A stretch of DNA of 50,829 nucleotides, taken from positions 1 to 50,829 of the forward strand of contig JAHYJL010000003.1 of NCBI GenBank assembly GCA_019429045.1, in the 5' to 3' direction. How positions within the stretch are numbered: position 1 is the first letter of the stretch; each line of letters starts with the position of its first letter. Position numbers and translations under genes: made by a program. Source of the DNA: Bacteroidales bacterium. Its GTDB lineage: Bacteria; Bacteroidota; Bacteroidia; Bacteroidales; JAGOPY01. The notes under the pieces were generated by a model. The model ran no database searches and had not been told where the DNA came from. It saw only the letters and a program-made list of their open reading frames with translations. Of this stretch, positions 1-50,829 are shown piece by piece.

Positions 1-1
1 A

Positions 2-1081
2 TATGGCTGGGGTTACGGATATCCCGGCTACTGGGGAGGATCCTACTGGTCAGGTTACTACTCCGGTTACTATGCCGGTTACTGGGATGGTTACTACTGG
101 GGTGGCGGCGGATATTACTCCGATCCTGATCCCTCCGGAAACTATTACGGGCCGAGGCGCAGCCGCACCGGCTCCTCCGACGGCAGCTTCAGCTCCGGAA
201 GCCTCACCCGCGGCTCACGCACCGAAGATGATGGCCTGAGGACTTTCGACCAGTCGGCCCGCGGCACACGCACCGGCGATGTCACTCCGATAGCTACCGG
301 CAAGGCAACCGGAACTGAACCCGGCGCTGTTTCAGCCCGCGGCACCAGGCCCGATGCTGAGGTTACCGGTGCAACACGTGTTGCCGGCACAGCCCGCGGC
401 GAAGCCACCCGCGTGACCGAACCCGCTGCCGGGACAGCTACCAGAACTACCGGTACTGCTACCCGCGTAACCGAACCCGCTTCAGGTGCAGCTACCAGAA
501 CTACCGGTACTGCTACACGGACTACCGGTGCGGACAACCCGACCCTGTCGCCCAGCAGAAGGGTACAGCCCGAAATGAAATACGAAAAACCGCAAACCTA
601 TACCGCTCCAAGTTCGAGGACTACCCCTTCGCGGCAGGAATATACAAGCCCCAGCACAAGGGATACCCGCAGCTACTCAGATCAGGATGGATCTACCCGC
701 AGGGTTTACTCCACCACACCGCAGAGCAGAACAACGGAAAGCTCCGGCCGTACCACGCAGGAAAGCGGCAGCAGCAGGGTAAGCCCCGCTACGCCGTCGC
801 AGAACTATTCCACCCCTGCCAGGACGACCACCCCGTCACGCAATACCTATACTGCACCCTCCAGTTCAGGAGGCAGCCGCAGCATCTCGACTCCTTCCAA
901 CTCAGGAAGCAGATCAGGAGGCAGCCGCAGCATCTCGATTCCTTCCAACTCGGGAAGCAGTTCAGGAGGCAGCCGCAGCATCTCGGCCCCTTCCAGCTCA
1001 GGTAGCAGCTCAGGCCGTTCATCCGGAACAAGCAGTGGCAGCAGTGGTAGTAGCAGCAGAAGCGCCGGCGGAAGAAGGTAA
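2..1081 (+). CDS. 3' part of a Tyr/Gly/Trp-rich then Ser/Thr/Arg/Gly-rich low-complexity protein (5' end outside window)
   Basis: Frame 2 is open from base 2 (YGWGYGYPGYWGGSYWSGYY...) into the 413..1081 ORF. This type of gene commonly precedes Bacteroidota FadL-like genes. Confidence 0.75.
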   Translation, partial: YGWGYGYPGYWGGSYWSGYYSGYYAGYWDGYYWGGGGYYSDPDPSGNYYGPRRSRTGSSDGSFSSGSLTRGSRTEDDGLRTFDQSARGTRTGDVTPIATGKATGTEPGAVSARGTRPDAEVTGATRVAGTARGEATRVTEPAAGTATRTTGTATRVTEPASGAATRTTGTATRTTGADNPTLSPSRRVQPEMKYEKPQTYTAPSSRTTPSRQEYTSPSTRDTRSYSDQDGSTRRVYSTTPQSRTTESSGRTTQESGSSRVSPATPSQNYSTPARTTTPSRNTYTAPSSSGGSRSISTPSNSGSRSGGSRSISIPSNSGSSSGGSRSISAPSSSGSSSGRSSGTSSGSSGSSSRSAGGRR

Positions 1082-1103
1082 ATAACCTCAAAAGTTAAAC
1101 ACC

Positions 1104-2594
1104 ATGAAAAGAATATCTTTCATAACGGCTATCCTACTGACAGCCGCCCAGGCAGTTCTGTCCCAAACTCCGGCAGACGCCCTGCGATACTCAAGCCTTG
1201 ATGTTGGAGGGACAGCGCGCTACATGGGACTTAGCGGCGCATTCGGGGCCCTGGGCGCAGACTTTACCACCACAAGCACCAACCCCGCAGGAATCGCACT
1301 GTTTAAATCATCGGAAATATCCATCACACCAGCAATTAATGTCGGCACCGTGGAATCCATGTACAACGGCACATCCGGTCTTGACCAGCGATCGGTTTTC
1401 CACCTCGGAAACGCCGGAATTGTCCTGGCTTCCAAACTGAAAACCGACCCCAAAAAATCGGGCTGGAGAAATGTGAACTTTGCCACCGGTATCAACCGGA
1501 TCAATAATTTCAACTTCTCCTATGAAATGACCGGGACCAATACCACTAATTCACTGCTCGACACATATGTTGCAGCAGCAAATGGAATTGATTTTAAAGA
1601 TATTGAGGATGACTTCTATGGCGATTATGCTTTCGACCTTAACCTGGCCTGGTGGACCTACCTGCTCGACTTTGCTTATCCTGGTGCTGTTAATGAATAT
1701 ATTTCCCCTATCGCATCCGAAAGCAGCAAACTGCAAACAAAAAATGTCGATGCCACCGGATCCATGAATGAATATGTCTTCAGCCTGGGCGCCAATTACA
1801 ACGACAGGCTCTACCTTGGGATGACACTTGGAATTCCGCTCATCCGCTACTATGAAACTGCTATTTACACCGAAGAAAATATCTCCAATTCCGATTTGAA
1901 ATATTTCCGGATCATTGATCAACTCGAAACAAGTGGCACCGGGTTTAATTTCAAACTGGGTTTTATTTACCGCGCCAGCGACTGGTTCCGGCTGGGAGCG
2001 GCATTTCATACCCCTTCATGGTTTAGCAGCATGAAAGACTACTGGAAGGTTACCATGTCATCGGAGTTTTACACACCTGACCCCGATGGCTATACCCTTT
2101 ACAAGGAAACCTCTCCTACCGGAAGTTACACTTACAAGTTGCAGACCCCCATGCGGATTCAGGGCAGCATGGCATTCATCATCGGCAATTTAGGCCTGGT
2201 AAGCGCCGATTATGAGTTTGCCGACTATACCACCACCAGACTCGATGCCAGTGATTACAGCTTCAGCGATGAGAACAGAGCCATCCGGAACAGCTACACC
2301 GGCGCACATCAGATCCGGATTGGCACTGAATGGAGATACAGCATTTTCAGCTTCAGGGCCGGCGGCAAATACTTCACCTCGCCTTACCAGGACAACCTCA
2401 ACGATGGCAGTACCTTCGGATTCTCAGGTGGCGCCGGATTCAGACAGGGCTGGTTCTTCATGGACCTGGCTTATGCTTACAGCAATACCAAACAGGATTA
2501 CTACTTCTATAACATCGGCGGCATCGCCTCAAATCCGGTCAACAATACAATCCGGAGACATAATGTACTGCTGACTGTGGGGGTGAAATTGTAA
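1104..2594 (+). CDS. OmpP1/FadL/TodX-family outer-membrane transporter
   Basis: Signal peptide, GTARYMGLSGAFGALGADF...NPAG N-terminal motif, C-terminal beta-strand (LLTVGVKL). Confidence 0.85.
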   Translation: MKRISFITAILLTAAQAVLSQTPADALRYSSLDVGGTARYMGLSGAFGALGADFTTTSTNPAGIALFKSSEISITPAINVGTVESMYNGTSGLDQRSVFHLGNAGIVLASKLKTDPKKSGWRNVNFATGINRINNFNFSYEMTGTNTTNSLLDTYVAAANGIDFKDIEDDFYGDYAFDLNLAWWTYLLDFAYPGAVNEYISPIASESSKLQTKNVDATGSMNEYVFSLGANYNDRLYLGMTLGIPLIRYYETAIYTEENISNSDLKYFRIIDQLETSGTGFNFKLGFIYRASDWFRLGAAFHTPSWFSSMKDYWKVTMSSEFYTPDPDGYTLYKETSPTGSYTYKLQTPMRIQGSMAFIIGNLGLVSADYEFADYTTTRLDASDYSFSDENRAIRNSYTGAHQIRIGTEWRYSIFSFRAGGKYFTSPYQDNLNDGSTFGFSGGAGFRQGWFFMDLAYAYSNTKQDYYFYNIGGIASNPVNNTIRRHNVLLTVGVKL

Positions 2595-2615
2595 ATGCGC
2601 AAAATCTTGCGCATC

Positions 2616-3668
2616 CTACACCCGCACAAACCGCACATTGGCAGCTTTAAAACTGACCCATATCTCCCTACCGGCCCGCAGGGACAATGACTGCAGCGAT
2701 TCCCTTGTAATGCGGGCGTAAACGGGAAATCCAATGTCCACCAGCACTTCGAACCCATATGGATAGGGGCTGACATCAATAATGGTCCCCTTGAACTGGT
2801 TGGTGGCGCTGGTAGGCAGGTTATCAAGGGAGATAAAAACATCTTCGCCACGTAGCAGCACAAACCCCTGCCCTTCCGTTTCATCGGTGATCAACCGTAA
2901 CAACATGCCATTTTCCAGCTCGGCGTATTGCCGTTCCTGCTCCCGGTACAAGCGCGCAGGAAAGTAATTCCTGATACCTGTGAAACGCGCGGCGAACTCC
3001 GAACCCGGGTGGTGGAAAACCTCGTCGGCCGGGCCCATCTGCACTATTCTGCCGTCGTGCATGACGGCCACTTTGGTGGCCAGTACCAGCGCCTCTTCAT
3101 AATCATGGGTCACATGTATGATCGTCTGTCCCGACCGGTTGATTTTTCTGAGCAGGCTGCGTAAACCCTGCTTCAGTGAGATATCCAGTGAGGCCAGCGG
3201 CTCGTCAAGTAGCAGGAAGCGTGGATTGCGCACCAGGGTGCGGGCCAGGGCGACGCGCTGCAGCTCCCCACCGGAAAGCGACTGCGGCCTGCGGCTGAGC
3301 AAGTGCCCGATTTCCAGCAAATCAGCCTGCTCCATCACACGCTGGTCGGTCTCCTTCTTTCCAATCCTCTTAATTTTCAGCGGATAGGCAATATTATCCC
3401 GTACACTCATGTGAGGAAAAACAGCCAGGTCCTGGAATACCAGTCCCATCGGCCTCGACTGGATCCTGTCATCGGTAATATCACGACCATCTATCAAGAT
3501 TTGCCCGTCATCCGGAGAAATCAGCCCTGCCAGAATCTCCAGCAAAAGGGTCTTGCCTGCACCCGAAGGGCCCAGTATCACGTAATAATCGCCGTTTTCA
3601 GCCTGGAAGGATACTCCGTCCAGCTGGAAACCGGCATAGGCTTTATGTATATTCTGAACATCAAGCAT
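2616..3668 (-). CDS. Molybdate/tungstate-type ABC transporter ATP-binding subunit (ModC/WtpC-like) with C-terminal TOBE region
   Basis: Walker A GPSGAGKT, signature LSGGE, Walker B LLLDEP, VTHD switch, TOBE-like SATNQFKGTI...VSFKA. Confidence 0.85.
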   Translation of the reverse strand: MLDVQNIHKAYAGFQLDGVSFQAENGDYYVILGPSGAGKTLLLEILAGLISPDDGQILIDGRDITDDRIQSRPMGLVFQDLAVFPHMSVRDNIAYPLKIKRIGKKETDQRVMEQADLLEIGHLLSRRPQSLSGGELQRVALARTLVRNPRFLLLDEPLASLDISLKQGLRSLLRKINRSGQTIIHVTHDYEEALVLATKVAVMHDGRIVQMGPADEVFHHPGSEFAARFTGIRNYFPARLYREQERQYAELENGMLLRLITDETEGQGFVLLRGEDVFISLDNLPTSATNQFKGTIIDVSPYPYGFEVLVDIGFPVYARITRESLQSLSLRAGREIWVSFKAANVRFVRV

Positions 3669-4440
3669 CTTTCCGGGGTCGTGACAACATGCGTAACAAA
3701 ATAAAAAATACCAGGCTGACAGCGATAAAGATCACCGCCACCGGACGGGCATAACTCAGCCCGAAGGCGCCAAAGCGCTCCCAGATCAGCACCGGGGTGA
3801 TCATCGGATGGTACGCCACGATGACCACGGCACCGAATTCGCTCATGCCGCGGGCAAACATCAGGATCAACCCTGAAACTACGTTGCGCCATGCCAGCGG
3901 CAGCGATATCGTGAAGAAAACACGCATGGGAGAGGCGCCCAGGTTCAGGGCCGCCTGTTCCAGCCGGGCTGGAACGGCCAGGAAGCCGTCGCGGGCGGAG
4001 TTAACCAGAAACGGAATGCTCACAAAGGCCATGGCCAGCGCAATTCCAGCCGGCGCCCCTACGAAATCCAACCCGATGAATGACCCCAGTTGTCCCAGGT
4101 AAGAATCGCGCGAAACGAACCCCAGAACGGCGATCCCCGCCGCCGAATGCGGGATAACGATGGGCAGATCGATGATCCCCATCACCAGCCGCTTCAGGGG
4201 AAATTCCTTCCGGGCAAGCAGATAAGCCAGCGGGATCCCACCCAGGGCAAAGACCAGCGTCGCGGCCATCGACACCCATAGCGTCAGGCCAATGCTGCGC
4301 TGTACCTCCGGGTCTTTCGAGGATTCAAAGACGTCTGCCGGGGAGGTAGATACAAACATCCCCACCAACGGCCCGATAATGAACAGCAGCACCACCCCGC
4401 TGAGCAGGACCAGGAAGAGCTGAAAGGGTTGAAACCGCAT
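3661..4440 (-). CDS. Molybdate/tungstate ABC transporter permease (ModB/WtpB-like)
   Basis: DLPIVIPHSAAGIA, EAA loop (LEQAALNLGAS), FARGMSEFGA; overlaps the ATPase gene by 8 bp. Confidence 0.85.
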   Translation of the reverse strand: MRFQPFQLFLVLLSGVVLLFIIGPLVGMFVSTSPADVFESSKDPEVQRSIGLTLWVSMAATLVFALGGIPLAYLLARKEFPLKRLVMGIIDLPIVIPHSAAGIAVLGFVSRDSYLGQLGSFIGLDFVGAPAGIALAMAFVSIPFLVNSARDGFLAVPARLEQAALNLGASPMRVFFTISLPLAWRNVVSGLILMFARGMSEFGAVVIVAYHPMITPVLIWERFGAFGLSYARPVAVIFIAVSLVFFILLRMLSRPRKDA

Positions 4441-4527
4441 ATGGGCTCAAAGATTTATGCAAAGATGAGAAAGATTTCTTGTTTGCCAACCTGAAGCTTA
4501 CTGATATAAATGGATATGACTGGTTTC

Positions 4528-6603
4528 TCAAACCGGTATCTCAAACCTGAAAGCGGCCCCTTTTCCGGGTTCAGAGCGGACATCCATTTTACCGTTCAAA
4601 AAATTCACCCTTGACTGGATACTGTTCAGACCGATGGATTTAGACATAAGTTTTTCTTCTATATTAAAACCGATGCCGTCATCCGAATAGAAAACATCCA
4701 TTTTCCCCGGGTGTAATTCCATTCGGAGTTCAATATTACTGGCCTGGGCATGCTTCAGGGTGTTGTTCGCAAGCTCCTGAATGATGCGGTAAAGCATGAT
4801 CTCCCGGTTTTCAGGCATTCGTTCTGCATCTTCCGGGATCTCAGCAGTTACCTTCAATCCTTCGGTTTCGGAAAGTTTTTCAAAAAGGTCGGCTACGGCT
4901 TCGTACAAACCAAGTTTGGTCAGCAGGCCGGGCATCATATTGTGAGATATTTTCCGGACATCGCTGGAAGCTTGTTCCAGCAACCTGGAGGCCTTTTCAA
5001 TGAGCGGGCGGGCTCCGGGACTGGCATCCCCGATCGAAGAGAACTGCATCCGTGTGGTGGAAAGCAATACCCCCAGTCCATCGTGCAGCTCCCGGGCAAT
5101 CCGCTTACGCTCCTCCTCCTGACCCTCTACCAGCGATTTGGCGGCAAGGAGTTTCTTTTCCTCCTCCAGCTGCCTGATCCGCTGCTGCGCAATGATCCTG
5201 TCCTTCCTCGCCCGCTGCCTGAAATAGAGAAGCCCAAAAGTTATCAGGGCAATAATACCAATGGCGGTGAACAAGTAAATGTTGTTCTGCTTGGTCTTGA
5301 TGAGGTTATCCCTTTCCAATGCCAGGATCTGCGCCTGCTTCTTCTCATTCTGGTATTTCATCTCCAGGTCAGCCATCAGCCGGTCCTTCTCCAGTTGGTA
5401 GATCATATCCTGTATGCTGTCATGCAGCAGGTAATATTTCAGCGCTTGCTGATGATCGTCCTGGGTCTTATGACCAAAATACAAATTTTTGTAGGCCGTG
5501 GATGCCAGTTCGGGATTGCCTGTCCGGATCGCTACCGCGAGGGATGAATCCAGCAACTGATAGGCCAGGGAATAATTTTTCCGATAAATATTCAACAGCC
5601 CCAGGTTATTCAAGGTCTGGCCATAAGGGTACCAGCACCCAAGTTCTGAAAACAAGTCCCTGGCCCGGACATAATAATACTCCGCGCTGTCGAGATTCGG
5701 GATATCTATATAAACATTACCCAAGTTATTCAGCACATCGGCAAGTTTTTTCCTGTCCTCCAATGATTGGTAACTATTATGTGCAATCCGCAGTTCAACC
5801 AGCGCAGCATCGTAATCTTTCTTTGCATAATGGATAAGTCCGATGTTCATACGGGCCAGACCGACCAGATTGGGGTAATGCTTCTCATTCATCGGTATGC
5901 TAAGGTTAAGATAATGAAAGGCCCTTTCATAATCTTCCAGTTGCATGTAAAGGATGCCCATGTTCAGGTAACCCATGGCAAGGCTTTTTTCCATGCCTTT
6001 CTCTTCCGCAATTTTAATAAGCTCTATATAATGAATCAGCGCAGAGTCATAAAGGGCCATTTCTTTGAACATCACCCCCAGCCCATTGAGTGATTTTACC
6101 AAACCAGTGGTGTCGCCCACCGCAGCATACAACCGGTAACTTTCCCGGTAGGACACAATGCCTGCCTCGGGGCCTTCATTATAGAACAGCGCCATGCCAA
6201 GGGTGATATTGATCGCCGCCAGGTCTGAAGAGGTAGCTTCTTCCGGGGAAAATGCCAGGGCACTATCACAAAACATAACCGCTGAGTCATAAACCTGGTT
6301 TCTCAGAAAGGTTTTGCCTTTTATCCAGTAACCTTTCATCATGGAAATTTTATTCCCGGTTTTCATGCCCCTTGCAACCAGTTGGTCACAATATAAGACA
6401 GATTGGGCCATGTCTCCCCATGTAAAATATCCCTCTGCCAGTTTCAGCAGGGCAAGATCTTTATCCTCTCCGGACACATCTGAGGCAAGGACCCGTTTCA
6501 GGCTATCGGGATTGAAGGCTGGCTGGGCCGTAATTACCCGGGTAGATAAAACCGCCTGCATTACAGCCAGGGTGCAGATTACATAAACGATTGATTTTTG
6601 CAT
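4528..6603 (-). CDS. TPR-repeat sensor histidine kinase (HisKA_3/NarX-like)
   Basis: Signal peptide from MQKS (6603), TPR repeats, one TM segment, H-box ERKRIARELHDGLG, N-box QELANNTLKHA, DDGIGF, GLNSI, GKGA. Confidence 0.9.
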   Translation of the reverse strand: MQKSIVYVICTLAVMQAVLSTRVITAQPAFNPDSLKRVLASDVSGEDKDLALLKLAEGYFTWGDMAQSVLYCDQLVARGMKTGNKISMMKGYWIKGKTFLRNQVYDSAVMFCDSALAFSPEEATSSDLAAINITLGMALFYNEGPEAGIVSYRESYRLYAAVGDTTGLVKSLNGLGVMFKEMALYDSALIHYIELIKIAEEKGMEKSLAMGYLNMGILYMQLEDYERAFHYLNLSIPMNEKHYPNLVGLARMNIGLIHYAKKDYDAALVELRIAHNSYQSLEDRKKLADVLNNLGNVYIDIPNLDSAEYYYVRARDLFSELGCWYPYGQTLNNLGLLNIYRKNYSLAYQLLDSSLAVAIRTGNPELASTAYKNLYFGHKTQDDHQQALKYYLLHDSIQDMIYQLEKDRLMADLEMKYQNEKKQAQILALERDNLIKTKQNNIYLFTAIGIIALITFGLLYFRQRARKDRIIAQQRIRQLEEEKKLLAAKSLVEGQEEERKRIARELHDGLGVLLSTTRMQFSSIGDASPGARPLIEKASRLLEQASSDVRKISHNMMPGLLTKLGLYEAVADLFEKLSETEGLKVTAEIPEDAERMPENREIMLYRIIQELANNTLKHAQASNIELRMELHPGKMDVFYSDDGIGFNIEEKLMSKSIGLNSIQSRVNFLNGKMDVRSEPGKGAAFRFEIPV

Positions 6604-6628
6604 TACATGTTTATTCCTGATGCGTATA

Positions 6629-7033
6629 TTATTCCTCCAGCGCCTGGCTGAATGTTTTCGAAATGGATCCACCTACCTGGTCTTCTTCCATTTTGACCAC
6701 TACCAAATGATTCAATTCCGAAAGCGGGTAATTCTCACCGCTTTCAGGAAACTTCACCGCGTGTTCGTTTGGAAAATTATTATCACTGAATTTACGATAA
6801 GTGAACAATGTTACCAACTGAAATTTTTCTCTCTCTACATCACATTCATCACAAATCTGGTTAAAAATAAGCTCTCCGGGCCTATGTTTTGTTGAGCCTT
6901 GCCATTCTGCATTTGTCAGACTTTCCAGATTAATCATGTGGCTTACCTCAATCTTCCTGGTATCGGTATCCCAAGAAATCTCCTGGATGATGGCATCATC
7001 CATTGAGACGTTTGTTAATGAACGTTTTGGCAT
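6629..7033 (-). CDS. hypothetical protein, probably co-transcribed with the kinase
   Basis: ORF from MPKRSLT (ATG at 7033) ending 25 bp before the kinase start; no recognised motif. Confidence 0.55.
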   Translation of the reverse strand: MPKRSLTNVSMDDAIIQEISWDTDTRKIEVSHMINLESLTNAEWQGSTKHRPGELIFNQICDECDVEREKFQLVTLFTYRKFSDNNFPNEHAVKFPESGENYPLSELNHLVVVKMEEDQVGGSISKTFSQALEE

Positions 7034-7235
7034 GATTTTAAGTTTTAAAGGTTTGTAAATAGAATATTTCATTTTGAATGAAGGTTTGGCCAAAGAGATG
7101 CATTCGGAAATTCCCCCGAAATTTACATCATTTTTAACCAGAAAGCAAATTAATTTTAACAAGACAATTTTATAAAATTAAATTCACAGAATAGTAGCAA
7201 AAAACAGCTAAAGAAAAAATTCATGGAAATTAGTC

Positions 7236-7255
7236 TCAGGTAAATTTTTACCTGA
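7236..7255. promoter_or_regulatory. palindromic operator-like site
   Basis: TCAGGTAAA-TT-TTTACCTGA, perfect 9-bp arms, in the divergent intergenic region. Confidence 0.45.
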
Positions 7256-7283
7256 CTATAGGTGGCTAATTAAAAATAGTATT

Positions 7284-7291
7284 TATCTTTG
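7284..7291 (+). promoter_or_regulatory. Bacteroidota -7 promoter element for the tRNA pair
   Basis: TATCTTTG matches TAnnTTTG about 20 bp upstream of tRNA-Gly. Confidence 0.65.
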
Positions 7292-7310
7292 CAATCCATT
7301 TTTAAAAACT

Positions 7311-7383
<73 letters not shown>

Positions 7384-7420
7384 CAAACCAACAAGTCCCG
7401 AAGTTTCGGGGCTTTTTTAG

Positions 7421-7490
7421 TTCTGAGTTCTGAGTTCTGAGTTCTGAGTTCTGAGTTCTGAGTTCTGAGTTTTGAGTTTTGAGTTCTGAG
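7421..7490. repeat. heptamer tandem array (TTCTGAG/TTTTGAG) x10
   Basis: Read directly. Confidence 0.95.
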
Positions 7491-7553
7491 TTTTTCAGAT
7501 TAGTGTTTCGGGTGGAATAATGCTTTTTTCGTAAATTTGAAATCAAAAATCAA

Positions 7554-7630
7554 CTCAACACTCAACACTCAACACTCAACACTCAACACTCAACACTCAA
7601 CACTCAACACTCAACACTCAACACTCAGCA
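7554..7630. repeat. heptamer tandem array (CTCAACA) x11
   Basis: Read directly (last unit CTCAGCA); approximately the reverse complement of the 7421-7490 array. Confidence 0.95.
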
Positions 7631-7641
7631 CTCGCCAGCAA

Positions 7642-7727
7642 GCCCGGGTGGCGGAACAGGTAGACGCGTTGGACTTAAAATCCAATGTCCAGTGATGGAC
7701 GTGCCGGTTCGATCCCGGCTCCGGGTA
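7642..7727 (+). tRNA. tRNA-Leu(TAA)
   Basis: GCCCGGG acceptor stem, anticodon arm TTGGA-CTTAAAA-TCCAA, long variable arm, GGTTCGATCCC. Confidence 0.96.
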
Positions 7728-7728
7728 C

Positions 7729-7762
7729 AAGAAAAGCCGCTCTTACAGCGGCTTTCTTTGTT
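7729..7762 (+). terminator. intrinsic terminator after tRNA-Leu
   Basis: AAAGCCGC-TCTTACA-GCGGCTTT followed by a T-rich tail. Confidence 0.75.
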
Positions 7763-7782
7763 AATGATAAAATAGCACTAAG

Positions 7783-7845
7783 AACCCGAAACCAGAAACC
7801 AGAAACCAGAAACCCGAAACCCGAAACCAGAAACTAGAAACTAAA
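7783..7845. repeat. heptamer tandem array (AACCAGA/AACCCGA) x9
   Basis: Read directly. Confidence 0.9.
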
Positions 7846-7847
7846 AA

Positions 7848-8501
7848 TCACCTCTTCAGATTCCATCCGAACGAAAAGTCGATCATCCCGATGAAGCGGT
7901 TCTTTTTGTAATCGCCGTATGGCAGTCCTTCGCTGGCGCCGGTGTTGTAAAGCCCTTCATTTTTAATATCAAAGGCGAAACCGGGCAGGATGCCCAGGTT
8001 CAGGTAGAAGTTGCGTTTAAAGCTCCTGCGGTAGCCCAGGTTGCCATAAACGGCCGCGGCCAGCCGGGTCTGCACGTACTCGTATTCGGTGCCCATGTTA
8101 TGCAGTCCTTTCTCGTGGATGAATTCCAAAAACCCGCCGTAATATAAAAACCTGCCTTTCCGGTTGATAGGCATAAATACTTTATACCCCGCCCCCACAC
8201 CGATACTCGAAGGATAGTATTCGCTGTCATCCTCAAAATTGGTCCACTCCCAGTGACTGGCCAGGCCGGCATAGCTGTAACGGATAAAAGGCACCAGGAA
8301 GGAAGTGCCGCCCAGCTTGATCTCAGCCTGTATGATCGGACCATACAATGCTGCATTGAGCAAATTGAAGTTCATGGTGAAAGCCGGCATGGTGACCTGC
8401 CTTTTGGAAGCTCCTATCATCCGCCCGGGCATTTGTGAAAACATATCCGGACAAGTTAATAGTAATGAAAACAGTGAAACTAAAACAACAGATTTCTTCA
8501 T
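7848..8501 (-). CDS. putative small outer-membrane beta-barrel protein (paralog 1)
   Basis: Signal peptide, alternating beta strands, C-terminal DFSFGWNL; close paralog of the adjacent gene. Confidence 0.7.
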   Translation of the reverse strand: MKKSVVLVSLFSLLLTCPDMFSQMPGRMIGASKRQVTMPAFTMNFNLLNAALYGPIIQAEIKLGGTSFLVPFIRYSYAGLASHWEWTNFEDDSEYYPSSIGVGAGYKVFMPINRKGRFLYYGGFLEFIHEKGLHNMGTEYEYVQTRLAAAVYGNLGYRRSFKRNFYLNLGILPGFAFDIKNEGLYNTGASEGLPYGDYKKNRFIGMIDFSFGWNLKR

Positions 8502-8553
8502 AACAATAGCATGGGCAGAATAAGTAAATCCAATATCAGTTAATACGCAAATC

Positions 8554-9216
8554 TTAATATCCTCTTTTAAGATACCAGCCGAATGAAAAGTCGATCATAC
8601 CGATAAACTGGTTCTTCTTGAAATCATCATACGGCAATCCTTCGCTGGCTCCGGTATTATAAATTCCTTCATTTTTAACATCGAAGGCAAAGCCAGGCAT
8701 AATGCCAAGGTTCAGGTAAAAGTTTCTGTTGAAATTCCAGCGGTACCCCATGTTGCCATAAATGGCCGTAGCCAGCCTGGTCTGCCGGTACTCGTCATCC
8801 GAATTCATGTTGTGAAGGCCCTTTTCATGGATGAACTCGCCAAATGCACCATAATATATGAAATGTTTCCTGTTGGACAGGACAAGAAACCCTTTATAAC
8901 CGATCCCCGCGGCAATACTGGAGGGATTATATTGGCTATCATCATCAAAATTTGTCCACTGATAGGTGCTTAGCAATCCTGCATAACTGTACCTGACAAA
9001 AGGAACGAGAAAAGACTTTTCCACAAGTTTAATTTCCATCTGAACAATTGGGCCATACAGCGCGACATTGAGCAAGTTAAAATTTATTGACAATGAAGGC
9101 ATGAACACCTGTTTTTTATTCATTCCCCGCATTTTCCCTCCCATGTGTTGGGAAAAAGATAGCTGTGACTGGGCAACGAATAAAAGAATGAGGATCAGTA
9201 AAGCAATTCTTTTCAT
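8554..9216 (-). CDS. putative small outer-membrane beta-barrel protein (paralog 2)
   Basis: Shares NFNLLN..LYGPI, RYSYAGL, EFIHEKGLHNM and GMIDFSFGW with 7848-8501. Confidence 0.7.
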   Translation of the reverse strand: MKRIALLILILLFVAQSQLSFSQHMGGKMRGMNKKQVFMPSLSINFNLLNVALYGPIVQMEIKLVEKSFLVPFVRYSYAGLLSTYQWTNFDDDSQYNPSSIAAGIGYKGFLVLSNRKHFIYYGAFGEFIHEKGLHNMNSDDEYRQTRLATAIYGNMGYRWNFNRNFYLNLGIMPGFAFDVKNEGIYNTGASEGLPYDDFKKNQFIGMIDFSFGWYLKRGY

Positions 9217-9376
9217 GATAAGCGGTAAAGCAAATTCATAAATAATTGATCGAAATGAATGACTAAAATAACAGTTTTAGACAGAATGCCTGAATATTTT
9301 TTAAAATATTCTTACTTTTGCAAATCCAAAATCCACACTCACACTTCACTTGCACACTCACACCCAAACCCTCTTC

Positions 9377-9451
9377 CGGGGTGTGGCGCAGCCTGGTTAG
9401 CGTGCTTGACTGGGGGTCAAGAGGTCGAGAGTTCAAATCTCTCCACTCCGA
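9377..9451 (+). tRNA. tRNA-Pro(GGG)
   Basis: CGGGGTG/CACTCCG acceptor stem, anticodon arm CTTGA-CTGGGGG-TCAAG, GTTCAAATC T loop. Confidence 0.95.
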
Positions 9452-9550
9452 CAAGAAAATCAGACAGTTACGAAATCAAAAAGTAGCTGTCTTTTTTTAT
9501 TACTAACATTTTAACTAACATTTGATGTCGGCTCGACATCTGACCACGCC

Positions 9551-10390
9551 TTACTTCTTAGCAAATTTTATCAACTCTGAATTAAACTTGTCCGTTTCCT
9601 CCAGAAACATGCTGTGACCGCTTTTTTCAAAGATAACAAGGTGTGAATTTGAAATACCCAGCTTCATCTGTTCGGCTAAATCAAACGAACATATTTTATC
9701 TTTTTTCCCATGTATAATCAAGGTGGGAATTTTAATTTTCTTCATATCGGGCCTAAGGTCGGTATCGCGTAATGCGATTAAACATTGTGCCGTGGCATAA
9801 GAAGAAGCGCTCAAACAAATTCCATTTAACCAACTACCTATCCCTTCATTTAGTGAGGTTTCTGTCGCGGAGAATATCTTCGCGAAATCAGATAAAAGCT
9901 TTGGCCTGTCCTTATAATTCAATTCAATTAATTCATCAACTGCAGTTTTGGGGAGGTTGTATTTGAAATCGTTGCGTTGTGTCCAAATCGGGGCTGCTGC
10001 TCCACACAATACCAGCTTAGAAACATGAGCGCCATTATATTTAGACAAATATCGAATTGAAATGGATCCTCCCATTGAAAAGCCAACTAAAACAGCATCT
10101 TTTACATCAAGTTTGCTTAAAACATTTTTAATGTCATAGGCAAAAATATCATAATCATATACACCGTAAGGCTTATCCGATTTGCCAAAGCCTCGTAAAG
10201 TAATGCCAATTACGCGAAAATTATTAGTTATCAAATCGTTGTACTGGTATTCAAACATTTCATCGCTGAGCGGCCAGCCGTGAATCAGTACAATTGGTCT
10301 GCCTTCGCCACCATCTGAAATATGAAGGTTTACATTTGGCTCTACTTCAATATATTCTGCCCTGGTAGCTCCTGCATTAATTTTTTCCAT
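9551..10390 (-). CDS. alpha/beta hydrolase (non-heme haloperoxidase/arylesterase-like)
   Basis: LIHGWP, RGFGKS, nucleophile GFSMGG, IIHGKKD, SGH. Confidence 0.9.
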   Translation of the reverse strand: MEKINAGATRAEYIEVEPNVNLHISDGGEGRPIVLIHGWPLSDEMFEYQYNDLITNNFRVIGITLRGFGKSDKPYGVYDYDIFAYDIKNVLSKLDVKDAVLVGFSMGGSISIRYLSKYNGAHVSKLVLCGAAAPIWTQRNDFKYNLPKTAVDELIELNYKDRPKLLSDFAKIFSATETSLNEGIGSWLNGICLSASSYATAQCLIALRDTDLRPDMKKIKIPTLIIHGKKDKICSFDLAEQMKLGISNSHLVIFEKSGHSMFLEETDKFNSELIKFAKK

Positions 10391-10391
10391 T

Positions 10392-10706
10392 TTAATAATC
10401 TTTCAAACGCCCGGTTATTTTTTCCAAAGATGTTTTCAATTTGTTTATAGCGCCATCAATAGCCTGTTCATGGGTGTTTGCGTGGTTGGTAACTGCGATT
10501 GGTTTCATACCTGCAAGTCGGGCTTCCACTATACAGCGTTTATCGTTGAACCCGTCTTTATTGCCATCTTCATCCGAGAAATGAACTTCCACCCTTGTTA
10601 TCTGTTGACTGAACCTGCTTAGTTCTTCCGATATTAAAGAAGTTGACGAAGCTATAAGTTCTTCGCTCCCAGTTACATTTTTATCTGTATTAAATTGTAT
10701 TTGCAT
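10392..10706 (-). CDS. HPF/RaiA-family ribosome-associated protein
   Basis: MQIQFNTD...ITRVEVHFSDE...DKRCIVEARLAG family pattern. Confidence 0.85.
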   Translation of the reverse strand: MQIQFNTDKNVTGSEELIASSTSLISEELSRFSQQITRVEVHFSDEDGNKDGFNDKRCIVEARLAGMKPIAVTNHANTHEQAIDGAINKLKTSLEKITGRLKDY

Positions 10707-10720
10707 ATCTTTTCATTTTA

Positions 10721-11875
10721 TTAATAACGAAATATTGCTGCCAGCCCTGTTTCAGAAGGCATCTTACCGGTTGGAAGAACCATCACCTGCCCACCCATCT
10801 TCATTACCAATTCTCCCATATCGTCGAGCAGGTCATCTACTTTCGGATTTATCATATCTTTTTTCTGTGTATTACCCGTTACAAGATTTGTAATCCTGAC
10901 AGGAATTATCCGGTCGGCTTCAACAATAAGCGTATCAACCCGTCCCTCAACTGCCGCCACAGCAACTTCCTTGTAATCATCACTCCCTTTGCCATTTACC
11001 CTTGCCTGCTCAAAAATGGAAACCAGACTGTCAAGTTTCAAATTATATTCGGGTTCCATTATTTCCCAGGCCATATTTGCCAGTTTATCTGGTGAAACTG
11101 ATGAAGGGTCAATTGCAATACCATTGGTTAGCAATAATGGATTTTTATTTACCTTTTGAAAAAGGCTTTGGTGTTCGGACAAAGCGGCAAGAATAAGTGG
11201 CCAGCCTGAAGGTTTCGTATATTGTTCGTAAATCGCATTCGCTACGACACGAAAAAACCGTTCAGCGTCTATTTCAGTTTCTTCTTTTCTGCCACCATGA
11301 CCGTGGTGCGTGGACGAACTTTCTCCTCCGGAACCGCCATAAGATGCAACAGTTGTATGCTTGTCTGTCAATTCATCACCAAGCGCTTCAGTTATGGTTT
11401 TTGGAGTATCAGCAGTGAGTTCGACTTCAGTAAGTGAGTGACGGTTGCCTTCAAAAAGCCGGATATCATGAAGTGTTAAGCCCAAAACGTGGAAACGGTC
11501 AAGAGATTGCAAATATTGCCACAGCGGCTTGGTATGGAAACTGTCGGCCACTAATGCCAATTCCTCAAACGATTTATTTACACCGACAACTTTAAACAAA
11601 CCGGTTGCACTAAAAACGGCCAGACCGTCAATTGTGTGATTCCAGGTATTATTATCGTCAGCAAGAGTTTCGAAAGGTTCAAGATGTTTTTGTACCTCAC
11701 CGTCTGAATATTTTTGCAACAGTGATTCTTTCATTTGCCGGACAAGATTTTTAAAAAGAATTATATCCTGAAGCTTTTCAGGATGCGTTCGGTGCGTAGG
11801 CATATATATGGAAAGACAAGGCGCCTGATCTGCTGCCAGAAGCTCCTGAATTAATTTTTTTGTGAGTAATTCCAT
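10721..11875 (-). CDS. bacterial archaeo-eukaryotic release factor family protein (baeRF3-like)
   Basis: PCLSIYMPTHR, GLAVF, FHTKPL, HHGHGG loop, PLILAA, AAVEGRVDTL, DDLLDD...GG.V...GLAAIFRY. Confidence 0.8.
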   Translation of the reverse strand: MELLTKKLIQELLAADQAPCLSIYMPTHRTHPEKLQDIILFKNLVRQMKESLLQKYSDGEVQKHLEPFETLADDNNTWNHTIDGLAVFSATGLFKVVGVNKSFEELALVADSFHTKPLWQYLQSLDRFHVLGLTLHDIRLFEGNRHSLTEVELTADTPKTITEALGDELTDKHTTVASYGGSGGESSSTHHGHGGRKEETEIDAERFFRVVANAIYEQYTKPSGWPLILAALSEHQSLFQKVNKNPLLLTNGIAIDPSSVSPDKLANMAWEIMEPEYNLKLDSLVSIFEQARVNGKGSDDYKEVAVAAVEGRVDTLIVEADRIIPVRITNLVTGNTQKKDMINPKVDDLLDDMGELVMKMGGQVMVLPTGKMPSETGLAAIFRY

Positions 11876-12642
11876 TGTATGGCGAATGATTTAATAATTT
11901 ATCAGTATACAAAGGTGAGTTTAGTAATAACGGAAAGCATTATATGATTTCAGGAATAAGTTACATCATTCATACATTCTTCTTTCCACGCCTTGTTGCT
12001 AACTAATACACACCGTTGCCGCATGTCTTTAGTCGGTTGCTGGCTTTACTACTTTTCCGGCACTTCGCTGGTCTATATTCCTAAAACCTTTTATAAGAAG
12101 CCCGCACCAAATAACGGCTTCTGGCCTCTTCCGGATCATCGCCGGGCGCTATATATATTATCGTATTGCGATCAATGATAACTGCCTGTAACTTTGTCAC
12201 ATCAGGCGATTTAAAAACAGTTTCCTTTTTGTTATACATGCTTTTTCCCTTAAATTAAAAAAATGATTCGTCTCTGGCTTGAACCAGAAAAAACAAAGAC
12301 TGGAATTATTAGAAAATAACGGGAAACTCCGGTAAATTTTAATAAAAGCCAAATGTAATCAAAATCCGGGAAGAATACAAACTTTAGGAAATATTTATTC
12401 CCGAATGACGTAAATCAACTGCCTTCATTGGCATTGATAATGTAAGGATAAAACCGTATCGGGCCAGTACAAAACCGTATCTCCTCCCTGGGTGCGGTTC
12501 ATTACTTTGATGCTCTCGAGCTGGACATAAGCTGTATTTTCGGCAGCATTGAAGGTCAGCTCAAGGGTTGGTCGATTTACTGTATTTTTGGCTCCGAAAG
12601 CCGAAAAATATCATAGTTTACATAAGAAAACACTTAAAATTG

Positions 12643-14190
12643 ATGAAGAAGAATGTTGAAAAGCTGAAAGGATTTTCGTCCAGGATTTTTTTAAAATCGC
12701 TCGACTACATTGAAATCGTTGGAAACAAATTGCCCCACCCCGCGACGCTGTTTGCACTACTGGCAGTGCTGGTGGTATTGATTTCGTGGCTGACCGCCTA
12801 CTTCGGCTACCAGGCGGTGCATCCCGTGAGCGGGAAAGTTATTATGGTAAACAATCTTGTGAGCGGGGATGGCTTCCGTTGGATCTACACCCATATTATC
12901 ACCAATTTCGTATTATTTCCCCCTTTAGGTTATGTATTGGTCGTGATGGTCGGCATAGGCGTGGCGGAGGGGTCGGGCCTGTTCAACGTGATGATCAGGG
13001 CTTTGGTGCTGGGTGCGCCGCGAAGGCTGATCACCGCTGCTGTTGTAACGGCAGGCATCCTTTCGCATTTAGCTTCAGAAGCGGGCTACGTCTTGCTGAT
13101 CCCTTTGGGGGCCATGATCTTTCATGCCATGGGCAGGCACCCGATGGCAGGGTTGGCGGCAGCCTTCTGCGGGGTGAGCGGCGGGTTTGGCGCCAACTTC
13201 CTCATCGGCGCCATGGATCCCGTACTGGCGGGCCTTTCCACCTCCGCAGCCCAGATCCTGGATCCGGAGATGGTGGTCAACCCCGTTGTGAATTATTATT
13301 TTCTTTTTGTTTCGGGTTTCCTGGTGATTATTGTAGGGACATGGGTGACCAACACCATCGTGGAGCCCAGGCTAGGCAAATATACCGGAACGGCGGAAAA
13401 GATACCCGTCGACAATCTCAGCTCCATTGAGAAAAAAGGCCTTCGCCGGGCCGGCCTCGGAGTGCTCGTAGTGATCATTCTGCTTGCCCTGAGCATCATC
13501 CCGGAAAATGGGATACTGCGCGACCCTGAAACCGGTTCCGTCCTTCATTCCCCTTTCTTCGACGGGGTAATCATCGCCATTCTTATCTTCTTTTTTATCC
13601 CTGGCATCATTTACGGGTATGTCACAAAAACCGTTAAAAGTGATAAAGACGTGGTGAGTCACATCACCAAATCGATGGCGGGCATGGCGGGGTATATTGT
13701 GCTGGTATTTTTCGCTGCGCAGTTTGTTTACTTCTTCAGCTACAGCAACCTGGGGCTGGTGGTCGCCATCAACGGAGCCCACACCCTCAGCAATATCGGC
13801 CTGACCGGAATCCCGCTTATTGTTGCTTTTGTTATCATGTCGGCCATGATCAACATGTTCATGGGCAGCGCATCGGCCAAATGGGCCATCATGGCCCCGG
13901 TATTCGTCCCCATGCTGATGCTGCTCGGTTACCACCCCGGGCTTACGCAGGCCGCTTTCCGCATCGGTGATTCGGTGACCAACCTGATTACCCCGATGAT
14001 GAGCTACTTCGCCCTGATCGTCACATTTGCCCAAAAATATGACCAGCGATATGGTATTGGCACCATTATTTCATCCATGATGCCTTATACCATCTTCCTG
14101 ACCATCTTCTGGACCCTGCTGCTGGTAGGATGGATGCTGCTGGGCCTGCCGCTCGGGCCGGACGGGCCGTTGCTGTACCAGGCGCCTTGA
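12643..14190 (+). CDS. abgT: AbgT-family (p-aminobenzoyl-glutamate) transporter
   Basis: GNKLPHPATLF, GRHPMAGLAAAFCGVSGGF, GSASAKW, RIGDSVTNLITP, GLPLGP. Start placed at ATG 12643; TATTTTTG -7 element at 12583. Confidence 0.92.
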   Translation: MKKNVEKLKGFSSRIFLKSLDYIEIVGNKLPHPATLFALLAVLVVLISWLTAYFGYQAVHPVSGKVIMVNNLVSGDGFRWIYTHIITNFVLFPPLGYVLVVMVGIGVAEGSGLFNVMIRALVLGAPRRLITAAVVTAGILSHLASEAGYVLLIPLGAMIFHAMGRHPMAGLAAAFCGVSGGFGANFLIGAMDPVLAGLSTSAAQILDPEMVVNPVVNYYFLFVSGFLVIIVGTWVTNTIVEPRLGKYTGTAEKIPVDNLSSIEKKGLRRAGLGVLVVIILLALSIIPENGILRDPETGSVLHSPFFDGVIIAILIFFFIPGIIYGYVTKTVKSDKDVVSHITKSMAGMAGYIVLVFFAAQFVYFFSYSNLGLVVAINGAHTLSNIGLTGIPLIVAFVIMSAMINMFMGSASAKWAIMAPVFVPMLMLLGYHPGLTQAAFRIGDSVTNLITPMMSYFALIVTFAQKYDQRYGIGTIISSMMPYTIFLTIFWTLLLVGWMLLGLPLGPDGPLLYQAP

Positions 14191-14194
14191 GATC

Positions 14195-14243
14195 AGTCGT
14201 TAGTCGTTAGTCGTTACTCAGCAAACTGCTAACGGCTAATGGC
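14195..14243. repeat. short inverted heptamer arrays (AGTCGTT x3 / GCTAACG-like), terminator-like
   Basis: Directly after the abgT stop codon; the two arrays are approximately reverse complements. Confidence 0.6.
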
Positions 14244-14321
14244 ATCCATGGCTGAAAATGATTTTTTTAATTATTTGCGTTAAAAAAGTGCAAATTCTTG
14301 CATTGCAGGTAATTTAATTAT

Positions 14322-14329
14322 TATTTTTG
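14322..14329 (+). promoter_or_regulatory. probable -7 promoter element of the T6SS operon
   Basis: TATTTTTG (TAnnTTTG) about 85 bp upstream of the tssH ATG. Confidence 0.5.
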
Positions 14330-14413
14330 CTAGGCAGGCCAATTAATTATCATATCATCACTGTCGATGATCACTTGATCTTGTGGCAGTTAATGAAATT
14401 AATACTCATTCAC

Positions 14414-16897
14414 ATGGAAGCCGCTAACCAATTTGATCTGACCGACGAGCTAAAAAATGCCATTCATATTGCACAGGCACTGGCCCGTGAAAATGCCCAG
14501 GAAACATTTTCGCCCGGTCACCTGCTCAAAGCCATACTGCATAAGGATGTGGGCCTGATTCCATTACTTGATTCGCTCGGGAAAGATTATTTTTTCATGG
14601 AAGAATGGGCCGATGTGAGAATTGAAAGCTATCCCAAGACTTCAAAGATACCCGAAAACCCCGTTGCAGATGACAAGGTAGTGGCAGTTCTGATGGAGGC
14701 CGATAATATCCGTTTAAAACTATCCAAAGATAAGGCTGATCCGGTTTGCGTATTGATCTCACTGGCCACTGCCGGAGTAGGTTTCACTTTTGAACAGCTA
14801 AAAACCTTCCCATTAAATCCCAATGAGGTGCTGACCGCGGTGATCGAAAAGCTGGACCTCCAGGCAACATTGGGTCAGGCAGATAAGAGAGCAGCAGGGG
14901 ATAAGAAAGATGCTTCGTCCAACGCATTGCTTAAATATTGCATTGATAAGACAGCCGCAGCCCGACAAGGGAAACTCGACCCGGTGATCGGTCGTGACCG
15001 GGAGATCCGGATGATCGCGGAAATCCTGGGCCGGCGATCCAAACCAAATGTCATTATCATCGGTGAACCGGGCGTCGGCAAAACAGCCGTGGTAAACGGT
15101 TTTATACAAGAGGTGGCAAACAACAATTCCGGGAACGTTGCCGGCAGCCAGATCTTTGAACTGGACATGGGCGAACTGATCGCGGGGGCCGCTTATAAAG
15201 GCGAAGTGGAAGACCGCCTTAAAAAGATCATCCGGGAGATCAAGCAATTTGACAAAGCCATCCTGTTCATCGATGAAATCCATGGCCTGATTGACCGTCA
15301 TGGCGGCGCCTCCGGTGCAGCCAACCTGCTCAAACCGGAGCTGGCCAAAGGCGAACTGACCATTATTGGCACCACTTCGTTTGATAATTACAGCAAACAT
15401 ATTGAATCGGATGACGCCTTCAACCGCAGCTTTGAAACCATCAAGCTGGAAGAACCTGACGTGGAAATGACAGCCAGGATGCTGGCCGGCATTATGCCCC
15501 ACTACGAACAGCATCATAATCTGCGGGTCGATCCCGAAGTGATCAAAGAATCCATCCGCCTTTCAAAACGGTATAATAAGGAAAGAAAACTCCCTGATGC
15601 GGCCGTCGACTTGCTTGACCGGACCATGGCCGTTGTCAGGATGACCGGAGAATCTTCCCAGGCCGATATTCAGGAATTGAAAGAGAAATTTGCAGCGCTT
15701 GCAGCCAACAGGGAAAAACTCGAAGAAGTTTCGCTGGTAAAGGAATTACAATGGTTTTACCATTTCATGCGCCATAAATTGAGCCATATCCTGTTCGCCC
15801 AACTGGACGATGAAACAGATGTGATGAAAATGGATTCATCAAAGGAACTCATCAAGCATCTGAAAAACCTGATGGTCAGGCTGGAAGAACTGGCCAAACA
15901 TAAACACGATGCCATTGAGAAGGCTGATGTGGCAGCGGTTATTTCATTCAAAACTGGCATCCCCATCGGCAAGCTACAGACACAGGAGCGGGAAAGGCTG
16001 ATGCACACGGAAGAGCATCTGAAACTAAGGGTGGTCGGGCAGGATCACGCGATCCGCAATATTGCCGAAGCCATTCTTGAATCGCGTTCGGGGCTGAACA
16101 AGCCCGGCCAGCCCATCGGGTCCTTCTTCTTTCTCGGGCCAACGGGCACCGGAAAGACGGAGCTGGCTAAAACCCTGGCTGAATTCCTTTTCCAGGATGA
16201 ATCGGCATTGCTCCGGTTCGATATGTCTGAATTTAAAGAAGAGCACTCTGCCGCCTTGCTTTATGGGGCCCCTCCGGGTTATGTGGGTTACGAAGAAGGC
16301 GGGCTGCTGGTCAACAAAATCAGACAAAAACCCTATGCCGTGGTACTCTTCGACGAGATTGAAAAAGCACACCCATCGGTATTCGATATTTTCCTGCAAA
16401 TCCTGGATGAAGGCAAACTGAGCGACCGGCTCGGGAAAGAGGGCGATTTCTCCAACGCAGTCATTCTGTTCACATCCAACATCGGCAGCGATTTTATAGT
16501 GGAATCCTTTGCGAAAAATATAATCCCCAAATCCACCGAATTGCTGGACATCATGACCCGTTATTTCAGACCTGAATTTTTAGGGAGGCTGACAGAGATC
16601 ATACCCTTCTCCCCGATCACGGAAAAGATGGTCCTGAAGATATTTGAAATTCACCTGAAAGGACTTACAAAGTTACTCGATGTGCAGGGAATACGCCTTG
16701 AAATTACTGATGAGGCCAAACAGAAACTGGCCATGATGGGATTTACACCGAAATACGGTGCAAGGCCCATTGTGGGTGTGATCAGGAACCAGCTTCGAAG
16801 GCCGCTGTCAAAAATGATCATTTCAGGCAAGATCAGCAAAGGAACCCTGGTGAAACTGATTTCAGATGACAAAGGAGAATTGAAATGGGAACCATAA
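14414..16897 (+). CDS. tssH: T6SS ClpV/TssH AAA+ ATPase (subtype iii)
   Basis: Two AAA modules (GEPGVGKT/LFIDEIH; GPTGTGKT/LFDEIEKAH), GAPPGYVGY pore loop; first gene before tssB and tssC. Confidence 0.92.
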   Translation: MEAANQFDLTDELKNAIHIAQALARENAQETFSPGHLLKAILHKDVGLIPLLDSLGKDYFFMEEWADVRIESYPKTSKIPENPVADDKVVAVLMEADNIRLKLSKDKADPVCVLISLATAGVGFTFEQLKTFPLNPNEVLTAVIEKLDLQATLGQADKRAAGDKKDASSNALLKYCIDKTAAARQGKLDPVIGRDREIRMIAEILGRRSKPNVIIIGEPGVGKTAVVNGFIQEVANNNSGNVAGSQIFELDMGELIAGAAYKGEVEDRLKKIIREIKQFDKAILFIDEIHGLIDRHGGASGAANLLKPELAKGELTIIGTTSFDNYSKHIESDDAFNRSFETIKLEEPDVEMTARMLAGIMPHYEQHHNLRVDPEVIKESIRLSKRYNKERKLPDAAVDLLDRTMAVVRMTGESSQADIQELKEKFAALAANREKLEEVSLVKELQWFYHFMRHKLSHILFAQLDDETDVMKMDSSKELIKHLKNLMVRLEELAKHKHDAIEKADVAAVISFKTGIPIGKLQTQERERLMHTEEHLKLRVVGQDHAIRNIAEAILESRSGLNKPGQPIGSFFFLGPTGTGKTELAKTLAEFLFQDESALLRFDMSEFKEEHSAALLYGAPPGYVGYEEGGLLVNKIRQKPYAVVLFDEIEKAHPSVFDIFLQILDEGKLSDRLGKEGDFSNAVILFTSNIGSDFIVESFAKNIIPKSTELLDIMTRYFRPEFLGRLTEIIPFSPITEKMVLKIFEIHLKGLTKLLDVQGIRLEITDEAKQKLAMMGFTPKYGARPIVGVIRNQLRRPLSKMIISGKISKGTLVKLISDDKGELKWEP

Positions 16898-16929
16898 AAA
16901 TTATATATAACCTTTAAAACTATCACATT

Positions 16930-17376
16930 ATGGCAAAAAAGACTGTTATTACACAAGTCCAGGATGTTGAAGTCAATGAATCAGTCATTGAATTTCCTCA
17001 AAACCGTACTTTTCTGACCGAGCAGTTGACTTACGATGAGCCTTCAAAACCGGAAATTGTAAGGAATCTCAAATCGGAAGATGATGTTTTTGAGCATTAC
17101 AAACCAAAGGTGGATGTGGAATTTCAAAACAGCGAAGGGGCGAGTAAAAAAGAGACCCTTTCATTCAAAACCCTGGCTGATTTCGGTGTAAAGGGACTTA
17201 CTGCACAGAGCGCTTTTCTTCAGGAACTGGATATCCAGAAAGAAGAATACCAGAAGATCATCAAGCAAATGAAAAGCAACAAGCAGCTCAGACAGGCTAT
17301 TTCAGACCTGGAAACCAAGCAAGCCTTGCTGAACACGATCCTGGCCCTGCTGAAGGAACTTGAAGCATCCAAGTAG
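16930..17376 (+). CDS. tssB: T6SSiii contractile sheath small subunit
   Basis: PQNRT...EQLT...KPEIV...VFEHYKPKVDVEF pattern of Bacteroidota TssB; position between tssH and tssC. Confidence 0.85.
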   Translation: MAKKTVITQVQDVEVNESVIEFPQNRTFLTEQLTYDEPSKPEIVRNLKSEDDVFEHYKPKVDVEFQNSEGASKKETLSFKTLADFGVKGLTAQSAFLQELDIQKEEYQKIIKQMKSNKQLRQAISDLETKQALLNTILALLKELEASK

Positions 17377-17419
17377 TTTTTAAAAATTAAAGAAAATCAT
17401 CACTAAAAACATTATCGCC

Positions 17420-18805
17420 ATGGCAGATCCGATGAAAGAACATAAGCCTGAAAATTTTAAAGAAAAAATGAAAGAGGAGCTGGGTAAAATAGCCGAACCA
17501 GTCAAACATCTTGAAGAAAGCCTGAAACACCTGGAGAAATACGGTGGGTTCGACCTGATCGAAGGAACGATTGACGGCACCCAGAAACTCAATCCGGAAA
17601 AAAAGGCCACCAAGCAAATATTCCTTTCCGAGACACAGTTCAAAGCCCAGCGGGAGCGGCTGAAAAAAACCCTTGAACTTTGGGCAAGCCTGCTCTCCAA
17701 AGAAGCTTCTGTAGCAGAATATGTGGAAGAATGTGAAAAAGGAGCAGAAATTGCTGATAAAACCCTCAAGGAAAACCTGAAAAAAGCGCTCGAGCAGACC
17801 AAGAACCTGGAACGCTCCTACCGTTCGGTAGCGCTTTTCTTTAAAAATACTGAAAACGATAAGGTAAAGTATGTTGCCATCATGAATGCATCACCCGACC
17901 AACTGAAAGACCTTGACAACTCGAGGTTTATCGATGCAGTGGCAGCAGAATTGAGCCGTAACTACGACCGTCTCTCGCTGAAGAATAATTACAGCCTCGT
18001 GGTTGTCCCGGGTTACCTGGGATCCAAAGCCGTATTAAATAAATGGGGAAAGGCTGCCCATAAAAATAAAGTCCTTATGGTCACTGATTTCAGAAACCTG
18101 GAGGATGTGGAAAGCACCATGGAACTGTTCCAGGAAGAGAGCCTGAATGGTGGGGACGCCCACCTGGCCAATGTCATCATGGCCTGTAACTGGCTTGTTG
18201 GCAGGGGAAAATATGCAGAGGTAGGTGAAGATGAAGATCTTTATGTACCACCTTCCAGTGCATTGGCAGGAAAACTATACAATACTGAGGGGATTCCCAT
18301 CGCACAAGGCGCCGCGGGAAAGAAATTCGGGACATTGAACGAAGTCAGCGGTGCGCGTTATGACCTTAAAAAGTCGGAAATCGCCGCCCTGAACGACCTG
18401 AACCTGATCCCGATGGTCTTTGAAGACAACCGCGTGATGGCTTTCTCCAATAAAACACTGTTCAACGGGAACAATATCGGCTTGCAGGAATACCCGATCG
18501 TCAGGGTGTTCGACTGGGTCGGAAAGGTCTTTATGAACTTCTTCAACGATGTGGCTTTTCAAAAGTTCAACAAATCACTCAGAGACGACATCTGGCAGCA
18601 GATTGTCGATTTTCTGAACGATTACAAGGGGAAACTTTTCGAAGACTATACCTTTGACCGGGATGGCATCCGTCAGGACCCCGTTACCAAGGATATAACG
18701 ATCCAAGTAAATATCAAGCCTTTCTTTGCCGCCAAGAATTTCTACATCAAACTGGAAGGCCACGATGGCCGGGAAGGCAGGGAATGGAACCAGGAAGTAG
18801 ATTGA
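17420..18805 (+). CDS. tssC: T6SSiii contractile sheath large subunit (DUF5458)
   Basis: YGGFD, LERSYRSVALFF, NYDRL...NNYSLVVVPGYLGS, CNWLVGR, PPSSALAG, VRVFDW, PFFAAKNF. Confidence 0.9.
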   Translation: MADPMKEHKPENFKEKMKEELGKIAEPVKHLEESLKHLEKYGGFDLIEGTIDGTQKLNPEKKATKQIFLSETQFKAQRERLKKTLELWASLLSKEASVAEYVEECEKGAEIADKTLKENLKKALEQTKNLERSYRSVALFFKNTENDKVKYVAIMNASPDQLKDLDNSRFIDAVAAELSRNYDRLSLKNNYSLVVVPGYLGSKAVLNKWGKAAHKNKVLMVTDFRNLEDVESTMELFQEESLNGGDAHLANVIMACNWLVGRGKYAEVGEDEDLYVPPSSALAGKLYNTEGIPIAQGAAGKKFGTLNEVSGARYDLKKSEIAALNDLNLIPMVFEDNRVMAFSNKTLFNGNNIGLQEYPIVRVFDWVGKVFMNFFNDVAFQKFNKSLRDDIWQQIVDFLNDYKGKLFEDYTFDRDGIRQDPVTKDITIQVNIKPFFAAKNFYIKLEGHDGREGREWNQEVD

Positions 18806-18861
18806 TCTGTTCTTTTTAAATCATTTATTCACCTATTTATTAATCCTTAATCTTTAAAATT

Positions 18862-19254
18862 ATGTCAGTTTACATCAAAATCGACGGGTTAGCAGACCGT
18901 GAGGTAGTGACCCTGCATTATGACCTGCATCAGGAAACTGATGTGGAAGGAAGGCCATCGGCCATTACACGTGGTGGCAATATCAGTGTAACTACCAAAT
19001 CGCTGAACGATGGCAACTCAGACTTGTTTGAATGGGCCTGTGATCCTTACAGTGCCAAAAAAGGCAAGATTGAATTTGAGAAACGGGATGGCACCAATAT
19101 GAAAACCCTCGAGTTCGAGGATGCATATATGATAAGCTATTCCGAGACTTACAATGCATTGGATGCAAATTCCCAGATGGAAAATTTCATTATTTCGGCC
19201 AAAAAGGTATCCATAGGTGGTGTATTCCATGAAAATCCATGGGCAGAAAAGTAA
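18862..19254 (+). CDS. tssD: T6SS tube protein Hcp/TssD (copy 1)
   Basis: QETDVEGRPS...RGGNI, LFEW, KGKIEF, LEFEDAY..SYSE, ISAKK...H.NPW. Confidence 0.88.
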   Translation: MSVYIKIDGLADREVVTLHYDLHQETDVEGRPSAITRGGNISVTTKSLNDGNSDLFEWACDPYSAKKGKIEFEKRDGTNMKTLEFEDAYMISYSETYNALDANSQMENFIISAKKVSIGGVFHENPWAEK

Positions 19255-19323
19255 TCCCGCTTCCCTTTACGGGATAATGAAGGACTTATCTGTATTATAC
19301 AAGTTAATTAAATTAATTGTTGT

Positions 19324-19731
19324 ATGGTTTTCACCGGGGCTAAATTAGTCGAAGCGAAACTGATTCTGGCAGGTTCTGATCAGCCTATTAAGATATTTTC
19401 GTTTGATTACGGATTTACGCAATACACTGACGAAACCGGCAAGCCAACCGGTTACCCGACCGGGGGTACGATCAATTTTATGATTGAATCCACCCCTGAA
19501 ACGGTACTGATTGACTGGATGCTGGATGCTAAAGCGCTTAAAAACGGTAAGATTGAGATCGGAAATAAAGACAAAGTGATTGAATTTAAGAACGCTGCCT
19601 GCATCCAGTATCATGAATCGTTCAACCATATGGGCGGAGCGCAGCCCATGACGACCAGTTTTACCATTTCGGCAGAAGAAATCAAGGTTGGCGGCGCCCC
19701 TCCGTTTCAGCAAAAAAGGAAAACAGTCTGA
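19324..19731 (+). CDS. tssD: T6SS tube protein Hcp/TssD (copy 2, divergent)
   Basis: QYTDETGKP...GGTINF, DWM, KNGKI, IEFKNAACIQYHESF, FTISAEEI. Confidence 0.85.
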   Translation: MVFTGAKLVEAKLILAGSDQPIKIFSFDYGFTQYTDETGKPTGYPTGGTINFMIESTPETVLIDWMLDAKALKNGKIEIGNKDKVIEFKNAACIQYHESFNHMGGAQPMTTSFTISAEEIKVGGAPPFQQKRKTV

Positions 19732-19803
19732 TCCTGTTTTCTGTCCTTTTGCTAAGAGTCGATCCGCCAACCCATTTGAACACCGAATATAATATTATAA
19801 GGT

Positions 19804-21576
19804 ATGGCCTTAGCACAGAAGGTTAAAGTTTTGGTTGATGGTAAAAATACCATCAATGGCAGGGATGCGGGCGATTTTCTTGACCTGCATCTGCAGCAAA
19901 GCGTTTTCGGGCATCATTCGCTTGAAATTGTCTATCGTCGTGATCATTTTGAAGATGATGGCACATTCATCATGGATAAATCGGACCAGCTCTTCCTGGG
20001 ATGTTCTGTTTCACTTACCATTGAAGGAAGGGAGAATGAAAAGCTGGAATTCGACGGTGTTATCACGGGGGTGAAGGTCCGCAAGATGCATGATGCGCAA
20101 AGCGACACGGTCATCGTGGAAGCATCCAGCCCGGATATCTTTCTGAATGACGGAGAACACTGCAGGACATTTGAGGACAAGACGCTAAAGGCCATTGTCG
20201 ACAAGATCCTCGGTGAATACCAGCTGGACAGCAACAAGGTCAAACCTGAAAATGCCAGCGATGTGCTGTCGTATACCGTTCAATACAAAGAAAGCGCTTT
20301 CGCATTCCTGACAAGGCTGGCTTCCAAAAAGGCCCAGTGGTTTTATTATGATGGCAAGGAAATCATCTTTGGCGCCCGGGCCCAAAAGAAAGTAACGCTC
20401 GAATTTGGCGCCGATCTGTTTAATTTTGATTTCTCCTTGAAACTGGAAGATTTGAATTTCAAATATTTAGCATATGATTACTTTGAAAATAAAGTGATCA
20501 GCAGCGAATCAGGCGATAAGCAGATATCAAACCTTTCCACCAAAGCCAAATATGCCTACGATGTGTCTGAAAAAAAATTCAAGCATGATACGCAAAGCCT
20601 TTACAATCACAGCCTGACCAAATCAAAAGCCCAGGAACACCTCGACTCGCGTGTAAAATTGTTGAAAAGTGCTATGACTGCCGGGTTTATTTCGTGCAGT
20701 GGTTCCAGTGACGATGCTGACCTGGTGGCGGGCTGTGAAATCAATATCATTGAGAACTATGGCCAGGGAGATGATAAAAAACAGGTTGACCATGGTAATT
20801 ATATCATCACCAGCATCAGCCATTCATGTGACAGGACAGGCAACTATCAAAACAGCTTTTCGGCTGTCCCGGCCGAAATTGAAGTACCTCCCTACTCATC
20901 TCCTCATGCCATACCATTCTGCGAAACACAGGCAGCCAAGGTGATAGACAACAACGATCCCGATCAATTGGGAAGGATCCGTGTCCAGTTCATATGGCAA
21001 GAGGAAGAAAACACCATGACCCCCTGGATCAGGCTCGTAACCCCCCATGCCGGGGACCAGAAAGGGTTCTATTTCATACCGGAGATTGGGGAAGAGGTAC
21101 TGGTAGCATTCGAGGGCGGCAACGCCGAAAAGCCATACGTGATCGGCAGCATGTTTCATGGAAAGGCAGCGCCCGACAGCGCCTGGGTAAATGCAGACGA
21201 CGACATAAAAGCCATCCGCACCCGCAGCGGGCATACCATTGAATTCTCCGATAAAGATGGTAGTGAAGAGCTAAAAATCTATGATTACAATAAAGACAAC
21301 TATGTTATCACCCTGCAATCGCATTCCTCCAAAATCAAAATTGAATCAAAAGGAGACATTGAAATGGAGGCTACGGGCGATCTAAAGATAAAAGCTGCCA
21401 ATATAGAGATGGAATCCCAAAGCGACTTTAAGATCAAATCAACCAATGTGAAGGTTGATTCCACGTCACAATATGAAGTAAATGCCATGAATATCAATAA
21501 TAAAGCGAATGCCCAGGTAAAAATTGAAGGTGGGGCCATGATCGAACAAAAAGCCGCTATCATCAAAATAAATTAA
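19804..21576 (+). CDS. vgrG: T6SS spike protein VgrG/TssI
   Basis: VQYKESAFAFLTRLA, DNNDPDQLGRIRVQF, TPWIR, FIPEIGEEVLVAFEGGNAEKP, IRTRSGHTI, beta-helix C-terminus with no toxin extension. Confidence 0.95.
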   Translation: MALAQKVKVLVDGKNTINGRDAGDFLDLHLQQSVFGHHSLEIVYRRDHFEDDGTFIMDKSDQLFLGCSVSLTIEGRENEKLEFDGVITGVKVRKMHDAQSDTVIVEASSPDIFLNDGEHCRTFEDKTLKAIVDKILGEYQLDSNKVKPENASDVLSYTVQYKESAFAFLTRLASKKAQWFYYDGKEIIFGARAQKKVTLEFGADLFNFDFSLKLEDLNFKYLAYDYFENKVISSESGDKQISNLSTKAKYAYDVSEKKFKHDTQSLYNHSLTKSKAQEHLDSRVKLLKSAMTAGFISCSGSSDDADLVAGCEINIIENYGQGDDKKQVDHGNYIITSISHSCDRTGNYQNSFSAVPAEIEVPPYSSPHAIPFCETQAAKVIDNNDPDQLGRIRVQFIWQEEENTMTPWIRLVTPHAGDQKGFYFIPEIGEEVLVAFEGGNAEKPYVIGSMFHGKAAPDSAWVNADDDIKAIRTRSGHTIEFSDKDGSEELKIYDYNKDNYVITLQSHSSKIKIESKGDIEMEATGDLKIKAANIEMESQSDFKIKSTNVKVDSTSQYEVNAMNINNKANAQVKIEGGAMIEQKAAIIKIN

Positions 21577-21577
21577 T

Positions 21578-23251
21578 ATGACAACAGCTAAGCGAAGTAT
21601 CATGAATATAAAAATTATACTCCCGTTATTCCTTCTATCATTTATACTAATGGCCACTGCAAATCTTATGGCTGGCGATCCCATTGAAGTTACCATCACC
21701 GATGACCAGGAGATCTGCTACGGGGCAACCCCGGACACCCTGAAATCAAGGGTAACGGGCGGCAGTGGAAATTACACATACCTGTGGCAGTCATCACTGG
21801 ATGGAGATACCTGGAATATTATCCCCGGTGCAGACGACAGTATTTTTGTACCGCCACCGCTCTATGTCACTACCGCCTATCGTCTTATTGTCGATGACGA
21901 TGTGCCTACCGGCAGGGATACATCGAACATCGTGACCATCAGGGTTTATGATGAACTGCTAGCCAACACCATAACGGGTGGCATTACACCGATATGTTAC
22001 GGGGATGATGCCGGAACATTATATTCTCATGCAAGCGGAGGGGCAGGAGGCCATGTCATCAAATGGTACAATGAAAACAATGTATATCTGTTCACAGGCC
22101 CTGTCTTTCCTGTCGGAATTTTATTGGCCACAACGCGCTATTACTATATTGTGGAAGACGATGAATGCGGTTCAGATACAAGTTCAATTTTCTCCTGCAC
22201 TGTTTACCCGCAATTGACGGCTGGAAACATTACAGGGGGCAATTCGCCCATATGTGCCGGCGATAACGGCGGTACGCTAACGGCAAACGCTACAGGGGGC
22301 TCCGGAAATTATAGCATAAAATGGTATAATGAAGCCGGCAATCAACTCGGCACCGGCGAAACTTATAATGTCGGGACACTGAACATCACCACATCTTATT
22401 ATTATATAGTCACTGACGTTGGCGCCGATTGCGGCAGCAAGACCAGCGCATCATTACAGATCGAGGTCGTTGATTTCATTACAGCCAGCATTCTGATCAC
22501 ACCATCCCCACCCAACATTTGCAGTGGCGACCAGGTATCATTTACAGCCATGCCTACCCCGCCGAATCAGCTCAACCAGTATCAATGGTTCATAAATGAT
22601 GAACCCTCAGGCAACGGGCAAGTCATGACAACGGACGAAATCCTGGAAAATGCAACGGTGAAGGTACTTGTAATATACCCTGAAGGAACGTGCGTCACGA
22701 ATAACCCGGCAACCGGAACATATGATTTAACGGTAAGGCCAATTCCTGACACAGCCGCCATTATCTCAAAACCCCTTATTAATCCGGTGGTGCTCATTTA
22801 CCCGGGTGATACAACAGGCATGAATTACAGCTATCAGTGGTACTTAAACGGACAGATCATCACCGGCGCCACATCAAAATATTATTACCACAGCAGCGGG
22901 TTATCATATGGCACATACACCGTCAGGGTGACCAATCAATACCTGTGTTACGTCGAACTGAGCTATGATCATGGTTTGGATAAAAGTGGCCTATTCAGCA
23001 AAGAAGATATCTTCATGATTTTCCCTAACCCTAACCAGGGGGAATTCATGATTATCCTCAACGACGACGTGGTCAGCACAAATTCATATATAGTGCGGAT
23101 TACTGACATTAACGGCAGGGTGAAATATCATGAAACCCTGCCTGCAGGCGACCGGTCGGTCCGGCTGACCGGTTTCAGTAAAGGGATTTACCTGCTTGAA
23201 CTGACACTGGATGATAAACAGCAACAGTGCCGGAAATTAGTGGTATATTAA
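21578..23251 (+). CDS. T9SS type-A sorting-domain protein with Ig-like/SprB-like repeats
   Basis: Signal peptide, repeated ICxG...GGSGNY..W units, YQWY motifs, CTD IFPNP...G...KGIYLL...KLVVY. Starts 1 bp after the vgrG stop (alternative start 21602). Confidence 0.85.
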   Translation: MTTAKRSIMNIKIILPLFLLSFILMATANLMAGDPIEVTITDDQEICYGATPDTLKSRVTGGSGNYTYLWQSSLDGDTWNIIPGADDSIFVPPPLYVTTAYRLIVDDDVPTGRDTSNIVTIRVYDELLANTITGGITPICYGDDAGTLYSHASGGAGGHVIKWYNENNVYLFTGPVFPVGILLATTRYYYIVEDDECGSDTSSIFSCTVYPQLTAGNITGGNSPICAGDNGGTLTANATGGSGNYSIKWYNEAGNQLGTGETYNVGTLNITTSYYYIVTDVGADCGSKTSASLQIEVVDFITASILITPSPPNICSGDQVSFTAMPTPPNQLNQYQWFINDEPSGNGQVMTTDEILENATVKVLVIYPEGTCVTNNPATGTYDLTVRPIPDTAAIISKPLINPVVLIYPGDTTGMNYSYQWYLNGQIITGATSKYYYHSSGLSYGTYTVRVTNQYLCYVELSYDHGLDKSGLFSKEDIFMIFPNPNQGEFMIILNDDVVSTNSYIVRITDINGRVKYHETLPAGDRSVRLTGFSKGIYLLELTLDDKQQQCRKLVVY

Positions 23252-23294
23252 GATTATTAACGAATGTCACAGACATTATAAAAATTTATAAGAA

Positions 23295-23582
23295 ATGGAA
23301 GAATTGGAAATTGTATTGTTTTACCAGGATACGGAATATTCCATGAAGGTGGAAGATCTGACTAAACCTGTAGTTGATGCTATCAAAGAAATCGTAGAAG
23401 CTTTACAGCTTTCATGGCGGGATGGCGGGGGCAATCCCATTACCTACCACCTCGGCCGTACGACAGGCTCTGAGGAGGAAATACTTAAACCGCGCATAAA
23501 AGGGAAAGACCAGACATTATATGACTATAACATCAGGAGCGGCGACAGGCTTATCCTGATCAAGGAAGTGATCGCCGGATAA
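23295..23582 (+). CDS. ubiquitin-like beta-grasp protein (YukD/EsaB-like) ending in Gly
   Basis: 95 aa; QTLYDYNIRSGDRLIL closely parallels ubiquitin RTLSDYNIQKESTLHL; C-terminus ...EVIAG. Confidence 0.85.
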   Translation: MEELEIVLFYQDTEYSMKVEDLTKPVVDAIKEIVEALQLSWRDGGGNPITYHLGRTTGSEEEILKPRIKGKDQTLYDYNIRSGDRLILIKEVIAG

Positions 23583-23610
23583 GTTTTAACGAAAAATAAA
23601 TATCAAGAAG

Positions 23611-24369
23611 ATGGCAAAAATCGTCATTTCAAAAGGAGAAGAAAAAATTAACAACATTTTTGAGGGTTATAAGAAAACCGAGTTATCACCCAGGGGAAGA
23701 AAATTGTTGAAAGAATGGAGAAAGATCGACTTTCTCTGTGAAAACAGCGACGTGATCAAGTACATCATCAGAAAGCGGAACAGGGAGGGGTTGCCGGTTG
23801 AGTATGAGATCATTTATCATCTGAACAGCATCATCGGTGTGAACGAGCCCGTCGAAGCGACAAGGGAAGTGAGCGGGGAAAAGATATCCAGGCCCTGGCG
23901 GCAGCCCGTTTATGGTAAGGAACACCACCTGAGCATCGTTTTACCCAACAATTACCCCGGAGCGTTCGGAGGAAACCCTGAATTTGTCATGTTGTCAGAC
24001 ACCTGGCACCCCAATATCCGCGCGACGGGTAAATTCAAGGGCAGGATATGCCTTAACGACAGGGATCTTGGCGTTGCCTGCGGCCTGGATGAAAGGATCA
24101 TCCGGGTAGGTAAATACCTGCAATACCAAACCTATTGGGCCATCGACAGCTACCCGTGGCCGGAAGACCAGGTTGTTGCAGAATGGATAAGGGAAGAAGC
24201 TGAACCTGCCGGCTGGGTGAATGTCAACGAAGGGATCTATACTGATAATTCGAAACTGTACAAAACACCACTACTGTTTCATAAAAACTACCTGCAGGAG
24301 ATCCAGGATATTGGTTCACCCGGAGGTAAAAACACCGGGAACGCTCCTATTACTTTAAAAATGAATTAG
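23611..24369 (+). CDS. ubiquitin-conjugating enzyme E2 (UBC fold)
   Basis: RKLLKEW helix, LSIVLPNNYP...NPEF, WHPNI...GRICL with candidate catalytic Cys147. Confidence 0.9.
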   Translation: MAKIVISKGEEKINNIFEGYKKTELSPRGRKLLKEWRKIDFLCENSDVIKYIIRKRNREGLPVEYEIIYHLNSIIGVNEPVEATREVSGEKISRPWRQPVYGKEHHLSIVLPNNYPGAFGGNPEFVMLSDTWHPNIRATGKFKGRICLNDRDLGVACGLDERIIRVGKYLQYQTYWAIDSYPWPEDQVVAEWIREEAEPAGWVNVNEGIYTDNSKLYKTPLLFHKNYLQEIQDIGSPGGKNTGNAPITLKMN

Positions 24370-24419
24370 ATCGTATAACAGCGGATTAGAATGTAAACTA
24401 TCTTATAAATTCAACCGGA

Positions 24420-25826
24420 ATGAAAATATTTATTGTAATCCTGGTTTCACTGCTTTCCTTCTCCCTGATGGCCCAGGAAGCCGAAGTGCTGATGGTGGGG
24501 GAAAACCTGCTCGGATCCAAAGACATCGCATACAGCAGAAAAATTACGATCAGCGTCACGCCAAATGTAACCTATAAAATAGATGAAAATAAAAATGAGT
24601 TCCTGATCATTCATTTCGCGACAAAATGGTATCAGAACAATGAAATATTTGTTCCAAAGACGGAAAAGATATATATGATCAACGATCCGGAATATTTTAT
24701 GCAGAACTATGGCAGATCAAACAGCAATTGGAAGGTTCCCAAGCGTGTTCAGGATTTAATCTCAAATACCTTTGAGCTATCACCAGGCGCCATTTTTGAC
24801 TATACATTGGAAGAATTACCCGATATTTTCATTAATAAAACAAAACCAATTACTGTCTCCATTACGAAATACAAGAACGAAACCATCGTTCTCGTCGCCT
24901 CTTTTTACATGGGAACAGAGAAGTCTTTTTTATTCTCAGGGTTCACGGTCGATCAGAAAGCCGAACCGCTCATCTGGAAATTCAAGCTGCCGCCGCCGTC
25001 AGACAGGCCCGAATGTGGTGAGAAATACGATTACTATGTGTCCCGCATCAATAAATTACAAGCCAAACAAAAACTGCAGCAACTGGGTGAAATATTCAAG
25101 ACAGGGCTGAATAAATCAGAGCAGGCACTTAGAAGTGAGAAACAGGAACTGGAATCGATCAAAATGCTTAACCAGAGCCTGCAGGATCTGAATAGTGAAA
25201 TTACAGATGATGTTTCTAAAATGGGTTGTGAAAACCTTAACAGTATCAAAACCAATATTGAAGGATACCTTAAATCGATATCTTCAAACGAGATTGATAT
25301 CAGCTTCAGGTTAAGGGATCTCAATAAGAAACTGGATTCTCTCGGCCAAATTGGAGTGATGACGGTAAAAAGACGTGAATCATTAAGTGACAATAGTATT
25401 GTCATTAGGGAAATATATCACGGCTTAAAGAAATTACAATGGGAATTCAATCAGACGAATGCTTTCGACAGTATTCTGCTGGCAGATATCAAAGCCAGGC
25501 TGGATAATATTTACAAGATCGAAGATGAGAATTTCCAGGGGATGATACAAAACAAGGCCATCACATCTGAAGTTGCCTTGCTTAAAGATGAATTTGACAA
25601 TTATTATAATGCTTCTATAATCATTATCAACAATATCAGAGCCGAAAGCAGGGGAGAAAAAACGACCGGCAGTTTTGCTGACCATTCTGCAAAGGCAAAA
25701 AGGAAGAAGTTTTCGCCCTGGATTATTGTTTCCGGTCTGATTATCGTACTGACGATCATTGGGATAAAATTCCGTGAGCCGATCAAGCGGGCATTATCGT
25801 TGAAAAAGAAGGTAAAATATAAATAA
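24420..25826 (+). CDS. single-pass membrane protein with periplasmic beta domain and coiled coil
   Basis: Signal peptide, helical heptad-rich middle, C-terminal TM (PWIIVSGLIIVLTIIGI) and basic tail; ectodomain resembles that of the next gene. Confidence 0.75.
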   Translation: MKIFIVILVSLLSFSLMAQEAEVLMVGENLLGSKDIAYSRKITISVTPNVTYKIDENKNEFLIIHFATKWYQNNEIFVPKTEKIYMINDPEYFMQNYGRSNSNWKVPKRVQDLISNTFELSPGAIFDYTLEELPDIFINKTKPITVSITKYKNETIVLVASFYMGTEKSFLFSGFTVDQKAEPLIWKFKLPPPSDRPECGEKYDYYVSRINKLQAKQKLQQLGEIFKTGLNKSEQALRSEKQELESIKMLNQSLQDLNSEITDDVSKMGCENLNSIKTNIEGYLKSISSNEIDISFRLRDLNKKLDSLGQIGVMTVKRRESLSDNSIVIREIYHGLKKLQWEFNQTNAFDSILLADIKARLDNIYKIEDENFQGMIQNKAITSEVALLKDEFDNYYNASIIIINNIRAESRGEKTTGSFADHSAKAKRKKFSPWIIVSGLIIVLTIIGIKFREPIKRALSLKKKVKYK

Positions 25827-25837
25827 CAGTCATATTG

Positions 25838-28783
25838 ATGATAAAATATTTTCATTTATCTTTTTTGCTCTTCCTGGTCACCGGACCGGCATGGGCACAG
25901 CAGGAGATCGGTCCAGGCAAAACAAACCTGCAAAAACAACAGCTCATTTTTGCCAAAACCATTTGTGATATAACACCACAGGTTCAGTATGACACAAACA
26001 AACGGCATGAATTGACCATTAAATTCTATGCTGACTGGAAAAATAAAGATGGAGAACCGTTTCAAAACAACGAGCATTATTTGTACCTGATAGACAATTT
26101 TGACAAGTGGATGATTGGTATTAAGGAAAATGATAAATACTTGATCAATTTTTCCCCCAGACAAAAACAGTCAATTCTACAGGCCACTGATCAAATCACA
26201 GAAAATGGAATGAGTATCAAGCCGGTCTACTCAAATGGATATCTTGAACTGATAAATGTGTCGCAACCGCTGAAACTCAGGATTGACGGAAAGGATGGTG
26301 ACCTGATAACCCTGAATTTATTTTTCACCTATGTCACTGCTAAACCGAAAAACAAGAATATCGAAGATATTCCCCGGCAGCTTGCATGGTCATTTTCGCT
26401 ACCAGGTAAAACACCCGTTCCCGATGAACATGTGGCCATAATGCAGGAAGAAACAGAAATAGCCGAACAGGAAATCAAAGACACAATAAAGAAAGAGAAG
26501 GAGAAGGAGATAATCGCTCCCAGACCTGAGCCCCCGGTCAAAGAAAAGGTAAAGAAAGAAGATACTTCGCGAAAGGATATTGAAAATAAAATTGATTCAC
26601 TGGCGAAAAAATATAATGTGATATATCATGAACTGGCTTCACAGTTCGAATCAATGAAGGGAATAATCAACCCGGGGATGGCTGATATCGGAAACCGCAT
26701 CAGACAGAACGATGAGAGGTTTTCAATGGTTCAGGAAATGTTCTCCGTTAAAGATCAGCTTTCGGAGGAGTTGTTTGAGAATATGTCACTGGGGCTAACT
26801 TCCTGTAAGTCCGATAATCAATATTGCGACAGTTCCAATACTGTGTATCTGACAACCATCCGCACTTTCAAATCAAAGATCGAACAGGAAATCAGCCATT
26901 TGCTATCTGAATTTCAGAACATTGACAGAAGGACCATGCCACTCAAAGGGACAGAGATCCAAAATAAGCTGAAAGATCTTTTCAGTGAAGTCTCCGTCAT
27001 TGAAGCCACGCTGGAAAAATTACAAACATCAATCAATGCCCAGAATAAAGACATTTACAGTCTTTTTATGGAACTCGAGGGAAAGGTGGAGTTGGCGGAA
27101 AAGATCAGTGCATTTGACCTGGCATTCAATCAGGTTAACCTCCAGCTTGAAGGCCTGGTAGTGGATTACGACAATCTCAAAAGTAATTTTGAAAACAAGA
27201 AATTCAGCAAAGGATATTTCAAGTGGGTCAGGCAGTCTTATTTAAAAAAGGCTGATAATATTATTAATTCTTATGCTGTCATAAATTCTACATTTGATTC
27301 CTTATCACATAGCAAAAGGAGCTCTTTCCAGCAATATGATCTTGATCCGCTGATTGAGTCCCAGCAGGGATTTGAAAAAGAAAGGTCTGGCTTTGTCAAC
27401 CGTGTTGAAATATTGAAAGCCAGCATCATAGAGTCGGAATACGAACCTTTTCCTTTTTTATACACGGCCCTGGCTATTATATTCATCTCTATTCTCATCT
27501 TCGGGACTTATGTGTACCTGATGGCATTACGAAGAAAAAAACTGAAAATCAGCCCGATTTTGTCAACATCACGACCTGCTAAAAATGCCATAAAAATACA
27601 GCCCACTATGGTTACAGCATCAAACAAGGGAAAAGGGCTGGCGGATTATCTGAAACCCAACAAGGACCGCTACCTTGAGTTGAACATGTCGCATGAATGG
27701 GCGGATAGTTGCGTCAAAAATGTCTATTTTGAGCGGGACTGCATTATCAAGACCTATCGATTCTTCGAAGATTCCATTCATTCGGTCGGAACGACCGAGC
27801 ACTCCGCCAATGAAACCGGTGGTTATCTGATTGGCCAGTGGGACTACAATCCTGATGAACCTGATAAATACGACGTATCGCTGGAAGATTTCATCGAACC
27901 GGGAGATGATGCTTCTTTTTCAAAGTATCAATTGAATTTCGGCGCCAAAATAGGGGTGAAACTGCAATCTGTGCTCGAGAACATGCGGCAAAAATCGAAC
28001 CGCGATTTTGTCATGACGGCCTGGTTTCACAGTCACCCGGGATTGAAAATATTTCTTTCGGATTACGATCTCCAGGTTCAGAATGATTTTGCAGGAACCC
28101 AGAACAAGCACCGGATGCTGGCTTTGGTACTGGATCCTTATACACCTGCCTGGGATCTGGGTATTTTTCCTTACAAGGCCAATGGCGATATGAACAACGC
28201 CGCTGATTCCATACGCTTTTTCAGTTTCGATTCCATTTATCACTGGGCGCTTACCCCTCCCCGCCGGGAAATAGTTCAGTTTGATAACTATTTTGCCCAC
28301 GACATCTCCAGGGCTTATTCCGGGACCTCTATCCGGAATATCCTGTTCAGCCTCCCCGGCATCCTGGAGATCAAACGTTTTATTGAGAATGCAAAACTCC
28401 AAACCGGCAAAAACTTCACAACTGGCTTATTTTCAGGCTTTCAACATAACCCCGGATCACATTATGCCGACCTGGCCATTGAACAGGTTTTAAGTGAGGA
28501 AGACTGGCAACAGATCAGCAAGCCTGATGAAAAGAAGATCATAGGGGCTATTTTCTTCCTGGCTTCTGTTTCGGAAGATAATGCAAAAGCGCTGAATGAT
28601 AAAATTATACAGTTAACGGAGACATACGGGAAGAACCTGGTCATCGCTTTATTTTCTCCTGCTGATGAAGGTCTTTCCCTTTTACCTGCTGACATTATCA
28701 CCAGGTCGTTGATCTCAGCACCCGACAAGTCAGCACGCGTTCCATTGCCGGAACTGATTGAATGGACCAGAAAACGCAAGTAA
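25838..28783 (+). CDS. membrane-anchored JAB/JAMM (MPN+) metallo-isopeptidase with a second degenerate MPN repeat
   Basis: Signal peptide, coiled coil, TM near 27450-27530, then ETGGYLIG...AWFHSHPGLKIFLSDYD (E...HxH...S..D) and ALVLDP. Confidence 0.88.
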   Translation: MIKYFHLSFLLFLVTGPAWAQQEIGPGKTNLQKQQLIFAKTICDITPQVQYDTNKRHELTIKFYADWKNKDGEPFQNNEHYLYLIDNFDKWMIGIKENDKYLINFSPRQKQSILQATDQITENGMSIKPVYSNGYLELINVSQPLKLRIDGKDGDLITLNLFFTYVTAKPKNKNIEDIPRQLAWSFSLPGKTPVPDEHVAIMQEETEIAEQEIKDTIKKEKEKEIIAPRPEPPVKEKVKKEDTSRKDIENKIDSLAKKYNVIYHELASQFESMKGIINPGMADIGNRIRQNDERFSMVQEMFSVKDQLSEELFENMSLGLTSCKSDNQYCDSSNTVYLTTIRTFKSKIEQEISHLLSEFQNIDRRTMPLKGTEIQNKLKDLFSEVSVIEATLEKLQTSINAQNKDIYSLFMELEGKVELAEKISAFDLAFNQVNLQLEGLVVDYDNLKSNFENKKFSKGYFKWVRQSYLKKADNIINSYAVINSTFDSLSHSKRSSFQQYDLDPLIESQQGFEKERSGFVNRVEILKASIIESEYEPFPFLYTALAIIFISILIFGTYVYLMALRRKKLKISPILSTSRPAKNAIKIQPTMVTASNKGKGLADYLKPNKDRYLELNMSHEWADSCVKNVYFERDCIIKTYRFFEDSIHSVGTTEHSANETGGYLIGQWDYNPDEPDKYDVSLEDFIEPGDDASFSKYQLNFGAKIGVKLQSVLENMRQKSNRDFVMTAWFHSHPGLKIFLSDYDLQVQNDFAGTQNKHRMLALVLDPYTPAWDLGIFPYKANGDMNNAADSIRFFSFDSIYHWALTPPRREIVQFDNYFAHDISRAYSGTSIRNILFSLPGILEIKRFIENAKLQTGKNFTTGLFSGFQHNPGSHYADLAIEQVLSEEDWQQISKPDEKKIIGAIFFLASVSEDNAKALNDKIIQLTETYGKNLVIALFSPADEGLSLLPADIITRSLISAPDKSARVPLPELIEWTRKRK

Positions 28784-28801
28784 TGTTAACCCGATGATGA
28801 A

Positions 28802-31291
28802 ATGAAACTGCTCAATCCCTGTCATATGCAACTACATCTATTAATGTCGCACATTTTCCGGATGATTAAATTACCGGGACTGGTTTTGCTGGTATTTCTG
28901 ATTACTTTCATTACGCATGCACAAAAGCGTGCAGATGCCGATCTGCAAATCATCGACATTCAGATGAAGCCTGAAAACCTGGCCAAGCTAAGTGATACGA
29001 TGACCGTTAAGTTCAACCTGATGAGACCGGGAGGGACTGAAGATGCAGACAGAATTCTGGAATTGTCACCAGGGGATTCCATGAGGGTTTCTGTGAAGGA
29101 ATTCCTCGGCAGAAAGGAGGAGAGGATAAAACCCGTATTTATCCCGGGCAGCCTGAAAAAGTTAAGGGATCATGGTAAAATGAGATCTGAAATCCCGGAA
29201 GACTATTACATTTCATTGCTGATTGACAAAAGCGGTTCTATCAATCAGCATGACATGGATAAAATAAAATCGGCTATTTATGAGCTGGCCGGGATGGTTA
29301 AAACCGGCAATTTATTTTATTCCTGGTTTGATGAAGATATTTCCGAAAGCAGGGTGGTTACCCAGGCCAACATAAACGATCTCGATTTCCATGTTTCCAG
29401 CACCGGCAGTTCCTGCATGTACAATGCCATTTTCACGAAAATGATGGAATTTGATTCCACGAAAGATGTGCCCAATCTTCAGTATGAGGGGGCTTACAGG
29501 CGAAACAGGGCTGTTGAGATGGCGCCGGATGGTAATAAATTCCTGGTTATCATTACAGATGGCCGTAATGACATACAACAGAACCCAAAATATCACAACA
29601 CCCTGTTCAGGGTCATCCGCGAACCGGAACTCATCAATACCGCCGAATTATACAGAAACAAATTATTCATTTACGCTATCAGTTTCGGCGGGGAATTGCT
29701 GGATGAAGCTTTCCTGGAGATGATAACGGCCGCCAGCGGCAATCGTTATGGCAATATACTGACCAGTCCCGACAATATTCTGGAGGACTTTAACAGCCTT
29801 GGTAAAAAAATCGCGGAGGAAAAATGGGACTATGAAATTCGTTTAAGGTATGAAAATCCAAAAAAATACAGGGGAGAGACACGTACCCTGCATTTAGAAA
29901 TCAACTCCTATAAACCGGATCTCTTCGTTGCATACGGTCAGGCAACCTATGGGGAAGGTTACGGCAACTCCCTTTACCCGATGACCATTGGTGAGCCAAA
30001 ACGCCAGGTCATGGTCATGCTCGGAGGCCTTGTCGCAGGGATCATCATCTTTCTGCTGGTGATGTTCATTATACAATTGATCATCCCTTTGATCAAGAAT
30101 AAGATATTTGTCATAAAATATGTCAAGAGATATAAACCACGGGAGCACGAATTATTCAAAGAATGCCAGTTTTGCGGAGATCCGCTGAATCCCGGCGACA
30201 AGGTGGTGGTCAAATGCAAGCATGTCGTTCACCATTTATGCTGGAAAGAATATGGACATATGTGCCCGGAATATGGGCAAAATTGCAACGATGGCCAGGA
30301 AAATTTCTTTGACATTACAGATCCCTTCTCCAAAAAGAATAAGATCTATTACCTGAGCTGGGTGCTATATGGCATGCTGGGCGGTTTCCTGTCCTGGTTG
30401 CTATATGTGGCACTGATCAAGTGGGAACAGGTCTTTGCATTCAGCATATGGCTAACCGAGTGGATCAGGCCAACCATTACAGAAAGCAACCTCGGTTCTT
30501 TCAAGTTTAAGATAGCGCCATTCCTGATCGTGGGCACGCTGATGGGATTCTTTCTTACCGCGTTCTTCTCCTTTGTGGAGGAATACCGCCATAAAAACCT
30601 GATGATTTACGGCAAGATACTGCTCAGAAGTATCCTGGGCGGGGTTGCCGGATTTGTCGCGTTTCTATTGGGAAGCATTATCCTGATCCTGATCAACAGG
30701 CCCGCTACAGTCTATTTCGATTGGATCCCGTGGATATTCTTCGGAGCCGCCATTGGCCTGGTCATGTCCATTAAAACCACTATTGTCTGGAAGCACGGGC
30801 TTATCGGCGGATTGATCTCCATCATCTTTTGTTTTATCGTTATTTATGCCTTTATCGGGGAGCTTGAGGAAAATGCCATCCTGGTAGGTATTATGATATA
30901 CGCGGCAGGATTAGGTGTATCGATTGCCACCATCAGGCTGCAGTCAGAGCACTTCTTCCTGAAGATACTGCAGGGGAAAAAGAATCAGGATATCATCCCG
31001 GTCCATAAGTGGATGAGTTCCTCCGGAGGCCATAATGAAGTGTATCTGGGCAGAAGTTTCGCCTGCGAGATTCAGATGAACTGGGAAAAAAACAATGAAG
31101 AGATCGCACAAAAGCATTCCAAGATGTATATCAATACCAGGGGGGTGCCGGTTATCACCAACCTGGAAATCGGCAAGACAACCAATTTCAACGAACGGTT
31201 TGATCTGGATACCGGAAAAGAATACGAGCTTTACAATGGCGTGAGGTTTAAAATCGGACAAACTGTATTTCAATATATTGAGACAGATTAG
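28802..31291 (+). CDS. vWA - TM - RING finger - multi-TM - FHA-like protein (candidate membrane E3 ligase)
   Basis: MIDAS DKSGS and IITDG; RING-like CQFC-x13-CKHVVHHLCW-x6-CP-x5-C (30164-30286); several TM helices; C-terminal LGRS...H...ELYNGVRFKIG. Start may be 28862. Confidence 0.82.
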   Translation: MKLLNPCHMQLHLLMSHIFRMIKLPGLVLLVFLITFITHAQKRADADLQIIDIQMKPENLAKLSDTMTVKFNLMRPGGTEDADRILELSPGDSMRVSVKEFLGRKEERIKPVFIPGSLKKLRDHGKMRSEIPEDYYISLLIDKSGSINQHDMDKIKSAIYELAGMVKTGNLFYSWFDEDISESRVVTQANINDLDFHVSSTGSSCMYNAIFTKMMEFDSTKDVPNLQYEGAYRRNRAVEMAPDGNKFLVIITDGRNDIQQNPKYHNTLFRVIREPELINTAELYRNKLFIYAISFGGELLDEAFLEMITAASGNRYGNILTSPDNILEDFNSLGKKIAEEKWDYEIRLRYENPKKYRGETRTLHLEINSYKPDLFVAYGQATYGEGYGNSLYPMTIGEPKRQVMVMLGGLVAGIIIFLLVMFIIQLIIPLIKNKIFVIKYVKRYKPREHELFKECQFCGDPLNPGDKVVVKCKHVVHHLCWKEYGHMCPEYGQNCNDGQENFFDITDPFSKKNKIYYLSWVLYGMLGGFLSWLLYVALIKWEQVFAFSIWLTEWIRPTITESNLGSFKFKIAPFLIVGTLMGFFLTAFFSFVEEYRHKNLMIYGKILLRSILGGVAGFVAFLLGSIILILINRPATVYFDWIPWIFFGAAIGLVMSIKTTIVWKHGLIGGLISIIFCFIVIYAFIGELEENAILVGIMIYAAGLGVSIATIRLQSEHFFLKILQGKKNQDIIPVHKWMSSSGGHNEVYLGRSFACEIQMNWEKNNEEIAQKHSKMYINTRGVPVITNLEIGKTTNFNERFDLDTGKEYELYNGVRFKIGQTVFQYIETD

Positions 31292-31312
31292 CATTTAAAA
31301 TATCATCTTCAA

Positions 31313-32170
31313 ATGAGAAAAGCATTCATAACATCGCTCCTGACGATTGTCGTCACCCTCGGTCTTTCGGCTTCCGACCTGAAAGGTTACCCCAGGAAAT
31401 CCCTGTTTGTGAACCTGTCAGCTGATTATTCACGGTTGTATAATAAAACGATTTATAACGACTCGCCATGGAACGCCCAGGGGGGGCTTGGTTACAGTTT
31501 CGAAGCAGGGTACCTGATGCGGTTGCGAAAATCAGTGAGCCTCGGTTTCGGCGCAGGCCTGAGTTCATACTACAGTGAAATCAAGATGGATTCATATCAA
31601 ACAACATATCCAACTCTTGATGTTGACGGGGATAGTTATACCGAGTTCATCCAGGCAAATGGATTGGTGGAATCAACCCGGATCACCACATTAGACATAC
31701 CGGTATTTCTTGAACTTGGCAATGCCAACACCAGCAAGGTCAGCTATTATGTCAGGCTTGGAGTAAAGATATCAACGCCTGTCGCGTATAATTTCACTCA
31801 TTCAGGCAGCATGTCGGTCAGTGGAAACTACGCGCAATATTTTGTCCGGCTGGAAGGCATCCCGGAGCTGGGTTTTGTCGATAATGCCCCGGTAATCAAA
31901 TCATCGGAATATGATCTCAACCCGGTGAACCTCTCGGTATTGTTGGCCGGCGGCATCACCATTCCTGTTTCGGATTACATCATATTCAAGCTGGGGGCCG
32001 ATCTCAACTATGGCCTTATGAATATTTCATCTTATGAGCAGGAAGTGTCAAAGGATCCCGGTTTTATCAATATTTACAATAACCTGCTGACAGAGCCGAA
32101 CAGTAAAACAATCTGGCAGTCTGTAGGGTTTGAATTCGGGATCATATACATCCTGAAATCCATTTATTGA
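31313..32170 (+). CDS. outer-membrane beta-barrel protein (PorT/OMP_b-brl-like)
   Basis: Signal peptide, LDIPVFLE, DLNYGLMNI, terminal SVGFEFGIIY strand. Confidence 0.75.
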   Translation: MRKAFITSLLTIVVTLGLSASDLKGYPRKSLFVNLSADYSRLYNKTIYNDSPWNAQGGLGYSFEAGYLMRLRKSVSLGFGAGLSSYYSEIKMDSYQTTYPTLDVDGDSYTEFIQANGLVESTRITTLDIPVFLELGNANTSKVSYYVRLGVKISTPVAYNFTHSGSMSVSGNYAQYFVRLEGIPELGFVDNAPVIKSSEYDLNPVNLSVLLAGGITIPVSDYIIFKLGADLNYGLMNISSYEQEVSKDPGFINIYNNLLTEPNSKTIWQSVGFEFGIIYILKSIY

Positions 32171-32196
32171 GAAAAATATTTAAGGTTTTTATCTGA

Positions 32197-33402
32197 ATGA
32201 AGGGAATATCTATCGGCAATCGAAACAGGAAATGGGGAGAGGAGGTCTTTTCCCTTTTGTCATGGTTTGATGAAACAAAGGTCAGAAATGCCAGTGTTAT
32301 GGTCGTTGGTGCCGGCGCATTGGGTAATGAGGTCATTAAAAACCTGGCGCTGTTTGGCATTGGCAATATCCTGATCGTCGACTTTGATACCGTAGAACAC
32401 AGCAACCTTTGCCGGTCGGTATTGTTCCGTCCCGAGGATGCCGAAGGCAATGCCATGAAAGCGGAAGTGGCCGCCAAAAGGATCAGCGAGATCAATCCAT
32501 ATATAAACGTAAGTTACATTGCCGGGGATATCGGCACCGATGTGGGCCTGGGCCATATCCGGAAAATGGATCTTGTCATCGGCTGCCTCGACAGCCGGCT
32601 GGCGCGTTACCTGATCAACCGGAGCTGCTTCAGGGCCAATAAAACATGGATAGACGGAGGTATTGAAAACCTGGAAGGCAACGTGAGGATATTCACGCCC
32701 GGGGTCAATTGTTATGAATGCAGCCTGAACGAAGCCGACCTTGAAATGCTGTTTTACCGGACAGGATGTCCTGACATAGCCAAAATAAATGTGGTCCAGG
32801 GAAGGATTGCCACCACGCCTATCAGCTCATCCATCATCGGCGCCATACAAACGCAGGAGGCGTTGAAATTCATCCACGGTTTCAATGAAAATTCGGAGAA
32901 ATTCAAATGCAATACCCTGAACGGAAAAATGCTCAAATATGACGGCATGTACCTGACCCTGAAAAGCTACAGGCTGGAAAATTACGAAGAAGATTGCATG
33001 AGCCACGAAGTCTGGGAACCTGTAGTGAGAGGGGAAGGATTAAGCGCCGGTATGACCATCGCACAAGCCCTTGAAACCCTGAAGGGTTTGCTCGGATGCG
33101 ACGACGTTACTATTAACCTGATGAATAACAAGCTGATATATCAGCTTGTCCCGGAATCGACCGATGAGGAGATCAATGTGATCCTGCCCGAATCCAAAGT
33201 GTCTGCGTATATAGAAGAAAACAACATAACCAAAGATCCCAGGGAAAGAGTCTTTCAAAGATTTTACGAAAGCATTGATGCTGATTTCCCGTATCCGCAC
33301 CTGACACTCAGGGAAATTGGTATACCTTATTTTGACGTCCTGAACATAACGGCAGGATCCGAAGTGCAATATGTTGAACTTTCAGGCGATGAAACCCACT
33401 AA
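32197..33402 (+). CDS. ThiF/MoeB-family E1-like ubiquitin-activating enzyme
   Basis: VVGAGALGNE, DFDTVEHSNLCRSVLF, KAE, GCLDSRLAR, CYEC, candidate catalytic Cys191 (RTGCP), C-terminal extension. Confidence 0.92.
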   Translation: MKGISIGNRNRKWGEEVFSLLSWFDETKVRNASVMVVGAGALGNEVIKNLALFGIGNILIVDFDTVEHSNLCRSVLFRPEDAEGNAMKAEVAAKRISEINPYINVSYIAGDIGTDVGLGHIRKMDLVIGCLDSRLARYLINRSCFRANKTWIDGGIENLEGNVRIFTPGVNCYECSLNEADLEMLFYRTGCPDIAKINVVQGRIATTPISSSIIGAIQTQEALKFIHGFNENSEKFKCNTLNGKMLKYDGMYLTLKSYRLENYEEDCMSHEVWEPVVRGEGLSAGMTIAQALETLKGLLGCDDVTINLMNNKLIYQLVPESTDEEINVILPESKVSAYIEENNITKDPRERVFQRFYESIDADFPYPHLTLREIGIPYFDVLNITAGSEVQYVELSGDETH

Positions 33403-34324
33403 GAACCTGGCTAAATCGATAAAAGCGAACATCTCCGACATCAAGGCGGAGGTGATCATGGCCGACCTGGCCGACCGGGGGATGGATGCTGATAAAATGC
33501 TGGTTGCTTGCAAAGGGCTGTTCAGAAGGAATTATGAAAAAGATGTGGCCAATGTTCAATTTGACCAGGTCATAGATTATTTGGTCTTCCAGCTTTCCCG
33601 CGACGGGCTATATGATTTACTGCCTGAAGGGCTTTTTCATGAGATGTGCATTTTCAGCAGCCTGGGTTCGGAAGAGCGAAGAAAGCAGTTTGCAAGGCAA
33701 AAGCAGGAAGAGGCGAATGCCAGGAAGTTCTTTTTGCCCTATGAAAATGAATTCTTACAGCAACGGGTCAGAATTGAGCAGGAGATTATCCGTCTGCACA
33801 AAGATCCGCTCGGTGCATTTAAAAGTCTGTTTTCAAGAAAAAGTATTTTCCCCGATGATTATCACCGGAGGTTCCTGAAATTCTATGCTTTTTCAGGCGA
33901 AATCAAGGGTAATATTGAACTGACAGCCGCTGCTCTCTCAGAAATACTTGAAAAAGAAGTAGTTGCCAGAAGCTATTACAGTGATTTGAGAATTGATTGT
34001 CCGGATGACAAAGGCTCGAATATACTGGGTGAAAATTTTATCAGCAGTGAAGGGTTCATTGAAAACCAGCTTTACTGGGAATTTACCATCGTCATTGACG
34101 AGAATGCTGAAATAGACCGGTATGCCGCCATGGATAAAGGTTTCATACAAGCCCTGGTCACCAGGTTTTATGACACATATGTTCCTTTTGAGATAGAAAC
34201 AGTGACGAAATTCGACTGCCGGGCAGCACAGCCCTTCATGCTTGGCGAAAGATCATCACTCCCCGCCGGAAGCCTGCAGGATCAATTACAGGAATGTTAC
34301 CTTGGCTACAATGTTACACTATAA
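33389..34324 (+). CDS. tssG: T6SS baseplate subunit TssG
   Basis: LSRDGLYDLLPEGLFH, EEANARKFFLPYENEF. Start overlaps the E1 stop (ATG 33389, or 33371). Confidence 0.88.
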   Translation: MKPTKNLAKSIKANISDIKAEVIMADLADRGMDADKMLVACKGLFRRNYEKDVANVQFDQVIDYLVFQLSRDGLYDLLPEGLFHEMCIFSSLGSEERRKQFARQKQEEANARKFFLPYENEFLQQRVRIEQEIIRLHKDPLGAFKSLFSRKSIFPDDYHRRFLKFYAFSGEIKGNIELTAAALSEILEKEVVARSYYSDLRIDCPDDKGSNILGENFISSEGFIENQLYWEFTIVIDENAEIDRYAAMDKGFIQALVTRFYDTYVPFEIETVTKFDCRAAQPFMLGERSSLPAGSLQDQLQECYLGYNVTL

Positions 34325-34363
34325 GACAGCATATAATCATTCAACAACAGAAAATACCCTGCC

Positions 34364-35449
34364 ATGAGAGAAAAAAATGAATACAAGCAAATAAACTGGA
34401 CTGACGGGATGAAGATCAACAAGGATCATTTTATCGGCCTGGAAAACTATTTCACCCAATGTGATGCGGAGATCAGAAGGATGAACATCGATCAATACAG
34501 CTATGGATTGCTCCCATTGACCGATAAAAATGACACGAACCTTGAATTCGAGCTAATGACGGATGATCAGAATCATCTGAAGGTAAAACTCAAGAAATGC
34601 CAGGCCATAGACCCGCAGGGGTACCGGATTGACATTTCAGGCGAAAGCCTGGAGGCAACCTTCAGTTTATCTCAATTCCAGGAAAGCTCATTTTACCTGG
34701 CCATATCAGCAGATCCTTTTACAAGGGTGGCCCACGGGCAGGCCGATGCCGGGGAAAGCCAGCTCCGACAACCTTTCGTGGTACCGGAATATAAATTGCA
34801 CCTTGCACCGTCAACCATGAATATTTCATCCGCTTTCGGGAATACCATCATGCCGCTGGGCAAGATTATGATCATAAACAACCGGCCCGAAACTGACCGG
34901 AACTACATTCCACCCTGTATGTCGGTCAACAGCCACCCTGAAATGATCAGATTTTTCGATTCCGTTCATCAAAACATCATCGCACTGGAAAGAAATATCG
35001 TAGAGCTCATTTCCGAAATCAATCTCAAAACGACTTCCAATGCCCTGATCAACATTATCCTGCACATTGCCGGGAGCGTACTGCATCATTTGAATGGCAA
35101 GATAACAGAATACAGATGGTTCACCGCCACCAGGCCGCCCATCATACTTATATCCAATATTATCAGCCTGGCGCGCACGGTCAGAAATGCCTTCGACACC
35201 CGGATACCTGAGGAACGGGAAAGATTGCTGAATTACCTTTCGGACCATTTCGACATCAATCCCGCCAAGTTCAAACAATTGCTGGATGTGACCATCGGCA
35301 TCGATTATCAGCACAATGATATCAGGGAATCGCTGGTGAAAGCAGAAGACTTTATCACTGTATTTTCACAACTGATCAACGAATTAAAGAAGATGGAATT
35401 CATTGTTGGTGAGCCAAGGAAGAAACGCATTGATATCATTATCCGCTGA
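34364..35449 (+). CDS. tssK: T6SS baseplate subunit TssK (subtype iii)
   Basis: INWTDGMKINKDHF, YGLLP, CQAI...GYRIDI, YIPPCMSV.SHP, Y.HNDI. Confidence 0.88.
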   Translation: MREKNEYKQINWTDGMKINKDHFIGLENYFTQCDAEIRRMNIDQYSYGLLPLTDKNDTNLEFELMTDDQNHLKVKLKKCQAIDPQGYRIDISGESLEATFSLSQFQESSFYLAISADPFTRVAHGQADAGESQLRQPFVVPEYKLHLAPSTMNISSAFGNTIMPLGKIMIINNRPETDRNYIPPCMSVNSHPEMIRFFDSVHQNIIALERNIVELISEINLKTTSNALINIILHIAGSVLHHLNGKITEYRWFTATRPPIILISNIISLARTVRNAFDTRIPEERERLLNYLSDHFDINPAKFKQLLDVTIGIDYQHNDIRESLVKAEDFITVFSQLINELKKMEFIVGEPRKKRIDIIIR

Positions 35450-35928
35450 TGAGCTTCAAAAATTACAAAATACCGCTCGATTTCAGCGAGATCATGGATG
35501 CCGGCAGGGCTGAACAGGATCACAGACGGTCTGCACATCTGTCGATTAAAAGAACTGACTCCCTGAAAAAGTCAATTGATGAAAATATAGAACTTGTATT
35601 GACGACACACCACGGGGAGCACAAGCACAATAAGGATTACGGTTTTATTTTATGGGAGCGCGAATTTGAAAATATTGAGATTGAGAAATTCAACACCCAT
35701 AACAACCCGAAGCAGGGCATAGAACTGATGTTACGAAAGGCGCTGACCAAATACGAGCCCCGCCTGAAAAATATCAATGTCGAGATCCTGTTCATTTACA
35801 AGAAAACCTTCAAAGGCAAGCGCATCAAATATTTTGTGGAACTTACCGTAAAGGGGGCCATTGCGAACAAGCTGGAGGAACCTTACGAAAAATCATTTCA
35901 GTTCACCATGGGGCCTTTATTAAAGTAG
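35449..35928 (+). CDS. tssE: T6SS baseplate gp25-like subunit TssE
   Basis: YKIPLDF, SIDENIELVLTT..GE...YG..LWE, YEPRLKNI; TGATG stop/start overlap with tssK. Confidence 0.88.
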   Translation: MSFKNYKIPLDFSEIMDAGRAEQDHRRSAHLSIKRTDSLKKSIDENIELVLTTHHGEHKHNKDYGFILWEREFENIEIEKFNTHNNPKQGIELMLRKALTKYEPRLKNINVEILFIYKKTFKGKRIKYFVELTVKGAIANKLEEPYEKSFQFTMGPLLK

Positions 35929-35955
35929 TAACAGGGAAGATCAATAAAGATTGTA

Positions 35956-37803
35956 ATGGAAAACAGGAACGATATAAAAAAGAGGATGATGGCGGTTGCC
36001 GCTAAAACATGGGGGTTGAGCAGCCGGGAGATGGAATCCATCGATCCGCTGATACCGCTGCTAATTGAGGCCAACGCCGCCGAACTGGAAAAGGTTTCCG
36101 GCTCCGTAGATGAGGCGGGGCAGCGCATGGCGGCGAAGCTGATGGAGATGCTGACCCCGGAAAACCTGCTCAACCCGGCGCCGGCCATGGGAATCCTGCA
36201 GGCGCTTCCGTTTGATCCCACGGGAAGTATCGATGAAGACAACCAATTTTACTATTTCAAAAGAAATCCTTTTGAAGATGGCGAAGCAGACCTCGAGATA
36301 TTTTTTACACCTGTAGCCGAACACAGGCTTTTCAACGGAAAAGTCGATTTCATCGCATCCGGGAATACTTTGTCGCGCACCGAGGAGATGGGGGAAAAAA
36401 GAGTGGTGGCGAAAAACGCTTACGGCAGGAATTTGTCGAATGAACTCTGGATCGGGGTCAGCCTTCATAAGTCGGTACGTTCTCCCGAAGGATTGTCTTT
36501 TTACTTTGAAACCGAAAACCTGAGCGACAGCGAGGAGCGGGTCTTTTACCAGGCGCTGCAAAAAGCGCAGTGGGAAATAAATGGCACTGCCATTGAAACG
36601 AAGCCGGGATACTATGATAAGGATAGCACGCTCCGGGGCAGGAAAATCACTTTTCCGCACACCGATTTCAACCGGTCGCACACCGTTTCACAACATGTGC
36701 TGGATTTTTACAGGAAACACTTCGTTTCGGTGGCCAATAATCCATGGGATTCAATCATCAGCCAGGACGCCTATCTCAAGTATCCGGACGAATTCCAGAA
36801 AATATTCCATCCGGATGATCTCAAACCACTTACCAACAGGTTATTGTGGTTCAAAATCCGGTTCCTGCCGCATATCCCCGGGCATATCCCCGACCGGGTC
36901 CGTTGCAGCATCAACTGTTTCCCTGTCATAAACCGCCGTAAGGAGAAGTCGGTCATTTCAGGCCTGGACCGGATCAAGGAACTCCGGCTGAATCCATACG
37001 AAGTTTTCTTTGATTTAGCTGAAATACACTGCGACAGTAAACTACAGGTGATTGTCGGCGACCAGCTTCCTGCAGATATGGAGGGCAAAGCGCTGCTGAC
37101 CCTTCGAAAGGACAACATCGGCAGGTTCAACACCACGAACGCGGTGGAAAAAATCCAGCAGATGATCGATGCCTACCGGAATGATTATCCCGCTTTTGCA
37201 AAGATAAAGGGGATTGACCACGAGACCATCGACAAGCTTTACGACGCCATCAAACCATTTGAGCATGCCACCGATCACCTGCAGGATTTTGCCTCGGGCA
37301 CCACTCCTTACCTGATGTTGCGGACAGATGCCGGCAAAGAAAGTGCGGAGGTGGAGGTCAGTTACTACCTTACCTGTGGCAGCCTGGGCAACGGGATCAT
37401 GAAGGGGATGCATATTAATTACGAAAGCGCAGAATTGCTCAGGGACAGGATCCTTTTAATGACCACCACGATGGGCGGAACCGACCGGAAAAAAGACGAG
37501 GAGCTGATCCGCAGTTTCCGGTATGCTTTGCTGACCAGGGGGAAGATCGTCACAATGGAAGATATCAGGGCCCTGACCGAGGCGCAGTTTGGACGCTTTG
37601 CCGAATCCATCGATGTGAAAAAAGGAGCCGCCATGTCGCCCGACTATGGTTCCGGGCTGCAGCGCGTCATCGAGATAACGGTCAGGTTAAAAAGGGACAG
37701 TCAGCTCACGCCGGAAGAAATCAAATACCTGAAGGATGACCTGGAGCAGCAACTGGTGGAAAGATCCACGAACGTGATGCCGTTCAGGGTGGTTTGCAGT
37801 TGA
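35956..37803 (+). CDS. tssF: T6SS baseplate subunit TssF
   Basis: IKKRMM..AAKTWG, DPLIPLLIEA, LTPE...PA..IL.A.P, INCFPVINR, YALLTRGKIVT.EDI. Confidence 0.9.
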   Translation: MENRNDIKKRMMAVAAKTWGLSSREMESIDPLIPLLIEANAAELEKVSGSVDEAGQRMAAKLMEMLTPENLLNPAPAMGILQALPFDPTGSIDEDNQFYYFKRNPFEDGEADLEIFFTPVAEHRLFNGKVDFIASGNTLSRTEEMGEKRVVAKNAYGRNLSNELWIGVSLHKSVRSPEGLSFYFETENLSDSEERVFYQALQKAQWEINGTAIETKPGYYDKDSTLRGRKITFPHTDFNRSHTVSQHVLDFYRKHFVSVANNPWDSIISQDAYLKYPDEFQKIFHPDDLKPLTNRLLWFKIRFLPHIPGHIPDRVRCSINCFPVINRRKEKSVISGLDRIKELRLNPYEVFFDLAEIHCDSKLQVIVGDQLPADMEGKALLTLRKDNIGRFNTTNAVEKIQQMIDAYRNDYPAFAKIKGIDHETIDKLYDAIKPFEHATDHLQDFASGTTPYLMLRTDAGKESAEVEVSYYLTCGSLGNGIMKGMHINYESAELLRDRILLMTTTMGGTDRKKDEELIRSFRYALLTRGKIVTMEDIRALTEAQFGRFAESIDVKKGAAMSPDYGSGLQRVIEITVRLKRDSQLTPEEIKYLKDDLEQQLVERSTNVMPFRVVCS

Positions 37804-37845
37804 TTTTGAAGGGTTTATTTTATATCTTTGTAAAAAGCGACAGCC

Positions 37846-38052
37846 ATGGACATCCACGAAAAGAAAGTAGAGATCATCCAGCATATCATCATGATCCAGA
37901 ATCCGGATACTCTGATAAAGATTGACCGGTTCATTCACGGATTGGATTATGAGGAGGAAGAAGAAAGGTCAGAACCCTCCTCAAATAAAGGCCCCAGCCG
38001 TGCCAATGTGATCGGAAGTAAGATCAAGGGGATGCTGAATATGTACAGGTGA
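37846..38052 (+). CDS. small hypothetical protein (N-terminus resembles addiction-module components)
   Basis: 68 aa ORF MDIHEKKVEIIQHI... preceded by its own TATCTTTG element (37823-37830). Confidence 0.55.
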   Translation: MDIHEKKVEIIQHIIMIQNPDTLIKIDRFIHGLDYEEEEERSEPSSNKGPSRANVIGSKIKGMLNMYR

Positions 38053-38092
38053 GTGCATACTGATAATTTGAGAAGATCTGATTACAACAAAC

Positions 38093-38962
38093 GTGGATAT
38101 TATGGGAAACTGGGAAAATAAGTATCTGAAACCAGAAGGTATCCAGTCGAAGTGGTTTATGGAGTTAAATTCTCATAATCAAAGAAGAGCCTGTGATTTT
38201 ATGAATTTTTCTTTTTACACATATTATACTGTATTGGAGTCCATTAAAAATTGTCAGGATTATGGCAGTCAAAAGAAAAAGTTAAAAAAGTTCATGAATT
38301 GTGTGAATAGCGGATGGGTCTTTTTTGGTGTCGATGATATGAATGATGCTTTAAAACATATGGAGGGTGGCACCTGGACCGATAATAATTATAAAAGTTA
38401 TTGGTATACTACCGGGAAACCAAGATTATATCCAAATGGCAGCGGATTCACATCTGCTTATGGATGCGTAAGCTTTGTTAAAGCAATTGAAGACGAGCTG
38501 TACTCTTTAGAGAAAATTATCAGGGAATATAAATCACTAAGCGATCAATTAAGCAGGGCTGGCAATAATACAAATAAGAATTGGGAGGAAATTGGAGATA
38601 TCTTGTCGAAATTAAAAGACAATGCAGAAAGAGCCGAACCATTTTTATGGTCATTCCCAAAAATTCAAAGCAAGGTAATTACCATTGGGAGTTATGCGGA
38701 TTTGCTGGGTAAATTGCACACAGCTGCAACAAGGGTAGTAAAGCTAAAATCTCTCGGATTATCGGATTTTGAAAGTTATGGAATTGCGGCTGGCGCTACT
38801 GTTTTAGATTATTTACCTATTTTAGGCTCACTATATGGTACAGCTGTTGACTGGGCTATCGATTTTATTCCACAATGGAAACAGTTTATTCAAAACTACA
38901 CACGCCGTATTGATTATGCAGCAGAAGGAAGAGATTATTCAAAAATCCGTTTGGGTAATTAG
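38093..38962 (+). CDS. hypothetical protein, AT-rich, possible effector
   Basis: 289 aa ORF (ATG alternative 38102); helical, with a hydrophobic Gly/Ala segment near the C-terminus. Confidence 0.65.
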   Translation: MDIMGNWENKYLKPEGIQSKWFMELNSHNQRRACDFMNFSFYTYYTVLESIKNCQDYGSQKKKLKKFMNCVNSGWVFFGVDDMNDALKHMEGGTWTDNNYKSYWYTTGKPRLYPNGSGFTSAYGCVSFVKAIEDELYSLEKIIREYKSLSDQLSRAGNNTNKNWEEIGDILSKLKDNAERAEPFLWSFPKIQSKVITIGSYADLLGKLHTAATRVVKLKSLGLSDFESYGIAAGATVLDYLPILGSLYGTAVDWAIDFIPQWKQFIQNYTRRIDYAAEGRDYSKIRLGN

Positions 38963-39023
38963 GGTCACTTCCTCTGTAAAAAAACTCCAGATTTAGTTTC
39001 GAATTATCCTTTAATGAGGTCTG

Positions 39024-39608
39024 TCAACTGGGAACCAGTATTTTAACAATTTCTGACGTCACAGAATTCACCCATACCTGGAATGCATAATCGACTCCCA
39101 GCATAGCATCTTCTTCCTGCTGAGACGGAAAAGTAACCTGATATACATCACCAACCAATTCGACAGTAATTTTACCTTCTTTATTGAAGTTTTCAAAGCC
39201 TTTTAACGCTGTTATTCCGGCAACAAATGCCTTTTTCCCTGAAATCAAATCATCACGAACGTATTGAACATTGTAAGGTGAGGGTTCGGCAAATTCCCGC
39301 ATTTCAATTACCTTACCTGAGTGGCGGTCAACTTTGACTTCAACTCCATTTTCTTTTATCATTTCCACCTCTATTTTTGGAAGATCGTAAAGCATTACTG
39401 CATAAAACCGTGCCAAGGGTTTAATGATGATGTTGCCCATTTTTCGGTCGGGATATCGTTCGGATACAGCATCATAAGCAATTATCAATGCTTCTGATGA
39501 CATCACTTGATTAAAATGTTTTGCATGGTTCATACAGCTTAAATTACTGGTGAATAGTATTAGAATAAAGATAATCAATCGTTGTTTGATGTTTTCCTTT
39601 TTCTTCAC
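39024..39608 (-). CDS. putative lipoprotein immunity protein with two internal repeats
   Basis: Lipobox-like NLSC after a hydrophobic stretch; repeats EVKVDRHSGKVI and QVWVNSVTSEIV; directly downstream of the candidate effector. Confidence 0.6.
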   Translation of the reverse strand: MKKKENIKQRLIIFILILFTSNLSCMNHAKHFNQVMSSEALIIAYDAVSERYPDRKMGNIIIKPLARFYAVMLYDLPKIEVEMIKENGVEVKVDRHSGKVIEMREFAEPSPYNVQYVRDDLISGKKAFVAGITALKGFENFNKEGKITVELVGDVYQVTFPSQQEEDAMLGVDYAFQVWVNSVTSEIVKILVPS

Positions 39609-39681
39609 TTTTCTGTTATTTTCTGGATACTCAAATTCGTTTTGTATATAAGAGGATGATTTATAGTTAATAAGAATTTTA

Positions 39682-40755
39682 TCAATTTGGAGTTGGCCTT
39701 CTATCTAATCCAAGCGAAAGGTAAAACTGCGCGGCCGATCCTGTAGGGTGCCCCATTGGGATGCTACCGCTTCCAACTGGAGATTCTGTGTAATCATAAA
39801 CCACCCCGGGGATCTTCTCCGCAGTATGGTAGTTATTATCCGCACCGGAAGGTCCAATAGCGCGAGTTGCGCCGGCTGGTACAAAAGCAGCCCTGAATTC
39901 AGTTGATGTATGTGTGTGAAAAAGACTGACGGTATACTTGGCACCCAATGAAGGGTTTCCTAACCCATCACATATTGCAGGATTATTAGGGTTGTCGCCA
40001 GGGCGGGCTCCGGGATTCACCGAAGCCCCCTGTGTTGGTCCGACAAATGCACCATTGGATGTAGCAGAATGCTCATATGCATTCGTGCTGGTATCCAAAA
40101 TGATCCAGAATGCTTTTTCCCTTCTTTGATTTGGTGGGATCATGATAATAGGGTTTTGCGTACAATCATCTTTTGTATTTTGCCACTCAGTATCCATAGC
40201 TGCTTTCACTGTCGGGTCTGCGATAATATCTGAATAAGATGGGAATCGGACTTCCACATCTTTTTCCGCAGACAAATGTTCCCCACCACAGGCTTTCACA
40301 ACACCCCTTAATTTAAACTTACCAGCTATCACGGCTTTCCACGGCGATAAGGTATTTACCCTGTCCAATACACACCAGTCTGCTCCACCCGCTTTTTTTA
40401 TTTCAATCCTGTACTCATCTACTGAAAAATTTGTGCCGGTGACTTCAATTTCTAATTTACACTCCCTCTCATGCTTAAGAGTGAGTGTTGCTTTTTCAAC
40501 CATCAACTCCACCTTGGTTATTTTACATGGTTCACAGGGTTTTACGACATTTTTAACAGGCTTTTTCGCTTTTTCCCCTTCCACCGCACCCCCGGCCGCA
40601 GTATAGGCATCCATCCATGCTTTACGATATTTATAATCCTCCGGCGCCATGGTAAGCTTGCGGTTCTTAAGCTCCGGGTTGTCTGCCCAGAGTTTTTCAT
40701 TCGCTGCCTTATTGGCAGCAGGATCAACAGGCAATTTGGCACGACGGTTACTCAT
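39682..40755 (-). CDS. putative T6SS effector with C-terminal JAB-like (HxH...S..D) domain
   Basis: Downstream of PAAR, DUF4123 and adaptor genes; RREKAFWI...SLFHTHT...GPSGAD...PGVVYDY. Confidence 0.65.
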   Translation of the reverse strand: MSNRRAKLPVDPAANKAANEKLWADNPELKNRKLTMAPEDYKYRKAWMDAYTAAGGAVEGEKAKKPVKNVVKPCEPCKITKVELMVEKATLTLKHERECKLEIEVTGTNFSVDEYRIEIKKAGGADWCVLDRVNTLSPWKAVIAGKFKLRGVVKACGGEHLSAEKDVEVRFPSYSDIIADPTVKAAMDTEWQNTKDDCTQNPIIMIPPNQRREKAFWIILDTSTNAYEHSATSNGAFVGPTQGASVNPGARPGDNPNNPAICDGLGNPSLGAKYTVSLFHTHTSTEFRAAFVPAGATRAIGPSGADNNYHTAEKIPGVVYDYTESPVGSGSIPMGHPTGSAAQFYLSLGLDRRPTPN

Positions 40756-41117
40756 GCAGGTTGTGATAATTCAAAAGTTAGAAAATCGGAAATCTGATCT
40801 ATCTTATCCGAACCGGCAAGATCCTTGTTATTCAATATCTCAGCAATCTTTGGATATTTTTCATTCTTGTCAAAACCGGGACCCAGGATGGCAGTACATT
40901 CTAAAAAAAAACTCATATCATCTTCATATATAATTCCATAGCGATATCCATTTCCTAACCCAATACGAATTAAATTTTCCAATTCATTTTCCCGGATCTC
41001 ATTCTTTTGTAAATCATTCCGGAAATTTTCCTTCAGGTGCTTCACCATTTTATTGATAAAAGCATCTTCCTGACTTTTTAAAAACACCTCGATCTGTTTT
41101 CTACGAATTACCAACAT
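40752..41117 (-). CDS. small T6SS accessory/co-adaptor protein
   Basis: MLVIRRKQIEVF...F...HL...YGI..E pattern typical of genes following DUF4123; overlaps both neighbours. Confidence 0.6.
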   Translation of the reverse strand: MLVIRRKQIEVFLKSQEDAFINKMVKHLKENFRNDLQKNEIRENELENLIRIGLGNGYRYGIIYEDDMSFFLECTAILGPGFDKNEKYPKIAEILNNKDLAGSDKIDQISDFLTFELSQPA

Positions 41118-41757
41118 CGGATTGTGAGATTTTATACTTTGAAACAACCAAGACACCTGTTTCTGTCTGATTGTTATTCTTCCTATGAAAAATTATTTCA
41201 TCATTATTCTCTCCTTCCGAAAAGAAAGCAAACACCTCTCCAAAGAACAAGTCTATCTCTCTTCTGCCGCAAGTCGGCAAATACACCCGCAGCACCCGGG
41301 GGTCATAATACCGGAACAGCACCACCCGGTCGTCTTCCAGGTAGACCCGGTTGAACTGCTGGAAATGTTTGAACAGGTTATCAAAGTCTGCCTTGCTGGT
41401 AAAAAATATGCAGCAGCTATCGCCCCAGGCTTCGGTGGTCATCCACTGAAAAAGCAGCGATTCCTTTTTACATTCTACCAGGAAACCGGAAACGCCATAC
41501 GACTGCTCGTCCATGGTGCCTTCAAAAAGGGATCTATAGCGTACATTCCCGGTAATAAGATGACGGAAGACATCTTCGTTACGTGCAGAGTCAATGATCC
41601 CGTAAAGCTGGCATCCCTCTTTTTCCGCCTGTTTGAGGAGAAAATCTGCCACATGCTGCGCCAGTTCTTCCGGCTTTGGTGTTTGCACCGTAACGGCCGG
41701 CCTGATCGGTTCGATCGTTATTTTGCGGATAGGTTTTAATGTGATCGGTTTTGACAC
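41101..41757 (-). CDS. DUF4123 T6SS effector chaperone/adaptor
   Basis: LYGIIDSAR, SLFEG, WG, LFRYYDPRVLRVYLPTC. Confidence 0.88.
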   Translation of the reverse strand: MSKPITLKPIRKITIEPIRPAVTVQTPKPEELAQHVADFLLKQAEKEGCQLYGIIDSARNEDVFRHLITGNVRYRSLFEGTMDEQSYGVSGFLVECKKESLLFQWMTTEAWGDSCCIFFTSKADFDNLFKHFQQFNRVYLEDDRVVLFRYYDPRVLRVYLPTCGRREIDLFFGEVFAFFSEGENNDEIIFHRKNNNQTETGVLVVSKYKISQSDVGNS

Positions 41758-41769
41758 AGATGGAAGAGT

Positions 41770-42213
41770 TTACTGGTTTGTCCCGGAACATTCCTCACAG
41801 AAAGGGGTGCCGTCTTCAGCGGCTGCTTTCAGGGCAGCCGACTGGGGCGCACCTCCGGCACTGCTTCCGGCGGCTCCTCCCCCGGCACCGCCTCCACCTC
41901 CGCCACCACCGGCATCTCCGATCAGTACGGTCGGCAGGCCTGCCATAATGGCCCCCCCGTGCGCAGTCATGTCGCCCATGCGGGCAGCCGGCTTTCCGCC
42001 AATCAGCACCGTCGCCGATCCCTGGACTATCGAATCAGGCGGCCCCACGCAGGTGCACATATCACCCATCGTGGCAGCCGGCTGATTGCCAATCAATACG
42101 GTTGGCGCACCGGGCGGCAGTATCGGCCCCCCGACATGCGGTATTGGCGGCGTGCCCGGCGTCTGCATCGGGCAGGTATGCATATCCCCCACTCTGGCTG
42201 CAGGCTTACCCAT
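41770..42213 (-). CDS. PAAR-domain spike tip protein with Gly-rich linker and FCEEC tail
   Basis: MGKPAARVGDMHTCP, QPAATMGD, KPAARMGD.TAHGG; start ATG 42213. Confidence 0.93.
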   Translation of the reverse strand: MGKPAARVGDMHTCPMQTPGTPPIPHVGGPILPPGAPTVLIGNQPAATMGDMCTCVGPPDSIVQGSATVLIGGKPAARMGDMTAHGGAIMAGLPTVLIGDAGGGGGGGGAGGGAAGSSAGGAPQSAALKAAAEDGTPFCEECSGTNQ

Positions 42214-42367
42214 AGTCTGGTATATTTCTTTCAGGAATTTCTCTAATACCTCAAGCAGCACTGCTGGTATTGAAAGATAATGCCTGGCTGTTATGATTTC
42301 AAAGATAAAGTATTTTTCATGATGAAGCAAGAAAATTTAACTGCCGGCTTGATTTTCTTATTCCTCT

Positions 42368-43028
42368 TTACTGTTTCACAAACCGTTGCACCCCATACAC
42401 CCCATCAAACTGAACATGAATGATATACATTCCATTGGGCAGGGATGACAGGTCAAGTTCATAAGGGGAATGACCCGAAAATTCCCGTTTGAGGATACTT
42501 TCACCGATCATATTAGAGATCTCCAGTGTGCCGGCAGATCTTGCTTCACCGAATTCAAGCCGGATCAAACCATCTGTCGGGTTGGGGTAAAGCTTGAAGA
42601 GATCCGGATTCATTGCCCCAGGCCGTTGCATAGACATCCTCCTGCGCCGTTTGATTTGACAGGATATACTGGCCGGACCCATCGATCGTATAGGGAACAC
42701 GATAGAATACCGAGGCATTATACGATGAGAAAATAAGATTGCCGGCGCCGGGATATCCTGGCGGAACAATGGCGAGGCCATAAGATAAATTCGCACTACC
42801 GCCGATATACAATGTATTTGGTTCGCCGGGCCTGATCGTAAGCCCCCCGTATTGCGCCGGCAGATCGGTGATGCTGCCCAGGTCGGTCAGGGTATACCCT
42901 GCCGTTTCGAATTCGGCAGTAAAGGTTTGGGAATAAACAGTAAAGCCTGCCAGCATGGATATAATGAACAGGCATTTAAGCAATGCAAAACTTGCATTTT
43001 TAATGAATGTTTGTGTAAATGTTTTCAT
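42368..43028 (-). pseudogene. remnant of a T9SS-exported protein (frameshifted, probably internally deleted)
   Basis: The signal peptide and N-terminal fragment (from MKTF, 43028) are in a different frame from the CTD (LYPNPTDG...NGMYII...RFVKQ); the switch is near 42615. Confidence 0.6.
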
Positions 43029-43110
43029 ATGCTTATTTTTTTCAAAGATAAGAATGAGTTTTAATAAGAGAGGCTGTCTCAAAAGTCAAAAAGTCTCGTT
43101 TTTTTAGTAG

Positions 43111-43178
43111 TCCGACGACTGAAGCCGTCGGTTCCAACTTATGTAACATACTTGGAACCAACGGCTTTAGTCGTTGGA
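43111..43178. repeat. REP-like inverted repeat pair
   Basis: 43111-43137 and 43152-43178 are reverse complements at 24 of 27 positions, and each is internally palindromic. Confidence 0.75.
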
Positions 43179-43207
43179 GCACGATCCAAAACAGCGGGAT
43201 AACTTAA

Positions 43208-43360
43208 GAGGCTGTATCAAAAGTCAAATTTTAGGTTAACCACAGAGTTAACAGAGTATACACAGAGAACACAGAGGATTGTATATCAATCACTAAACAC
43301 TCTGCGTCCTCTGTGTCTCCTCTGCAATCTCTGTGGTAAAACAACTTTTGATACAGCCTC
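43208..43360. mobile_element. MITE-like element with 17-bp terminal inverted repeats
   Basis: GAGGCTGTATCAAAAGT ... ACTTTTGATACAGCCTC; internal ACAGAG/CTCTGT inverted arrays; an extra left-end copy at 43070-43090. Confidence 0.65.
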
Positions 43361-43372
43361 ATCAGGACGAAA

Positions 43373-44086
43373 CTAAAGTGAAGCCGTTTCTTCCGGTTTG
43401 GGTACTGCCATGATCATCAGCTTAATCCCCATCTCATCGTTGATGAAGTCATCCTTGAACTTGGCGCCGAGCTTCTGGGATTTGAACATCACCTTCCATT
43501 CCGTACGGTCAAGGAAGAACATATTGGACTCAGCCATCAGCATATCATCCATCATTTCAACCTTTGCGTTAAAAGTAATGCTTTTGGTAATATCCTTCAT
43601 GGTGAGGTTACCGGTAATGGCATGGGTGGGTACGATATCTCCCCGTTCCAGATCCTTGTTAATCGTTGTGCCGTCAATAGCTTCGACGCCGGTGATCTCG
43701 AACATCGCTTCGGGGTATGCTTCCACCTCGAAGAAGTCGGCCGATTTCAGATGGCCTGTCAGCTTGCCGTTCATATCGGGATCGGTAAGATCGAGTACGG
43801 TGATGGAATTCATGTCAAAGGTGATTTTACCACCCACTAAAATACCATCCTTCATCTTCAGTTTCCCATCAGTGATACTTACAATACCATGATGCTGTCC
43901 CGTTGGCTTATAGCCTTCCCAGGCCATCGCACTTTCATCCAGGTTCAGCTGGTATTTCACATCGTATTCAGTGGCAGTCTTTTCAACTGCTTCAGCGGTA
44001 CGGGTAGTTTCCCCGCCGCCGGAGGAACATGCGGTCGCAAAGCCCGCGATCATTAAAATGGCTGCAGTTTTTGTAATGTTTTTCAT
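43373..44086 (-). CDS. YceI-family lipoprotein
   Basis: Lipobox FATAC, W.GYKPTGQHHG, HLKSADFFEVEAYP, ITGNLTMKDITK, DRTEW. Confidence 0.9.
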   Translation of the reverse strand: MKNITKTAAILMIAGFATACSSGGGETTRTAEAVEKTATEYDVKYQLNLDESAMAWEGYKPTGQHHGIVSITDGKLKMKDGILVGGKITFDMNSITVLDLTDPDMNGKLTGHLKSADFFEVEAYPEAMFEITGVEAIDGTTINKDLERGDIVPTHAITGNLTMKDITKSITFNAKVEMMDDMLMAESNMFFLDRTEWKVMFKSQKLGAKFKDDFINDEMGIKLMIMAVPKPEETASL

Positions 44087-44172
44087 AGCTTGATCAATAT
44101 TTGTTTAAAAGGTAAACCACCATGCCGGGAAATTGTTCAACAGAAAATAAAAAAAGATGAACAGAGGAAGAG

Positions 44173-44217
44173 GGTCGGCGGTCGGCGGCTAACGGCTAAC
44201 GGCTAACGGCTAACGGC
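44173..44217. repeat. heptamer tandem array (GGTCGGC x2, GGCTAAC x4)
   Basis: Read directly. Confidence 0.85.
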
Positions 44218-44219
44218 CA

Positions 44220-44645
44220 TCATTTCTGCAGCGCTCCTGTCCGCTCCACTTCGATAATAAAGTACTTTGTATCCCCCCGCCAGGGAAACCGGACGTATCT
44301 TTTTACGTACCGGAGGTTCACCCTTTCACCGCTGAGGGCGACATCTTCCAGTTCCTGTACTACCTCAGGGCTCTTCTTGGAAATGGAAAAATTAAAGGTT
44401 TCCATAAATGGGGTGACGCCTTTCATTGCTCCGAACGTTTGAAGGTTTAGTTGTCCTTCGTATGTCTTGAAGAGAACTCCCTTTTTACTAACTCTTAGAA
44501 CTGTTCCGGAGCGCACCCCTTCATCGTATATACCATAGTATAGGAACAACATCACGCCAATGAAGAGGAAAAACAAGATAATCAAAAGGTTACGGACGAA
44601 ATGGCGTTTCTTTTTCGGTTCGGGAGATAAGGATGGCTCTGTCAT
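44220..44645 (-). CDS. conserved Bacteroidota single-TM hypothetical protein
   Basis: TM followed by EGVRSG...SKKGVLFKTYEGQL...WRGDTKYF; start MTEPS at 44645. Confidence 0.75.
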   Translation of the reverse strand: MTEPSLSPEPKKKRHFVRNLLIILFFLFIGVMLFLYYGIYDEGVRSGTVLRVSKKGVLFKTYEGQLNLQTFGAMKGVTPFMETFNFSISKKSPEVVQELEDVALSGERVNLRYVKRYVRFPWRGDTKYFIIEVERTGALQK

Positions 44646-44706
44646 AGCTTTGTTATATAAAGCAAAGATAATCAATTTTCATATTTTTGCGGATCAACTG
44701 TAGGAA

Positions 44707-45993
44707 ATGATGCAACCATTTGAAACGACAAATTATAAGATACGTTCCCTGATTAGCGGAAAGGAATTCGAAGATACCGGCTGGCTGCTGGAAGCTCCCG
44801 GGGAGAGCCCGTCATTGCTGCAATCTGTGTATGCCAAAAAGCAGCTGGAAGTCCGGGATGATGCTTTCGGCTTTTACCGCTTTGCCGACTGGCTACCGGT
44901 CCGCCGGATGCTGAACGGTTCTTCGGCGCCTGTGACGTATAAAAGCGAGAGACTGGCAAATGTGTTGGGGCTATCGCAGCTGTTTATCACACTCAGCGGC
45001 TGGTGGCCGGAGAAGGGCGCCCTGATGAAGACCTGCTCCTTCAAGGAAACGGAGGCTTATTCGGTTTGCGCCCGGCTGAATGAAAGCGGAAAGGTGCTGG
45101 TAGTCGCCTCCGCGGGCAATACAGCCCGTTCCTTTGCCCGGGTGTGTTCCGATAATGATATTCCACTGCTGCTGTGCGTTCCCGAAGATAATATCGATGC
45201 TTTGTGGTTCGACGAGCCGCTAAAAGACCATGTGAAGCTGATCGTTTCGCGTTCCGGCAGCGATTATTTCGATGCGATCCATCTCTCGAACCTGGCCTGC
45301 CGGCTTGAGCAGTTTTTACCGGAGGGAGGTGCGAAGAACATAGCCCGGCGGGATGGGATGGCTACGACGGTGTTATCAGCCGTAACGACCATTGGCCGCA
45401 TTCCCGATTACTACTTCCAGGCGGTGGGTTCAGGGACCGGTGCCATTGCAGCCTGGGAAGCCGGCAAACGCTTCCTGGAAGACGGCCGTTACGGGAACAA
45501 TAAGATGAAGCTGATGGTTTCGCAGAACGCCCCGTTTCTGCCGATGCACGATGCCTGGAAAGCGCGGTCAAGGGAGATGCTGCCGCTGGACGACGACCTC
45601 GCTCGCCGGCAGGTGGAGGAGATCGGCGCCAAAGTGCTTTCGAACCGCAAACCGCCGTATTCCATCGCCGGAGGCCTCTTCGATGCCCTCACCGACACCG
45701 GCGGGGATATCCTGGCCGTCACCAATGCCCAGGCCAGGGAGGCCGACAGATTGTTCCGGGAAACCGAAGGGATCGACCTGCACCCGGCAGCCGCGGTGGC
45801 AACCGCCTCACTCATCGATGCCTGCCGGAAAAAACAGGTGGAAAAAGATGCCGTGATCATGCTGAACATCACCGGGGCGGGGGAGGAAAGGTTTATGAAA
45901 GGGAGAAGGCTGAATTACCTGAAGCCATCATTGATTTTTGATATCAACCCGTCGATGGAAGAGGTTCGTGAGCGGTTAATTCAACTATTTTGA
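44707..45993 (+). CDS. cysteate synthase (threonine-synthase-like PLP enzyme)
   Basis: TCSFKETEA (PLP Lys), VVASAGNTAR, EGGAKNIARRDGM, YFQAVGSGTG, VLSNRKPPY, LNITG. Confidence 0.85.
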   Translation: MMQPFETTNYKIRSLISGKEFEDTGWLLEAPGESPSLLQSVYAKKQLEVRDDAFGFYRFADWLPVRRMLNGSSAPVTYKSERLANVLGLSQLFITLSGWWPEKGALMKTCSFKETEAYSVCARLNESGKVLVVASAGNTARSFARVCSDNDIPLLLCVPEDNIDALWFDEPLKDHVKLIVSRSGSDYFDAIHLSNLACRLEQFLPEGGAKNIARRDGMATTVLSAVTTIGRIPDYYFQAVGSGTGAIAAWEAGKRFLEDGRYGNNKMKLMVSQNAPFLPMHDAWKARSREMLPLDDDLARRQVEEIGAKVLSNRKPPYSIAGGLFDALTDTGGDILAVTNAQAREADRLFRETEGIDLHPAAAVATASLIDACRKKQVEKDAVIMLNITGAGEERFMKGRRLNYLKPSLIFDINPSMEEVRERLIQLF

Positions 45994-46098
45994 TAATTTA
46001 CAGGAAGTCAATGTGGTATGTAATATTTATTATGTTGTATTTAATAACAAACACTTAATAAATACCCCATAATACATACAACATATTACATTTTATCG

Positions 46099-46716
46099 TC
46101 ATTCTTCGCTTTTCAGCTTGAACCGGAACCCCAGGTTGGCATAAAAGGCCTGCATCTTTGCTTCGATGGGATCAACCTTGTACTGCGGGGTTAGTCCCCA
46201 GCCGTAACTCACATCCAGGAAAAGAAACCAGATATTCAGCCCGGCGCCGACCGAAAAATCAAACTGCGGGCTTTTCAGGTCATCTTTTACCAGCCCAAAC
46301 TCATTTTCTTTAACACTCAGTGGGATAAGCATGGACGGGCCCAGGAAAATCCTCAACCCGGCAAAACTGGTAGTATGGCCTATGAACTGAAATCCGAAAT
46401 TAACAGGCACTCTCAGGTAATTCGCACTGTACACAAATTCAGGATTTTCAGGATCCGAAGGGGTAAAATTCTGTGTCAGTTTTGTGTAAAATAAACCGGG
46501 TTCGATGTATAATTGTCGTCCCACAGCCAGGCTGGCGCCTATTTGATATCCCGCTTTACTTGTTGAAACAAGACTATCGGTTACACTGGCAATGGTTACG
46601 ACCGGGTTGCTGTCAAAGCGCGCCACATTGAAACCAATGGCAGGTTTTAGCTCGATCTGGGAGAAGGCTGTCAGGCTCAATGCAATGGCCAGAACAATCA
46701 AAATGCTTTTTTTCAT
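46099..46716 (-). CDS. outer-membrane beta-barrel (porin-family/OMP_b-brl_2-like) protein
   Basis: Signal peptide, NYLRVPV, YGWGL, terminal LGFRF strand. Confidence 0.8.
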   Translation of the reverse strand: MKKSILIVLAIALSLTAFSQIELKPAIGFNVARFDSNPVVTIASVTDSLVSTSKAGYQIGASLAVGRQLYIEPGLFYTKLTQNFTPSDPENPEFVYSANYLRVPVNFGFQFIGHTTSFAGLRIFLGPSMLIPLSVKENEFGLVKDDLKSPQFDFSVGAGLNIWFLFLDVSYGWGLTPQYKVDPIEAKMQAFYANLGFRFKLKSEE

Positions 46717-46774
46717 TTGTCAGGTGTTAAAATTTTTACAAAGATCAGAATTATTTTAACCTGAGAAATTTTTA

Positions 46775-46912
46775 TAACCACAGAGGGAACAGAGGAGGCG
46801 CAGAGGACTCTGAGAAGACTCTGTTCCCTCTGCGTATACTCTGTTAACTCTGGGGTTTTCTTAATTTTTTATAACCACAGAGGACCCGGAGAAGACACAG
46901 AGGAAACGGAGA
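46775..46912. repeat. AACCACAGAG/ACACAGAG inverted repeat cluster downstream of GxxExxY
   Basis: About 9-bp-period CAGAG units followed by complementary CTCTG units. Confidence 0.75.
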
Positions 46913-46913
46913 A

Positions 46914-47297
46914 TTAATCAACCCATTTGTTTATGACCCGCTTAATCCCATCAGTCATTCTGGCTACATTGAAATTGAGCAACAAACCGTACTTGCACCT
47001 GGTTAGCTTCATATAGGTAAGAATTTGGGCTAAATGAACCTCGTTTAATGCTTCAACGGCTTTAATTTCAATAACCACCCGGTTCTCGACCAATAAATCG
47101 ATTCGGTAACCACAGTTTAATTGAACGTCTTCGTAAATCAAAGGCTGAGGTTTCTCCTTTTCAATATAAAGCTGTGTTTTCGTCAGCTCATATAGCAAGC
47201 ACTCCTGGTATGCCGATTCCAGCAAACCGGGACCTAAGTTACGGTGTACTTTAATAGCACAACCGATAATGATCTCGGTGATTTGATTGTCATTCAT
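46914..47297 (-). CDS. GxxExxY protein (PD-(D/E)XK nuclease-like)
   Basis: LGPGLLESAYQECL, YRIDLLVE..V.IEIKAV, AQILTYMK, GLLLNFN. Confidence 0.93.
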   Translation of the reverse strand: MNDNQITEIIIGCAIKVHRNLGPGLLESAYQECLLYELTKTQLYIEKEKPQPLIYEDVQLNCGYRIDLLVENRVVIEIKAVEALNEVHLAQILTYMKLTRCKYGLLLNFNVARMTDGIKRVINKWVD

Positions 47298-47366
47298 AGA
47301 TTTTCGGTTTTTCTTTTTCTATTAATCCGAAAATCTTGAAAATATACCCGGTCGAAAAAAATTTTT

Positions 47367-47461
47367 TCTCTGTGACCTCCGTGTATACTTCGGGGCCTCT
47401 GTGGTTAATTCACTTTTTTATAACCGCAGAGGAAACAAAGAAGGCGCAGAGGGAACAGAGA
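47367..47461. repeat. CTCTGTG/AACCGCAGAG repeat cluster upstream of GxxExxY
   Basis: Same repeat family as 46775-46912 and 43238-43337. Confidence 0.7.
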
Positions 47462-47538
47462 ATTATCGATTCTGGAACGATATTTGAATGAAAAGAGAAA
47501 AGAGAATAGTGAAAAGTGAATAATTTAAACTCCTTTGC

Positions 47539-48759
47539 ATGAAATCCCATTTTGTTATCCTGATGGTCCCGTTTCTTATGTTTTCTGCATCCTGCAAGAA
47601 GGATCCGGAGGGGCCGAAGCAACCTGTTGCGATCAACCTTCCTGCGAAGGGCGATGCTGTGGTGGCTAAAAACAACGAATTTGGCATCAACCTGTTCCGC
47701 ACCACCGCCCTGGCGGAGGATAAAAACCTGATGCTCTCTCCTTTGAGCGCCTCCACGGCCCTTACCATGCTGCTGAACGGCTGCAATACAGCGACTTACG
47801 AGCAGGTCCGGGATATGCTGGGGTATGAAGGACTGACGACTGACGAGATCAACGAAGTGTATAAAAGCCTGGTGACACAGCTCCTGGCTGCCGACCCGGA
47901 GGTGCAACTGGCCCTGGCCAATGCTGTCTGGTACCGGCAGGATTTCCAGGTCAAACCGCCATTCCTGGAATCCATGGATGCCTCTTTTGACGCAGAAATC
48001 GCCGCGCTTGACTTTTTCTCGCCATCAGCGCTGACCACCATCAACAACTGGGCAAAGGATAACACCAATGGCAAGATCGAAAAGGTGCTGGACGAGATCA
48101 GCCCCGATGCGGTGATGTTCCTGATGAATGCCCTCTATTTCAAAGGGAACTGGACGTATCAGTTCAAGAAGGACCAGACCGCCGATGCCCCTTTCTATCC
48201 CGAAAATGGCAACATGCTCAATGTAAAGACGATGAGAAGCCAGATCCCGGTGAAGATACATAACGGCAGCCGGGCCATCGCCGCAGAAATGCCCTATGGC
48301 AGGCAAAACTTTGCAATGGTACTGATCCTTCCGGAAGGAAAGCTATCGGATTTTCTCCCCGGATTTGACGGCCAGGAATGGGCTGAGATCACCGCCGGCC
48401 TGGATGCCATCCAGGAACCTTCCAAGGTGGAGATGGTCATGCCAAAGTTCAAATTTGATTTTGAGAAGATCCTGAATGACCAGCTAAAAGAACTTGGGAT
48501 GATCGACGCCTTTAATCCTTATCAGGCCGATCTTTCTGGTATTTCCGACCAGCAGATCTTCGTCAGCTTTGTCAAGCAGAACACTTTCGTTGACGTGAAC
48601 GAAGAGGGAACGGAAGCGGCGGCGGTCACCACCATCGGGATCGACCTGACCAGCCTGCCATCCGAATTTGTGGTGAACAAACCGTTCATCTTCGCCATCC
48701 GGGAAAGGATGACCAATTCGCTGCTATTCATCGGGAAGGTGGAAAGGCCGGAGTATTAA
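47539..48759 (+). CDS. serpin-family protease inhibitor (lipoprotein)
   Basis: Lipobox SASC, SPLS, NALYFKGNW, hinge EEGTEAAAVT, FVVNKPFIFAIRE. Confidence 0.95.
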   Translation: MKSHFVILMVPFLMFSASCKKDPEGPKQPVAINLPAKGDAVVAKNNEFGINLFRTTALAEDKNLMLSPLSASTALTMLLNGCNTATYEQVRDMLGYEGLTTDEINEVYKSLVTQLLAADPEVQLALANAVWYRQDFQVKPPFLESMDASFDAEIAALDFFSPSALTTINNWAKDNTNGKIEKVLDEISPDAVMFLMNALYFKGNWTYQFKKDQTADAPFYPENGNMLNVKTMRSQIPVKIHNGSRAIAAEMPYGRQNFAMVLILPEGKLSDFLPGFDGQEWAEITAGLDAIQEPSKVEMVMPKFKFDFEKILNDQLKELGMIDAFNPYQADLSGISDQQIFVSFVKQNTFVDVNEEGTEAAAVTTIGIDLTSLPSEFVVNKPFIFAIRERMTNSLLFIGKVERPEY

Positions 48760-49279
48760 GGTTCCTGGAGAGCTCCCATAAAACAATCCCGGCGCTGATT
48801 GCTACATTGAAGGAATGTTTCGTGCCGAACTGGGGGATTTCGATGCAGCCATCTGACATTTTCAACAATTCCTCTTTAACACCAAAAACTTCATGACCGA
48901 AGATCAGAGCGATTTTTGAACCTTTTTCGGGCTGAAAATCTCCCAATGAAATGCTGCCTTCCGCCTGTTCTATGGCGTAAATCCGGTAGCCGTTTTGCCG
49001 GAGGCCGCTGGCCGCATCCAAAACATTGGCGATGTATTGCCATTGAACGGATTCGGTGGCGCCTAGTGCGGTCTTGCTAATGTCCTTGTGCGGCGGCCGG
49101 GCCGAAATGCCGCAAATATAGATCGCTTCGACCCGGAATGCGTCAGCCGTCCGGAAGATCGAGCCCACATTATATGCGCTGCGGACATCATCCAGGACAA
49201 TGATCACGGGCAGTTTTTCGGAGGATTTGTACTCTTCCGCCGAAATCCGGTTCAGGTCGGTCATGGAGCGTTTTTTCAT
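48728..49279 (-). CDS. SpoU/TrmH-family RNA methyltransferase
   Basis: LDDVRSAYNVGSIFRTADAF, FGHEVFGV, IPQFGTKHSFNV; its 3' end overlaps the serpin 3' end by 32 bp. Confidence 0.92.
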   Translation of the reverse strand: MKKRSMTDLNRISAEEYKSSEKLPVIIVLDDVRSAYNVGSIFRTADAFRVEAIYICGISARPPHKDISKTALGATESVQWQYIANVLDAASGLRQNGYRIYAIEQAEGSISLGDFQPEKGSKIALIFGHEVFGVKEELLKMSDGCIEIPQFGTKHSFNVAISAGIVLWELSRNLNTPAFPPSR

Positions 49280-49326
49280 AGGGTAGTGCGAAATTACGTA
49301 TTTTTGCTTTCATTAATTCGTTTCAC

Positions 49327-50829
49327 TTGACCACTCAGCCCGATTTCATCGACACCCCGCTCATGCGGCAATACGCTTCCATCAAGGCGAAATACCCCGA
49401 TGCGCTGCTGCTGTTCCGCGTGGGTGATTTTTATGAGACTTTCGGCGAAGATGCTGTAAAAACCTCAAAGATACTGGGCATTGTCCTGACCAAAAGGGCC
49501 AATGGCGCCGCTTCTTTTGTCGATCTGGCAGGATTTCCTTATCATGCACTCGACACTTATCTTCCCAAACTGGTCCGGGCAGGTCAACGAGTGGCCATCT
49601 GCGACCAGCTCGAAGACCCCAAACTGGCGAAAAAGATCGTCAAGCGGGGTGTAACCGAGCTGGTAACGCCCGGAGTCTCCTATAACGATAAAGTACTGGA
49701 CCACAAGGAGAATAACTTCCTGGGAAGCATCCACCTGGGGGATAAGATGTCGGGCATTGCTTTCCTGGATATCTCCACCGGTGAATTTTATGCCGCCCAG
49801 GGGAATAACGATTATATCGACAAGCTCCTACAGGGATTTAAACCCAGCGAAGTGGTCATACAGAAAAGCAGGCGGGAGAGGTTCCAGCAGCTCTTTGGCA
49901 GCAAGTTTTACACCTACACTTTCGACGACTGGGTATTTACCCAAGATTTTGCCAACGACATCCTCCCCTCCCATTTCGGGACCACATCGCTGAAGGGCTT
50001 TGGCGTAGACGACATGCCTTACGCGGTGGTGGCGGCCGGAGCGGCTTTTCATTACCTGGCCGAAACGCATCACGACAAAATTCAGCATATTGTCAAAATT
50101 TCCAGGATCGAAGAAGACAAATATGTCTGGCTCGACCGCTTCACGGTCCGCAACCTGGAACTGATCAGCTCCATCAACGAAAGGGGCAAGACCCTACTGG
50201 ATGTTATCGACCGGACGATCACGCCGATGGGCTCACGGATGATGAGGCGATGGACCGTCCTCCCGCTGAAAGAGCGCAAACCCATCGAGGAGCGGCTGAA
50301 CATCGTCGAATACCTGATGGAACATGATGATCTATCAGGTCTCCTGACCAAACAGCTCAAGTTGACGGGCGACCTGGAACGGCTCATTTCCAAAGTGGCT
50401 GTATCCCGGATCACACCCCGCGAGGTGGTCCAGCTGAAAAGGGCCTTGCATGCAGTGGAAGCCATTAAAAACGCCTGTGAACAAACAGGTCAACCCGCAC
50501 TGCAAAAAATCGGCGAACAGCTCAACCCTTGCAAGATCATCCGCGACCGCATTGAACAGGAGATCCAGGAAGATCCGCCCGCTACGGTCAGCAAGGGCGG
50601 CGTGCTGAAAAACGGCGTTTCCGGGGAACTCGATGACCTCAGGGAGCTTCTCTTCTCCGGAAAAGATTACCTGAAGAAGATTCAGCAGCGCGAAATCGCC
50701 CGCACTGGTATCACTTCGCTCAAAATTAGTTTCAACAACGTTTTCGGCTATTACCTGGAGGTTACCAACGCGCACAAAGACAAGGTGCCGGACGATTGGC
50801 ACCGCAAACAGACCCTGGTGGGCTCGGAG
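49327..50829 (+). CDS. mutS: DNA mismatch repair protein MutS (runs off the window end)
   Basis: Not in the ORF track because it has no stop. From TTG 49327: TPLMRQY..IK.KYPDALLLFRVGDFYETF, AGFPYHALDTYLPKLV, TPMGSR, GDLERL, FNNVFGYY. Confidence 0.95.
   Translation, partial: MTTQPDFIDTPLMRQYASIKAKYPDALLLFRVGDFYETFGEDAVKTSKILGIVLTKRANGAASFVDLAGFPYHALDTYLPKLVRAGQRVAICDQLEDPKLAKKIVKRGVTELVTPGVSYNDKVLDHKENNFLGSIHLGDKMSGIAFLDISTGEFYAAQGNNDYIDKLLQGFKPSEVVIQKSRRERFQQLFGSKFYTYTFDDWVFTQDFANDILPSHFGTTSLKGFGVDDMPYAVVAAGAAFHYLAETHHDKIQHIVKISRIEEDKYVWLDRFTVRNLELISSINERGKTLLDVIDRTITPMGSRMMRRWTVLPLKERKPIEERLNIVEYLMEHDDLSGLLTKQLKLTGDLERLISKVAVSRITPREVVQLKRALHAVEAIKNACEQTGQPALQKIGEQLNPCKIIRDRIEQEIQEDPPATVSKGGVLKNGVSGELDDLRELLFSGKDYLKKIQQREIARTGITSLKISFNNVFGYYLEVTNAHKDKVPDDWHRKQTLVGSE

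Follow-up and report, generated by a model that had tools for sequence, protein, structure and literature searches.

A T6SSiii locus of a Bacteroidales bacterium with a ubiquitin-like conjugation block between vgrG and tssG

The T6SSiii of Bacteroidota was reportedly described by Russell in 2014. In the T6SSi of proteobacteria, Fha/TagH, PpkA and PppA form a threonine-phosphorylation switch. Among bacterial systems with ubiquitin-like chemistry, Bil is reported to target a phage tail protein, and we know of no RING E3 in the Bil, Bub and Cap2/Cap3 systems and of no conjugation enzymes that accompany YukD or EccD. Prokaryotic RING operons are said to have been described by Burroughs, Iyer & Aravind in 2011, who may have drawn the cassette analysed here; our full-text literature search found no description of a T6SS with a ubiquitin block.

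The relevant sections of PMC10781749 give TssNQOPR as the membrane complex of T6SSiii, report this complex, whole or in part, in all T6SSiii detected there, and describe a similarity between EccD and TssN, with 7B9F as the entry cited for the EccD-like domain of TssN. Ubiquitin-like domains of type VII secretion are found in YukD/EsaB and EccD (cf. PMC12637312). Bacterial operons encoding E1, E2 and JAB proteins are known in defence (10.1101/2024.11.21.623966, in part), and such operons are presented in an excerpt of PMC3417536 as mobile, potentially selfish elements.

Organisation of the locus

We analysed a window of 50,829 nucleotides, that is, the whole stretch covering positions 1-50,829 of the forward strand of contig JAHYJL010000003.1 (Bacteroidales bacterium, GCA_019429045.1). 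The ORF list showed 18 ORFs on the plus strand, from 14327 or 14414 to 37803, all co-directional and tightly packed with intergenic gaps of -32 to 72 bp, which bears out an earlier sequence-only reading of this DNA. Judged by its gene content and spacing, the stretch 14414-37803 is a complete T6SSiii locus forming a single operon:

14414..16897, plus strand: ClpV/TssH AAA+ ATPase (Pfam AAA_2 2e-56, AAA_lid_9, ClpB_D2-small; the ORF opens at TTG 14327, ATG at 14414)
16930..17376, plus strand: TssB, sheath small subunit (Pfam T6SS_VipA 6.2e-4, below the cut-off; same-position relatives in 34/80 loci)
17420..18805, plus strand: TssC, sheath large subunit (Pfam TssC 1.9e-170; the sole TssC of the genome)
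18862..19254, plus strand: Hcp/TssD, copy 1 (Pfam TssD 1e-33)
19324..19731, plus strand: Hcp/TssD, copy 2 (Pfam TssD 5e-32)
19804..21576, plus strand: VgrG/TssI spike (Pfam Phage_base_V 4.5e-25, Phage_GPD 9.1e-22)
21578..23251, plus strand: Ig-repeat protein, predicted to be secreted, with a T9SS C-terminal sorting domain (Pfam Ig_7 7.8e-15, SprB, Por_Secre_tail 1.7e-10; TIGR04183)
23295..23582, plus strand: Ubl, ubiquitin-fold modifier of 95 aa ending in VIAG then stop (beta-grasp model, profile match to ubiquitin)
23611..24369, plus strand: UBC-type E2 of 252 aa with an HPN motif and Cys147 (motif conservation, profile match)
24420..25826, plus strand: bitopic envelope protein (by hydropathy, a signal peptide, a periplasmic domain with predicted coiled coil, a C-terminal TM and a Lys-rich tail)
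25835..28783, plus strand: JAMM/Rpn11-like isopeptidase, predicted membrane-anchored (periplasmic N-half, TM 545-563, cytoplasmic JAMM domain)
28802..31291, plus strand: RING protein, putative polytopic E3 (periplasmic vWA, TM, RING, about six TM, FHA)
31313..32170, plus strand: OM beta-barrel protein (Pfam OMP_b-brl_2 3.6e-8; signal-like N-terminus)
32197..33402, plus strand: E1, ThiF/UBA-like adenylating enzyme with a C-terminal extension (Pfam ThiF 1.4e-53)
33371..34324 (likely start 33389), plus strand: TssG, baseplate subunit (BLASTP 3e-35 to the ORF adjoining TssN in a canonical locus)
34364..35449, plus strand: TssK, baseplate subunit (NCBIfam TssK 6e-12, below the cut-off; Pfam T6SS_VasE weak; 189 homologues)
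35449..35928, plus strand: TssE, gp25-like (Pfam GPW_gp25 1.2e-9)
35956..37803, plus strand: TssF, baseplate subunit (Pfam T6SS_TssF 8.1e-7)

The junctions at both ends of the block are tight, as had been noted: vgrG ends at 21576 and the Ig-repeat gene, the first of the block, starts at 21578, and E1 ends at 33402, past the start of tssG at 33371 or, alternatively, 33389. The ATG at 33389 is more likely the true start of tssG because the alignment to canonical TssG begins there (BLASTP). The five ubiquitin-type parts that had been placed between vgrG and tssG are real at the motif level, but the interval holds eight genes, coding for the Ig protein, Ubl, E2, the bitopic protein, the JAMM protein, the RING protein, the OM beta-barrel and E1. 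All 18 ORFs of the operon could be assigned, and none resembles an additional membrane-complex protein by Pfam, NCBIfam or hydropathy.

A putative effector module lies convergent to the operon:

39024..42330, minus strand: whole module (PAAR, DUF4123 adaptor and three further ORFs)
41770-42330, minus strand: PAAR protein (Pfam PAAR_motif 8.9e-29)
41101-41757, minus strand: DUF4123 adaptor (Pfam DUF4123 1e-24)

The three further ORFs, of 134 aa, 357 aa (candidate effector) and 194 aa (candidate immunity protein), gave no Pfam hit, and their roles are suggested by position alone.

Comparison with canonical T6SSiii showed that ClpV, TssB, TssC, Hcp, VgrG and TssE/F/G/K are likewise present and co-linear, that both types occur in Bacteroidota-type genomes only, and that PAAR and adaptor genes are nearby in each. 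However, TssN and TssO are missing here, TssC falls outside the canonical clade, and tssG adjoins the eight-gene ubiquitin/envelope block rather than tssN.

Components of the ubiquitin-like block

The cascade of Ubl, E1, E2, RING and JAMM is complete at the motif level. The AF2 model of Ubl (pLDDT 89.7) gave beta-grasp matches in a search of PDB structures, with the ESX-5 complex entry 7B9F as the top Foldseek match, and its sequence profile prefers ubiquitin itself, the match to Pfam YukD being weak (1.3e-3). The C-terminus xI[A/P]G then stop is found in 77 of the 79 loci with a Ubl relative; there is no invariant Lys in the Ubl alignment, so that chains are not indicated. In E2, residues W132, H133, P134, N135 and C147 are invariant (n=25 sequences), and the profile matches UBE2K/UBE2N at 5e-6 with HPN and Cys in register. 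The invariant positions of E1 are GxGxxG, C172xxC175, C191 and C267, and its best profile matches in the PDB are UBA7/UBA6/UBA1 (1e-31 to 1e-27); UBA7 scored 3e-31 as against 1e-11 for the bacterial BubCD.

Residues E660, H732-x-H734, S742 and D745 of the JAMM protein are invariant (n=28 sequences), and the best PDB match of its JAMM domain is a Caldiarchaeum Rpn11-like protein (1.8e-6), with Rpn11 also matched. The N-terminal regions of the JAMM and bitopic proteins are paralogous (BLASTP 5e-5 over 314 aa); the bitopic protein had no match in Pfam or NCBIfam. The RING protein consists of a predicted periplasmic vWA domain (138-324; Pfam VWA 1.7e-5), a predicted cytoplasmic RING-H2 domain (455-495; weak Pfam zf-RING_2 and Prok-RING_1 matches, and weak RING-H2 matches in the PDB) and a predicted cytoplasmic FHA-fold domain (about 722-829). 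All eight Zn ligands (C455, C458, C472, H474, H477, C480, C488 and C495) are invariant (n=28 sequences). The top PDB match of the tail is the FHA domain of RNF8, itself an FHA-RING ligase, and Pfam FHA is present in 38-48% of the members of the nearest Atlas clusters; in the family consensus, Met and Ala stand at what we take to be the usual pThr-contacting Arg and Ser positions. FHA fusions to TssK occur in other Bacteroidota (P0099, P0106).

According to hydropathy and positive-inside residues, a crude scan, the JAMM and RING proteins are predicted to sit in the inner membrane and to expose large domains to the periplasm, with RING, FHA and JAMM domains in the cytoplasm and the vWA and both paralogous N-terminal domains on the periplasmic side. 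Relatives of the Ig protein, which has a hydrophobic segment at its N-terminus, were found in only 4/80 loci, and sequence relatives of the OM beta-barrel in 8/80, an ORF of similar size being at the same place in others.

The same five component types make up the Ub/E1/E2/RING/Rpn11 set of Caldiarchaeum, which also provides the best solved relative of the JAMM domain, and the weak Prok-RING_1 match recalls the prokaryotic RING operons. In contrast to these eukaryote-like systems, the E3 and DUB here are predicted to span the membrane and to have domains in the periplasm, vWA and FHA are found on the E3, and the set is embedded in a secretion operon. What this block has in common with Bil, Bub and CBASS Cap2/Cap3 is the ThiF-type chemistry of E1, a JAB peptidase and a Ubl ending in Gly; none of those systems is known to be anchored in the membrane. 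The PADLOC models matched E1 over its ThiF core only and the JAMM protein weakly (JAB model, 3.6e-6), with no match to E2, Ubl or the RING protein; this pattern and the E1 profile scores do not support a kinship with Bil or CBASS. YukD/EsaB and EccD are likewise beta-grasp proteins tied to the assembly of a secretion machine, whereas here the beta-grasp protein has a free C-terminal Gly and is accompanied by a full set of E1, E2, E3 and DUB.

Conservation of the block and exclusion of TssN

We searched species-representative genomes for relatives of E2, which gave 130 matching stretches, 118 of them encoding an E2 relative, and 80 loci were kept. Ubl was present in 79 of these, JAMM in 75, RING in 74, E1 in 71, TssG in 67 (directly downstream of E1) and VgrG in 59, counts that are limited by the extent of the flanks fetched. 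At least one T6SS gene was found in 77/80 loci, and T6SS genes lay upstream in 56 of the 60 loci having at least 9 kb of upstream sequence. Gene order was conserved, and the position of the block was fixed in 77/80 loci, including those with an E2 identity as low as about 45%, in carriers such as gut and rumen Prevotella, Muribaculaceae and Bacteroides hominis. This neighbourhood survey had been named beforehand as one of the points on which the sequence-only reading could fail, and homologous blocks were not mostly T6SS-free. The block is a conserved, built-in part of the T6SS locus and not an accidental insert. One full-length locus (L066) has the entire ubiquitin block with no T6SS genes within 10 kb, in a 2.0-Mb genome record without TssC, so a genome can probably carry the block and have no T6SS.

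The membrane-complex genes checked were TssN and TssO. Profile searches found TssN above the cut-off in 0/52 E2-type genomes, and TssO was found in none of the 3 E2-type genomes tested; since most genomes are MAGs, such gene absence is never certain. Order and phylum samples supplied 19 further TssC-positive genomes: 17 had TssN, none of them with E2, and the sole E2-positive genome was without TssN. The E2 block and TssN are thus mutually exclusive among the genomes sampled. In a quick TssC tree, the 13 TssN-type rows formed one clade (SH-aLRT 100) with 0/37 E2-type rows inside, and the TssC of this locus scored 568 bits against the Pfam model, as compared with 676-799 for TssN-type genomes except one (G669) at 501. 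Taxonomic families were intermixed in the gut clade of this tree, suggesting that the whole locus is mobile. Profile comparison of TssN with Ubl and with the RING protein showed no homology; a replacement of TssN is therefore argued from exclusion and topology only.

Possible roles of the block

We lean towards a distinct Bacteroidales T6SSiii architecture in which a membrane E3/DUB pair, together with Ubl, E1 and E2, anchors or gates the machine. The bitopic, JAMM and RING proteins and the OM beta-barrel would form, or join, an anchor that spans the envelope and offers a docking site to the TssEFGK baseplate. Ubl would be activated by E1 and carried by E2; at this docking site, the membrane RING-FHA ligase would put it on a T6SS component or on the membrane proteins, and JAMM, the neighbour of the ligase, would take it off.

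The same proteins could act as sensor and regulator only, as in TagQRST-PpkA-PppA-Fha1 of Pseudomonas, the periplasmic vWA and coiled-coil domains sensing envelope damage or cell contact, RING and JAMM switching the T6SS, and other, as yet unrecognised, proteins providing the anchor. The coupling of periplasmic domains to cytoplasmic enzymes, the FHA fold on the E3, the encoding of both writer and eraser, and the lack of detected sequence homology of TssN to Ubl or RING all agree with such a role, which we nevertheless consider unlikely: the 18 operon ORFs include no further membrane-complex-like protein, the block-carrying genomes tested lack TssN and TssO, and three inner-membrane proteins plus an OM beta-barrel exceed the needs of a sensor. 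The suggestion that Ubl conjugation stands in for the PpkA/PppA/Fha switch gains some support. A post-translational writer/eraser pair beside a T6SS and an FHA fold, C-terminal on the E3 and on the cytoplasmic side of an envelope component, are parallels, and the Pfam hits listed for the window ORFs include no kinase or phosphatase family; however, proteins here would be modified with Ubl, and the residues with which FHA domains usually bind pThr are not conserved.

It is very unlikely, in our view, that the block is a self-contained conflict or selfish module (Bil/Bub/Cap2/Cap3-like, or a protein-level modification/de-modification element as proposed by Aravind and colleagues) for which T6SS loci are no more than a place of residence, with phage or other proteins and not the T6SS as its targets. 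Its fixed position within the operon, the deep split of the TssC tree into two T6SS classes with the block excluding TssN, the failure of PADLOC models to recognise E2, Ubl and RING, and an E1 far nearer eukaryotic UBA enzymes than BubCD argue against it, even though L066 has the block without T6SS genes, the mixed families of the gut clade suggest a mobile locus, and the defence and potentially selfish operons cited above offer precedents. We give little credence to a role of Ubl as a tag on Hcp, VgrG, effectors or contracted sheath that would direct them to loading or to ClpV for unfolding and would be removed by JAMM as at the proteasome lid. Rpn11 and its archaeal counterpart are the best solved relatives of JAMM and the AAA+ unfoldase ClpV is encoded in the same operon, but JAMM and RING are predicted to be tethered at the inner membrane, away from most of the sheath, and the Ubl has no invariant Lys for chains.

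The sequence-only reading had included neither the membrane topology, nor the absence of TssN and TssO, nor the vWA and FHA domains of the RING protein. The topology and the absence of TssN and TssO suggest a structural or anchoring role of the block besides a regulatory one. The analysis shows the gene content, the catalytic motifs, the predicted folds and topology, the linkage to T6SS genes and the exclusion of TssN. For the anchoring or gating architecture that we favour, we infer that the proteins form a complex, serve as an anchor, modify a T6SS or membrane protein and influence secretion, and reversible Ubl conjugation would gate assembly, firing or disassembly of this Bacteroidales T6SSiii.

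The T6SS operon and its ubiquitin-type block

The ORF listing of the window showed 18 co-directional ORFs on the + strand, from 14327/14414 to 37803. At 16 of their 17 junctions the neighbours are 1 to 72 bp apart or overlap by 1 nt. The E1 and tssG genes overlap by 32 nt, or by 14 nt if tssG begins at the ATG at 33389, which is where the BLASTP alignment of the window TssG to canonical TssG begins. Pfam, NCBIfam and BLASTP searches showed that the core tail and baseplate set (TssB, TssC, Hcp, VgrG, ClpV, TssE, TssF, TssG and TssK) is complete in the window, with weak or near-threshold scores for TssB, TssK and TssF. The sequence-only reading, which had placed a Ubl, an E2, a JAMM protein, a RING protein and an E1 between vgrG and tssG of a T6SSiii operon, was borne out and extended by Pfam, BLASTP and the invariant motifs.

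Genes of the T6SS core in the window operon
From 14327/14414, +, ClpV (Pfam AAA_2 2e-56)
Operon, +, TssB (Pfam, weak, 6.2e-4)
Operon, +, TssC (Pfam 1.9e-170)
Operon, +, two Hcp (Pfam 1e-33 and 5e-32)
Operon, +, VgrG (Pfam Phage_base_V 4.5e-25)
Operon, +, TssK (Pfam weak; NCBIfam 6e-12, under its cut-off)
Operon, +, TssE (Pfam gp25 1.2e-9)
33371-34324, +, TssG (without family match; BLASTP 3e-35 to the ORF adjoining tssN in a canonical locus, and accepted as TssG because of this match)
Operon, to 37803, +, TssF (Pfam 8.1e-7)

Genes of the block between vgrG and tssG
21578-23251, +, secreted Ig_7/SprB-repeat protein with a T9SS C-terminal sorting domain (Pfam, NCBIfam)
23295-23582, +, Ubl of 95 aa ending in VIAG (beta-grasp model; ubiquitin profile matches)
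23611-24369, +, E2 with HPN and a catalytic Cys (UBE2K/UBE2N profile matches)
24420-25826, +, bitopic protein (signal peptide, long periplasmic region, one C-terminal TM, Lys-rich tail)
25835-28783, +, JAMM protein (TM at 545-563, RRKK, then a cytoplasmic JAMM domain, by predicted topology)
28802-31291, +, RING protein, the predicted ligase (N-terminal hydrophobic segment, periplasmic vWA, TM, RING-H2, about six TM, C-terminal FHA-fold domain)
31313-32170, +, outer-membrane beta-barrel (Pfam 3.6e-8)
32197-33402, +, E1 (Pfam ThiF 1.4e-53)

The genome of the window is a 2.89-Mb assembly of 239 contigs, rated 94.4% complete, in which a single TssC was found. The read runs found to contain the window DNA were two DNA runs from sediment metagenomes, at small shares, and no RNA run was among them. 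A pattern match showed a hairpin with a T-rich tail at 19718-19742 (+), which overlaps the stop of hcp2 and may be an attenuator between the sheath and Hcp genes, with their high expression, and the remainder of the operon. The pattern scan of 19000-38900 for terminator-like sites was uninformative (37 sites vs 20.7 expected, mostly within ORFs), and the promoter scan of the same interval used sigma-70 patterns, which are ill-suited to Bacteroidota.

An alignment-based AlphaFold model of the Ubl gave a beta-grasp with a pLDDT of 89.7. Foldseek matched this model to the ESX-5 entry 7B9F, ubiquitin variants, the Caldiarchaeum ubiquitin, SUMO, ISG15 and a bacterial Ubl, with TM scores of about 0.6-0.75; the modelled fold is clear and no closest structural neighbour was singled out among these. 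By sequence profile the best solved relatives were ubiquitin itself, with E-values of 0.02-0.2 against single ubiquitin chains over the DGR-L-DYNIQ...LHL stretch and lower E-values against polyubiquitin chains, and the Pfam YukD match was weak (1.3e-3). The sequence xIAG or xIPG is followed by the stop in 77 of 79 Ubl relatives, and the modifier therefore requires no processing; it has the beta-grasp and the exposed C-terminal Gly that mark the modifier of a ubiquitin-type cascade. There was no invariant Lys in the Ubl alignment, so that chain building is not indicated.

In the E2, W132-H133-P134-N135 and C147 were invariant among 25 family members, and the family profile aligned the HPN and Cys with those of UBE2K and UBE2N at about 5e-6. 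The large protein collection contained 41 E2 relatives, all unnamed or named 'hypothetical'. Some E2 relatives bear long Glu/Lys/Arg-rich C-terminal extensions (375-433 aa in proteins P0021-P0023; a 962-aa ORF at 10001-12889 of locus L003). The Ubl, JAMM and RING genes of L003 look broken into pieces, possibly by assembly errors or decay. The nucleotide loop, the CxxC pair, C191 and C267 of the E1 were invariant, and its profile matched UBA7, UBA6 and UBA1 (3e-31 to 7e-27) better than MoeB (5e-25) and much better than the bacterial BubCD (1e-11).

The periplasmic half of the JAMM protein is paralogous to the bitopic protein (BLASTP 5e-5 over 314 residues), for which the ESM Atlas held no usable match; a Dsc3_C match of the gut-clade bitopic protein (2.8e-3) was weak and was treated as chance. 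Residues E660, H732, H734, S742 and D745 of the JAMM domain were invariant among 28 sequences, and its best solved relatives were an archaeal Rpn11-like enzyme (1.8e-6) and Rpn11. The RING protein showed a vWA domain (Pfam 1.7e-5), a TM segment at 410-428 and RING-H2 ligands (C455, C458, C472, H474, H477, C480, C488 and C495) that were invariant in 28 sequences, with weak profile matches to the RINGs of RCHY1, RNF165, RNF38 and synoviolin. Invariant columns and PDB relatives thus showed the motifs of the E1, the UBC-type E2, the RING (eight Zn ligands) and the JAMM enzyme (E...HxH...S..D), and the Ub/E1/E2/RING/JAMM set appears complete and catalytically intact.

Topology was called from a simple hydropathy window and positive-inside residues, without a dedicated predictor. 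These calls predict that the ligase and the peptidase are anchored in the membrane with their catalytic domains in the cytoplasm, and that the block encodes three inner-membrane proteins with large periplasmic domains together with the outer-membrane barrel. The RING and FHA domains of the ligase would lie on the same, cytoplasmic side, because an even number of TM segments lies between them.

Just past tssF, a module at 39024-42330 (-) is convergent with the operon and comprises the following genes.

Genes of the convergent module
Within 39024-42330, -, PAAR protein (Pfam 8.9e-29)
Within 39024-42330, -, DUF4123 adaptor (Pfam 1e-24)
Within 39024-42330, -, ORFs of 134 aa, 357 aa and 194 aa, the last with a hydrophobic N-terminus (no Pfam match)

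Judged by its position, this module probably encodes the effector/immunity proteins of this T6SS. Elsewhere in the window, a small protein with a T9SS sorting domain (42368-42796, 3e-10) and a full-length serpin (47539-48759, 4.1e-102) are encoded downstream of the T6SS region. A baeRF family 3 protein (2.5e-42) lies directly upstream of an S30AE/ribosome-hibernation-like protein (2.6e-9) at 10392-11875 (-), unrelated to the T6SS.

Linkage of the block to T6SS genes and comparison with known systems

Scanning the species-representative genomes gave 130 matching stretches. An E2 relative is encoded by 118 of them, and 80 of these loci were kept with flanks of up to 10 kb. They came mostly from gut and rumen Prevotella/Prevotellaceae, Muribaculaceae, Bacteroidaceae and other Bacteroidales, and two were from cultured strains, Bacteroides hominis Tbg-374 and Xylanibacter muris PMUR. 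When the window proteins were searched against all ORFs of these loci, with counts bounded by contig ends and the 10-kb flanks, matches were found to the Ubl in 79/80, the JAMM protein in 75/80, the RING protein in 74/80, the E1 in 71/80, TssG in 67/80, VgrG in 59/80, Hcp in 50/80 and TssC in 43/80. At least one T6SS gene was present in 77 of the 80 loci, in keeping with the expectation of the sequence-only reading that such blocks would mostly accompany T6SS genes, and an upstream T6SS gene was found in 56 of the 60 loci having at least 9 kb of upstream sequence. The order was constant: vgrG, a variable stretch, Ubl, E2, bitopic, JAMM, RING, often a small outer-membrane protein, E1, tssG and tssK. 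The variable stretch of B. hominis encodes a PAAR-like DUF4280 protein and small ORFs, and the gut-clade loci encode two further cytoplasmic proteins, one after the E2 (about 350 aa) and the other before the Ubl (about 340 aa), both without Pfam match.

Three loci were without T6SS genes, two of them on short contigs (L020 and L040). The third, L066 from Muribaculaceae, spans 20.6 kb in full and carries the complete Ubl/E2/bitopic/JAMM/RING/OMP/E1 block at 9652-18320. It has no T6SS genes within 10 kb, and its 2.0-Mb genome record lacks TssC. Upstream of this block are two ORFs with putative FHA-like N-termini and several with putative signal-peptide-like N-termini. Because of L066, the block can probably occur without a T6SS; this is rare in the 80-locus sample, and the linkage between the cascade and T6SS core genes is near-obligate. 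The proposal that the cascade serves the T6SS is borne out in part: the cascade belongs, as a built-in and conserved component, to a distinct T6SS class (77/80 loci, constant order), while the part that concerns what it modifies is conjectural.

Both components, a T6SSiii and a prokaryotic ubiquitin cascade, are of known kinds. The cascade is of the same eukaryote-like prokaryotic kind as those of Caldiarchaeum and of the operons of Burroughs, Iyer and Aravind, who in 2011 reportedly proposed that E1/E2/RING/JAB operons conjugate YukD-like Ubls. In the available passages of a 2012 review, the same group treats operons of this kind as elements that are mobile and potentially selfish, and states no link to secretion (PMC3417536). 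Profile models of PADLOC and NCBIfam did not assign the cascade to Bil, Bub or CBASS Cap2-Cap3: the PADLOC models gave no match to the window E2, Ubl, RING or bitopic proteins, a match to the E1 over residues of about 27-150 only and a JAB match of 3.6e-6, and the score of the NCBIfam 6A-MBL cap2_3 model on the window was far under its cut-off. The sequence-only reading had known of no ubiquitin-controlled T6SS, and in openly searchable full text we likewise found no description of a T6SS tied to E1, E2, RING and JAB enzymes, nor any use of 'GA4'.

Absence of TssN and TssO and the two TssC classes

Two envelope anchors of T6SSs are known, TssJLM and, in Bacteroidota, TssNQOPR. One study describes the Bacteroidota T6SS as anchored by TssNQOPR, with TssN docking TssK and tssN placed between tssK and tssG, reports the complex, or part of it, in all 443 systems detected, and states that GA1-GA3 loci carry tssN and other Bacteroidales-specific genes (PMC10781749). 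A 2024 survey of gut isolates gives three architectures and reports no T6SS in Segatella or Hoylesella from a search with GA1-3 consensus sequences (PMC10942478).

The results of our searches, for which the positive controls matched, showed no TssN (PF17555) in the window's genome (94.4% complete) or in five other carriers of the E2. None of 45 further carriers reached the family cut-off, with weak matches of 19-25 bits in four of them, and the overall count was 0/52 when the sampled genome G216 was included. One of the four weak matches was inspected and was an unrelated 696-aa ORF with eight TM segments and no T6SS neighbours. TssO (PF17561) was absent from the three carriers tested and present in both controls, and none of the 18 operon ORFs was named TssP, TssQ or TssR by Pfam or NCBIfam. 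As judged from these profile searches, with TssN and TssO standing for TssNQOPR, this locus type is without either known anchor. The window system thus shares the tail and baseplate of T6SSiii but lacks its TssN and TssO, and the carriers, including B. hominis and X. muris, lie outside GA1-GA3 by the absence of TssN.

In unbiased samples, TssC was present in 7 of 301 genomes of the order and 14 of 401 genomes of the phylum, the window's genome included, and 17 of the 19 other TssC-positive sampled genomes had TssN. G216 is without TssN and has its E2 about 9 kb from its TssC. The genome G380, which belongs to another part of the phylum, carries a gene distantly resembling tssC (C88:9786-10835, L101; 100 bits) and neither TssN nor E2; it may represent another kind of contractile system. 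The scores of TssC against the Pfam model were 352 to 568 bits in carriers (G216, two more carriers and the window) and 676-799 bits in TssN-type genomes, except for G669 at 501. A quick maximum-likelihood tree was built from 51 TssC sequences. Its branches are long, and in it the 13 TssN-type rows formed one clade (SH-aLRT 100) that contained none of the 37 carrier rows. In view of the scores and the tree, the two classes look like an old split and not like a recent insertion of a cassette. Within the gut/rumen clade (L007-L080), TssCs of Prevotella, B. hominis, Muribaculaceae, Rikenellaceae and Barnesiellaceae are interleaved on short branches, which suggests a horizontal spread of the whole locus, as for the GA1/GA2 elements. 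Compared by sequence, TssN showed no homology to the Ubl or the RING protein (hhalign probabilities of 0.4% and 2.5%, respectively, with a TssN alignment of four rows).

The FHA-fold domain of the predicted ligase and the possible role of the cascade

The model of the C-terminal domain of the RING protein had a pLDDT of only 72.6. The Foldseek matches shown for it were all FHA-containing structures, the FHA of RNF8 being first (E 2.5e-4, TM 0.67), and the modelled domain has the FHA beta-sandwich fold. Its profile matched the FHA of Bdellovibrio DgcB at an E-value of 0.08, and Pfam FHA was found on 38-48% of the members of the nearest ESM Atlas clusters. One T6SS post-translational switch is well known, Thr phosphorylation read by Fha. 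At the positions that we take to be the phosphate-binding Arg and Ser, the consensus of the RING protein domain has G-M and A-x-x-H in place of the canonical G-R and S-x-x-H, while the window's own domain retains G-R. No kinase or phosphatase family was present among the Pfam matches of the window ORFs, which, together with the Met and Ala of the consensus, disfavors a classical phospho-reader. The FHA fold of the E3 is the likeliest candidate for the reader of a substrate or partner. This reading is supported by the human RNF8, the top structural match, which has the same FHA-RING architecture, and by TssK-FHA fusion proteins, which occur in other Bacteroidota (P0099 and P0106, the latter from Adhaeribacter aerolatus, are TssK homologues of 496 aa with a Pfam FHA domain). 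By analogy, these fusions suggest that FHA domains act beside TssK. Complex prediction of the E3 FHA domain with TssK scored 0.04 vs a mark of 0.32, favoring neither side.

We propose that the envelope proteins of the block would form, or belong to, an envelope-spanning anchor of this T6SS class. The Ubl would be conjugated at the cytoplasmic face of the anchor, the adjacent JAMM enzyme would reverse this conjugation, and the conjugation would gate baseplate docking, firing or disassembly. A more specific version, which we regard as unlikely, is that, without a fused TssN, the docking site would be built enzymatically: E1/E2/RING-FHA would put free Ubl on the Lys-rich tails of the envelope proteins or on TssK/TssG, giving a reversible, TssN-like beta-grasp platform that JAMM would dismantle after firing. 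If true, this enzymatic docking site would make the system the first secretion machine with an assembly licensed by ubiquitin-type conjugation, and would provide a bacterial case of a complete eukaryote-like Ub/E1/E2/RING/Rpn11 system to which a cellular job can be assigned. On this version the locus type would also be a fourth T6SS architecture, one that has been overlooked although it is common in Muribaculaceae and in Prevotella of gut and rumen.

This locus type couples a T6SS to a full ubiquitin-type cascade with a ligase and a protease predicted to be seated in the membrane. Its architecture is not the curiosity of one MAG, as it was found in 118 places in species-representative genomes, and genetics are feasible because cultured carriers exist (B. 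hominis and X. muris). If the coupling is functional, it would represent a new principle by which contractile injection systems are controlled or anchored. It would also place the eukaryote-like ubiquitin systems of prokaryotes in a physiological setting, and such settings have been difficult to find apart from phage defence. An unrecognised class of T6SS would alter estimates of the frequency of T6SS weapons in Prevotella-rich gut and rumen communities.

What the first reader, a model, noticed from the sequence alone, without database searches (positions are those of the whole stretch)
21578..32170. No recognisable TssN/O/P/Q/R membrane complex; a different envelope-spanning gene set occupies the locus
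Established: Bacteroidota T6SSiii uses TssNOPQR in place of TssJLM. Seen: all tail and baseplate genes are present, but I recognise none of these five. Instead there are two single-pass coiled-coil proteins, a polytopic vWA protein, an outer-membrane barrel and a T9SS-exported protein. Inference: these could form a new trans-envelope anchor that doubles as the E3/deconjugase platform, implying a new T6SS architecture. Alternatively, the machine is anchored by genes elsewhere.
Basis: inference. Interest (0 to 1): 0.7.

Follow-up and report, generated by a model that had tools for sequence, protein, structure and literature searches.

The report
T6SS with ubiquitin-type membrane module
This bacterial "spear gun" (type VI secretion) locus lacks the five usual membrane-anchor genes of its phylum and carries a conserved set of membrane proteins wired to a ubiquitin-like tagging system, a widespread variant that I found in no paper I could search.

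Summary
Window 14327-37803 is one tightly packed T6SSiii-type operon (ClpV, TssB, TssC, 2 Hcp, VgrG, TssG, TssK, TssE, TssF).

- **No canonical anchor found.** Pfam models for TssN, TssO/Q and TssR, a TssP profile, and TssL/TssM models found no counterpart in the 94%-complete genome.
- **What sits there instead.** Between VgrG and TssG lie a T9SS-sorted Ig-repeat protein, a YukD-like Ubl ending in Gly, an E2, a single-pass protein (K), a single-pass membrane JAB peptidase (L), a 7-TM vWA/RING/FHA-like protein (M), an OM barrel (N) and an E1.
- **Conserved elsewhere.** The order Ubl-E2-…-L-M-E1-TssG-TssK-TssE-TssF recurs in about 70 of 80 loci from other Bacteroidales species. None of those 80 genomes has TssN.
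- **Synteny.** Canonical loci read TssG-TssN-TssK-TssO-TssE-TssF. Here TssN and TssO are simply absent from that block.
- **No remote homology detected.** Profile-profile comparisons with TssN/O/Q/P/R gave at most 2.5% probability.

Most likely L and M, with clade-specific partners K and N, form a different membrane complex with built-in Ubl ligase and peptidase. Docking to TssK is untested because the complex prediction never ran. H, K and N are not conserved family-wide. This scan has noted the same lineage before, on other DNA.

The parts
14327..16897 (+). ClpV/TssH AAA+ ATPase
   Evidence: AAA_2 191 bits; TIGR03345 602.8 bits, below its equivalog cut-off.
16930..17376 (+). TssB (small sheath subunit)
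   Evidence: weak T6SS_VipA match, 20 bits; phmmer hits to TssB of canonical loci, E 1e-31 to 1e-48.
17420..18805 (+). TssC, Bacteroidota (iii) type
   Evidence: PF17541, 568 bits. Canonical loci score 729-770 bits.
18862..19731 (+). Two Hcp/TssD genes (18862-19254 and 19324-19731)
   Evidence: PF17642, 116 and 111 bits.
19804..21576 (+). VgrG/TssI
   Evidence: Phage_base_V and Phage_GPD; TIGR01646 131.7 bits.
21578..23251 (+). H_557: secreted Ig-repeat protein with a T9SS C-terminal sorting domain. Clade-specific and probably accessory.
   Evidence: Ig_7, SprB and Por_Secre_tail. N-terminal hydrophobic segment; homologue in 5 of 80 loci; 6 by iterated HMM.
23295..23582 (+). I_95: YukD-like ubiquitin-like protein that ends in ...IAG
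   Evidence: YukD 19.9 bits, below cut-off. I93, A94 and G95 are invariant in the 41-sequence alignment, and nearly all of the 70 listed homologues stop right after the Gly.
23611..24369 (+). J_252: E2-like conjugating enzyme
   Evidence: UQ_con 16.8 bits, below cut-off. An HPN...C motif is readable in the translation; homologue in 72 of 80 loci.
24420..25826 (+). K_468: signal peptide, periplasmic domain plus helical region, one C-terminal TM (431-449) and a 19-residue Lys-rich tail
   Evidence: N-terminal region paralogous to L (21% identity over 314 columns, E 6e-5). Only 1 of 80 loci has a phmmer homologue. Gut-clade loci hold a protein of similar architecture at this position with no detectable sequence similarity.
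25835..28783 (+). L_982: signal peptide, periplasmic beta domain, about 340 residues of long helices, one TM, then a cytoplasmic active JAB/MPN domain and a second alpha/beta domain
   Evidence: AF2: overall pLDDT 67, with the cytoplasmic part mostly above 80. Foldseek: Caldiarchaeum Rpn11 homologue 6fno_B, E 6.9e-6, TMt 0.71. VIA: Cap3 9ild_A, Z 12.8. The JAMM residues E, H, H, S and D are invariant in 50 of 50. Homologue in 75 of 80 loci.
28802..31291 (+). M_829: signal/anchor, beta-sandwich, vWA, beta-sandwich, TM helix, RING-H2-like finger, six TM helices and a C-terminal FHA-like all-beta domain
   Evidence: AF2: pLDDT 85.6, pTM 0.72. vWA region: Z 18.3 to ArnB 8s05_B. All eight Zn-ligand columns are invariant in 72 of 72. 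PDB profile hit to the RCHY1 RING, E 4.5e-4. FHA 15.1 bits and Yop-YscD_cpl 15.4 bits, both below cut-off. M is the only ORF with 4 or more TM segments in the labelled span of all 80 loci.
31313..32170 (+). N_285: outer-membrane beta-barrel protein
   Evidence: OMP_b-brl_2, 34.1 bits. The family was found in 36 of 80 loci by iterated HMM. An ORF sits at this position in 34 of 75 loci.
32197..33402 (+). O_401: E1-like adenylating enzyme (ThiF family) with a C-terminal extension
   Evidence: ThiF 181.9 bits. Homologue in 77 of 80 loci.
33371..34324 (+). P_317: TssG (iii type)
   Evidence: 29% identity, E 3e-35, to the ORF that flanks TssN in a canonical locus; hits to the same positional gene in three further loci.
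34364..35449 (+). TssK
   Evidence: TIGR03353 45.4 bits, below cut-off; phmmer E 9e-47 to 9e-65 to canonical TssK.
35449..35928 (+). TssE
   Evidence: GPW_gp25 38.3 bits.
35956..37803 (+). TssF
   Evidence: T6SS_TssF 28.4 bits. E down to 4e-88 to canonical TssF.
41101..42330 (-). PAAR (41770-42330) and DUF4123 adaptor (41101-41757): the start of an effector module on the opposite strand
   Evidence: PAAR_motif 100 bits; DUF4123 87.5 bits.

Best explanation
The locus belongs to a large Bacteroidales lineage of T6SSiii-derived machines. In this lineage the TssN-Q-O-P-R membrane complex has been replaced by a different membrane module fused to a ubiquitin-like conjugation system.

Shown here:
- The usual anchor genes were not found.
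- The replacement genes sit inside the T6SS operon, in conserved order.
- Their domain make-up and predicted topology.

Inferred:
- M is the inner-membrane hub and the functional analogue of TssN. Its vWA and beta-sandwich domains face the periplasm. Its RING finger and FHA-like domain face the baseplate.
- L, and in this clade its paralogue K, are type-I single-pass proteins. Their long periplasmic helices and beta heads would build the periplasmic part, as TssO, TssQ and TssP do in canonical systems.
- In about half of the loci, this one included, a small outer-membrane barrel (N) supplies the outer-membrane contact.
- E1 and E2 charge the Gly-ended Ubl. M's RING ligates it to a target at the membrane face: a baseplate protein, a sheath protein or the complex itself. 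L's membrane-tethered JAB removes it.
- Tagging would therefore switch docking, firing or recycling on and off.
- H, the T9SS-sorted Ig-repeat protein, is a clade-specific surface accessory and not a core part.
For: - Absence in this genome. TssN, TssO/Q, two TssR domains, DotU and IcmF gave no hit at E <= 1. TssP gave only generic PKD hits.
- Absence is not an assembly artefact. TssN was found in 0 of 50 plus 0 of 30 genomes with the same locus type, including a complete Bacteroides hominis chromosome and two isolate genomes. TssR_VWA was found in 0 of 50. The TssN model does work: it found 7 of 401 genomes, 6 above cut-off, in the order sample.
- Exclusive distribution in one sample of 401 genomes. 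TssC was found in 10, TssN above cut-off in 6, and the M family in 4. No genome had both TssN and M.
- Synteny. Among 80 loci, phmmer found M in 80, E1 in 77, L in 75, TssG in 74, E2 in 72, Ubl in 69, TssE in 68 and TssF in 67, always in the same order.
- Canonical loci read TssG-TssN-TssK-TssO-TssE-TssF or TssN-TssK-TssG-TssQ-TssO-TssP-TssR. The window reads E1-TssG-TssK-TssE-TssF.
- M is the only protein with 4 or more TM segments in the labelled span of all 80 loci.
- Catalytic residues are kept. RING ligands are invariant in 72 of 72 and JAMM residues in 50 of 50. The Ubl's last three residues, I-A-G, are invariant in the 41-sequence alignment.
- Gene spacing from VgrG to TssF runs from a 32-base overlap to a 50-base gap (coordinates).
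- Bongiovanni et al. 2024 (PMC10781749; sections 6, 9, 11 and part 1 of 12 read) show that a T6SSiii needs such a complex and that TssN's cytoplasmic domain recruits TssK.
Against: - No direct evidence of contact with TssK or any baseplate protein.
- Across clades, the periplasmic and outer-membrane parts are not conserved in sequence:
  - K has a phmmer homologue in 1 of 80 loci.
  - HMMs of the two gut-clade proteins at K's position hit no window protein at E <= 10.
  - N is present in 36 of 80 loci.
- Fold searches aligned only the vWA region of M, so a TssN/EccD-like fold in its membrane part is not excluded.
- The periplasmic half of the L model has low confidence, pLDDT about 40-65.
- M could be a purely regulatory E3 ligase.
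- No RNA data are available.
Confidence: 0.55

Rival explanations
1. The cassette only regulates. The Ubl system tags T6SS parts or cargo for quality control, turnover or effector loading. The machine is anchored by unrecognised proteins, or it works without a classical trans-envelope complex.
For: - E1, E2, RING and JAB are enzymes of a signalling pathway.
- The envelope-facing partners differ between clades.
- Gut-clade loci add a membrane Ser/Thr kinase in 52 of 80 loci and a glucosaminidase-LysM protein in 58 of 80, which are typical regulatory or accessory genes.
Against: - L and M are integral membrane proteins with large periplasmic parts. A cytoplasmic tagging system would not need these.
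- No other polytopic protein lies in any of the 80 loci.
- TssN is missing from all 80 genomes.
- All five membrane-complex proteins are essential in Bacteroides fragilis (PMC10781749, section 6).
Confidence: 0.25
2. K, L, M and N are extremely diverged homologues of TssO/Q, TssN and TssR, rearranged and fused to Ubl enzymes. On this reading the complex is the known one in disguise.
For: - There are loose parallels. TssR has a vWA-like domain, TssO and TssQ are single-pass helical periplasmic proteins, and TssN is polytopic with a C-terminal cytoplasmic domain of ubiquitin-like fold (PMC10781749, sections 6 and 12).
- The membrane part of M was not covered by the fold searches.
Against: - hhalign probabilities are all low: M against TssN 2.5%, M against TssR 0.08%, Ubl against TssN 0.28%, L against TssO/Q 0.46%, K against TssO/Q 0.48%, H against TssP 1.8%.
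- M matches generic VWA, not TssR_VWA.
- Topologies differ. TssO/Q/P carry an N-terminal anchor, whereas K and L have a signal peptide and a C-terminal anchor. TssR is a lipoprotein, whereas M has seven TM helices. TssN's cytoplasmic domain is a beta-grasp, whereas M's is modelled as all-beta.
Confidence: 0.1
3. The T6SS is decaying after losing its anchor, and an unrelated Ubl-type defence island happened to insert into it.
For: Ubl/E1/E2/JAB operons act in anti-phage defence elsewhere. The 6A-MBL cap2_3 model touched E1 and L weakly.
Against: - The same order recurs across about 70 of 80 species-level genomes from several families.
- The frames are intact and the catalytic residues invariant.
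- The M family has 297 clusters at E <= 1e-30.
- A chance insertion would not be kept in register with TssG-TssK-TssE-TssF.
Confidence: 0.05

Closest known systems
T6SSiii of Bacteroidota with the TssN-Q-O-P-R membrane complex (Bongiovanni et al. 2024, PMC10781749)
   Same: - iii-type TssC and Hcp families.
- Homologous TssG, TssK, TssE, TssF, ClpV and VgrG.
- The same baseplate gene block.
- In a quick TssF tree, the window's TssF groups with canonical TssF.
   Different: - All five membrane-complex genes are missing.
- TssN and TssO are absent from the TssG-TssK-TssE-TssF block.
- A Ubl/E2/K/L/M/N/E1 cassette lies between VgrG and TssG.
- That paper states the complex, or part of it, is in all T6SSiii and is the only type in the phylum. 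This lineage does not fit that statement.
Prokaryotic Ubl-E1-E2-RING-JAB operons (Burroughs, Iyer & Aravind 2011, Mol Biosyst; recalled, not readable here). The solved example is the Caldiarchaeum subterraneum Ub/Rpn11 system (PDB 6fno).
   Same: - Gly-ended Ubl, ThiF-type E1, E2 with an HPN...C motif, RING-H2-like finger and JAMM peptidase.
- The L JAB domain matches the Caldiarchaeum Rpn11 homologue best in Foldseek.
   Different: - Here the E3 and the peptidase are integral membrane proteins with large periplasmic domains.
- The whole set is embedded in a contractile secretion operon.
- I could not check whether the 2011 paper already noted the T6SS linkage.
T6SSi TssJ-L-M complex with the Fha1/PpkA threonine-phosphorylation pathway, and the T3SS inner-ring protein SctD (YscD/PrgH) with its cytoplasmic FHA-like domain
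   Same: - An FHA-fold domain at the cytoplasmic face of a secretion-system membrane protein (Yop-YscD_cpl E 0.023; FHA E 0.033).
- Gut-clade loci add a membrane Ser/Thr kinase.
   Different: - No DotU or IcmF.
- The phosphothreonine-binding Arg is kept in only 8 of 72 sequences and the Ser in 1 of 72.
- No Pkinase gene was found in this genome.
- The domain is probably phospho-independent here.
T7SS EccD / YukD (EsaB)
   Same: - The Ubl is YukD-like (below cut-off).
- TssN's baseplate-binding domain is reported to superimpose on EccD's ubiquitin-like domain (PMC10781749, section 6).
   Different: - Here the Ubl is a free protein with an exposed C-terminal Gly and a full conjugation cascade.
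- No sequence similarity to TssN.

Membership tests
T6SSiii membrane complex (TssNQOPR) | TssN: five-TM protein with a cytoplasmic beta-grasp domain (Pfam PF17555), encoded beside tssK and tssG | tested here: not met
   - No hit at E <= 1 in the genome, and none among the operon proteins.
- The TssG-TssK junction holds no gene; the gap is 39 bases.
- hhalign: M against TssN 2.5%, Ubl against TssN 0.28%.
- TssN found in 0 of 80 sister genomes. Positive control: 7 of 401.
T6SSiii membrane complex (TssNQOPR) | TssO and TssQ: small proteins with an N-terminal TM helix and a helical periplasmic domain (PF17561, which also detects TssQ weakly) | tested here: not met
   - No hit at E <= 1 in the genome.
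- hhalign: L against TssO/Q 0.46%, K against TssO/Q 0.48%.
- K and L have the opposite anchoring: a signal peptide plus a C-terminal TM.
T6SSiii membrane complex (TssNQOPR) | TssP: about 300 aa, with an N-terminal TM, two PKD domains and a C-terminal domain | tested here: not met
   - A two-sequence TssP profile gave 18 matches in the genome. All were confined to the PKD region and lay inside ORFs of 429-2389 aa on other contigs.
- hhalign: H against TssP 1.8%.
T6SSiii membrane complex (TssNQOPR) | TssR: about 800-aa lipoprotein with the TssR N-barrel, TssR_M, TssR_VWA and TssR_C domains (PF17643, PF20780, PF20782, PF20781) | tested here: not met
   - PF20782 and PF17643 gave no hit at E <= 1 in the genome.
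- No TssR family appeared among the operon proteins at E <= 0.01. PF20780 and PF20781 were tested only in that way.
- hhalign: M against TssR 0.08%.
- TssR_VWA found in 0 of 50 sister genomes.
T6SSiii membrane complex (TssNQOPR) | Fold-level similarity of the new membrane proteins to TssN/EccD or to TssO/Q/P/R | tested here: inconclusive
   - Foldseek and VIA searches with the whole M model aligned only its vWA region.
- Searches with L aligned the JAB domain and generic helices.
T6SSiii tail and baseplate | iii-type TssC (PF17541) and Hcp (PF17642), plus TssB, TssE, TssF, TssG, TssK, VgrG and ClpV | tested here: met
   - TssC 568 bits; Hcp 116 and 111 bits.
- The other genes are homologous to those of four canonical loci.
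T6SSi membrane complex (TssJLM) | TssL (DotU, PF09850) and TssM (IcmF-related, PF06761) | tested here: not met
   No hit at E <= 1 in the genome. TssJ was not tested.
Ubiquitin-like conjugation system with a RING E3 | Ubl with a free C-terminal Gly, E1 adenylating enzyme, E2 with a catalytic Cys, RING with eight Zn ligands, and a JAMM isopeptidase | tested here: met
   - The Ubl's final I-A-G is invariant in the 41-sequence alignment.
- ThiF 181.9 bits.
- The eight RING ligand columns are invariant in 72 of 72, and the JAMM residues E, H, H, S and D in 50 of 50.
- The JAB fold matches Rpn11 and Cap3.
- The E2 rests on a sub-threshold UQ_con hit (16.8 bits) and an HPN...C motif read by eye.
- Conjugation itself is not shown.
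FHA domain (phosphothreonine-binding) | FHA beta-sandwich with the conserved Gly-Arg, Ser-x-x-His and Asn-Gly residues (residue pattern recalled) | tested here: inconclusive
   - Pfam FHA 15.1 bits against a cut-off of 20.7, though over the full model length.
- AF2 gives an all-beta domain at 718-827.
- Gly is kept in 72 of 72, His in 71 of 72 and Asn in 66 of 72. Arg is kept in only 8 of 72 and Ser in 1 of 72.
- Conclusion: the fold is likely; phosphopeptide binding is unlikely.

The most novel reading that the evidence does not exclude
The free YukD-like Ubl is the detachable counterpart of TssN's built-in ubiquitin-like, TssK-binding domain.

- M's RING would ligate the Ubl to the membrane module or to the baseplate, creating the docking site.
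- L's JAB would erase that site.
- Assembly and firing of a contractile weapon would then be gated by a reversible ubiquitin-type switch.

If true, this would link T7SS EccD/YukD, TssN and eukaryote-like ubiquitination in one evolutionary series. It would also be a fourth, independent solution for anchoring a T6SS.
Probability: 0.15. Interest if true: 0.92.

Novelty: new variant of a known kind. Interest (0 to 1): 0.8.

Why it matters
- **It does not fit the current view of T6SSiii.** That view holds that TssNQOPR, or part of it, accompanies every T6SSiii and is the only membrane complex in Bacteroidota (PMC10781749, sections 11 and 12). At least 81 species-level genomes here have T6SSiii-type tail and baseplate genes with no TssN detected and another conserved membrane module. 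Detection models that require the known complex would probably miss them.
- **It would be the first secretion machine with its own E1-E2-RING-JAB cascade.** Both the ligase and the peptidase are set in the membrane.
- **It is testable.** Carriers include cultured gut and rumen-type bacteria (Palleniella intestinalis, Xylanibacter muris, Bacteroides hominis).
- **This window is an informative member.** Its TssC and TssF are closer to canonical T6SSiii than those of the gut clade. The swap of the anchor module therefore shows up cleanly against an otherwise canonical backbone.

Tried and rejected
- **Complex prediction.** The job was TssK (alignment A8) against the FHA-like domain of M (A3, residues 705-829). 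The tool's queue was full at every attempt, so the job never ran and there is no result of any kind.
- **Fold searches of M.** Only the vWA region was aligned. Nothing can be said about the fold of its membrane part or its C-terminal domain from these searches.
- **Fold searches of L.** The helical part gave only generic coiled-coil and helical-bundle rows with Z up to about 10.5.
- **ESM Atlas with K.** No usable hit.
- **NCBIfam.** It has no T6SSiii-specific models. Canonical TssN, TssO and TssG gave no hits either.
- **Sequencing runs.** No RNA holder was listed.
- **Promoter and terminator scan.** A sigma-70 consensus is not informative for this phylum.
- **Careful TssF tree.** It did not finish in two 300-second runs. 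Only the quick tree is reported.
- **Iterated HMM from K.** It drifted into the L family, so it cannot count K homologues.
- **Literature.** Five full-text searches and look-ups inside PMC10942478, PMC11901371, PMC3417536 and PMC11601603 found no description of a Ubl-linked T6SS. Burroughs et al. 2011 and 2012 are not held, so prior mention there cannot be excluded.
- **Idea rejected.** TssG was briefly considered a possible TssN analogue. It has no TM segment and is homologous to canonical TssG.

Full report
**1. What is in the window**

The window is one whole contig of a 2.89-Mb assembly in 239 contigs, 94.4% complete.

From 14327 to 37803 the + strand carries one tightly packed gene row. 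From VgrG to TssF the spacing runs from a 32-base overlap to a 50-base gap. In order, the genes are:

- ClpV, TssB, TssC (PF17541, 568 bits), two Hcp (PF17642) and VgrG.
- Eight genes of other kinds, described in section 2.
- A 317-aa protein without a Pfam match, then TssK, TssE and TssF.

The 317-aa protein is TssG. It is 29% identical (E 3e-35) to the gene that flanks TssN in a canonical locus.

A PAAR gene and a DUF4123 adaptor lie downstream on the other strand.

**2. The eight inserted genes**

| Gene | Coordinates | Features |
|---|---|---|
| H | 21578-23251 | Signal peptide, Ig_7/SprB repeats, T9SS sorting domain |
| I | 23295-23582 | 95-aa YukD-like beta-grasp protein (19.9 bits, below cut-off) ending ...IAG |
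| J | 23611-24369 | Weak UQ_con match; HPN...C motif read by eye |
| K | 24420-25826 | Signal peptide, one TM at 431-449, 19-residue Lys-rich tail |
| L | 25835-28783 | See below |
| M | 28802-31291 | See below |
| N | 31313-32170 | OMP_b-brl_2 barrel |
| O | 32197-33402 | ThiF-type E1, 181.9 bits |

Protein I. Its last three residues, I-A-G, are invariant in the 41-sequence alignment. Nearly all of the 70 homologues listed stop right after the Gly.

Protein L. The AF2 model has an overall pLDDT of 67, with the cytoplasmic part mostly above 80.
- It has a signal peptide and a periplasmic beta domain related to K's. The two share 21% identity over 314 columns, E 6e-5.
- About 340 residues of long helices follow, then one TM and a cytoplasmic JAB domain.
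- The JAB domain matches the Caldiarchaeum Rpn11 homologue (Foldseek E 6.9e-6, TMt 0.71) and Cap3 (Z 12.8).
- All five JAMM residues are invariant in 50 of 50 family members.
- A second alpha/beta domain follows the JAB domain.

Protein M. It modelled well: pLDDT 85.6, pTM 0.72, from 72 sequences. Its parts, in order:
- A signal or anchor helix.
- A beta-sandwich.
- A vWA domain (Z 18.3 to ArnB).
- A second beta-sandwich.
- A long TM helix.
- A RING-H2-like finger. Its eight ligand columns are invariant in 72 of 72. The nearest solved sequence is the RCHY1 RING, E 4.5e-4.
- Six TM helices.
- An all-beta C-terminal domain. It weakly matches FHA (E 0.033, over the full model length) and the FHA-like cytoplasmic domain of the T3SS ring protein YscD (E 0.023).

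The topology is inferred from the signal peptide and the helix count. On that reading the vWA domain faces the periplasm and the RING and FHA-like domains face the cytoplasm.

The FHA-like domain keeps Gly, His and Asn. It keeps the phosphothreonine-binding Arg in only 8 of 72 sequences and the Ser in 1 of 72. The genome also has no Pkinase match at E <= 1e-5. The domain is therefore probably a phospho-independent docking module.

The "coiled coil" of K, however, rests only on its kinship to L and on weak matches.

**3. Are TssN/O/P/Q/R really missing?**

I first recovered canonical loci to learn what to look for. The TssN model (PF17555) found 7 of 401 genomes sampled evenly from the same order, 6 of them above cut-off.

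Three of these loci read as follows:
- TssN-TssK-TssG-TssQ-TssO-TssP-TssR in two genomes.
- TssG-TssN-TssK-TssO-TssE-TssF in one complete genome.

These orders match the synteny described by Bongiovanni et al. 2024 (PMC10781749; sections 6, 9, 11 and part 1 of 12 read).

These loci also gave the Pfam accessions of TssR (PF17643, PF20780-20782). They showed that PF17561 also picks up TssQ, and that TssP is an N-terminally anchored PKD protein.

Against the window's genome:
- TssN, TssO, TssR_VWA and the TssR N-terminal domain gave nothing at E <= 1.
- The T6SSi families DotU and IcmF gave nothing either.
- A TssP profile gave only PKD-repeat matches inside large ORFs on other contigs.

In the window, TssK follows TssG after 39 bases, and TssE overlaps the end of TssK. 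TssN and TssO are therefore absent from an otherwise conserved block.

**4. Is this an assembly artefact or a lone oddity?** It is neither.

Family size:
- The M protein has 44 word-indexed relatives.
- It has 453, 380 and 297 representative clusters at E <= 1e-3, 1e-10 and 1e-30 among 1.84 billion proteins.

Genomic context:
- A scan of one genome per species found 89 encoding stretches. The best 80 were kept with up to 10 kb on each side.
- The carriers include Prevotellaceae, Muribaculaceae, Rikenellaceae, Bacteroidaceae, Barnesiellaceae, Dysgonomonadaceae and Lentimicrobiaceae.
- They include the isolates Palleniella intestinalis and Xylanibacter muris and a complete Bacteroides hominis chromosome.

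phmmer counts at E <= 1e-5 with the window's proteins, out of 80 loci:

| Protein | Loci |
|---|---|
| M | 80 |
| E1 | 77 |
| L | 75 |
| TssG | 74 |
| E2 | 72 |
| Ubl | 69 |
| TssE | 68 |
| TssF | 67 |
| VgrG | 21 |
| TssK | 13 |
| H | 5 |
| N | 5 |
| K | 1 |

The genes are always in the window's order. Counts for genes far from M are limited by the 10-kb reach and by contig ends. TssK is simply divergent: a positional TssK was found in 66 loci.

Tests for the canonical anchor in these genomes:
- TssN was found in 0 of 50 and 0 of 30.
- TssR_VWA was found in 0 of 50. In five others, nothing scored above cut-off.

In the even sample of 401 genomes:
- TssC was found in 10, TssN above cut-off in 6, and the M family in 4. 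No genome had both TssN and M.
- Six genomes had TssC with TssN, and two had TssC with M.
- The two with TssC alone and the two with M alone are assemblies of 330-700 contigs.

**5. Could the new proteins be remote homologues of the old ones?**

phmmer of all window proteins against the ORFs of four canonical loci hit only tail, baseplate, ClpV, VgrG and PAAR genes.

| hhalign comparison | Probability |
|---|---|
| M family vs TssN | 2.5% |
| M family vs TssR | 0.08% |
| Ubl vs TssN | 0.28% |
| L family vs TssO/Q | 0.46% |
| K vs TssO/Q | 0.48% |
| H vs TssP | 1.8% |

The TssR and TssP profiles held only two sequences each, so these tests are weak for very remote kinship.

The architectures also differ, as set out in the membership table.

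Fold searches covered only the vWA region of M and the JAB domain of L. A structural link for the membrane parts therefore stays open. I put that rival at about 0.1.

**6. What is conserved and what is not**

M is the only protein with four or more TM segments inside the labelled span of all 80 loci. L and M are near-universal.

The rest of the envelope set varies by clade:
- In 56 gut-clade loci, E2 is followed by a secreted protein of about 350 aa and then a protein of 400-600 aa. Most of the latter have a signal peptide and a TM near residue 310-380.
- HMMs of both gut-clade families hit none of the 28 window proteins tested, even at E <= 10.
- The barrel family of N occurs in 36 of 80 loci by iterated HMM. 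An ORF sits between M and E1 in 34 of 75 loci.
- H occurs in 5-6 loci.
- Gut-clade loci further add a glucosaminidase-LysM protein in 58 of 80 and a membrane Ser/Thr kinase in 52 of 80. Among the 34 loci with at least 4 kb held past TssF, the counts are 33 and 32.
- The window has neither of these.

**7. Place of this window in the lineage**

Its TssC scores 568 bits on the iii-type model. Canonical loci score 729-770, and a gut-clade member scores 352.

In a quick TssF tree, the window and its 94%-identical sister locus group with five canonical TssF (SH-aLRT 100), apart from the 64 other Ubl-type loci. The branches are long, the root is arbitrary and the careful search did not finish.

So this is a backbone close to canonical T6SSiii that carries the new module. 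It is either an early branch of the lineage or a module exchange.

**8. Mechanism**

The best reading is a replacement membrane complex with M as hub and L (plus K here) as periplasmic struts. N would be the outer-membrane contact in this clade. A Ubl ligase and peptidase pair would be built into the cytoplasmic face. I give this 0.55.

- Shown: the absence of the canonical anchor genes, synteny, domain make-up and conserved catalytic residues.
- Inferred: complex formation, docking of TssK and the role of tagging.

The main rival, at 0.25, is that the cassette only regulates and the anchor is something else.

The one decisive computation within reach was a controlled multimer prediction of TssK with M's cytoplasmic domain. 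It could not be run because the tool's queue stayed full.

**9. Novelty**

Reviews and surveys that I could read list only GA1-GA3 and TssNQOPR (PMC10942478 and PMC11901371, passages). Five full-text searches found no Ubl-linked T6SS.

Burroughs et al. 2011 may have described the Ubl/E1/E2/RING/JAB operon type. That is my recollection only; the paper is not held.

Earlier agents of this scan reported the same lineage on other genomes: notes e1-2125555 and e1-5023343. My results agree with them and add five things:
- Explicit tests for all five membrane-complex families.
- The 0-of-80 TssN count.
- The clean loss of TssN and TssO from the baseplate block.
- The split between the conserved core and the clade-specific envelope parts.
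- The near-canonical position of this window's backbone.

Noticed in passing
window 10392-11875 (-): A bacterial archaeo-eukaryotic release-factor-like protein (baeRF_family3, 145.5 bits) lies directly upstream of a ribosome hibernation/S30AE-family protein. Both are divergent from the T6SS operon.
   Followed up: no
window 39024-42796 (-): An effector-type module faces the T6SS operon: PAAR, a DUF4123 adaptor, three ORFs without family matches (134, 357 and 194 aa; the last has an N-terminal hydrophobic segment), and a 142-aa ORF with a T9SS sorting domain.
   Followed up: no
window 38093-38962 (+): A 289-aa ORF right after TssF has no family match, no TM segment and no homologue in any of the 80 related loci.
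   Followed up: partly
L034:17855-22252 and 50-odd further loci: Gut-clade Ubl-type T6SS loci carry three more genes after TssF: a PG_binding_1 protein, a glucosaminidase-LysM protein (58 of 80 loci) and a membrane Ser/Thr kinase (52 of 80 loci). The window's genome has no Pkinase match at all.
   Followed up: partly
L019, L025, L056, L059: Some loci hold a second, upstream I_95-like ORF. Three of these ORFs lack the terminal IAG.
   Followed up: no
alignment A3, columns of window residues 142-146: The vWA MIDAS motif D-x-S-x-S is complete in the window's clade, but its first Ser is deleted in 56 of 72 family members. Metal-dependent ligand binding by the periplasmic vWA domain may therefore be limited to this clade.
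   Followed up: partly
L003 (whole locus): In this related MAG locus, L, M, TssG, TssK and TssF are each split into several ORFs. This suggests frameshifts or assembly errors.
   Followed up: no
window 47539-48759 (+): A full-length serpin (342.6 bits), uncommon in bacteria.
   Followed up: no

Follow-up and report, generated by a model that had tools for sequence, protein, structure and literature searches.

The ubiquitin-like protein (Ubl) and the E2 encoded next to one another in the stretch of DNA analyzed here (the window, 50,829 nucleotides from a Bacteroidales bacterium) are likely to supply the modifier and the conjugating enzyme for a complete ubiquitin-type cascade that forms an integral part of a Bacteroidota type VI secretion system (T6SS). 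On the best reading of the data the cascade would be reversible and would act where the T6SS envelope complex faces the cytoplasm, and the arrangement suggests that protein tagging helps to build or control the T6SS. Complete E1/E2/RING/deubiquitinase cascades are treated as a eukaryotic and archaeal hallmark, and the known bacterial Ubl conjugation systems serve, to our knowledge, phage defence. The location of the Ubl-E2 pair in a T6SS gene cluster is the main point of interest: among the best 80 loci of 118 relatives, these 80 being from Bacteroidales, a full cascade whose E3 and remover are fused to envelope-spanning proteins is a fixed part of the T6SS locus.

Results

Table 1. Positions and main properties of the genes considered in the window
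Feature	Position	Strand	Properties
Upstream T6SS genes	14327..21576	+	ClpV, TssB, TssC, two Hcp genes, VgrG (Pfam)
Ubl	23295..23582	+	95-aa ubiquitin-like beta-grasp protein; ...IAG, then stop codon at once
E2	23611..24369	+	252-aa UBC-fold enzyme; LPNNYP 111-116, W132-H133-P134-N135, Cys147
468-aa envelope protein	24420..25826	+	signal peptide, periplasmic domain, TM helix 431-449 (hydropathy scan)
JAB/JAMM protein	25835..28783	+	982 aa; periplasmic N-terminal part, TM helix 545-563, cytoplasmic Rpn11-like domain
RING protein	28802..31291	+	829-aa inner-membrane protein; periplasmic vWA (138-324), TM helix 410-428
Outer-membrane beta-barrel protein	31313..32170	+	285 aa
E1	32197..33402	+	401-aa ThiF-fold adenylating enzyme; GxGxxG 38-43, D132, candidate catalytic C191
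317-aa soluble protein	33371..34324	+	probably baseplate subunit TssG; atlas match
Downstream baseplate genes	34364..37803	+	TssK, TssE, TssF

The Ubl and the E2

The initial annotation had claimed that a Ubl encoded in already mature form lies beside a canonical HPN-type E2, and both halves of the claim hold. The two open reading frames are present on the + strand, with 28 nt separating the genes, and the translation of the Ubl includes ...QTLYDYNIRSGDRLILIKEVIAG, ends in ...KEVIAG and is followed directly by TAA; the ubiquitin string that had been quoted for comparison is likewise correct. For the wider family, 118 relatives were confirmed among 130 pattern matches, and the best 80, from Bacteroidales species, were fetched. 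In 77 of the 78 fetched loci with a Ubl match the protein ends in Gly-stop (76 IAG and one IPG, with one odd truncated ORF), and among the close homologues 27 of 29 end exactly in ...IAG, the other two having +F and +FFI tails. Outside the tail, identity falls to 29-47% across the wider family. Given that the Gly-stop is kept in nearly every locus while the remainder of the Ubl diverges, C-terminal chemistry is hard to avoid. The terminal dipeptide in this set from the best 80 of 118 is Ala-Gly in 76 of the 78 loci and Pro-Gly in one, not the Gly-Gly of ubiquitin, SUMO, NEDD8, ThiS and MoaD; modifiers with a single Gly are known in Atg8, Atg12 and Ufm1.

The predicted structure of the Ubl (pLDDT 89.9) is a ubiquitin-like beta-grasp. 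The comparison with ubiquitin by Foldseek that had been proposed bore this out, returning ubiquitin variants, Caldiarchaeum ubiquitin (6fno and 6fj7), SUMO, bacterial Ubl and EccD; ISG15 is also among the structural matches, and the bacterial defence-system Ubl proteins 8tyx and 8tyz resemble the model as well. The Z value from VIA-align is about 11 for the ubiquitin and EccD types alike, and the EccD5 Ubl domain ties with ubiquitin in the structure search (Z 11.1). Assignment of the Ubl to the ubiquitin type or to the EccD type by structure search was rejected, the two beta-grasps being inseparable at this Z. YukD is the only Pfam match of the Ubl, at 19.9 bits against a threshold of 27 (E = 1.3e-3), and a distant orthologue matches the same family with E = 1.3e-5.

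For the E2, the translation includes ...LPNNYPGAFGGNPEFVMLSDTWHPNIRATGKFKGRICL... and places the cysteine at residue 147, so that the numbering of Cys147 is correct. The model has a pLDDT of 78.8, with low confidence at the termini (residues 1-13 and 226-252), and the Foldseek comparison with UBC E2s that had been suggested for it gave solely UBC E2s (E about 1e-5, probability 1.0). The top 50 rows listed by VIA-align were likewise all E2s (Z 11.2-12.2), with 130-141 residues aligned across model residues 25-211. A family profile of 24 sequences found UBE2K in the PDB (E = 7.7e-6) in an alignment that runs through the HPN and the Cys and pairs WHPNI...GRICL of the E2 with WHPNI...GAICL of UBE2K. 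H133, P134, N135 and C147 are invariant in all 24 sequences, and the WHPN and Cys147 are kept in 79 of 81 alignment rows, so that fold, profile alignment and conservation agree. The Pfam family UQ_con (PF00179) scores 16.8 bits on the window's E2, under its gathering threshold of 27 bits, and 35.4 bits on a distant orthologue; the precomputed PF00179 label is carried by 11 of 41 homologues. With this active site, Asn135 of the HPN may assist lysine isopeptide chemistry, and the Ubl may be transferred via Cys147.

The E1 and its predicted complex with the Ubl

The best PDB match of the E1 is the active adenylation domain of UBA1 (4.6e-26), to which MoeB (2.9e-21) and ThiF (7.3e-17) are both second, and the NCBIfam ThiF and MoeB models match below threshold. 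The nucleotide loop, D132, a zinc motif (C172, C175, C267 and H270) and C191 are kept in 69/69 rows, and the protein has a conserved C-terminal domain of about 130 aa, which may be a UFD. The modeled E1-Ubl complex scored 0.67 (best control 0.00) and passed a mark that is reached by 116 of 157 solved complexes and by 2 of 215 mismatched pairs, a pass that may reflect mere likeness because solved E1-Ubl complexes exist. Three runs share at least 92% of their contacts, with a partner pLDDT of at least 83, and tail residues 89-95 of the Ubl contact residues 38, 40-43 and 130-134 of the E1 in the model, similar complexes having already been solved. The model supports an E1 adenylation site that would receive the tail of the Ubl.

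Membrane proteins bearing the RING and JAB domains

The RING-H2-like finger, predicted to be cytoplasmic, is formed by C455, C458, C472, H474, H477, C480, C488 and C495, and all eight zinc ligands are kept in 74/74 rows. It occupies residues 455-495 of the protein (829 aa, in which eight hydrophobic segments are predicted) and is followed by six further TM helices (521-711) and a cytoplasmic FHA-like C terminus. The zf-RING_2 match reaches 17.5 bits against a threshold of 27.3, and Prok-RING_1 is a weak Pfam match (E = 5.3e-3). The FHA domain passes the Pfam threshold in a distant orthologue of the RING protein; the window's own protein gave no Pfam FHA match even at E <= 5, and its atlas score of 0.88 for FHA is taken as a lead only.

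In the 982-aa protein the JAB motif residues are E660, H732-S-H734, S742 and D745, and the full JAMM motif is kept in 76/76 rows. The closest PDB entry to the domain is the Caldiarchaeum Rpn11 homologue (8.9e-7), with yeast Rpn11 also among the closest, and the Pfam JAB score is 17.1 bits for a threshold of 22.5. A hydropathy scan predicts a topology in which the RING and JAB domains are both cytoplasmic. The suggestion that the JAB enzyme acts as a deconjugase gains support from the Rpn11-like domain, the conserved JAMM and the absence of a propeptide in nearly all Ubls; because nearly all members have no propeptide to trim, deconjugation is its natural role. The 468-aa protein, for which a Pfam search found no family, has a lysine-rich cytoplasmic tail of 19 aa, and its periplasmic domain is paralogous to that of the JAB protein (BLASTP E = 8e-5). 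The window's own Pfam matches to YukD, UQ_con, JAB and zf-RING_2 all fall under threshold, an observation to be counted on the negative side.

The T6SS locus

The Ubl-E2-JAB-RING-E1 cassette lies entirely on the + strand, with VgrG upstream and the baseplate genes downstream, in a Bacteroidota T6SS cluster whose upstream genes are matched by Pfam at 1.9e-170 for TssC, 1e-33 and 5e-32 for the Hcp proteins, and 4.5e-25 and 9.1e-22 for the VgrG domains. A T9SS-sorted Ig-repeat protein sits between VgrG and the cassette, the locus also has genes for a PAAR protein and a DUF4123 adaptor, and a scan of the + strand from 21000 to 28147 found no terminator-like site. Per 80 loci (the best 80 of 118), the Ubl was found in 78, the JAB protein in 75, the RING protein in 74 and the E1 in 71, and upstream, where the 10-kb flank reaches, VgrG was found in 59, Hcp in 50 and TssC in 43. 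In these fetched loci, whose carriers include cultured strains, the cassette keeps a fixed place after VgrG and before the baseplate genes, and one complete genome with the full locus has the identical order from ClpV to TssF. In another order, the cassette is carried by two complete genomes of a single genus that have no TssC-type sheath gene; there it adjoins a PAAR gene, an eCIS-core toxin and a STAND NTPase. The tie of the cassette to a T6SS of this type is hence not universal.

Two further genes lie among or beside those of the cassette. The 285-aa beta-barrel protein is probably outside the cassette core, because it was found in only 8 of the best 80 of 118 relatives. The 317-aa protein, matched in 63 of the same 80 loci, has an atlas feature score of 0.96 to Bacteroidota TssG clusters, and a Pfam search of 26 aligned sequences (the window's and 25 orthologues) gave no match, TssG included. 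It is probably TssG, and we dropped it as a part of the cassette on the strength of the atlas match.

A search for TssN (PF17555) found nothing in the window's genome (94% complete) and nothing in five of five other carrier genomes. Among 201 sampled genomes of the order, two have strong TssN matches; both have TssC and neither has the cassette E2. A further, weak TssN match proved to be a DsbD-like protein, and the 317-aa and 829-aa proteins were rejected as TssN candidates when BLASTP against the TssN of a canonical locus found nothing. Pfam found no kinase or phosphatase among the window ORFs scanned; in one carrier, genes for two Ser/Thr kinases and a PP2C phosphatase lie in the downstream part of the locus. 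Our literature search found no paper on a link between a Ubl cascade and the T6SS.

Discussion

Proposed mechanism

We propose that the Ubl would be synthesized in active form with a free C-terminal Gly95, which the E1 would adenylate, as the complex model supports. The Ubl would then probably be taken onto Cys191 of the E1 and handed to Cys147 of the E2. The RING on the cytoplasmic loop of the 829-aa protein would bring E2~Ubl to the target and promote transfer to lysine, with Asn135 of the E2 HPN assisting, and the Rpn11-like JAB, which the 982-aa protein would tether to that same side of the membrane, would strip the tag again and so make the mark reversible. Because the E3 and the remover are fused to envelope-spanning proteins and tssN was not found, membrane or baseplate components of the T6SS are the most likely targets, and we infer that the most likely role is control of T6SS assembly, firing or recycling.

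A more specific version, which we regard as rather doubtful, is that reversible ubiquitin-type tagging is the switch of the contractile secretion machine and that the free Ubl replaces the beta-grasp hub provided by TssN. The membrane RING ligase would here attach the Ubl to the envelope complex, for instance to the lysine-rich tails of the two paralogues (468 and 982 aa); once in place, it would license the docking of the baseplate or the firing of the machine, and the tethered Rpn11-like peptidase would reset the machine. Were the switch real, no earlier case of a bacterial nanomachine run by a ubiquitin-like modification would be known, and the system would be a bacterial counterpart of the eukaryotic polytopic membrane RING ligases.

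Tagging of the machine in the broader sense would already constitute a new control principle for secretion systems, would offer a tractable bacterial model of membrane RING ligase/deubiquitinase cycles and would explain the envelope anchoring of T6SS loci without tssN. Reconstitution in vitro should be simple because the Ala-Gly modifier comes pre-matured.

Alternative explanations

The cascade might tag cargo (effectors, Hcp or VgrG), either to load it or to control its quality, or the Ubl might itself be delivered into prey. The cassette comes directly after VgrG, with the T9SS-sorted protein between them, the PAAR and DUF4123 adaptor genes are part of the locus, and the cassette of the other order lies beside a PAAR gene and an eCIS-core toxin. 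A membrane-tethered E3 and remover suit a fixed envelope site better, yet cargo crosses that site too, and on balance we consider tagging of cargo unlikely. Quite improbable, in our judgment, is a Ubl that serves as a non-covalent structural or assembly factor in the manner of YukD/EsaB, EccD or TssN, with the enzymes acting elsewhere or vestigial. Such a role would fit the sole Pfam match, YukD, at both of the E values given above, the equality of the EccD5 Ubl domain with ubiquitin in the structure search (Z 11.1), the proposal that the cytoplasmic ubiquitin-like domain of TssN is a baseplate dock (PMC10781749) and a paper entitled [quoted passage not shown] (PMC12637312). It is opposed by the Gly-stop, kept in 77/78 loci despite divergence to about 30-45% identity, by enzymes that are not vestigial in that all catalytic motifs are kept, and by the complex model, which puts the Ubl tail into the active site of the E1.

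The cassette could also be an anti-phage Ubl defence of the Bil, Bub or CBASS-Cap2/Cap3 type that lies in a T6SS locus incidentally. However, its position from VgrG to the baseplate is fixed across the fetched loci (best 80 of 118), its E3 and JAB are joined to envelope proteins that span the periplasm, and tssN was not found in the carriers searched, which suits a structural role in the machine over a passenger island. PADLOC gave generic matches of the E1 to E1-E2 models (best 1.8e-15) and of the JAB to JAB models (3.6e-6), and the Ubl model resembles the defence proteins 8tyx and 8tyz; no model in PADLOC-DB 2.0.0 (2023), from which newer systems are possibly missing, matches the Ubl, the E2 or the RING protein. 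We give defence a slighter chance still than a non-covalent Ubl. The alternative that the initial annotation had named against itself, a ThiS/MoaD-like sulfur carrier, did not survive the analysis; in this scheme the E1 would thiocarboxylate the Ubl so that cofactors or thionucleosides can be made. The E1 does have the ThiF/MoeB fold with sub-threshold NCBIfam matches to both, and the Ubl ends in Gly. Against this role, housekeeping ThiF and ThiS genes lie next to each other on a different contig (C224), and a whole-genome ThiS search matches contigs C224 and C226 and not the window's Ubl. Pfam found neither a rhodanese domain on the E1 nor a sulfur-insertion enzyme in the locus, the E1 is nearer to UBA1 than to MoeB or ThiF, and sulfur transfer leaves no role for an E2, a RING or an Rpn11-like JAB. 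A sulfur carrier is thus scarcely credible.

Comparison with known systems

The locus resembles the canonical Bacteroidota T6SS (subtype iii, GA1-GA3) in having ClpV, TssB, TssC, Hcp, VgrG, TssK, TssE and TssF. In the published descriptions TssN is nearly ubiquitous in subtype iii and belongs to a TssNOPQR membrane complex. The vWA domain of the RING protein is predicted to be periplasmic, as described for TssR (PMC10781749, PMC4714493), and the pairing of a ubiquitin-fold element with a membrane complex recalls the cytoplasmic domain of TssN (PMC10781749). In contrast to the TssNOPQR-type systems, the window's genome and 5/5 other carriers are without a TssN match, and the ubiquitin-fold element would, by the model of the complex, be a free, activatable protein accompanied by a dedicated E1, E2, E3 and remover. 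Neither of the two papers on the GA1-GA3 architectures uses the word ubiquitin, ThiF, MoeB or JAB.

YukD/EsaB and EccD of type VII secretion offer a second likeness, that of a small beta-grasp protein in a secretion locus, and the Ubl has its sub-threshold match to YukD. YukD itself has been reported not to be conjugated (PMC1779556), and its neighbourhoods, as given in that paper, name no E1, E2, RING or JAB, whereas the window has all of these together with a conserved Gly terminus.

The ubiquitin operon of Caldiarchaeum, which has been reconstituted in vitro (PMC5654768), shares five kinds of component with the cassette: a modifier of the beta-grasp fold, an E1 of the ThiF fold, an E2 of the UBC fold, a RING E3 and an Rpn11-like JAMM. 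The likeness extends to structure, in that the best PDB match of the window's JAB is the peptidase of this archaeon and the Ubl model matches the archaeal ubiquitin entries 6fno and 6fj7. However, the ubiquitin of 'Candidatus Caldiarchaeum subterraneum' is a pro-protein from which the JAMM cuts a 9-residue propeptide after Gly-Gly (PMC5654768), and the window's Ubl stops after Ala-Gly. The archaeal RING is, as described, a small RING finger protein, whereas the RING and JAMM of the window are domains of envelope-spanning proteins of 829 and 982 aa. A further difference is the setting of the window's cassette, which is a secretion-system locus. Burroughs, Iyer and Aravind (Mol Biosyst 2011) are said to have predicted in silico bacterial RING E3s with E1, E2, JAB and Ubl, as well as eukaryote-type oxyanion-hole E2s, E1s that end in a UFD, and the conjugation of Ubl proteins resembling YukD.

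Finally, the H1-T6SS of Pseudomonas aeruginosa controls its assembly by threonine phosphorylation through PpkA, PppA and Fha1. The scheme proposed here would likewise be a post-translational control of a T6SS at the cytoplasmic face of its membrane complex, and the RING protein has an FHA-like end; the mark in the H1-T6SS is a phosphate, whereas the mark that we propose would be a ubiquitin-like protein.

The Ubl Is Encoded in a Mature Form

The Ubl ORF encodes 95 residues with the C-terminal end ...QTLYDYNIRSGDRLILIKEVIAG, and a TAA stop codon follows immediately. Its product matches the YukD Pfam family at E = 1.3e-3, below threshold, and a protein search of the same kind as that made for the E2 yielded 33 candidates, 30 of which are relatives. 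When the window's Ubl is aligned with 28 of these (29 rows, two truncated relatives of 77 and 61 residues being left out), 27 rows have ...KEVIAG as their exact C terminus and the remaining two are extended by F and by FFI. Ubl genes were also found in 78 of the 80 related loci fetched, most of their products having 29-47% identity to the window's Ubl; 76 stop at IAG and one at IPG, and one locus (L002) has an odd 74-residue ORF with a C-terminal KP. The initial annotation had proposed that the modifier is encoded already mature, and the glycine directly before the stop codon in 77 of 78 loci bears this out.

Foldseek was run on the models of both proteins. The Ubl model (pLDDT 89.9) is a ubiquitin-like β-grasp, and its matches are ubiquitin variants, Caldiarchaeum ubiquitin, SUMO, a bacterial defence-system Ubl, and EccD. 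Using VIA-align, talin F0, the USP15 UBL, ISG15, the EccD5 Ubl, and ubiquitin variants all score Z ∼11, and because of this tie the sub-type of the Ubl is not separable by this method.

The E2 Has the Canonical HPN Signature

The E2 ORF starts 28 nt downstream of the Ubl ORF, and a scan of the + strand from 21000 to 28147 found no terminator-like site. The position of LPNNYPGAFGGNPEFVMLSDTWHPNIRATGKFKGRICL within the 252-residue ORF places the cysteine at Cys147, and the ORF boundaries, motifs, and residue numbering of the initial annotation are all correct. The window's E2 matches the UQ_con Pfam family at E = 5.5e-3, below threshold, and a search of 5.8 billion proteins yielded 41 relatives among 361 candidates, mostly in Bacteroidales assemblies, with a precomputed UQ_con label on 11 of them. 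When 23 of the 41 are aligned with the window's protein, Trp-132, His-133, Pro-134, Asn-135, Cys-147, and most of the LPNNYP stretch (residues 111-116) are invariant, and the profile of this alignment matches UBE2K in the PDB at 7.7e-6 with WHPNI and the Cys-Leu pair aligned. The E2 profile also retrieves 314 representatives at E ≤ 1e-3, and the family is therefore broader than the Bacteroidales set. Some E2-family proteins are much longer, with the E2 domain N-terminal: P0073 (962 residues), P0078 (629), P0082 (531), and P0116 (789).

The AlphaFold model of the E2 (pLDDT 78.8, with low confidence at residues 1-13 and 226-252) is matched in Foldseek by UBC E2s only (E ∼1e-5), and the top 50 rows from VIA-align are all E2s (Z 11.2-12.2), with 130-141 residues aligned over model residues 25-211. 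Counted over those related-locus orthologues whose ORFs are complete, WHPN and Cys-147 are preserved in 79 of 81 rows, at least one of the other two being a mis-extracted ORF of 3 residues. Together with the UBE2K alignment, these data uphold the assignment as a canonical HPN-type E2.

Cassette Enzymes

The other enzymes of the cassette look active from their sequences, with motifs counted in the same way over complete-ORF orthologues. The JAMM residues (Glu-660, His-732, Ser-733, His-734, Ser-742, and Asp-745) are preserved in 76/76 rows, all eight RING ligands (Cys-455, Cys-458, Cys-472, His-474, His-477, Cys-480, Cys-488, and Cys-495) in 74/74, and the E1 GxGxxG loop, Asp-132, zinc motif (Cys-172, Cys-175, Cys-267, and His-270), and Cys-191 in 69/69. 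Among solved structures, the JAB domain comes closest to the Caldiarchaeum Rpn11 homologue (8.9e-7), yeast Rpn11 (3.2e-6), and CSN5. Since 77 of 78 loci encode a modifier that requires no trimming, the JAB enzyme would be chiefly a remover, which supports its initial reading as a true deconjugase.

The predicted complex of E1 and Ubl passes, with a score of 0.67 and a best control of 0.00; of 157 solved complexes 116 attain the passing mark, as do 2 of 215 mismatched pairs. Contact agreement across three runs is at least 92%, partner pLDDT is at least 83, and Ubl residues 89-95 contact the adenylation site (E1 residues 38, 40-43, and 130-134). Because similar complexes have already been solved, this model is to be read as likeness to known complexes and not as proof of binding.

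A ThiS/MoaD-like role as sulfur carrier would be an alternative to conjugation by the Ubl. The E1 does match MoeB (2.9e-21) and ThiF (7.3e-17), and it matches the active adenylation domain of UBA1 better (4.6e-26). The genome has a separate pair, on contig C224, in which ThiF is followed directly by ThiS, the window's Ubl is absent from the ThiS matches of the genome search, and neither a rhodanese nor a sulfur-insertion domain was detected by Pfam in the locus.

Layout of the Locus and Its Relatives

All genes from 14327 to 38962 lie on the + strand. The atlas suggests that the 317-residue protein is TssG (score 0.96), with no Pfam confirmation in any of 26 aligned sequences (the window's and 25 orthologues); should it be TssG, the 289-residue ORF that follows TssF has no assignment. 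By hydropathy scan, the 468-residue protein lies in the periplasm except for a single C-terminal helix and a lysine-rich tail of 19 residues in the cytoplasm, and it is a paralogue (E = 8e-5) of the periplasmic half of the 982-residue protein, which continues through one helix (545-563) into a cytoplasmic JAB half. In the 829-residue protein, the vWA domain is periplasmic and is followed by a helix, a cytoplasmic RING, six further helices, and a cytoplasmic C-terminal domain. Two proteins of the T6SS locus carry T9SS sorting domains; one, the Ig/SprB protein, lies directly between VgrG and the Ubl and is present in only 6 of the 80 related loci. Elsewhere in the window are a release-factor homologue, directly upstream of an S30AE ribosome hibernation factor, and a full-length serpin, a family uncommon in bacteria.

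Features of the window and of related loci (L, loci; G, genomes; C, contigs)
Feature	Location	Strand	Content
Ubl	23295-23582	+
E2	23611-24369	+
Gene order, first part		+	ClpV, TssB, TssC, two Hcp genes, VgrG, T9SS-sorted Ig/SprB-repeat protein
Gene order, second part		+	Ubl, E2, 468-aa protein (no Pfam family), 982-aa protein (JAB domain)
Gene order, third part		+	829-aa protein (vWA + RING), outer-membrane barrel protein, 401-aa ThiF-fold E1
Gene order, last part		+	317-aa protein, TssK, TssE, TssF
PAAR protein and DUF4123 adaptor	41101-42330	-
ORF 3' of TssF	38093-38962	+	289 aa, no Pfam family
Ig/SprB protein	21578-23251	+	T9SS C-terminal sorting domain
Second T9SS-sorted protein	42368-42796	-	T9SS C-terminal sorting domain
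Release-factor homologue	10392-11875	-	bacterial aeRF1-like, baeRF family 3, E = 2.5e-42
Serpin	47539-48759	+	E = 4.1e-102
B. hominis kinase/phosphatase/regulator genes	L086:16848-18173; L087:1654-3153, 4958-5839		include hybrid histidine kinase, sigma-54 activator
B. hominis protein between E2 and JAB protein	L086:3373-4548		391 aa, weak Dsc3_C match (E = 2.8e-3, below threshold)
Cassette loci in genomes without a TssC-type sheath gene	L095 (G344:C65:103000-122900); L091; G526:C11

When one genome per species was scanned, 130 pattern matches were obtained; 118 were confirmed as relatives, and the best 80 of these were kept. By record titles these 80 loci are nearly all Bacteroidales (a few bins have other labels) and include Prevotella, Muribaculaceae, Bacteroidaceae, Alistipes, and the cultured Xylanibacter muris and Bacteroides hominis. 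With the window's proteins as tblastn queries, the JAB protein was found in 75 of them, the RING protein in 74, the E1 in 71, and the 317-residue protein in 63, while the upstream T6SS genes VgrG (59), Hcp (50), TssC (43), and ClpV (27) gave counts limited by 10-kb flanks and contig ends.

The complete B. hominis genome repeats the window's order, with ClpV followed by the cassette and then TssK, TssE, and TssF. Beyond TssF this locus continues with genes for peptidoglycan binding and glucosaminidase, and it also encodes two Ser/Thr kinases, a PP2C phosphatase, and a two-component pair of the sigma-54 type. The Ser/Thr kinases, the phosphatase, a hybrid histidine kinase, and a sigma-54 activator hint at phospho-control via the FHA-like C terminus of the RING protein; none of these genes was found among the window's scanned ORFs. 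This genome also has a protein weakly matching Dsc3_C, which in eukaryotes is a membrane E3 complex subunit.

TssN and the Cassette

In published accounts, the membrane complex of T6SS subtype iii is TssN-O-P-Q-R, tssN and tssP are nearly ubiquitous in this subtype, TssN has a ubiquitin-like domain in the cytoplasm for which docking of the baseplate is proposed, and TssR has a vWA domain (PMC10781749; PMC4714493). With the TssN Pfam model, neither the window's genome (239 contigs, 94% complete) nor any of five other genomes carrying the cassette, one of them complete, gave a match. Of 201 genomes drawn evenly from the order, two have strong matches, and both have TssC and lack the cassette E2. 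In the same sample TssC is found in three genomes and the E2 in two, the window's and G015, whose 700-contig assembly gave no TssC match. These small counts, with TssN the only one of the five components searched by name, fit TssN and the cassette being two alternative envelope solutions.

The Cassette in Genomes without a TssC-Type Sheath Gene

In a phylum-wide sample, 3 of 401 genomes have the E2: the window's and two others, both complete and from a single genus of a different order (G344 and G526). Pfam annotation of G344 gives a STAND NTPase, E1, Ubl, E2, JAB protein, and a vWA...FHA protein, an order that tblastn also finds in G526. The G344 Ubl matches YukD (1.3e-5); the UQ_con match of the G344 E2 (35.4 bits) and the JAB (34 bits) and FHA (34.3 bits) matches are above threshold. 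Next to the cassette lie genes for a PAAR protein, an eCIS-core toxin, and an ion channel. Genome searches found no TssC-type sheath gene in either genome; on its cassette contig each has a phage-sheath-like gene, the two distances being ∼20 and ∼45 kb, and therefore the cassette may be tied to contractile injection systems more generally.

Comparison with Known Systems

Together these data confirm the initial observation and support its interpretation. The pair is best read as the modifier and E2 of a complete and apparently active cascade built into a T6SS lineage. What the analysis shows of it is sequence, fold, conservation, synteny, and predicted topology; we infer thioester transfer, lysine chemistry, a substrate, and a role in the machine.

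Our search of full-text literature, with subscription journals mostly outside it, found no published link between a ubiquitin-type cascade and Bacteroidota T6SS, and the words ubiquitin, ThiF, MoeB, and JAB are all absent from the two papers defining the GA1-GA3 architectures. Bacterial RING/E1/E2/JAB systems with YukD-like Ubls were reportedly predicted by Burroughs, Iyer and Aravind (2011). Among systems that have been tested, the E1/E2/RING/Rpn11 operon of Caldiarchaeum comes closest; ubiquitin there has a nine-residue propeptide that is cut off by the Rpn11 homologue, which also deconjugates (PMC5654768). Given the two close homologues with short tails, trimming may still occur in a few members of the present family; in contrast to Caldiarchaeum ubiquitin, however, the window-type modifier is without need for trimming in 77 of 78 loci.

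Follow-up and report, generated by a model that had tools for sequence, protein, structure and literature searches.

Why would a bacterial secretion locus encode a membrane protein that combines a vWA domain, a RING finger and an FHA-like tail, and what could such a protein do there? The question arises from a stretch of 50,829 nucleotides of a Bacteroidales bacterium (assembly GCA_019429045.1, contig JAHYJL010000003.1, positions 1 to 50,829 of the forward strand; the whole stretch is referred to as the window here), in which an open frame of 829 amino acids (28802..31291; this and all features below lie on the + strand) is embedded among T6SS genes. Homologues of this protein (referred to as the RING protein) are named only "hypothetical" or "VWA domain-containing protein" in their source databases, and a search of NCBIfam gave no name for it. 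An earlier interpretation drawn from the letters of the DNA (the sequence-only reading) had proposed a receptor-like membrane E3. On balance, we favor the view that the gene encodes a membrane-embedded RING-H2 E3 belonging to a complete cassette for conjugation of a ubiquitin-like protein (Ubl) and coupled to the T6SS; the protein probably attaches the small Ubl to targets at the inner membrane.

Domain architecture and predicted topology

The RING protein consists of a signal peptide, a beta-sandwich, a vWA domain, one transmembrane (TM) helix, a C3H2C3 RING-H2 finger, six TM helices and an FHA-fold tail, in this order. Its AF2 model has a pLDDT of 86.3. We retrieved 91 homologues and counted alignment columns over 48 homologues; at E ≤ 1e-30, the family comprises 319 clusters (50% identity). 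Foldseek and VIA searches with the whole model returned mostly vWA matches. In the ESM Atlas, residues 440 to 829 matched a Bacteroidota cluster at 0.97, followed by FHA/YscD_cpl clusters from Armatimonadota and Planctomycetota at values below 0.9. One of these latter clusters carries UQ_con on 11% of its members.

The proposed signal peptide is borne out by a hydrophobic segment at residues ∼21 to 40 (28862..28921; helix 8 to 39 in the model), directly followed by Gln41, which is kept in at least 90% of the 48 homologues; the real start codon may be M21 (at 28862) instead of M1. Next come a beta-sandwich built from AF2 strands (residues ∼46 to 113; 28937..29140), predicted to be periplasmic, the vWA domain (residues ∼133 to 340; 29198..29821) and a second beta domain in the AF2 model (residues ∼344 to 396; 29831..29989). 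The window protein matches Pfam VWA with 25.5 bits (E 1.7e-5; cut-off, 23.8 bits), and residues 133 to 340 of its AF2 model superimpose on the integrin alphaX I domain (1n3y) with a VIA Z score of 18.4 and an rmsd of 2.5 Å over 174 residues. The MIDAS, described earlier as intact, is indeed whole in this protein (D142-K-S144-G-S146 plus T252-D253-G254). Among the 48 homologues, its columns are kept to very different degrees (D142 in 45, S144 in 26, S146 in 36 and D253 in 23), and a two-residue deletion, found in a Prevotella-type clade, removes the DxSxS motif in about half of the family. Metal-dependent ligand sensing is therefore not the general mechanism of the family.

The first TM helix (residues ∼403 to 432; 30008..30097) is followed by a stretch with 7 Lys or Arg among 16 residues, predicted to be cytoplasmic from hydropathy, charge and the AF2 model. 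The same three sources define a six-helix TM bundle beyond the RING (residues ∼518 to 712; 30353..30937), with helices at about 518 to 540, 570 to 592, 606 to 630, 640 to 658, 663 to 685 and 690 to 712, and the predicted inner loops are rich in Lys and Arg. Since an even number of TM helices separates the RING from the FHA part, the tail would lie on the RING's side of the membrane. We thus infer a vWA domain outside and the RING and FHA parts inside, in agreement with hydropathy, charge distribution and the AF2 model. Both the domain order and the succession of one and then several TM helices are as the sequence-only reading had described them.

The predicted cytoplasmic tail (residues ∼717 to 829; 30950..31288) has invariant K736, W737, G750 and H772. 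Foldseek assigns it an FHA fold, with matches to the FHA domains of ArnA (5a8i; TMt 0.70) and MDC1 (3va4_B; TMt 0.78). The window tail alone gives a subthreshold match to Pfam FHA (E 0.033; 15.0 versus 20.7 bits), and the cut-off is passed by all six full-length homologues tested from a sister subfamily (see below). Similarity to Yop-YscD_cpl is weak (E 0.022 in the window; 1.2e-5 in P0186). The earlier remark that the tail retains GR and His and has its phospho-binding Ser replaced applies to the window protein, which has G750-R751, H772 and Ala769 at the Ser position. Across the family, the Arg is found in 10 of 48 homologues and Ala occupies the Ser position in 40; at the 71 loci with a readable motif, GR occurs three times and SxxH once. 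The canonical phosphothreonine-binding pair of Arg (GR) and Ser (SxxH) is hence missing across the family, in both the 48 homologues and the 71 loci.

A RING-H2 finger with an extended last ligand pair

The Cys/His cluster between the first TM helix and the bundle (30164..30286) follows exactly the pattern that had been read from the sequence, C455-x2-C458-x13-C472-x-H474-x2-H477-x2-C480-W-x6-C488-x6-C495, that is, a C3H2C3 finger whose last pair is C-x6-C instead of C-x2-C. Its eight ligands are kept in 47 to 48 of the 48 aligned homologues and are invariant in all 53 sequences of a further alignment (A3), and the motif is present at 79 of 80 genome loci, 78 of which share the spacing 13/7/6. 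Conservation across homologues and loci shows that this cluster is not a chance arrangement.

When searched against the PDB, the A3 profile matched Pirh2 (E 3.9e-5) and RNF165 (8.7e-4), followed by Arkadia, RNF13, RNF24 and synoviolin. All 37 PDB matches at E ≤ 10 are RING-type fingers, most of them from E3 ligases, except for an arylsulfatase and two nanos chains. Eleven RING-type families of Pfam match the finger and none reaches its cut-off (best, zf-RING_2 with 22.5 versus 27.3 bits). The same holds for Prok-RING_1 (PF14446; cut-off, 29.1 bits), which scores 17.1 bits on the whole protein and 21.3 bits on the RING fragment; the finger is thus related to Prok-RING_1 and is not a member under the present model. 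An AF2 model of the RING alone (pLDDT 71; no Zn in the model) superimposes on Ark2C/RNF165, RNF12, RNF13 and RNF38 with rmsd values of 1.9 to 3.2 Å over ∼60 columns, and the top 24 Foldseek matches of this model are all RING-H2 E3s, none of them at E ≤ 0.001. A complex prediction with the E2 of the locus (alignment A2), the RING fragment 440 to 515 (alignment A1) and two Zn ions scored 0.00, a value obtained without controls that counts neither way. By its profile, the Cys/His cluster is a RING-H2 finger, and its predicted fold may be of the same kind.

A conserved putative Ubl-conjugation cassette around the RING gene

The RING gene is the fifth gene of a conserved cassette. The first encodes a YukD-like Ubl of 95 amino acids that ends in IAG-stop (23295..23582; Pfam YukD E 0.0013, under the cut-off), and the second encodes a UBC-type E2 with a W-H-P-N motif and Cys147 (23611..24369), recognized from its motif and its profile against the PDB. 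These are followed by a 468-amino-acid protein with a signal peptide, a periplasmic domain, a coiled coil and a C-terminal TM helix (24420..25826), which is a paralogue of the N-terminal part of the next gene product, a membrane JAMM/JAB peptidase of 982 amino acids (25835..28783) with a periplasmic N-terminal part, one TM helix and a cytoplasmic HxHx7SxxD motif. Downstream of the RING gene lie an outer-membrane beta-barrel protein (31313..32170; Pfam OMP_b-brl_2), present at just 10 of 80 loci, a ThiF-type E1 (32197..33402; Pfam ThiF E 1.4e-53) and a conserved 317-amino-acid protein (33371..34324), present at 71 of 80 loci. Pfam gives no family for the 317- and 468-amino-acid neighbors.

Counted by tblastn against the 80 genome loci, with order and strand the same, the partners of the RING protein are the Ubl at 69 loci, the E2 at 72, the JAB protein at 76 and the E1 at 77. 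Their motifs are equally constant: the Ubl ends in IAG-stop at 66 of 69 loci, the E2 has HPN...C at 72 of 72, and the JAB protein has HxHx7SxxD at 76 of 76. The E2 profile (A2) matches 70 PDB chains at E ≤ 0.01, with UBE2K as the best (8.8e-6), and the 60 chains listed are all UBC E2s. The E2 and Ubl that the sequence-only reading had presumed as partners are thus fixed neighbors, together with an E1 and a JAMM peptidase, all with intact catalytic motifs.

The T6SS setting of the cassette

In the Bacteroidales clade of the window, the cassette is located between vgrG and tssK-tssE-tssF, with a gene order that dozens of genera share. Upstream in the window are ClpV, TssB (a weak match), TssC, two Hcp and VgrG (14327..21576), and downstream are the baseplate genes for TssK, TssE and TssF (34364..37803). 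The contractile core belongs to the Bacteroidota type (Pfam TssC E 1.9e-170; TssD E 1e-33). Among the 80 loci, tblastn found TssE at 63, TssF at 62, TssK at 37 and VgrG at 20. TssC is single-copy and within a few kilobases of the locus in the window's own genome and in five of five other carriers, and in many gut and rumen Bacteroidales the sole T6SS locus is the one that holds the cassette.

TssN, which normally serves as the hub in Bacteroidota T6SS, did not exceed the Pfam cut-off in any of six T6SS-linked cassette genomes, including the window's own (94.4% complete). The same search was positive in two other Bacteroidales genomes (E 1e-74 to 1e-88), and TssC scores 420 to 568 bits in RING-type loci versus 745 to 769 bits in TssN-type genomes. 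None of the Pfam models TssN (PF17555), TssO and TssR matches the RING protein or any other open reading frame of the window. The cassette may therefore explain how a TssN-less T6SS is anchored or controlled. A Hanks-type kinase is encoded downstream at 52 of 80 loci (Pkinase E 2e-38 in L076) and gave no match in the window or its closest loci (L001 to L008).

Sister subfamily and other genomic contexts

Among the best 150 library representatives, the strict Zn-ligand motif is missing in 59 of 131 full-length proteins. These form a sister subfamily that retains the architecture and has the ligands of Zn site 1 replaced, so that not all members of the wider family have a Zn-RING. On six proteins of this subfamily, Pfam gave no U-box or RING match at E ≤ 1; hence, only the alignment points to a U-box-like state. 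Genes for E1, Ubl, E2 and JAB surround the sister form as well.

Not all cassettes are found with T6SS genes. In genome G020 (locus L081), the cassette adjoins SrfB (E 1e-213) and Virul_Fac/SrfC (E 1.8e-139). In G344 (locus L086), the neighbors of the sister form are an nSTAND1 NTPase, an Ion_trans channel, a PAAR protein and an eCIS_core protein, and a TssR-like gene is still close by; in G526, the sister form adjoins an nSTAND1 NTPase and an ion channel. Four of the 10 cassette-bearing genomes examined gave no TssC: G344 and G526, both reported to be 100% complete, G020, and G148, whose contig spans only 3.2 kb. A relative of the window genome from the same genus (G099) has no RING protein, indicating that the cassette is accessory.

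Relation to known conjugation and secretion systems

Burroughs, Iyer and Aravind reportedly predicted, in 2011, prokaryotic E1/E2/RING/JAB systems whose conjugates may be YukD-like Ubls, and a membrane E3 in a T6SS locus would be a variant of this already predicted kind. Our literature search, whose reach did not extend to that prediction paper, returned no paper that places a Ubl/E1/E2/RING cassette among T6SS genes. The architecture of the RING protein is not described in the accessible portions of PMC3417536, PMC3482391, PMC3239186, PMC7159879, PMC11601603 and PMC6274744.

With the prokaryotic E1/E2/RING-E3/JAB systems (Prok-RING_1, Caldiarchaeum-type operons), the cassette shares the full set of ThiF E1, UBC-like E2, RING, JAB and a beta-grasp Ubl with a free C-terminal Gly. 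Prokaryotic RINGs have been described, in the accessible part of a 2024 review (PMC11354881), as having their last ligand pair separated by a longer insert, and some forms as having lost two ligand pairs; going by that part, both features recur here, in the C-x6-C pair of the window RING and the lost ligands of the sister subfamily. In contrast to those systems, both the E3 and the peptidase are integral to the membrane and have large periplasmic domains, the RING is placed between the first TM helix and the bundle of six helices, and the cassette is enclosed by a T6SS locus.

Membrane RING E3s are characteristic of quality control and receptor signaling in eukaryotes, and the RING protein would be a bacterial counterpart with the full E1/E2/Ubl/DUB set adjoining, and thus a tractable model for the workings and origin of membrane RING ligases. 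The order of ectodomain, TM helix and cytosolic RING-H2 is common to PA-TM-RING proteins (RNF13/RMR1), and the combination of a polytopic membrane domain with a RING-H2 is common to Hrd1/synoviolin and gp78/AMFR; the RINGs of RNF13, RMR1, synoviolin and AMFR are among the profile and fold matches. This is a likeness of layout, with no sign of common descent of the whole proteins: here the ectodomain is a vWA rather than a PA domain, the RING precedes the polytopic bundle instead of following it, the last pair is C-x6-C, and the C terminus is an FHA fold, which is missing from the eukaryotic families.

Among secretion systems, the membrane complex TssN-Q-O-P-R of T6SS(iii) consists of inner-membrane proteins with periplasmic domains, in which TssR is vWA-like and TssN joins a TM bundle to a TssK-binding cytoplasmic domain with a ubiquitin-like fold (Bongiovanni et al. 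2024, PMC10781749, as far as its accessible part goes). In the cassette, in contrast to TssN, the Ubl is a free and putatively conjugatable protein, not a built-in domain. Cytoplasmic FHA domains without phosphate-binding residues occur on membrane components of T7SSb (EssC) and T3SS (MxiG/YscD), and these secretion machines also employ the YukD-type Ubl fold (YukD/EsaB, EccD), according to excerpts of PMC10765036. The window tail is likewise a degenerate FHA fold on a membrane protein. The YukD Ubl of the T7SS is not known to be conjugated and has no E1/E2/E3 alongside, whereas the full set is found here.

Proposed mechanism and alternative explanations

In the mechanism that we propose, the ThiF-type E1 would adenylate the exposed C-terminal Gly of the YukD-like Ubl, which would then be handed to the Cys of the UBC-type E2. 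The RING, on the cytoplasmic face between the first TM helix and the six-helix bundle, would recruit E2~Ubl and promote transfer of the Ubl onto lysines of proteins held close, and the FHA-fold tail would serve as a docking module that needs no phosphorylation; the membrane-anchored JAMM peptidase encoded next door could take the Ubl off again. Since the locus is that of a T6SS that lacks TssN as its hub, the Ubl would probably be attached to baseplate or membrane components of the T6SS or to the E3 itself, and its likely role is to control how the apparatus is assembled, anchored or recycled. How far the protein is also a receptor is a separate matter. The architecture, the fitting topology, the RING-H2 and the Ubl/E2/E1/JAMM neighbors agree with the receptor-like E3 of the sequence-only reading. 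Its "receptor" part is weaker than its RING and cassette part, given that about half of the family has lost the MIDAS, that the FHA lacks the Arg/Ser pair and that distant cassettes occur without a T6SS sheath gene. That an envelope signal is converted by the RING protein into cytoplasmic ligation is pure conjecture.

The non-T6SS contexts, together with the genomes without TssC and the accessory nature of the cassette, would also suit an autonomous envelope-signaling or conflict module, i.e., a five-gene membrane Ubl switch that acts on targets other than T6SS components and whose position reflects coregulation or capture as a mobile module. We regard this as rather unlikely, since, across dozens of genera of the window's clade, vgrG on one side and tssK/E/F on the other enclose the cassette instead of merely adjoining it; moreover, the clade genomes have a single TssC, beside the cassette, and no TssN, and even G344 retains TssR-like and PAAR genes close by. 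Another view, that the protein has a structural role as a subunit of an alternative membrane complex of the T6SS, in which the vWA, TM and FHA parts anchor the baseplate and the RING is a Zn-stabilized knob without ligase function, draws on the missing TssN, on the vWA-like domain of TssR and the TM bundle and cytoplasmic beta-grasp domain of TssN (accessible part of PMC10781749), on the degenerate FHA folds that anchor cytoplasmic platforms in EssC and MxiG (excerpts of PMC10765036), on the weak Yop-YscD_cpl match of the tail and on the sister subfamily, whose architecture is the same although its set of Zn ligands is incomplete. It seems distinctly improbable, however: E1, E2, Ubl and JAB genes with intact motifs accompany the RING gene at 69 to 77 of 80 loci, also in non-T6SS contexts and around the sister form, which is hard to explain if no ligation takes place.

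Two further explanations appear weaker still. In the Pseudomonas T6SS, Fha1 works with PpkA, and the kinase encoded downstream at 52 of 80 loci could suggest that the FHA tail here reads phosphothreonine marks of a locus-encoded Ser/Thr kinase, with the RING being secondary. We consider such a pathway very unlikely, because the window and L001 to L008 give no kinase match, the canonical Arg and Ser are missing, and, in all 49 kinase-linked loci that were read, Ala takes the place of the Ser and the Arg is absent. Scarcely credible is an anti-phage defense of the Bil, Bub or CBASS-Cap2 kind that came to lie in a T6SS island by chance. Although the E1 matches the Rossmann part of PADLOC E1-E2 (Cap2-like) models (E 1.8e-15) and the JAB protein matches PADLOC JAB weakly (3.6e-6), the PADLOC models of 2023 find nothing on the Ubl, the E2, the RING protein or the 468- and 317-amino-acid proteins; the E2 resembles UBC-type E2s, the E3 and peptidase are membrane anchored with large periplasmic parts, and synteny with T6SS genes is conserved.

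Building on the membrane-embedded RING-H2 E3 that we favor, one may speculate, with little confidence, that gut and rumen Bacteroidales possess a T6SS subtype anchored through a covalent YukD-like Ubl, ligated by the membrane RING E3 onto the membrane complex or baseplate and removed by the membrane JAMM peptidase. If this were true, a ubiquitin-like mark would be written and erased every time the apparatus is put together and taken apart, a bacterial secretion machine would be run by a eukaryote-like E1-E2-RING-DUB cycle, and the RING forms and the sister forms lacking Zn site 1 would record a transition from RING to a U-box-like state within one bacterial family. The carriers of the RING protein include the cultured commensals Bacteroides hominis, Palleniella intestinalis and Xylanibacter muris, so that its function could be settled by ordinary genetics and biochemistry.

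Architecture and membrane topology of the RING protein

The open reading frame at 28802-31291 (+) encodes 829 residues, and every part of the layout that a sequence-only reading had proposed for it (a vWA ectodomain, a transmembrane [TM] helix, a RING finger, a TM bundle, and an FHA tail) was borne out. Hydropathy analysis showed an N-terminal hydrophobic segment at about residues 21 to 40, a very hydrophobic helix at about 403 to 432 (TM1), and six further hydrophobic segments in the range 518 to 712, while Pfam placed a vWA domain, over its cutoff, at 138 to 324. An AlphaFold2 model of the whole protein, based on an alignment of 48 homologues (mean pLDDT, 86.3; pTM, 0.68; RING region blocks, 92 to 95), contains, in order, a beta-sandwich, an alpha/beta domain, a second beta domain, a long helix, a small zinc-finger-like module, a helical bundle, and a C-terminal beta-sandwich. 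Integrin I domains superpose on model residues 133 to 340 (Z score, 18.4; rmsd, 2.5 Å over 174 residues), and the C-terminal tail resembles the FHA domains of ArnA (5a8i; TMt, 0.70) and MDC1 (3va4_B; TMt, 0.78).

Directly after the N-terminal hydrophobic segment lies Gln41, which ≥90% of the homologues share; a glutamine after the signal peptidase site is typical of exported Bacteroidota proteins. Seven Lys/Arg residues fall within 16 residues just past TM1, and the charge of the short loops alternates as the topology would predict. Given that six helices separate the RING from the tail, we infer that the vWA domain is periplasmic and that the RING and the FHA tail are both cytoplasmic.

The MIDAS is indeed intact, both in the window protein and in its nearer relatives. 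Across the family, S144 is found in only 26 and D253 in 23 of the 48 sequences, and in the Prevotella/Muribaculaceae clade a deletion has removed two residues from DxSxS. The canonical phosphopeptide-binding residues of the FHA domain are missing across the family (Arg in 10/48, Ser replaced by Ala in 40/48); among the 71 of 80 genome loci with a readable FHA motif, 3 have GR and 1 has SxxH. For the tail, the best reading is a docking module that works independently of phosphorylation. It weakly matches Pfam Yop-YscD_cpl, and its fold is similar to the degenerate FHA folds found in EssC and MxiG/YscD, components of other secretion machines (PMC10765036).

A divergent RING-H2 finger

In the translated reading frame, the Cys/His cluster (C455-x2-C458-x13-C472-x-H474-x2-H477-x2-C480-W-x6-C488-x6-C495) lies exactly where it had been placed by eye, at window positions 30164-30286. 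Each of the eight ligands is kept in 47 or 48 of the 48 aligned sequences, with one homologue (P0092) as the sole outlier, and W481 is invariant (48/48). The full motif recurs in 79 of the 80 genome loci, with a 13/7/6 spacing in 78; one locus, L004, has a one-residue insertion. On the whole protein, zf-RING_2 and Prok-RING_1 matched below threshold, and no Pfam RING model reached its curated cutoff. A profile of the RING region, built from 53 sequences in which all eight ligands are invariant, retrieved Pirh2 (E value, 3.9e-5) and RNF165 (8.7e-4) from the solved structures; Arkadia, RNF13, RNF24, and synoviolin came next, and 37 rows in all had an E value of ≤10. The RING-only AlphaFold2 model (pLDDT, 71) had no Foldseek match at an E value of ≤0.001; the top 24 rows were all RING-H2 E3 domains, with an rmsd of 1.9 to 3.2 Å over about 60 columns. 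We read the cluster as a divergent but genuine RING-H2 whose last ligand pair is widened, a feature that a 2024 review reports for prokaryotic RINGs (PMC11354881).

A search of 5.8 billion proteins yielded 91 homologues, most of about 800 amino acids, from Bacteroidales, Lentimicrobium, and Prevotella metagenome bins; where named at all, they are mostly called “hypothetical protein” or “VWA domain-containing protein.” An exhaustive profile search extended this to 717 proteins at an E value of ≤0.001 (319 at ≤1e-30). Among the best 150 of these, 131 are full length, and the strict RING motif is present in only 72 of them. The remaining 59 make up a sister subfamily of unchanged architecture, where the site 1 ligands are replaced (e.g., a D-P-V-T stretch has Asp for C1 and Thr for C2) and site 2 persists in part. 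When six sister proteins were scanned with Pfam, FHA passed its cutoff in all six and vWA in five, and no RING or U-box model matched.

A conserved cassette for predicted ubiquitin-like conjugation

The plus strand of the window encodes ClpV, TssB (a weak match only), TssC (17420-18805; Pfam E value, 1.9e-170), two Hcp/TssD proteins, VgrG, and an Ig protein with SprB/CHU_C repeats (21578-23251), followed by a 95-amino-acid YukD-like Ubl ending in IAG-stop, a 252-amino-acid E2 (W-H-P-N...Cys147), a 468-amino-acid protein (24420-25826) with a signal peptide, a coiled coil, and a C-terminal TM helix, and a 982-amino-acid JAB protein (25835-28783) with a signal peptide, a periplasmic N-terminal part, a coiled coil, one TM helix, and a cytoplasmic HSHPx7SxxD JAMM site. 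After the RING gene come an outer-membrane barrel, a ThiF-type E1 (E value, 1.4e-53), a 317-amino-acid protein without family assignment, and TssK, TssE, and TssF. ClpV, Hcp/TssD, VgrG, the Ig protein, and the barrel were assigned by Pfam, and the last three Tss proteins by Pfam and NCBIfam. The 468-amino-acid protein is a paralogue of the JAB protein's periplasmic N-terminal part (E value, 8e-5; 314 residues aligned at 21% identity). Since the Ig protein, encoded directly after vgrG, bears a type IX secretion (T9SS) C-terminal sorting domain by Pfam, a T9SS cargo gene lies within the T6SS locus; tblastn found a counterpart in 8/80 loci.

Scanning one genome per species across 185,579 species gave 110 relatives, from which 80 loci were kept, all of Bacteroidales type bar a few contigs binned elsewhere. 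By tblastn with the window's proteins, where misses include contig-end cuts and divergent sequences, matches were found for E1 in 77 loci, JAB in 76, E2 in 72, the 317-amino-acid protein in 71, Ubl in 69, TssE in 63, TssF in 62, TssK in 37, VgrG in 20, the barrel in 10, and the 468-amino-acid protein in 2, with identical order and strand throughout. The HPN...C motif of E2 (72/72) and the HxHx7SxxD motif of JAB (76/76) are invariant, and the Ubl ends in IAG-stop in 66/69 loci. Searched against the PDB, the E2 profile hit 70 chains at an E value of ≤0.01, with UBE2K as the best (8.8e-6); each of the 60 chains listed bears the name of a ubiquitin-conjugating (UBC) E2 enzyme. No PADLOC defense model matched the Ubl, E2, or RING protein.

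Some loci carry further genes. A 391-amino-acid protein between the E2 and JAB genes (L076:6616-7791) is conserved in 60/80 loci; its match to Dsc3_C (the C-terminal domain of one subunit of the membrane E3 complex DSC of fungi) is weak, falls below cutoff (E value, 0.0028), and may be due to chance. A Hanks-type Ser/Thr kinase lies downstream in 52/80 loci and a glucosaminidase-LysM protein in 54/80. In loci of the Prevotella/Muribaculaceae type, both come after the baseplate genes; the kinase at L076:20091-21416 (Pkinase E value, 2e-38) is downstream of tssF. In the window and in loci L001 to L008, tblastn detected neither of the two.

Relation to the type VI secretion system

PMC10781749 gives the T6SS(iii) membrane complex as TssN-Q-O-P-R and describes TssN as nearly ubiquitous, with five TM helices and a cytoplasmic ubiquitin-like domain that binds TssK. 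The Pfam TssN model found no TssN in the window's genome (94.4% complete) and none over cutoff in five other cassette-bearing genomes, while the same search across a 201-genome sample of the order detected it in two genomes (E values, 1e-74 and 1e-88). TssC occurs in three genomes of that sample, namely, the two with TssN (745 and 769 bits) and the window's own (568 bits); in the five other carriers it is single copy, just upstream of the locus, and scores 420 to 504 bits. Therefore, the only T6SS of the window's clade is of the cassette type, without TssN. The lower TssC scores of cassette-type loci (420 to 568 bits, versus 745 to 769 bits in the two TssN-type genomes) hint at a separate T6SS lineage.

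The cassette also occurs in other surroundings. A divergent copy in L081 (G020:C685, 1548-18543) has the order E1, YukD-like Ubl, E2, a 241-amino-acid ORF, JAB, and vWA-RING, followed by SrfB (E value, 1e-213) and Virul_Fac/SrfC (1.8e-139) instead of T6SS genes. In L086/L087 (G344:C65) and L088/L089 (G526:C11), an nSTAND1 NTPase precedes the sister form and an Ion_trans channel follows it, with a PAAR gene, an ORF matching eCIS_core, and a TssR-like gene nearby; the sister form still has E1, JAB, an HPN-Cys E2, and a Gly-ended Ubl beside it. Genome searches found neither TssC nor TssN in G020, G148, G344, and G526, of which G344 and G526 are reported as 100% complete. The TssC searches thus divide the 10 carriers examined into 6 with an adjacent sheath gene and 4 in which none was shown.

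Predicted function of the cassette

Our strongest inference is that the RING protein is the E3 of the cassette. In all contexts observed, a RING-H2 is accompanied by an E1, an E2 of the UBC type, a Ubl ending in Gly, and a JAMM peptidase. Given that the predicted E3 and the peptidase are both membrane anchored with large periplasmic parts, the putative Ubl conjugation would take place only at the membrane's inner face and might be responsive to events in the envelope through a putative sensing step. In the window's clade, T6SS components are the most likely candidate substrates, since the cassette is nested inside a TssN-less T6SS; in the boldest version, the conjugated YukD-like Ubl would take the place of the built-in ubiquitin-like domain of TssN as a baseplate dock. 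The main rival to a role in the T6SS is an autonomous membrane switch that was merely captured by, or is coregulated with, the secretion system; the four carriers with no adjacent sheath gene shown favor such a switch, and the nesting in the window's clade speaks against it. For the predicted E3 itself, one might speculate that K736, cytoplasmic and invariant (48/48), is a Ubl acceptor.

Prokaryotic E1/E2/RING/JAB systems are reportedly known from the comparative genomics of Burroughs et al. 2011, whose abstract is said to predict the conjugation of YukD-like Ubls. A full-text literature search found no paper linking such a cassette to a T6SS, and Burroughs et al. 2011 may already show the family. 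PMC7159879 describes a further vWA-linked system that includes a RING E3. The present family is real, large, and conserved, and its function is accessible to tests in cultured gut commensals.

Other features of the window

Downstream of the cassette region, the minus strand encodes a PAAR protein (41770-42330) and an adjoining DUF4123 chaperone (41101-41757), next to which lie ORFs of 357 and 194 amino acids that matched no Pfam family. The region 39024-42330 (-) is a probable T6SS effector module, and the two ORFs may encode an effector together with the matching immunity protein. The window also encodes a baeRF family 3 protein (bacterial archaeo-eukaryotic release factor-like; 10721-11875, minus strand; E value, 2.5e-42), adjoined by small unassigned ORFs, and a full-length serpin (47539-48759, plus strand; Pfam Serpin E value, 4.1e-102).
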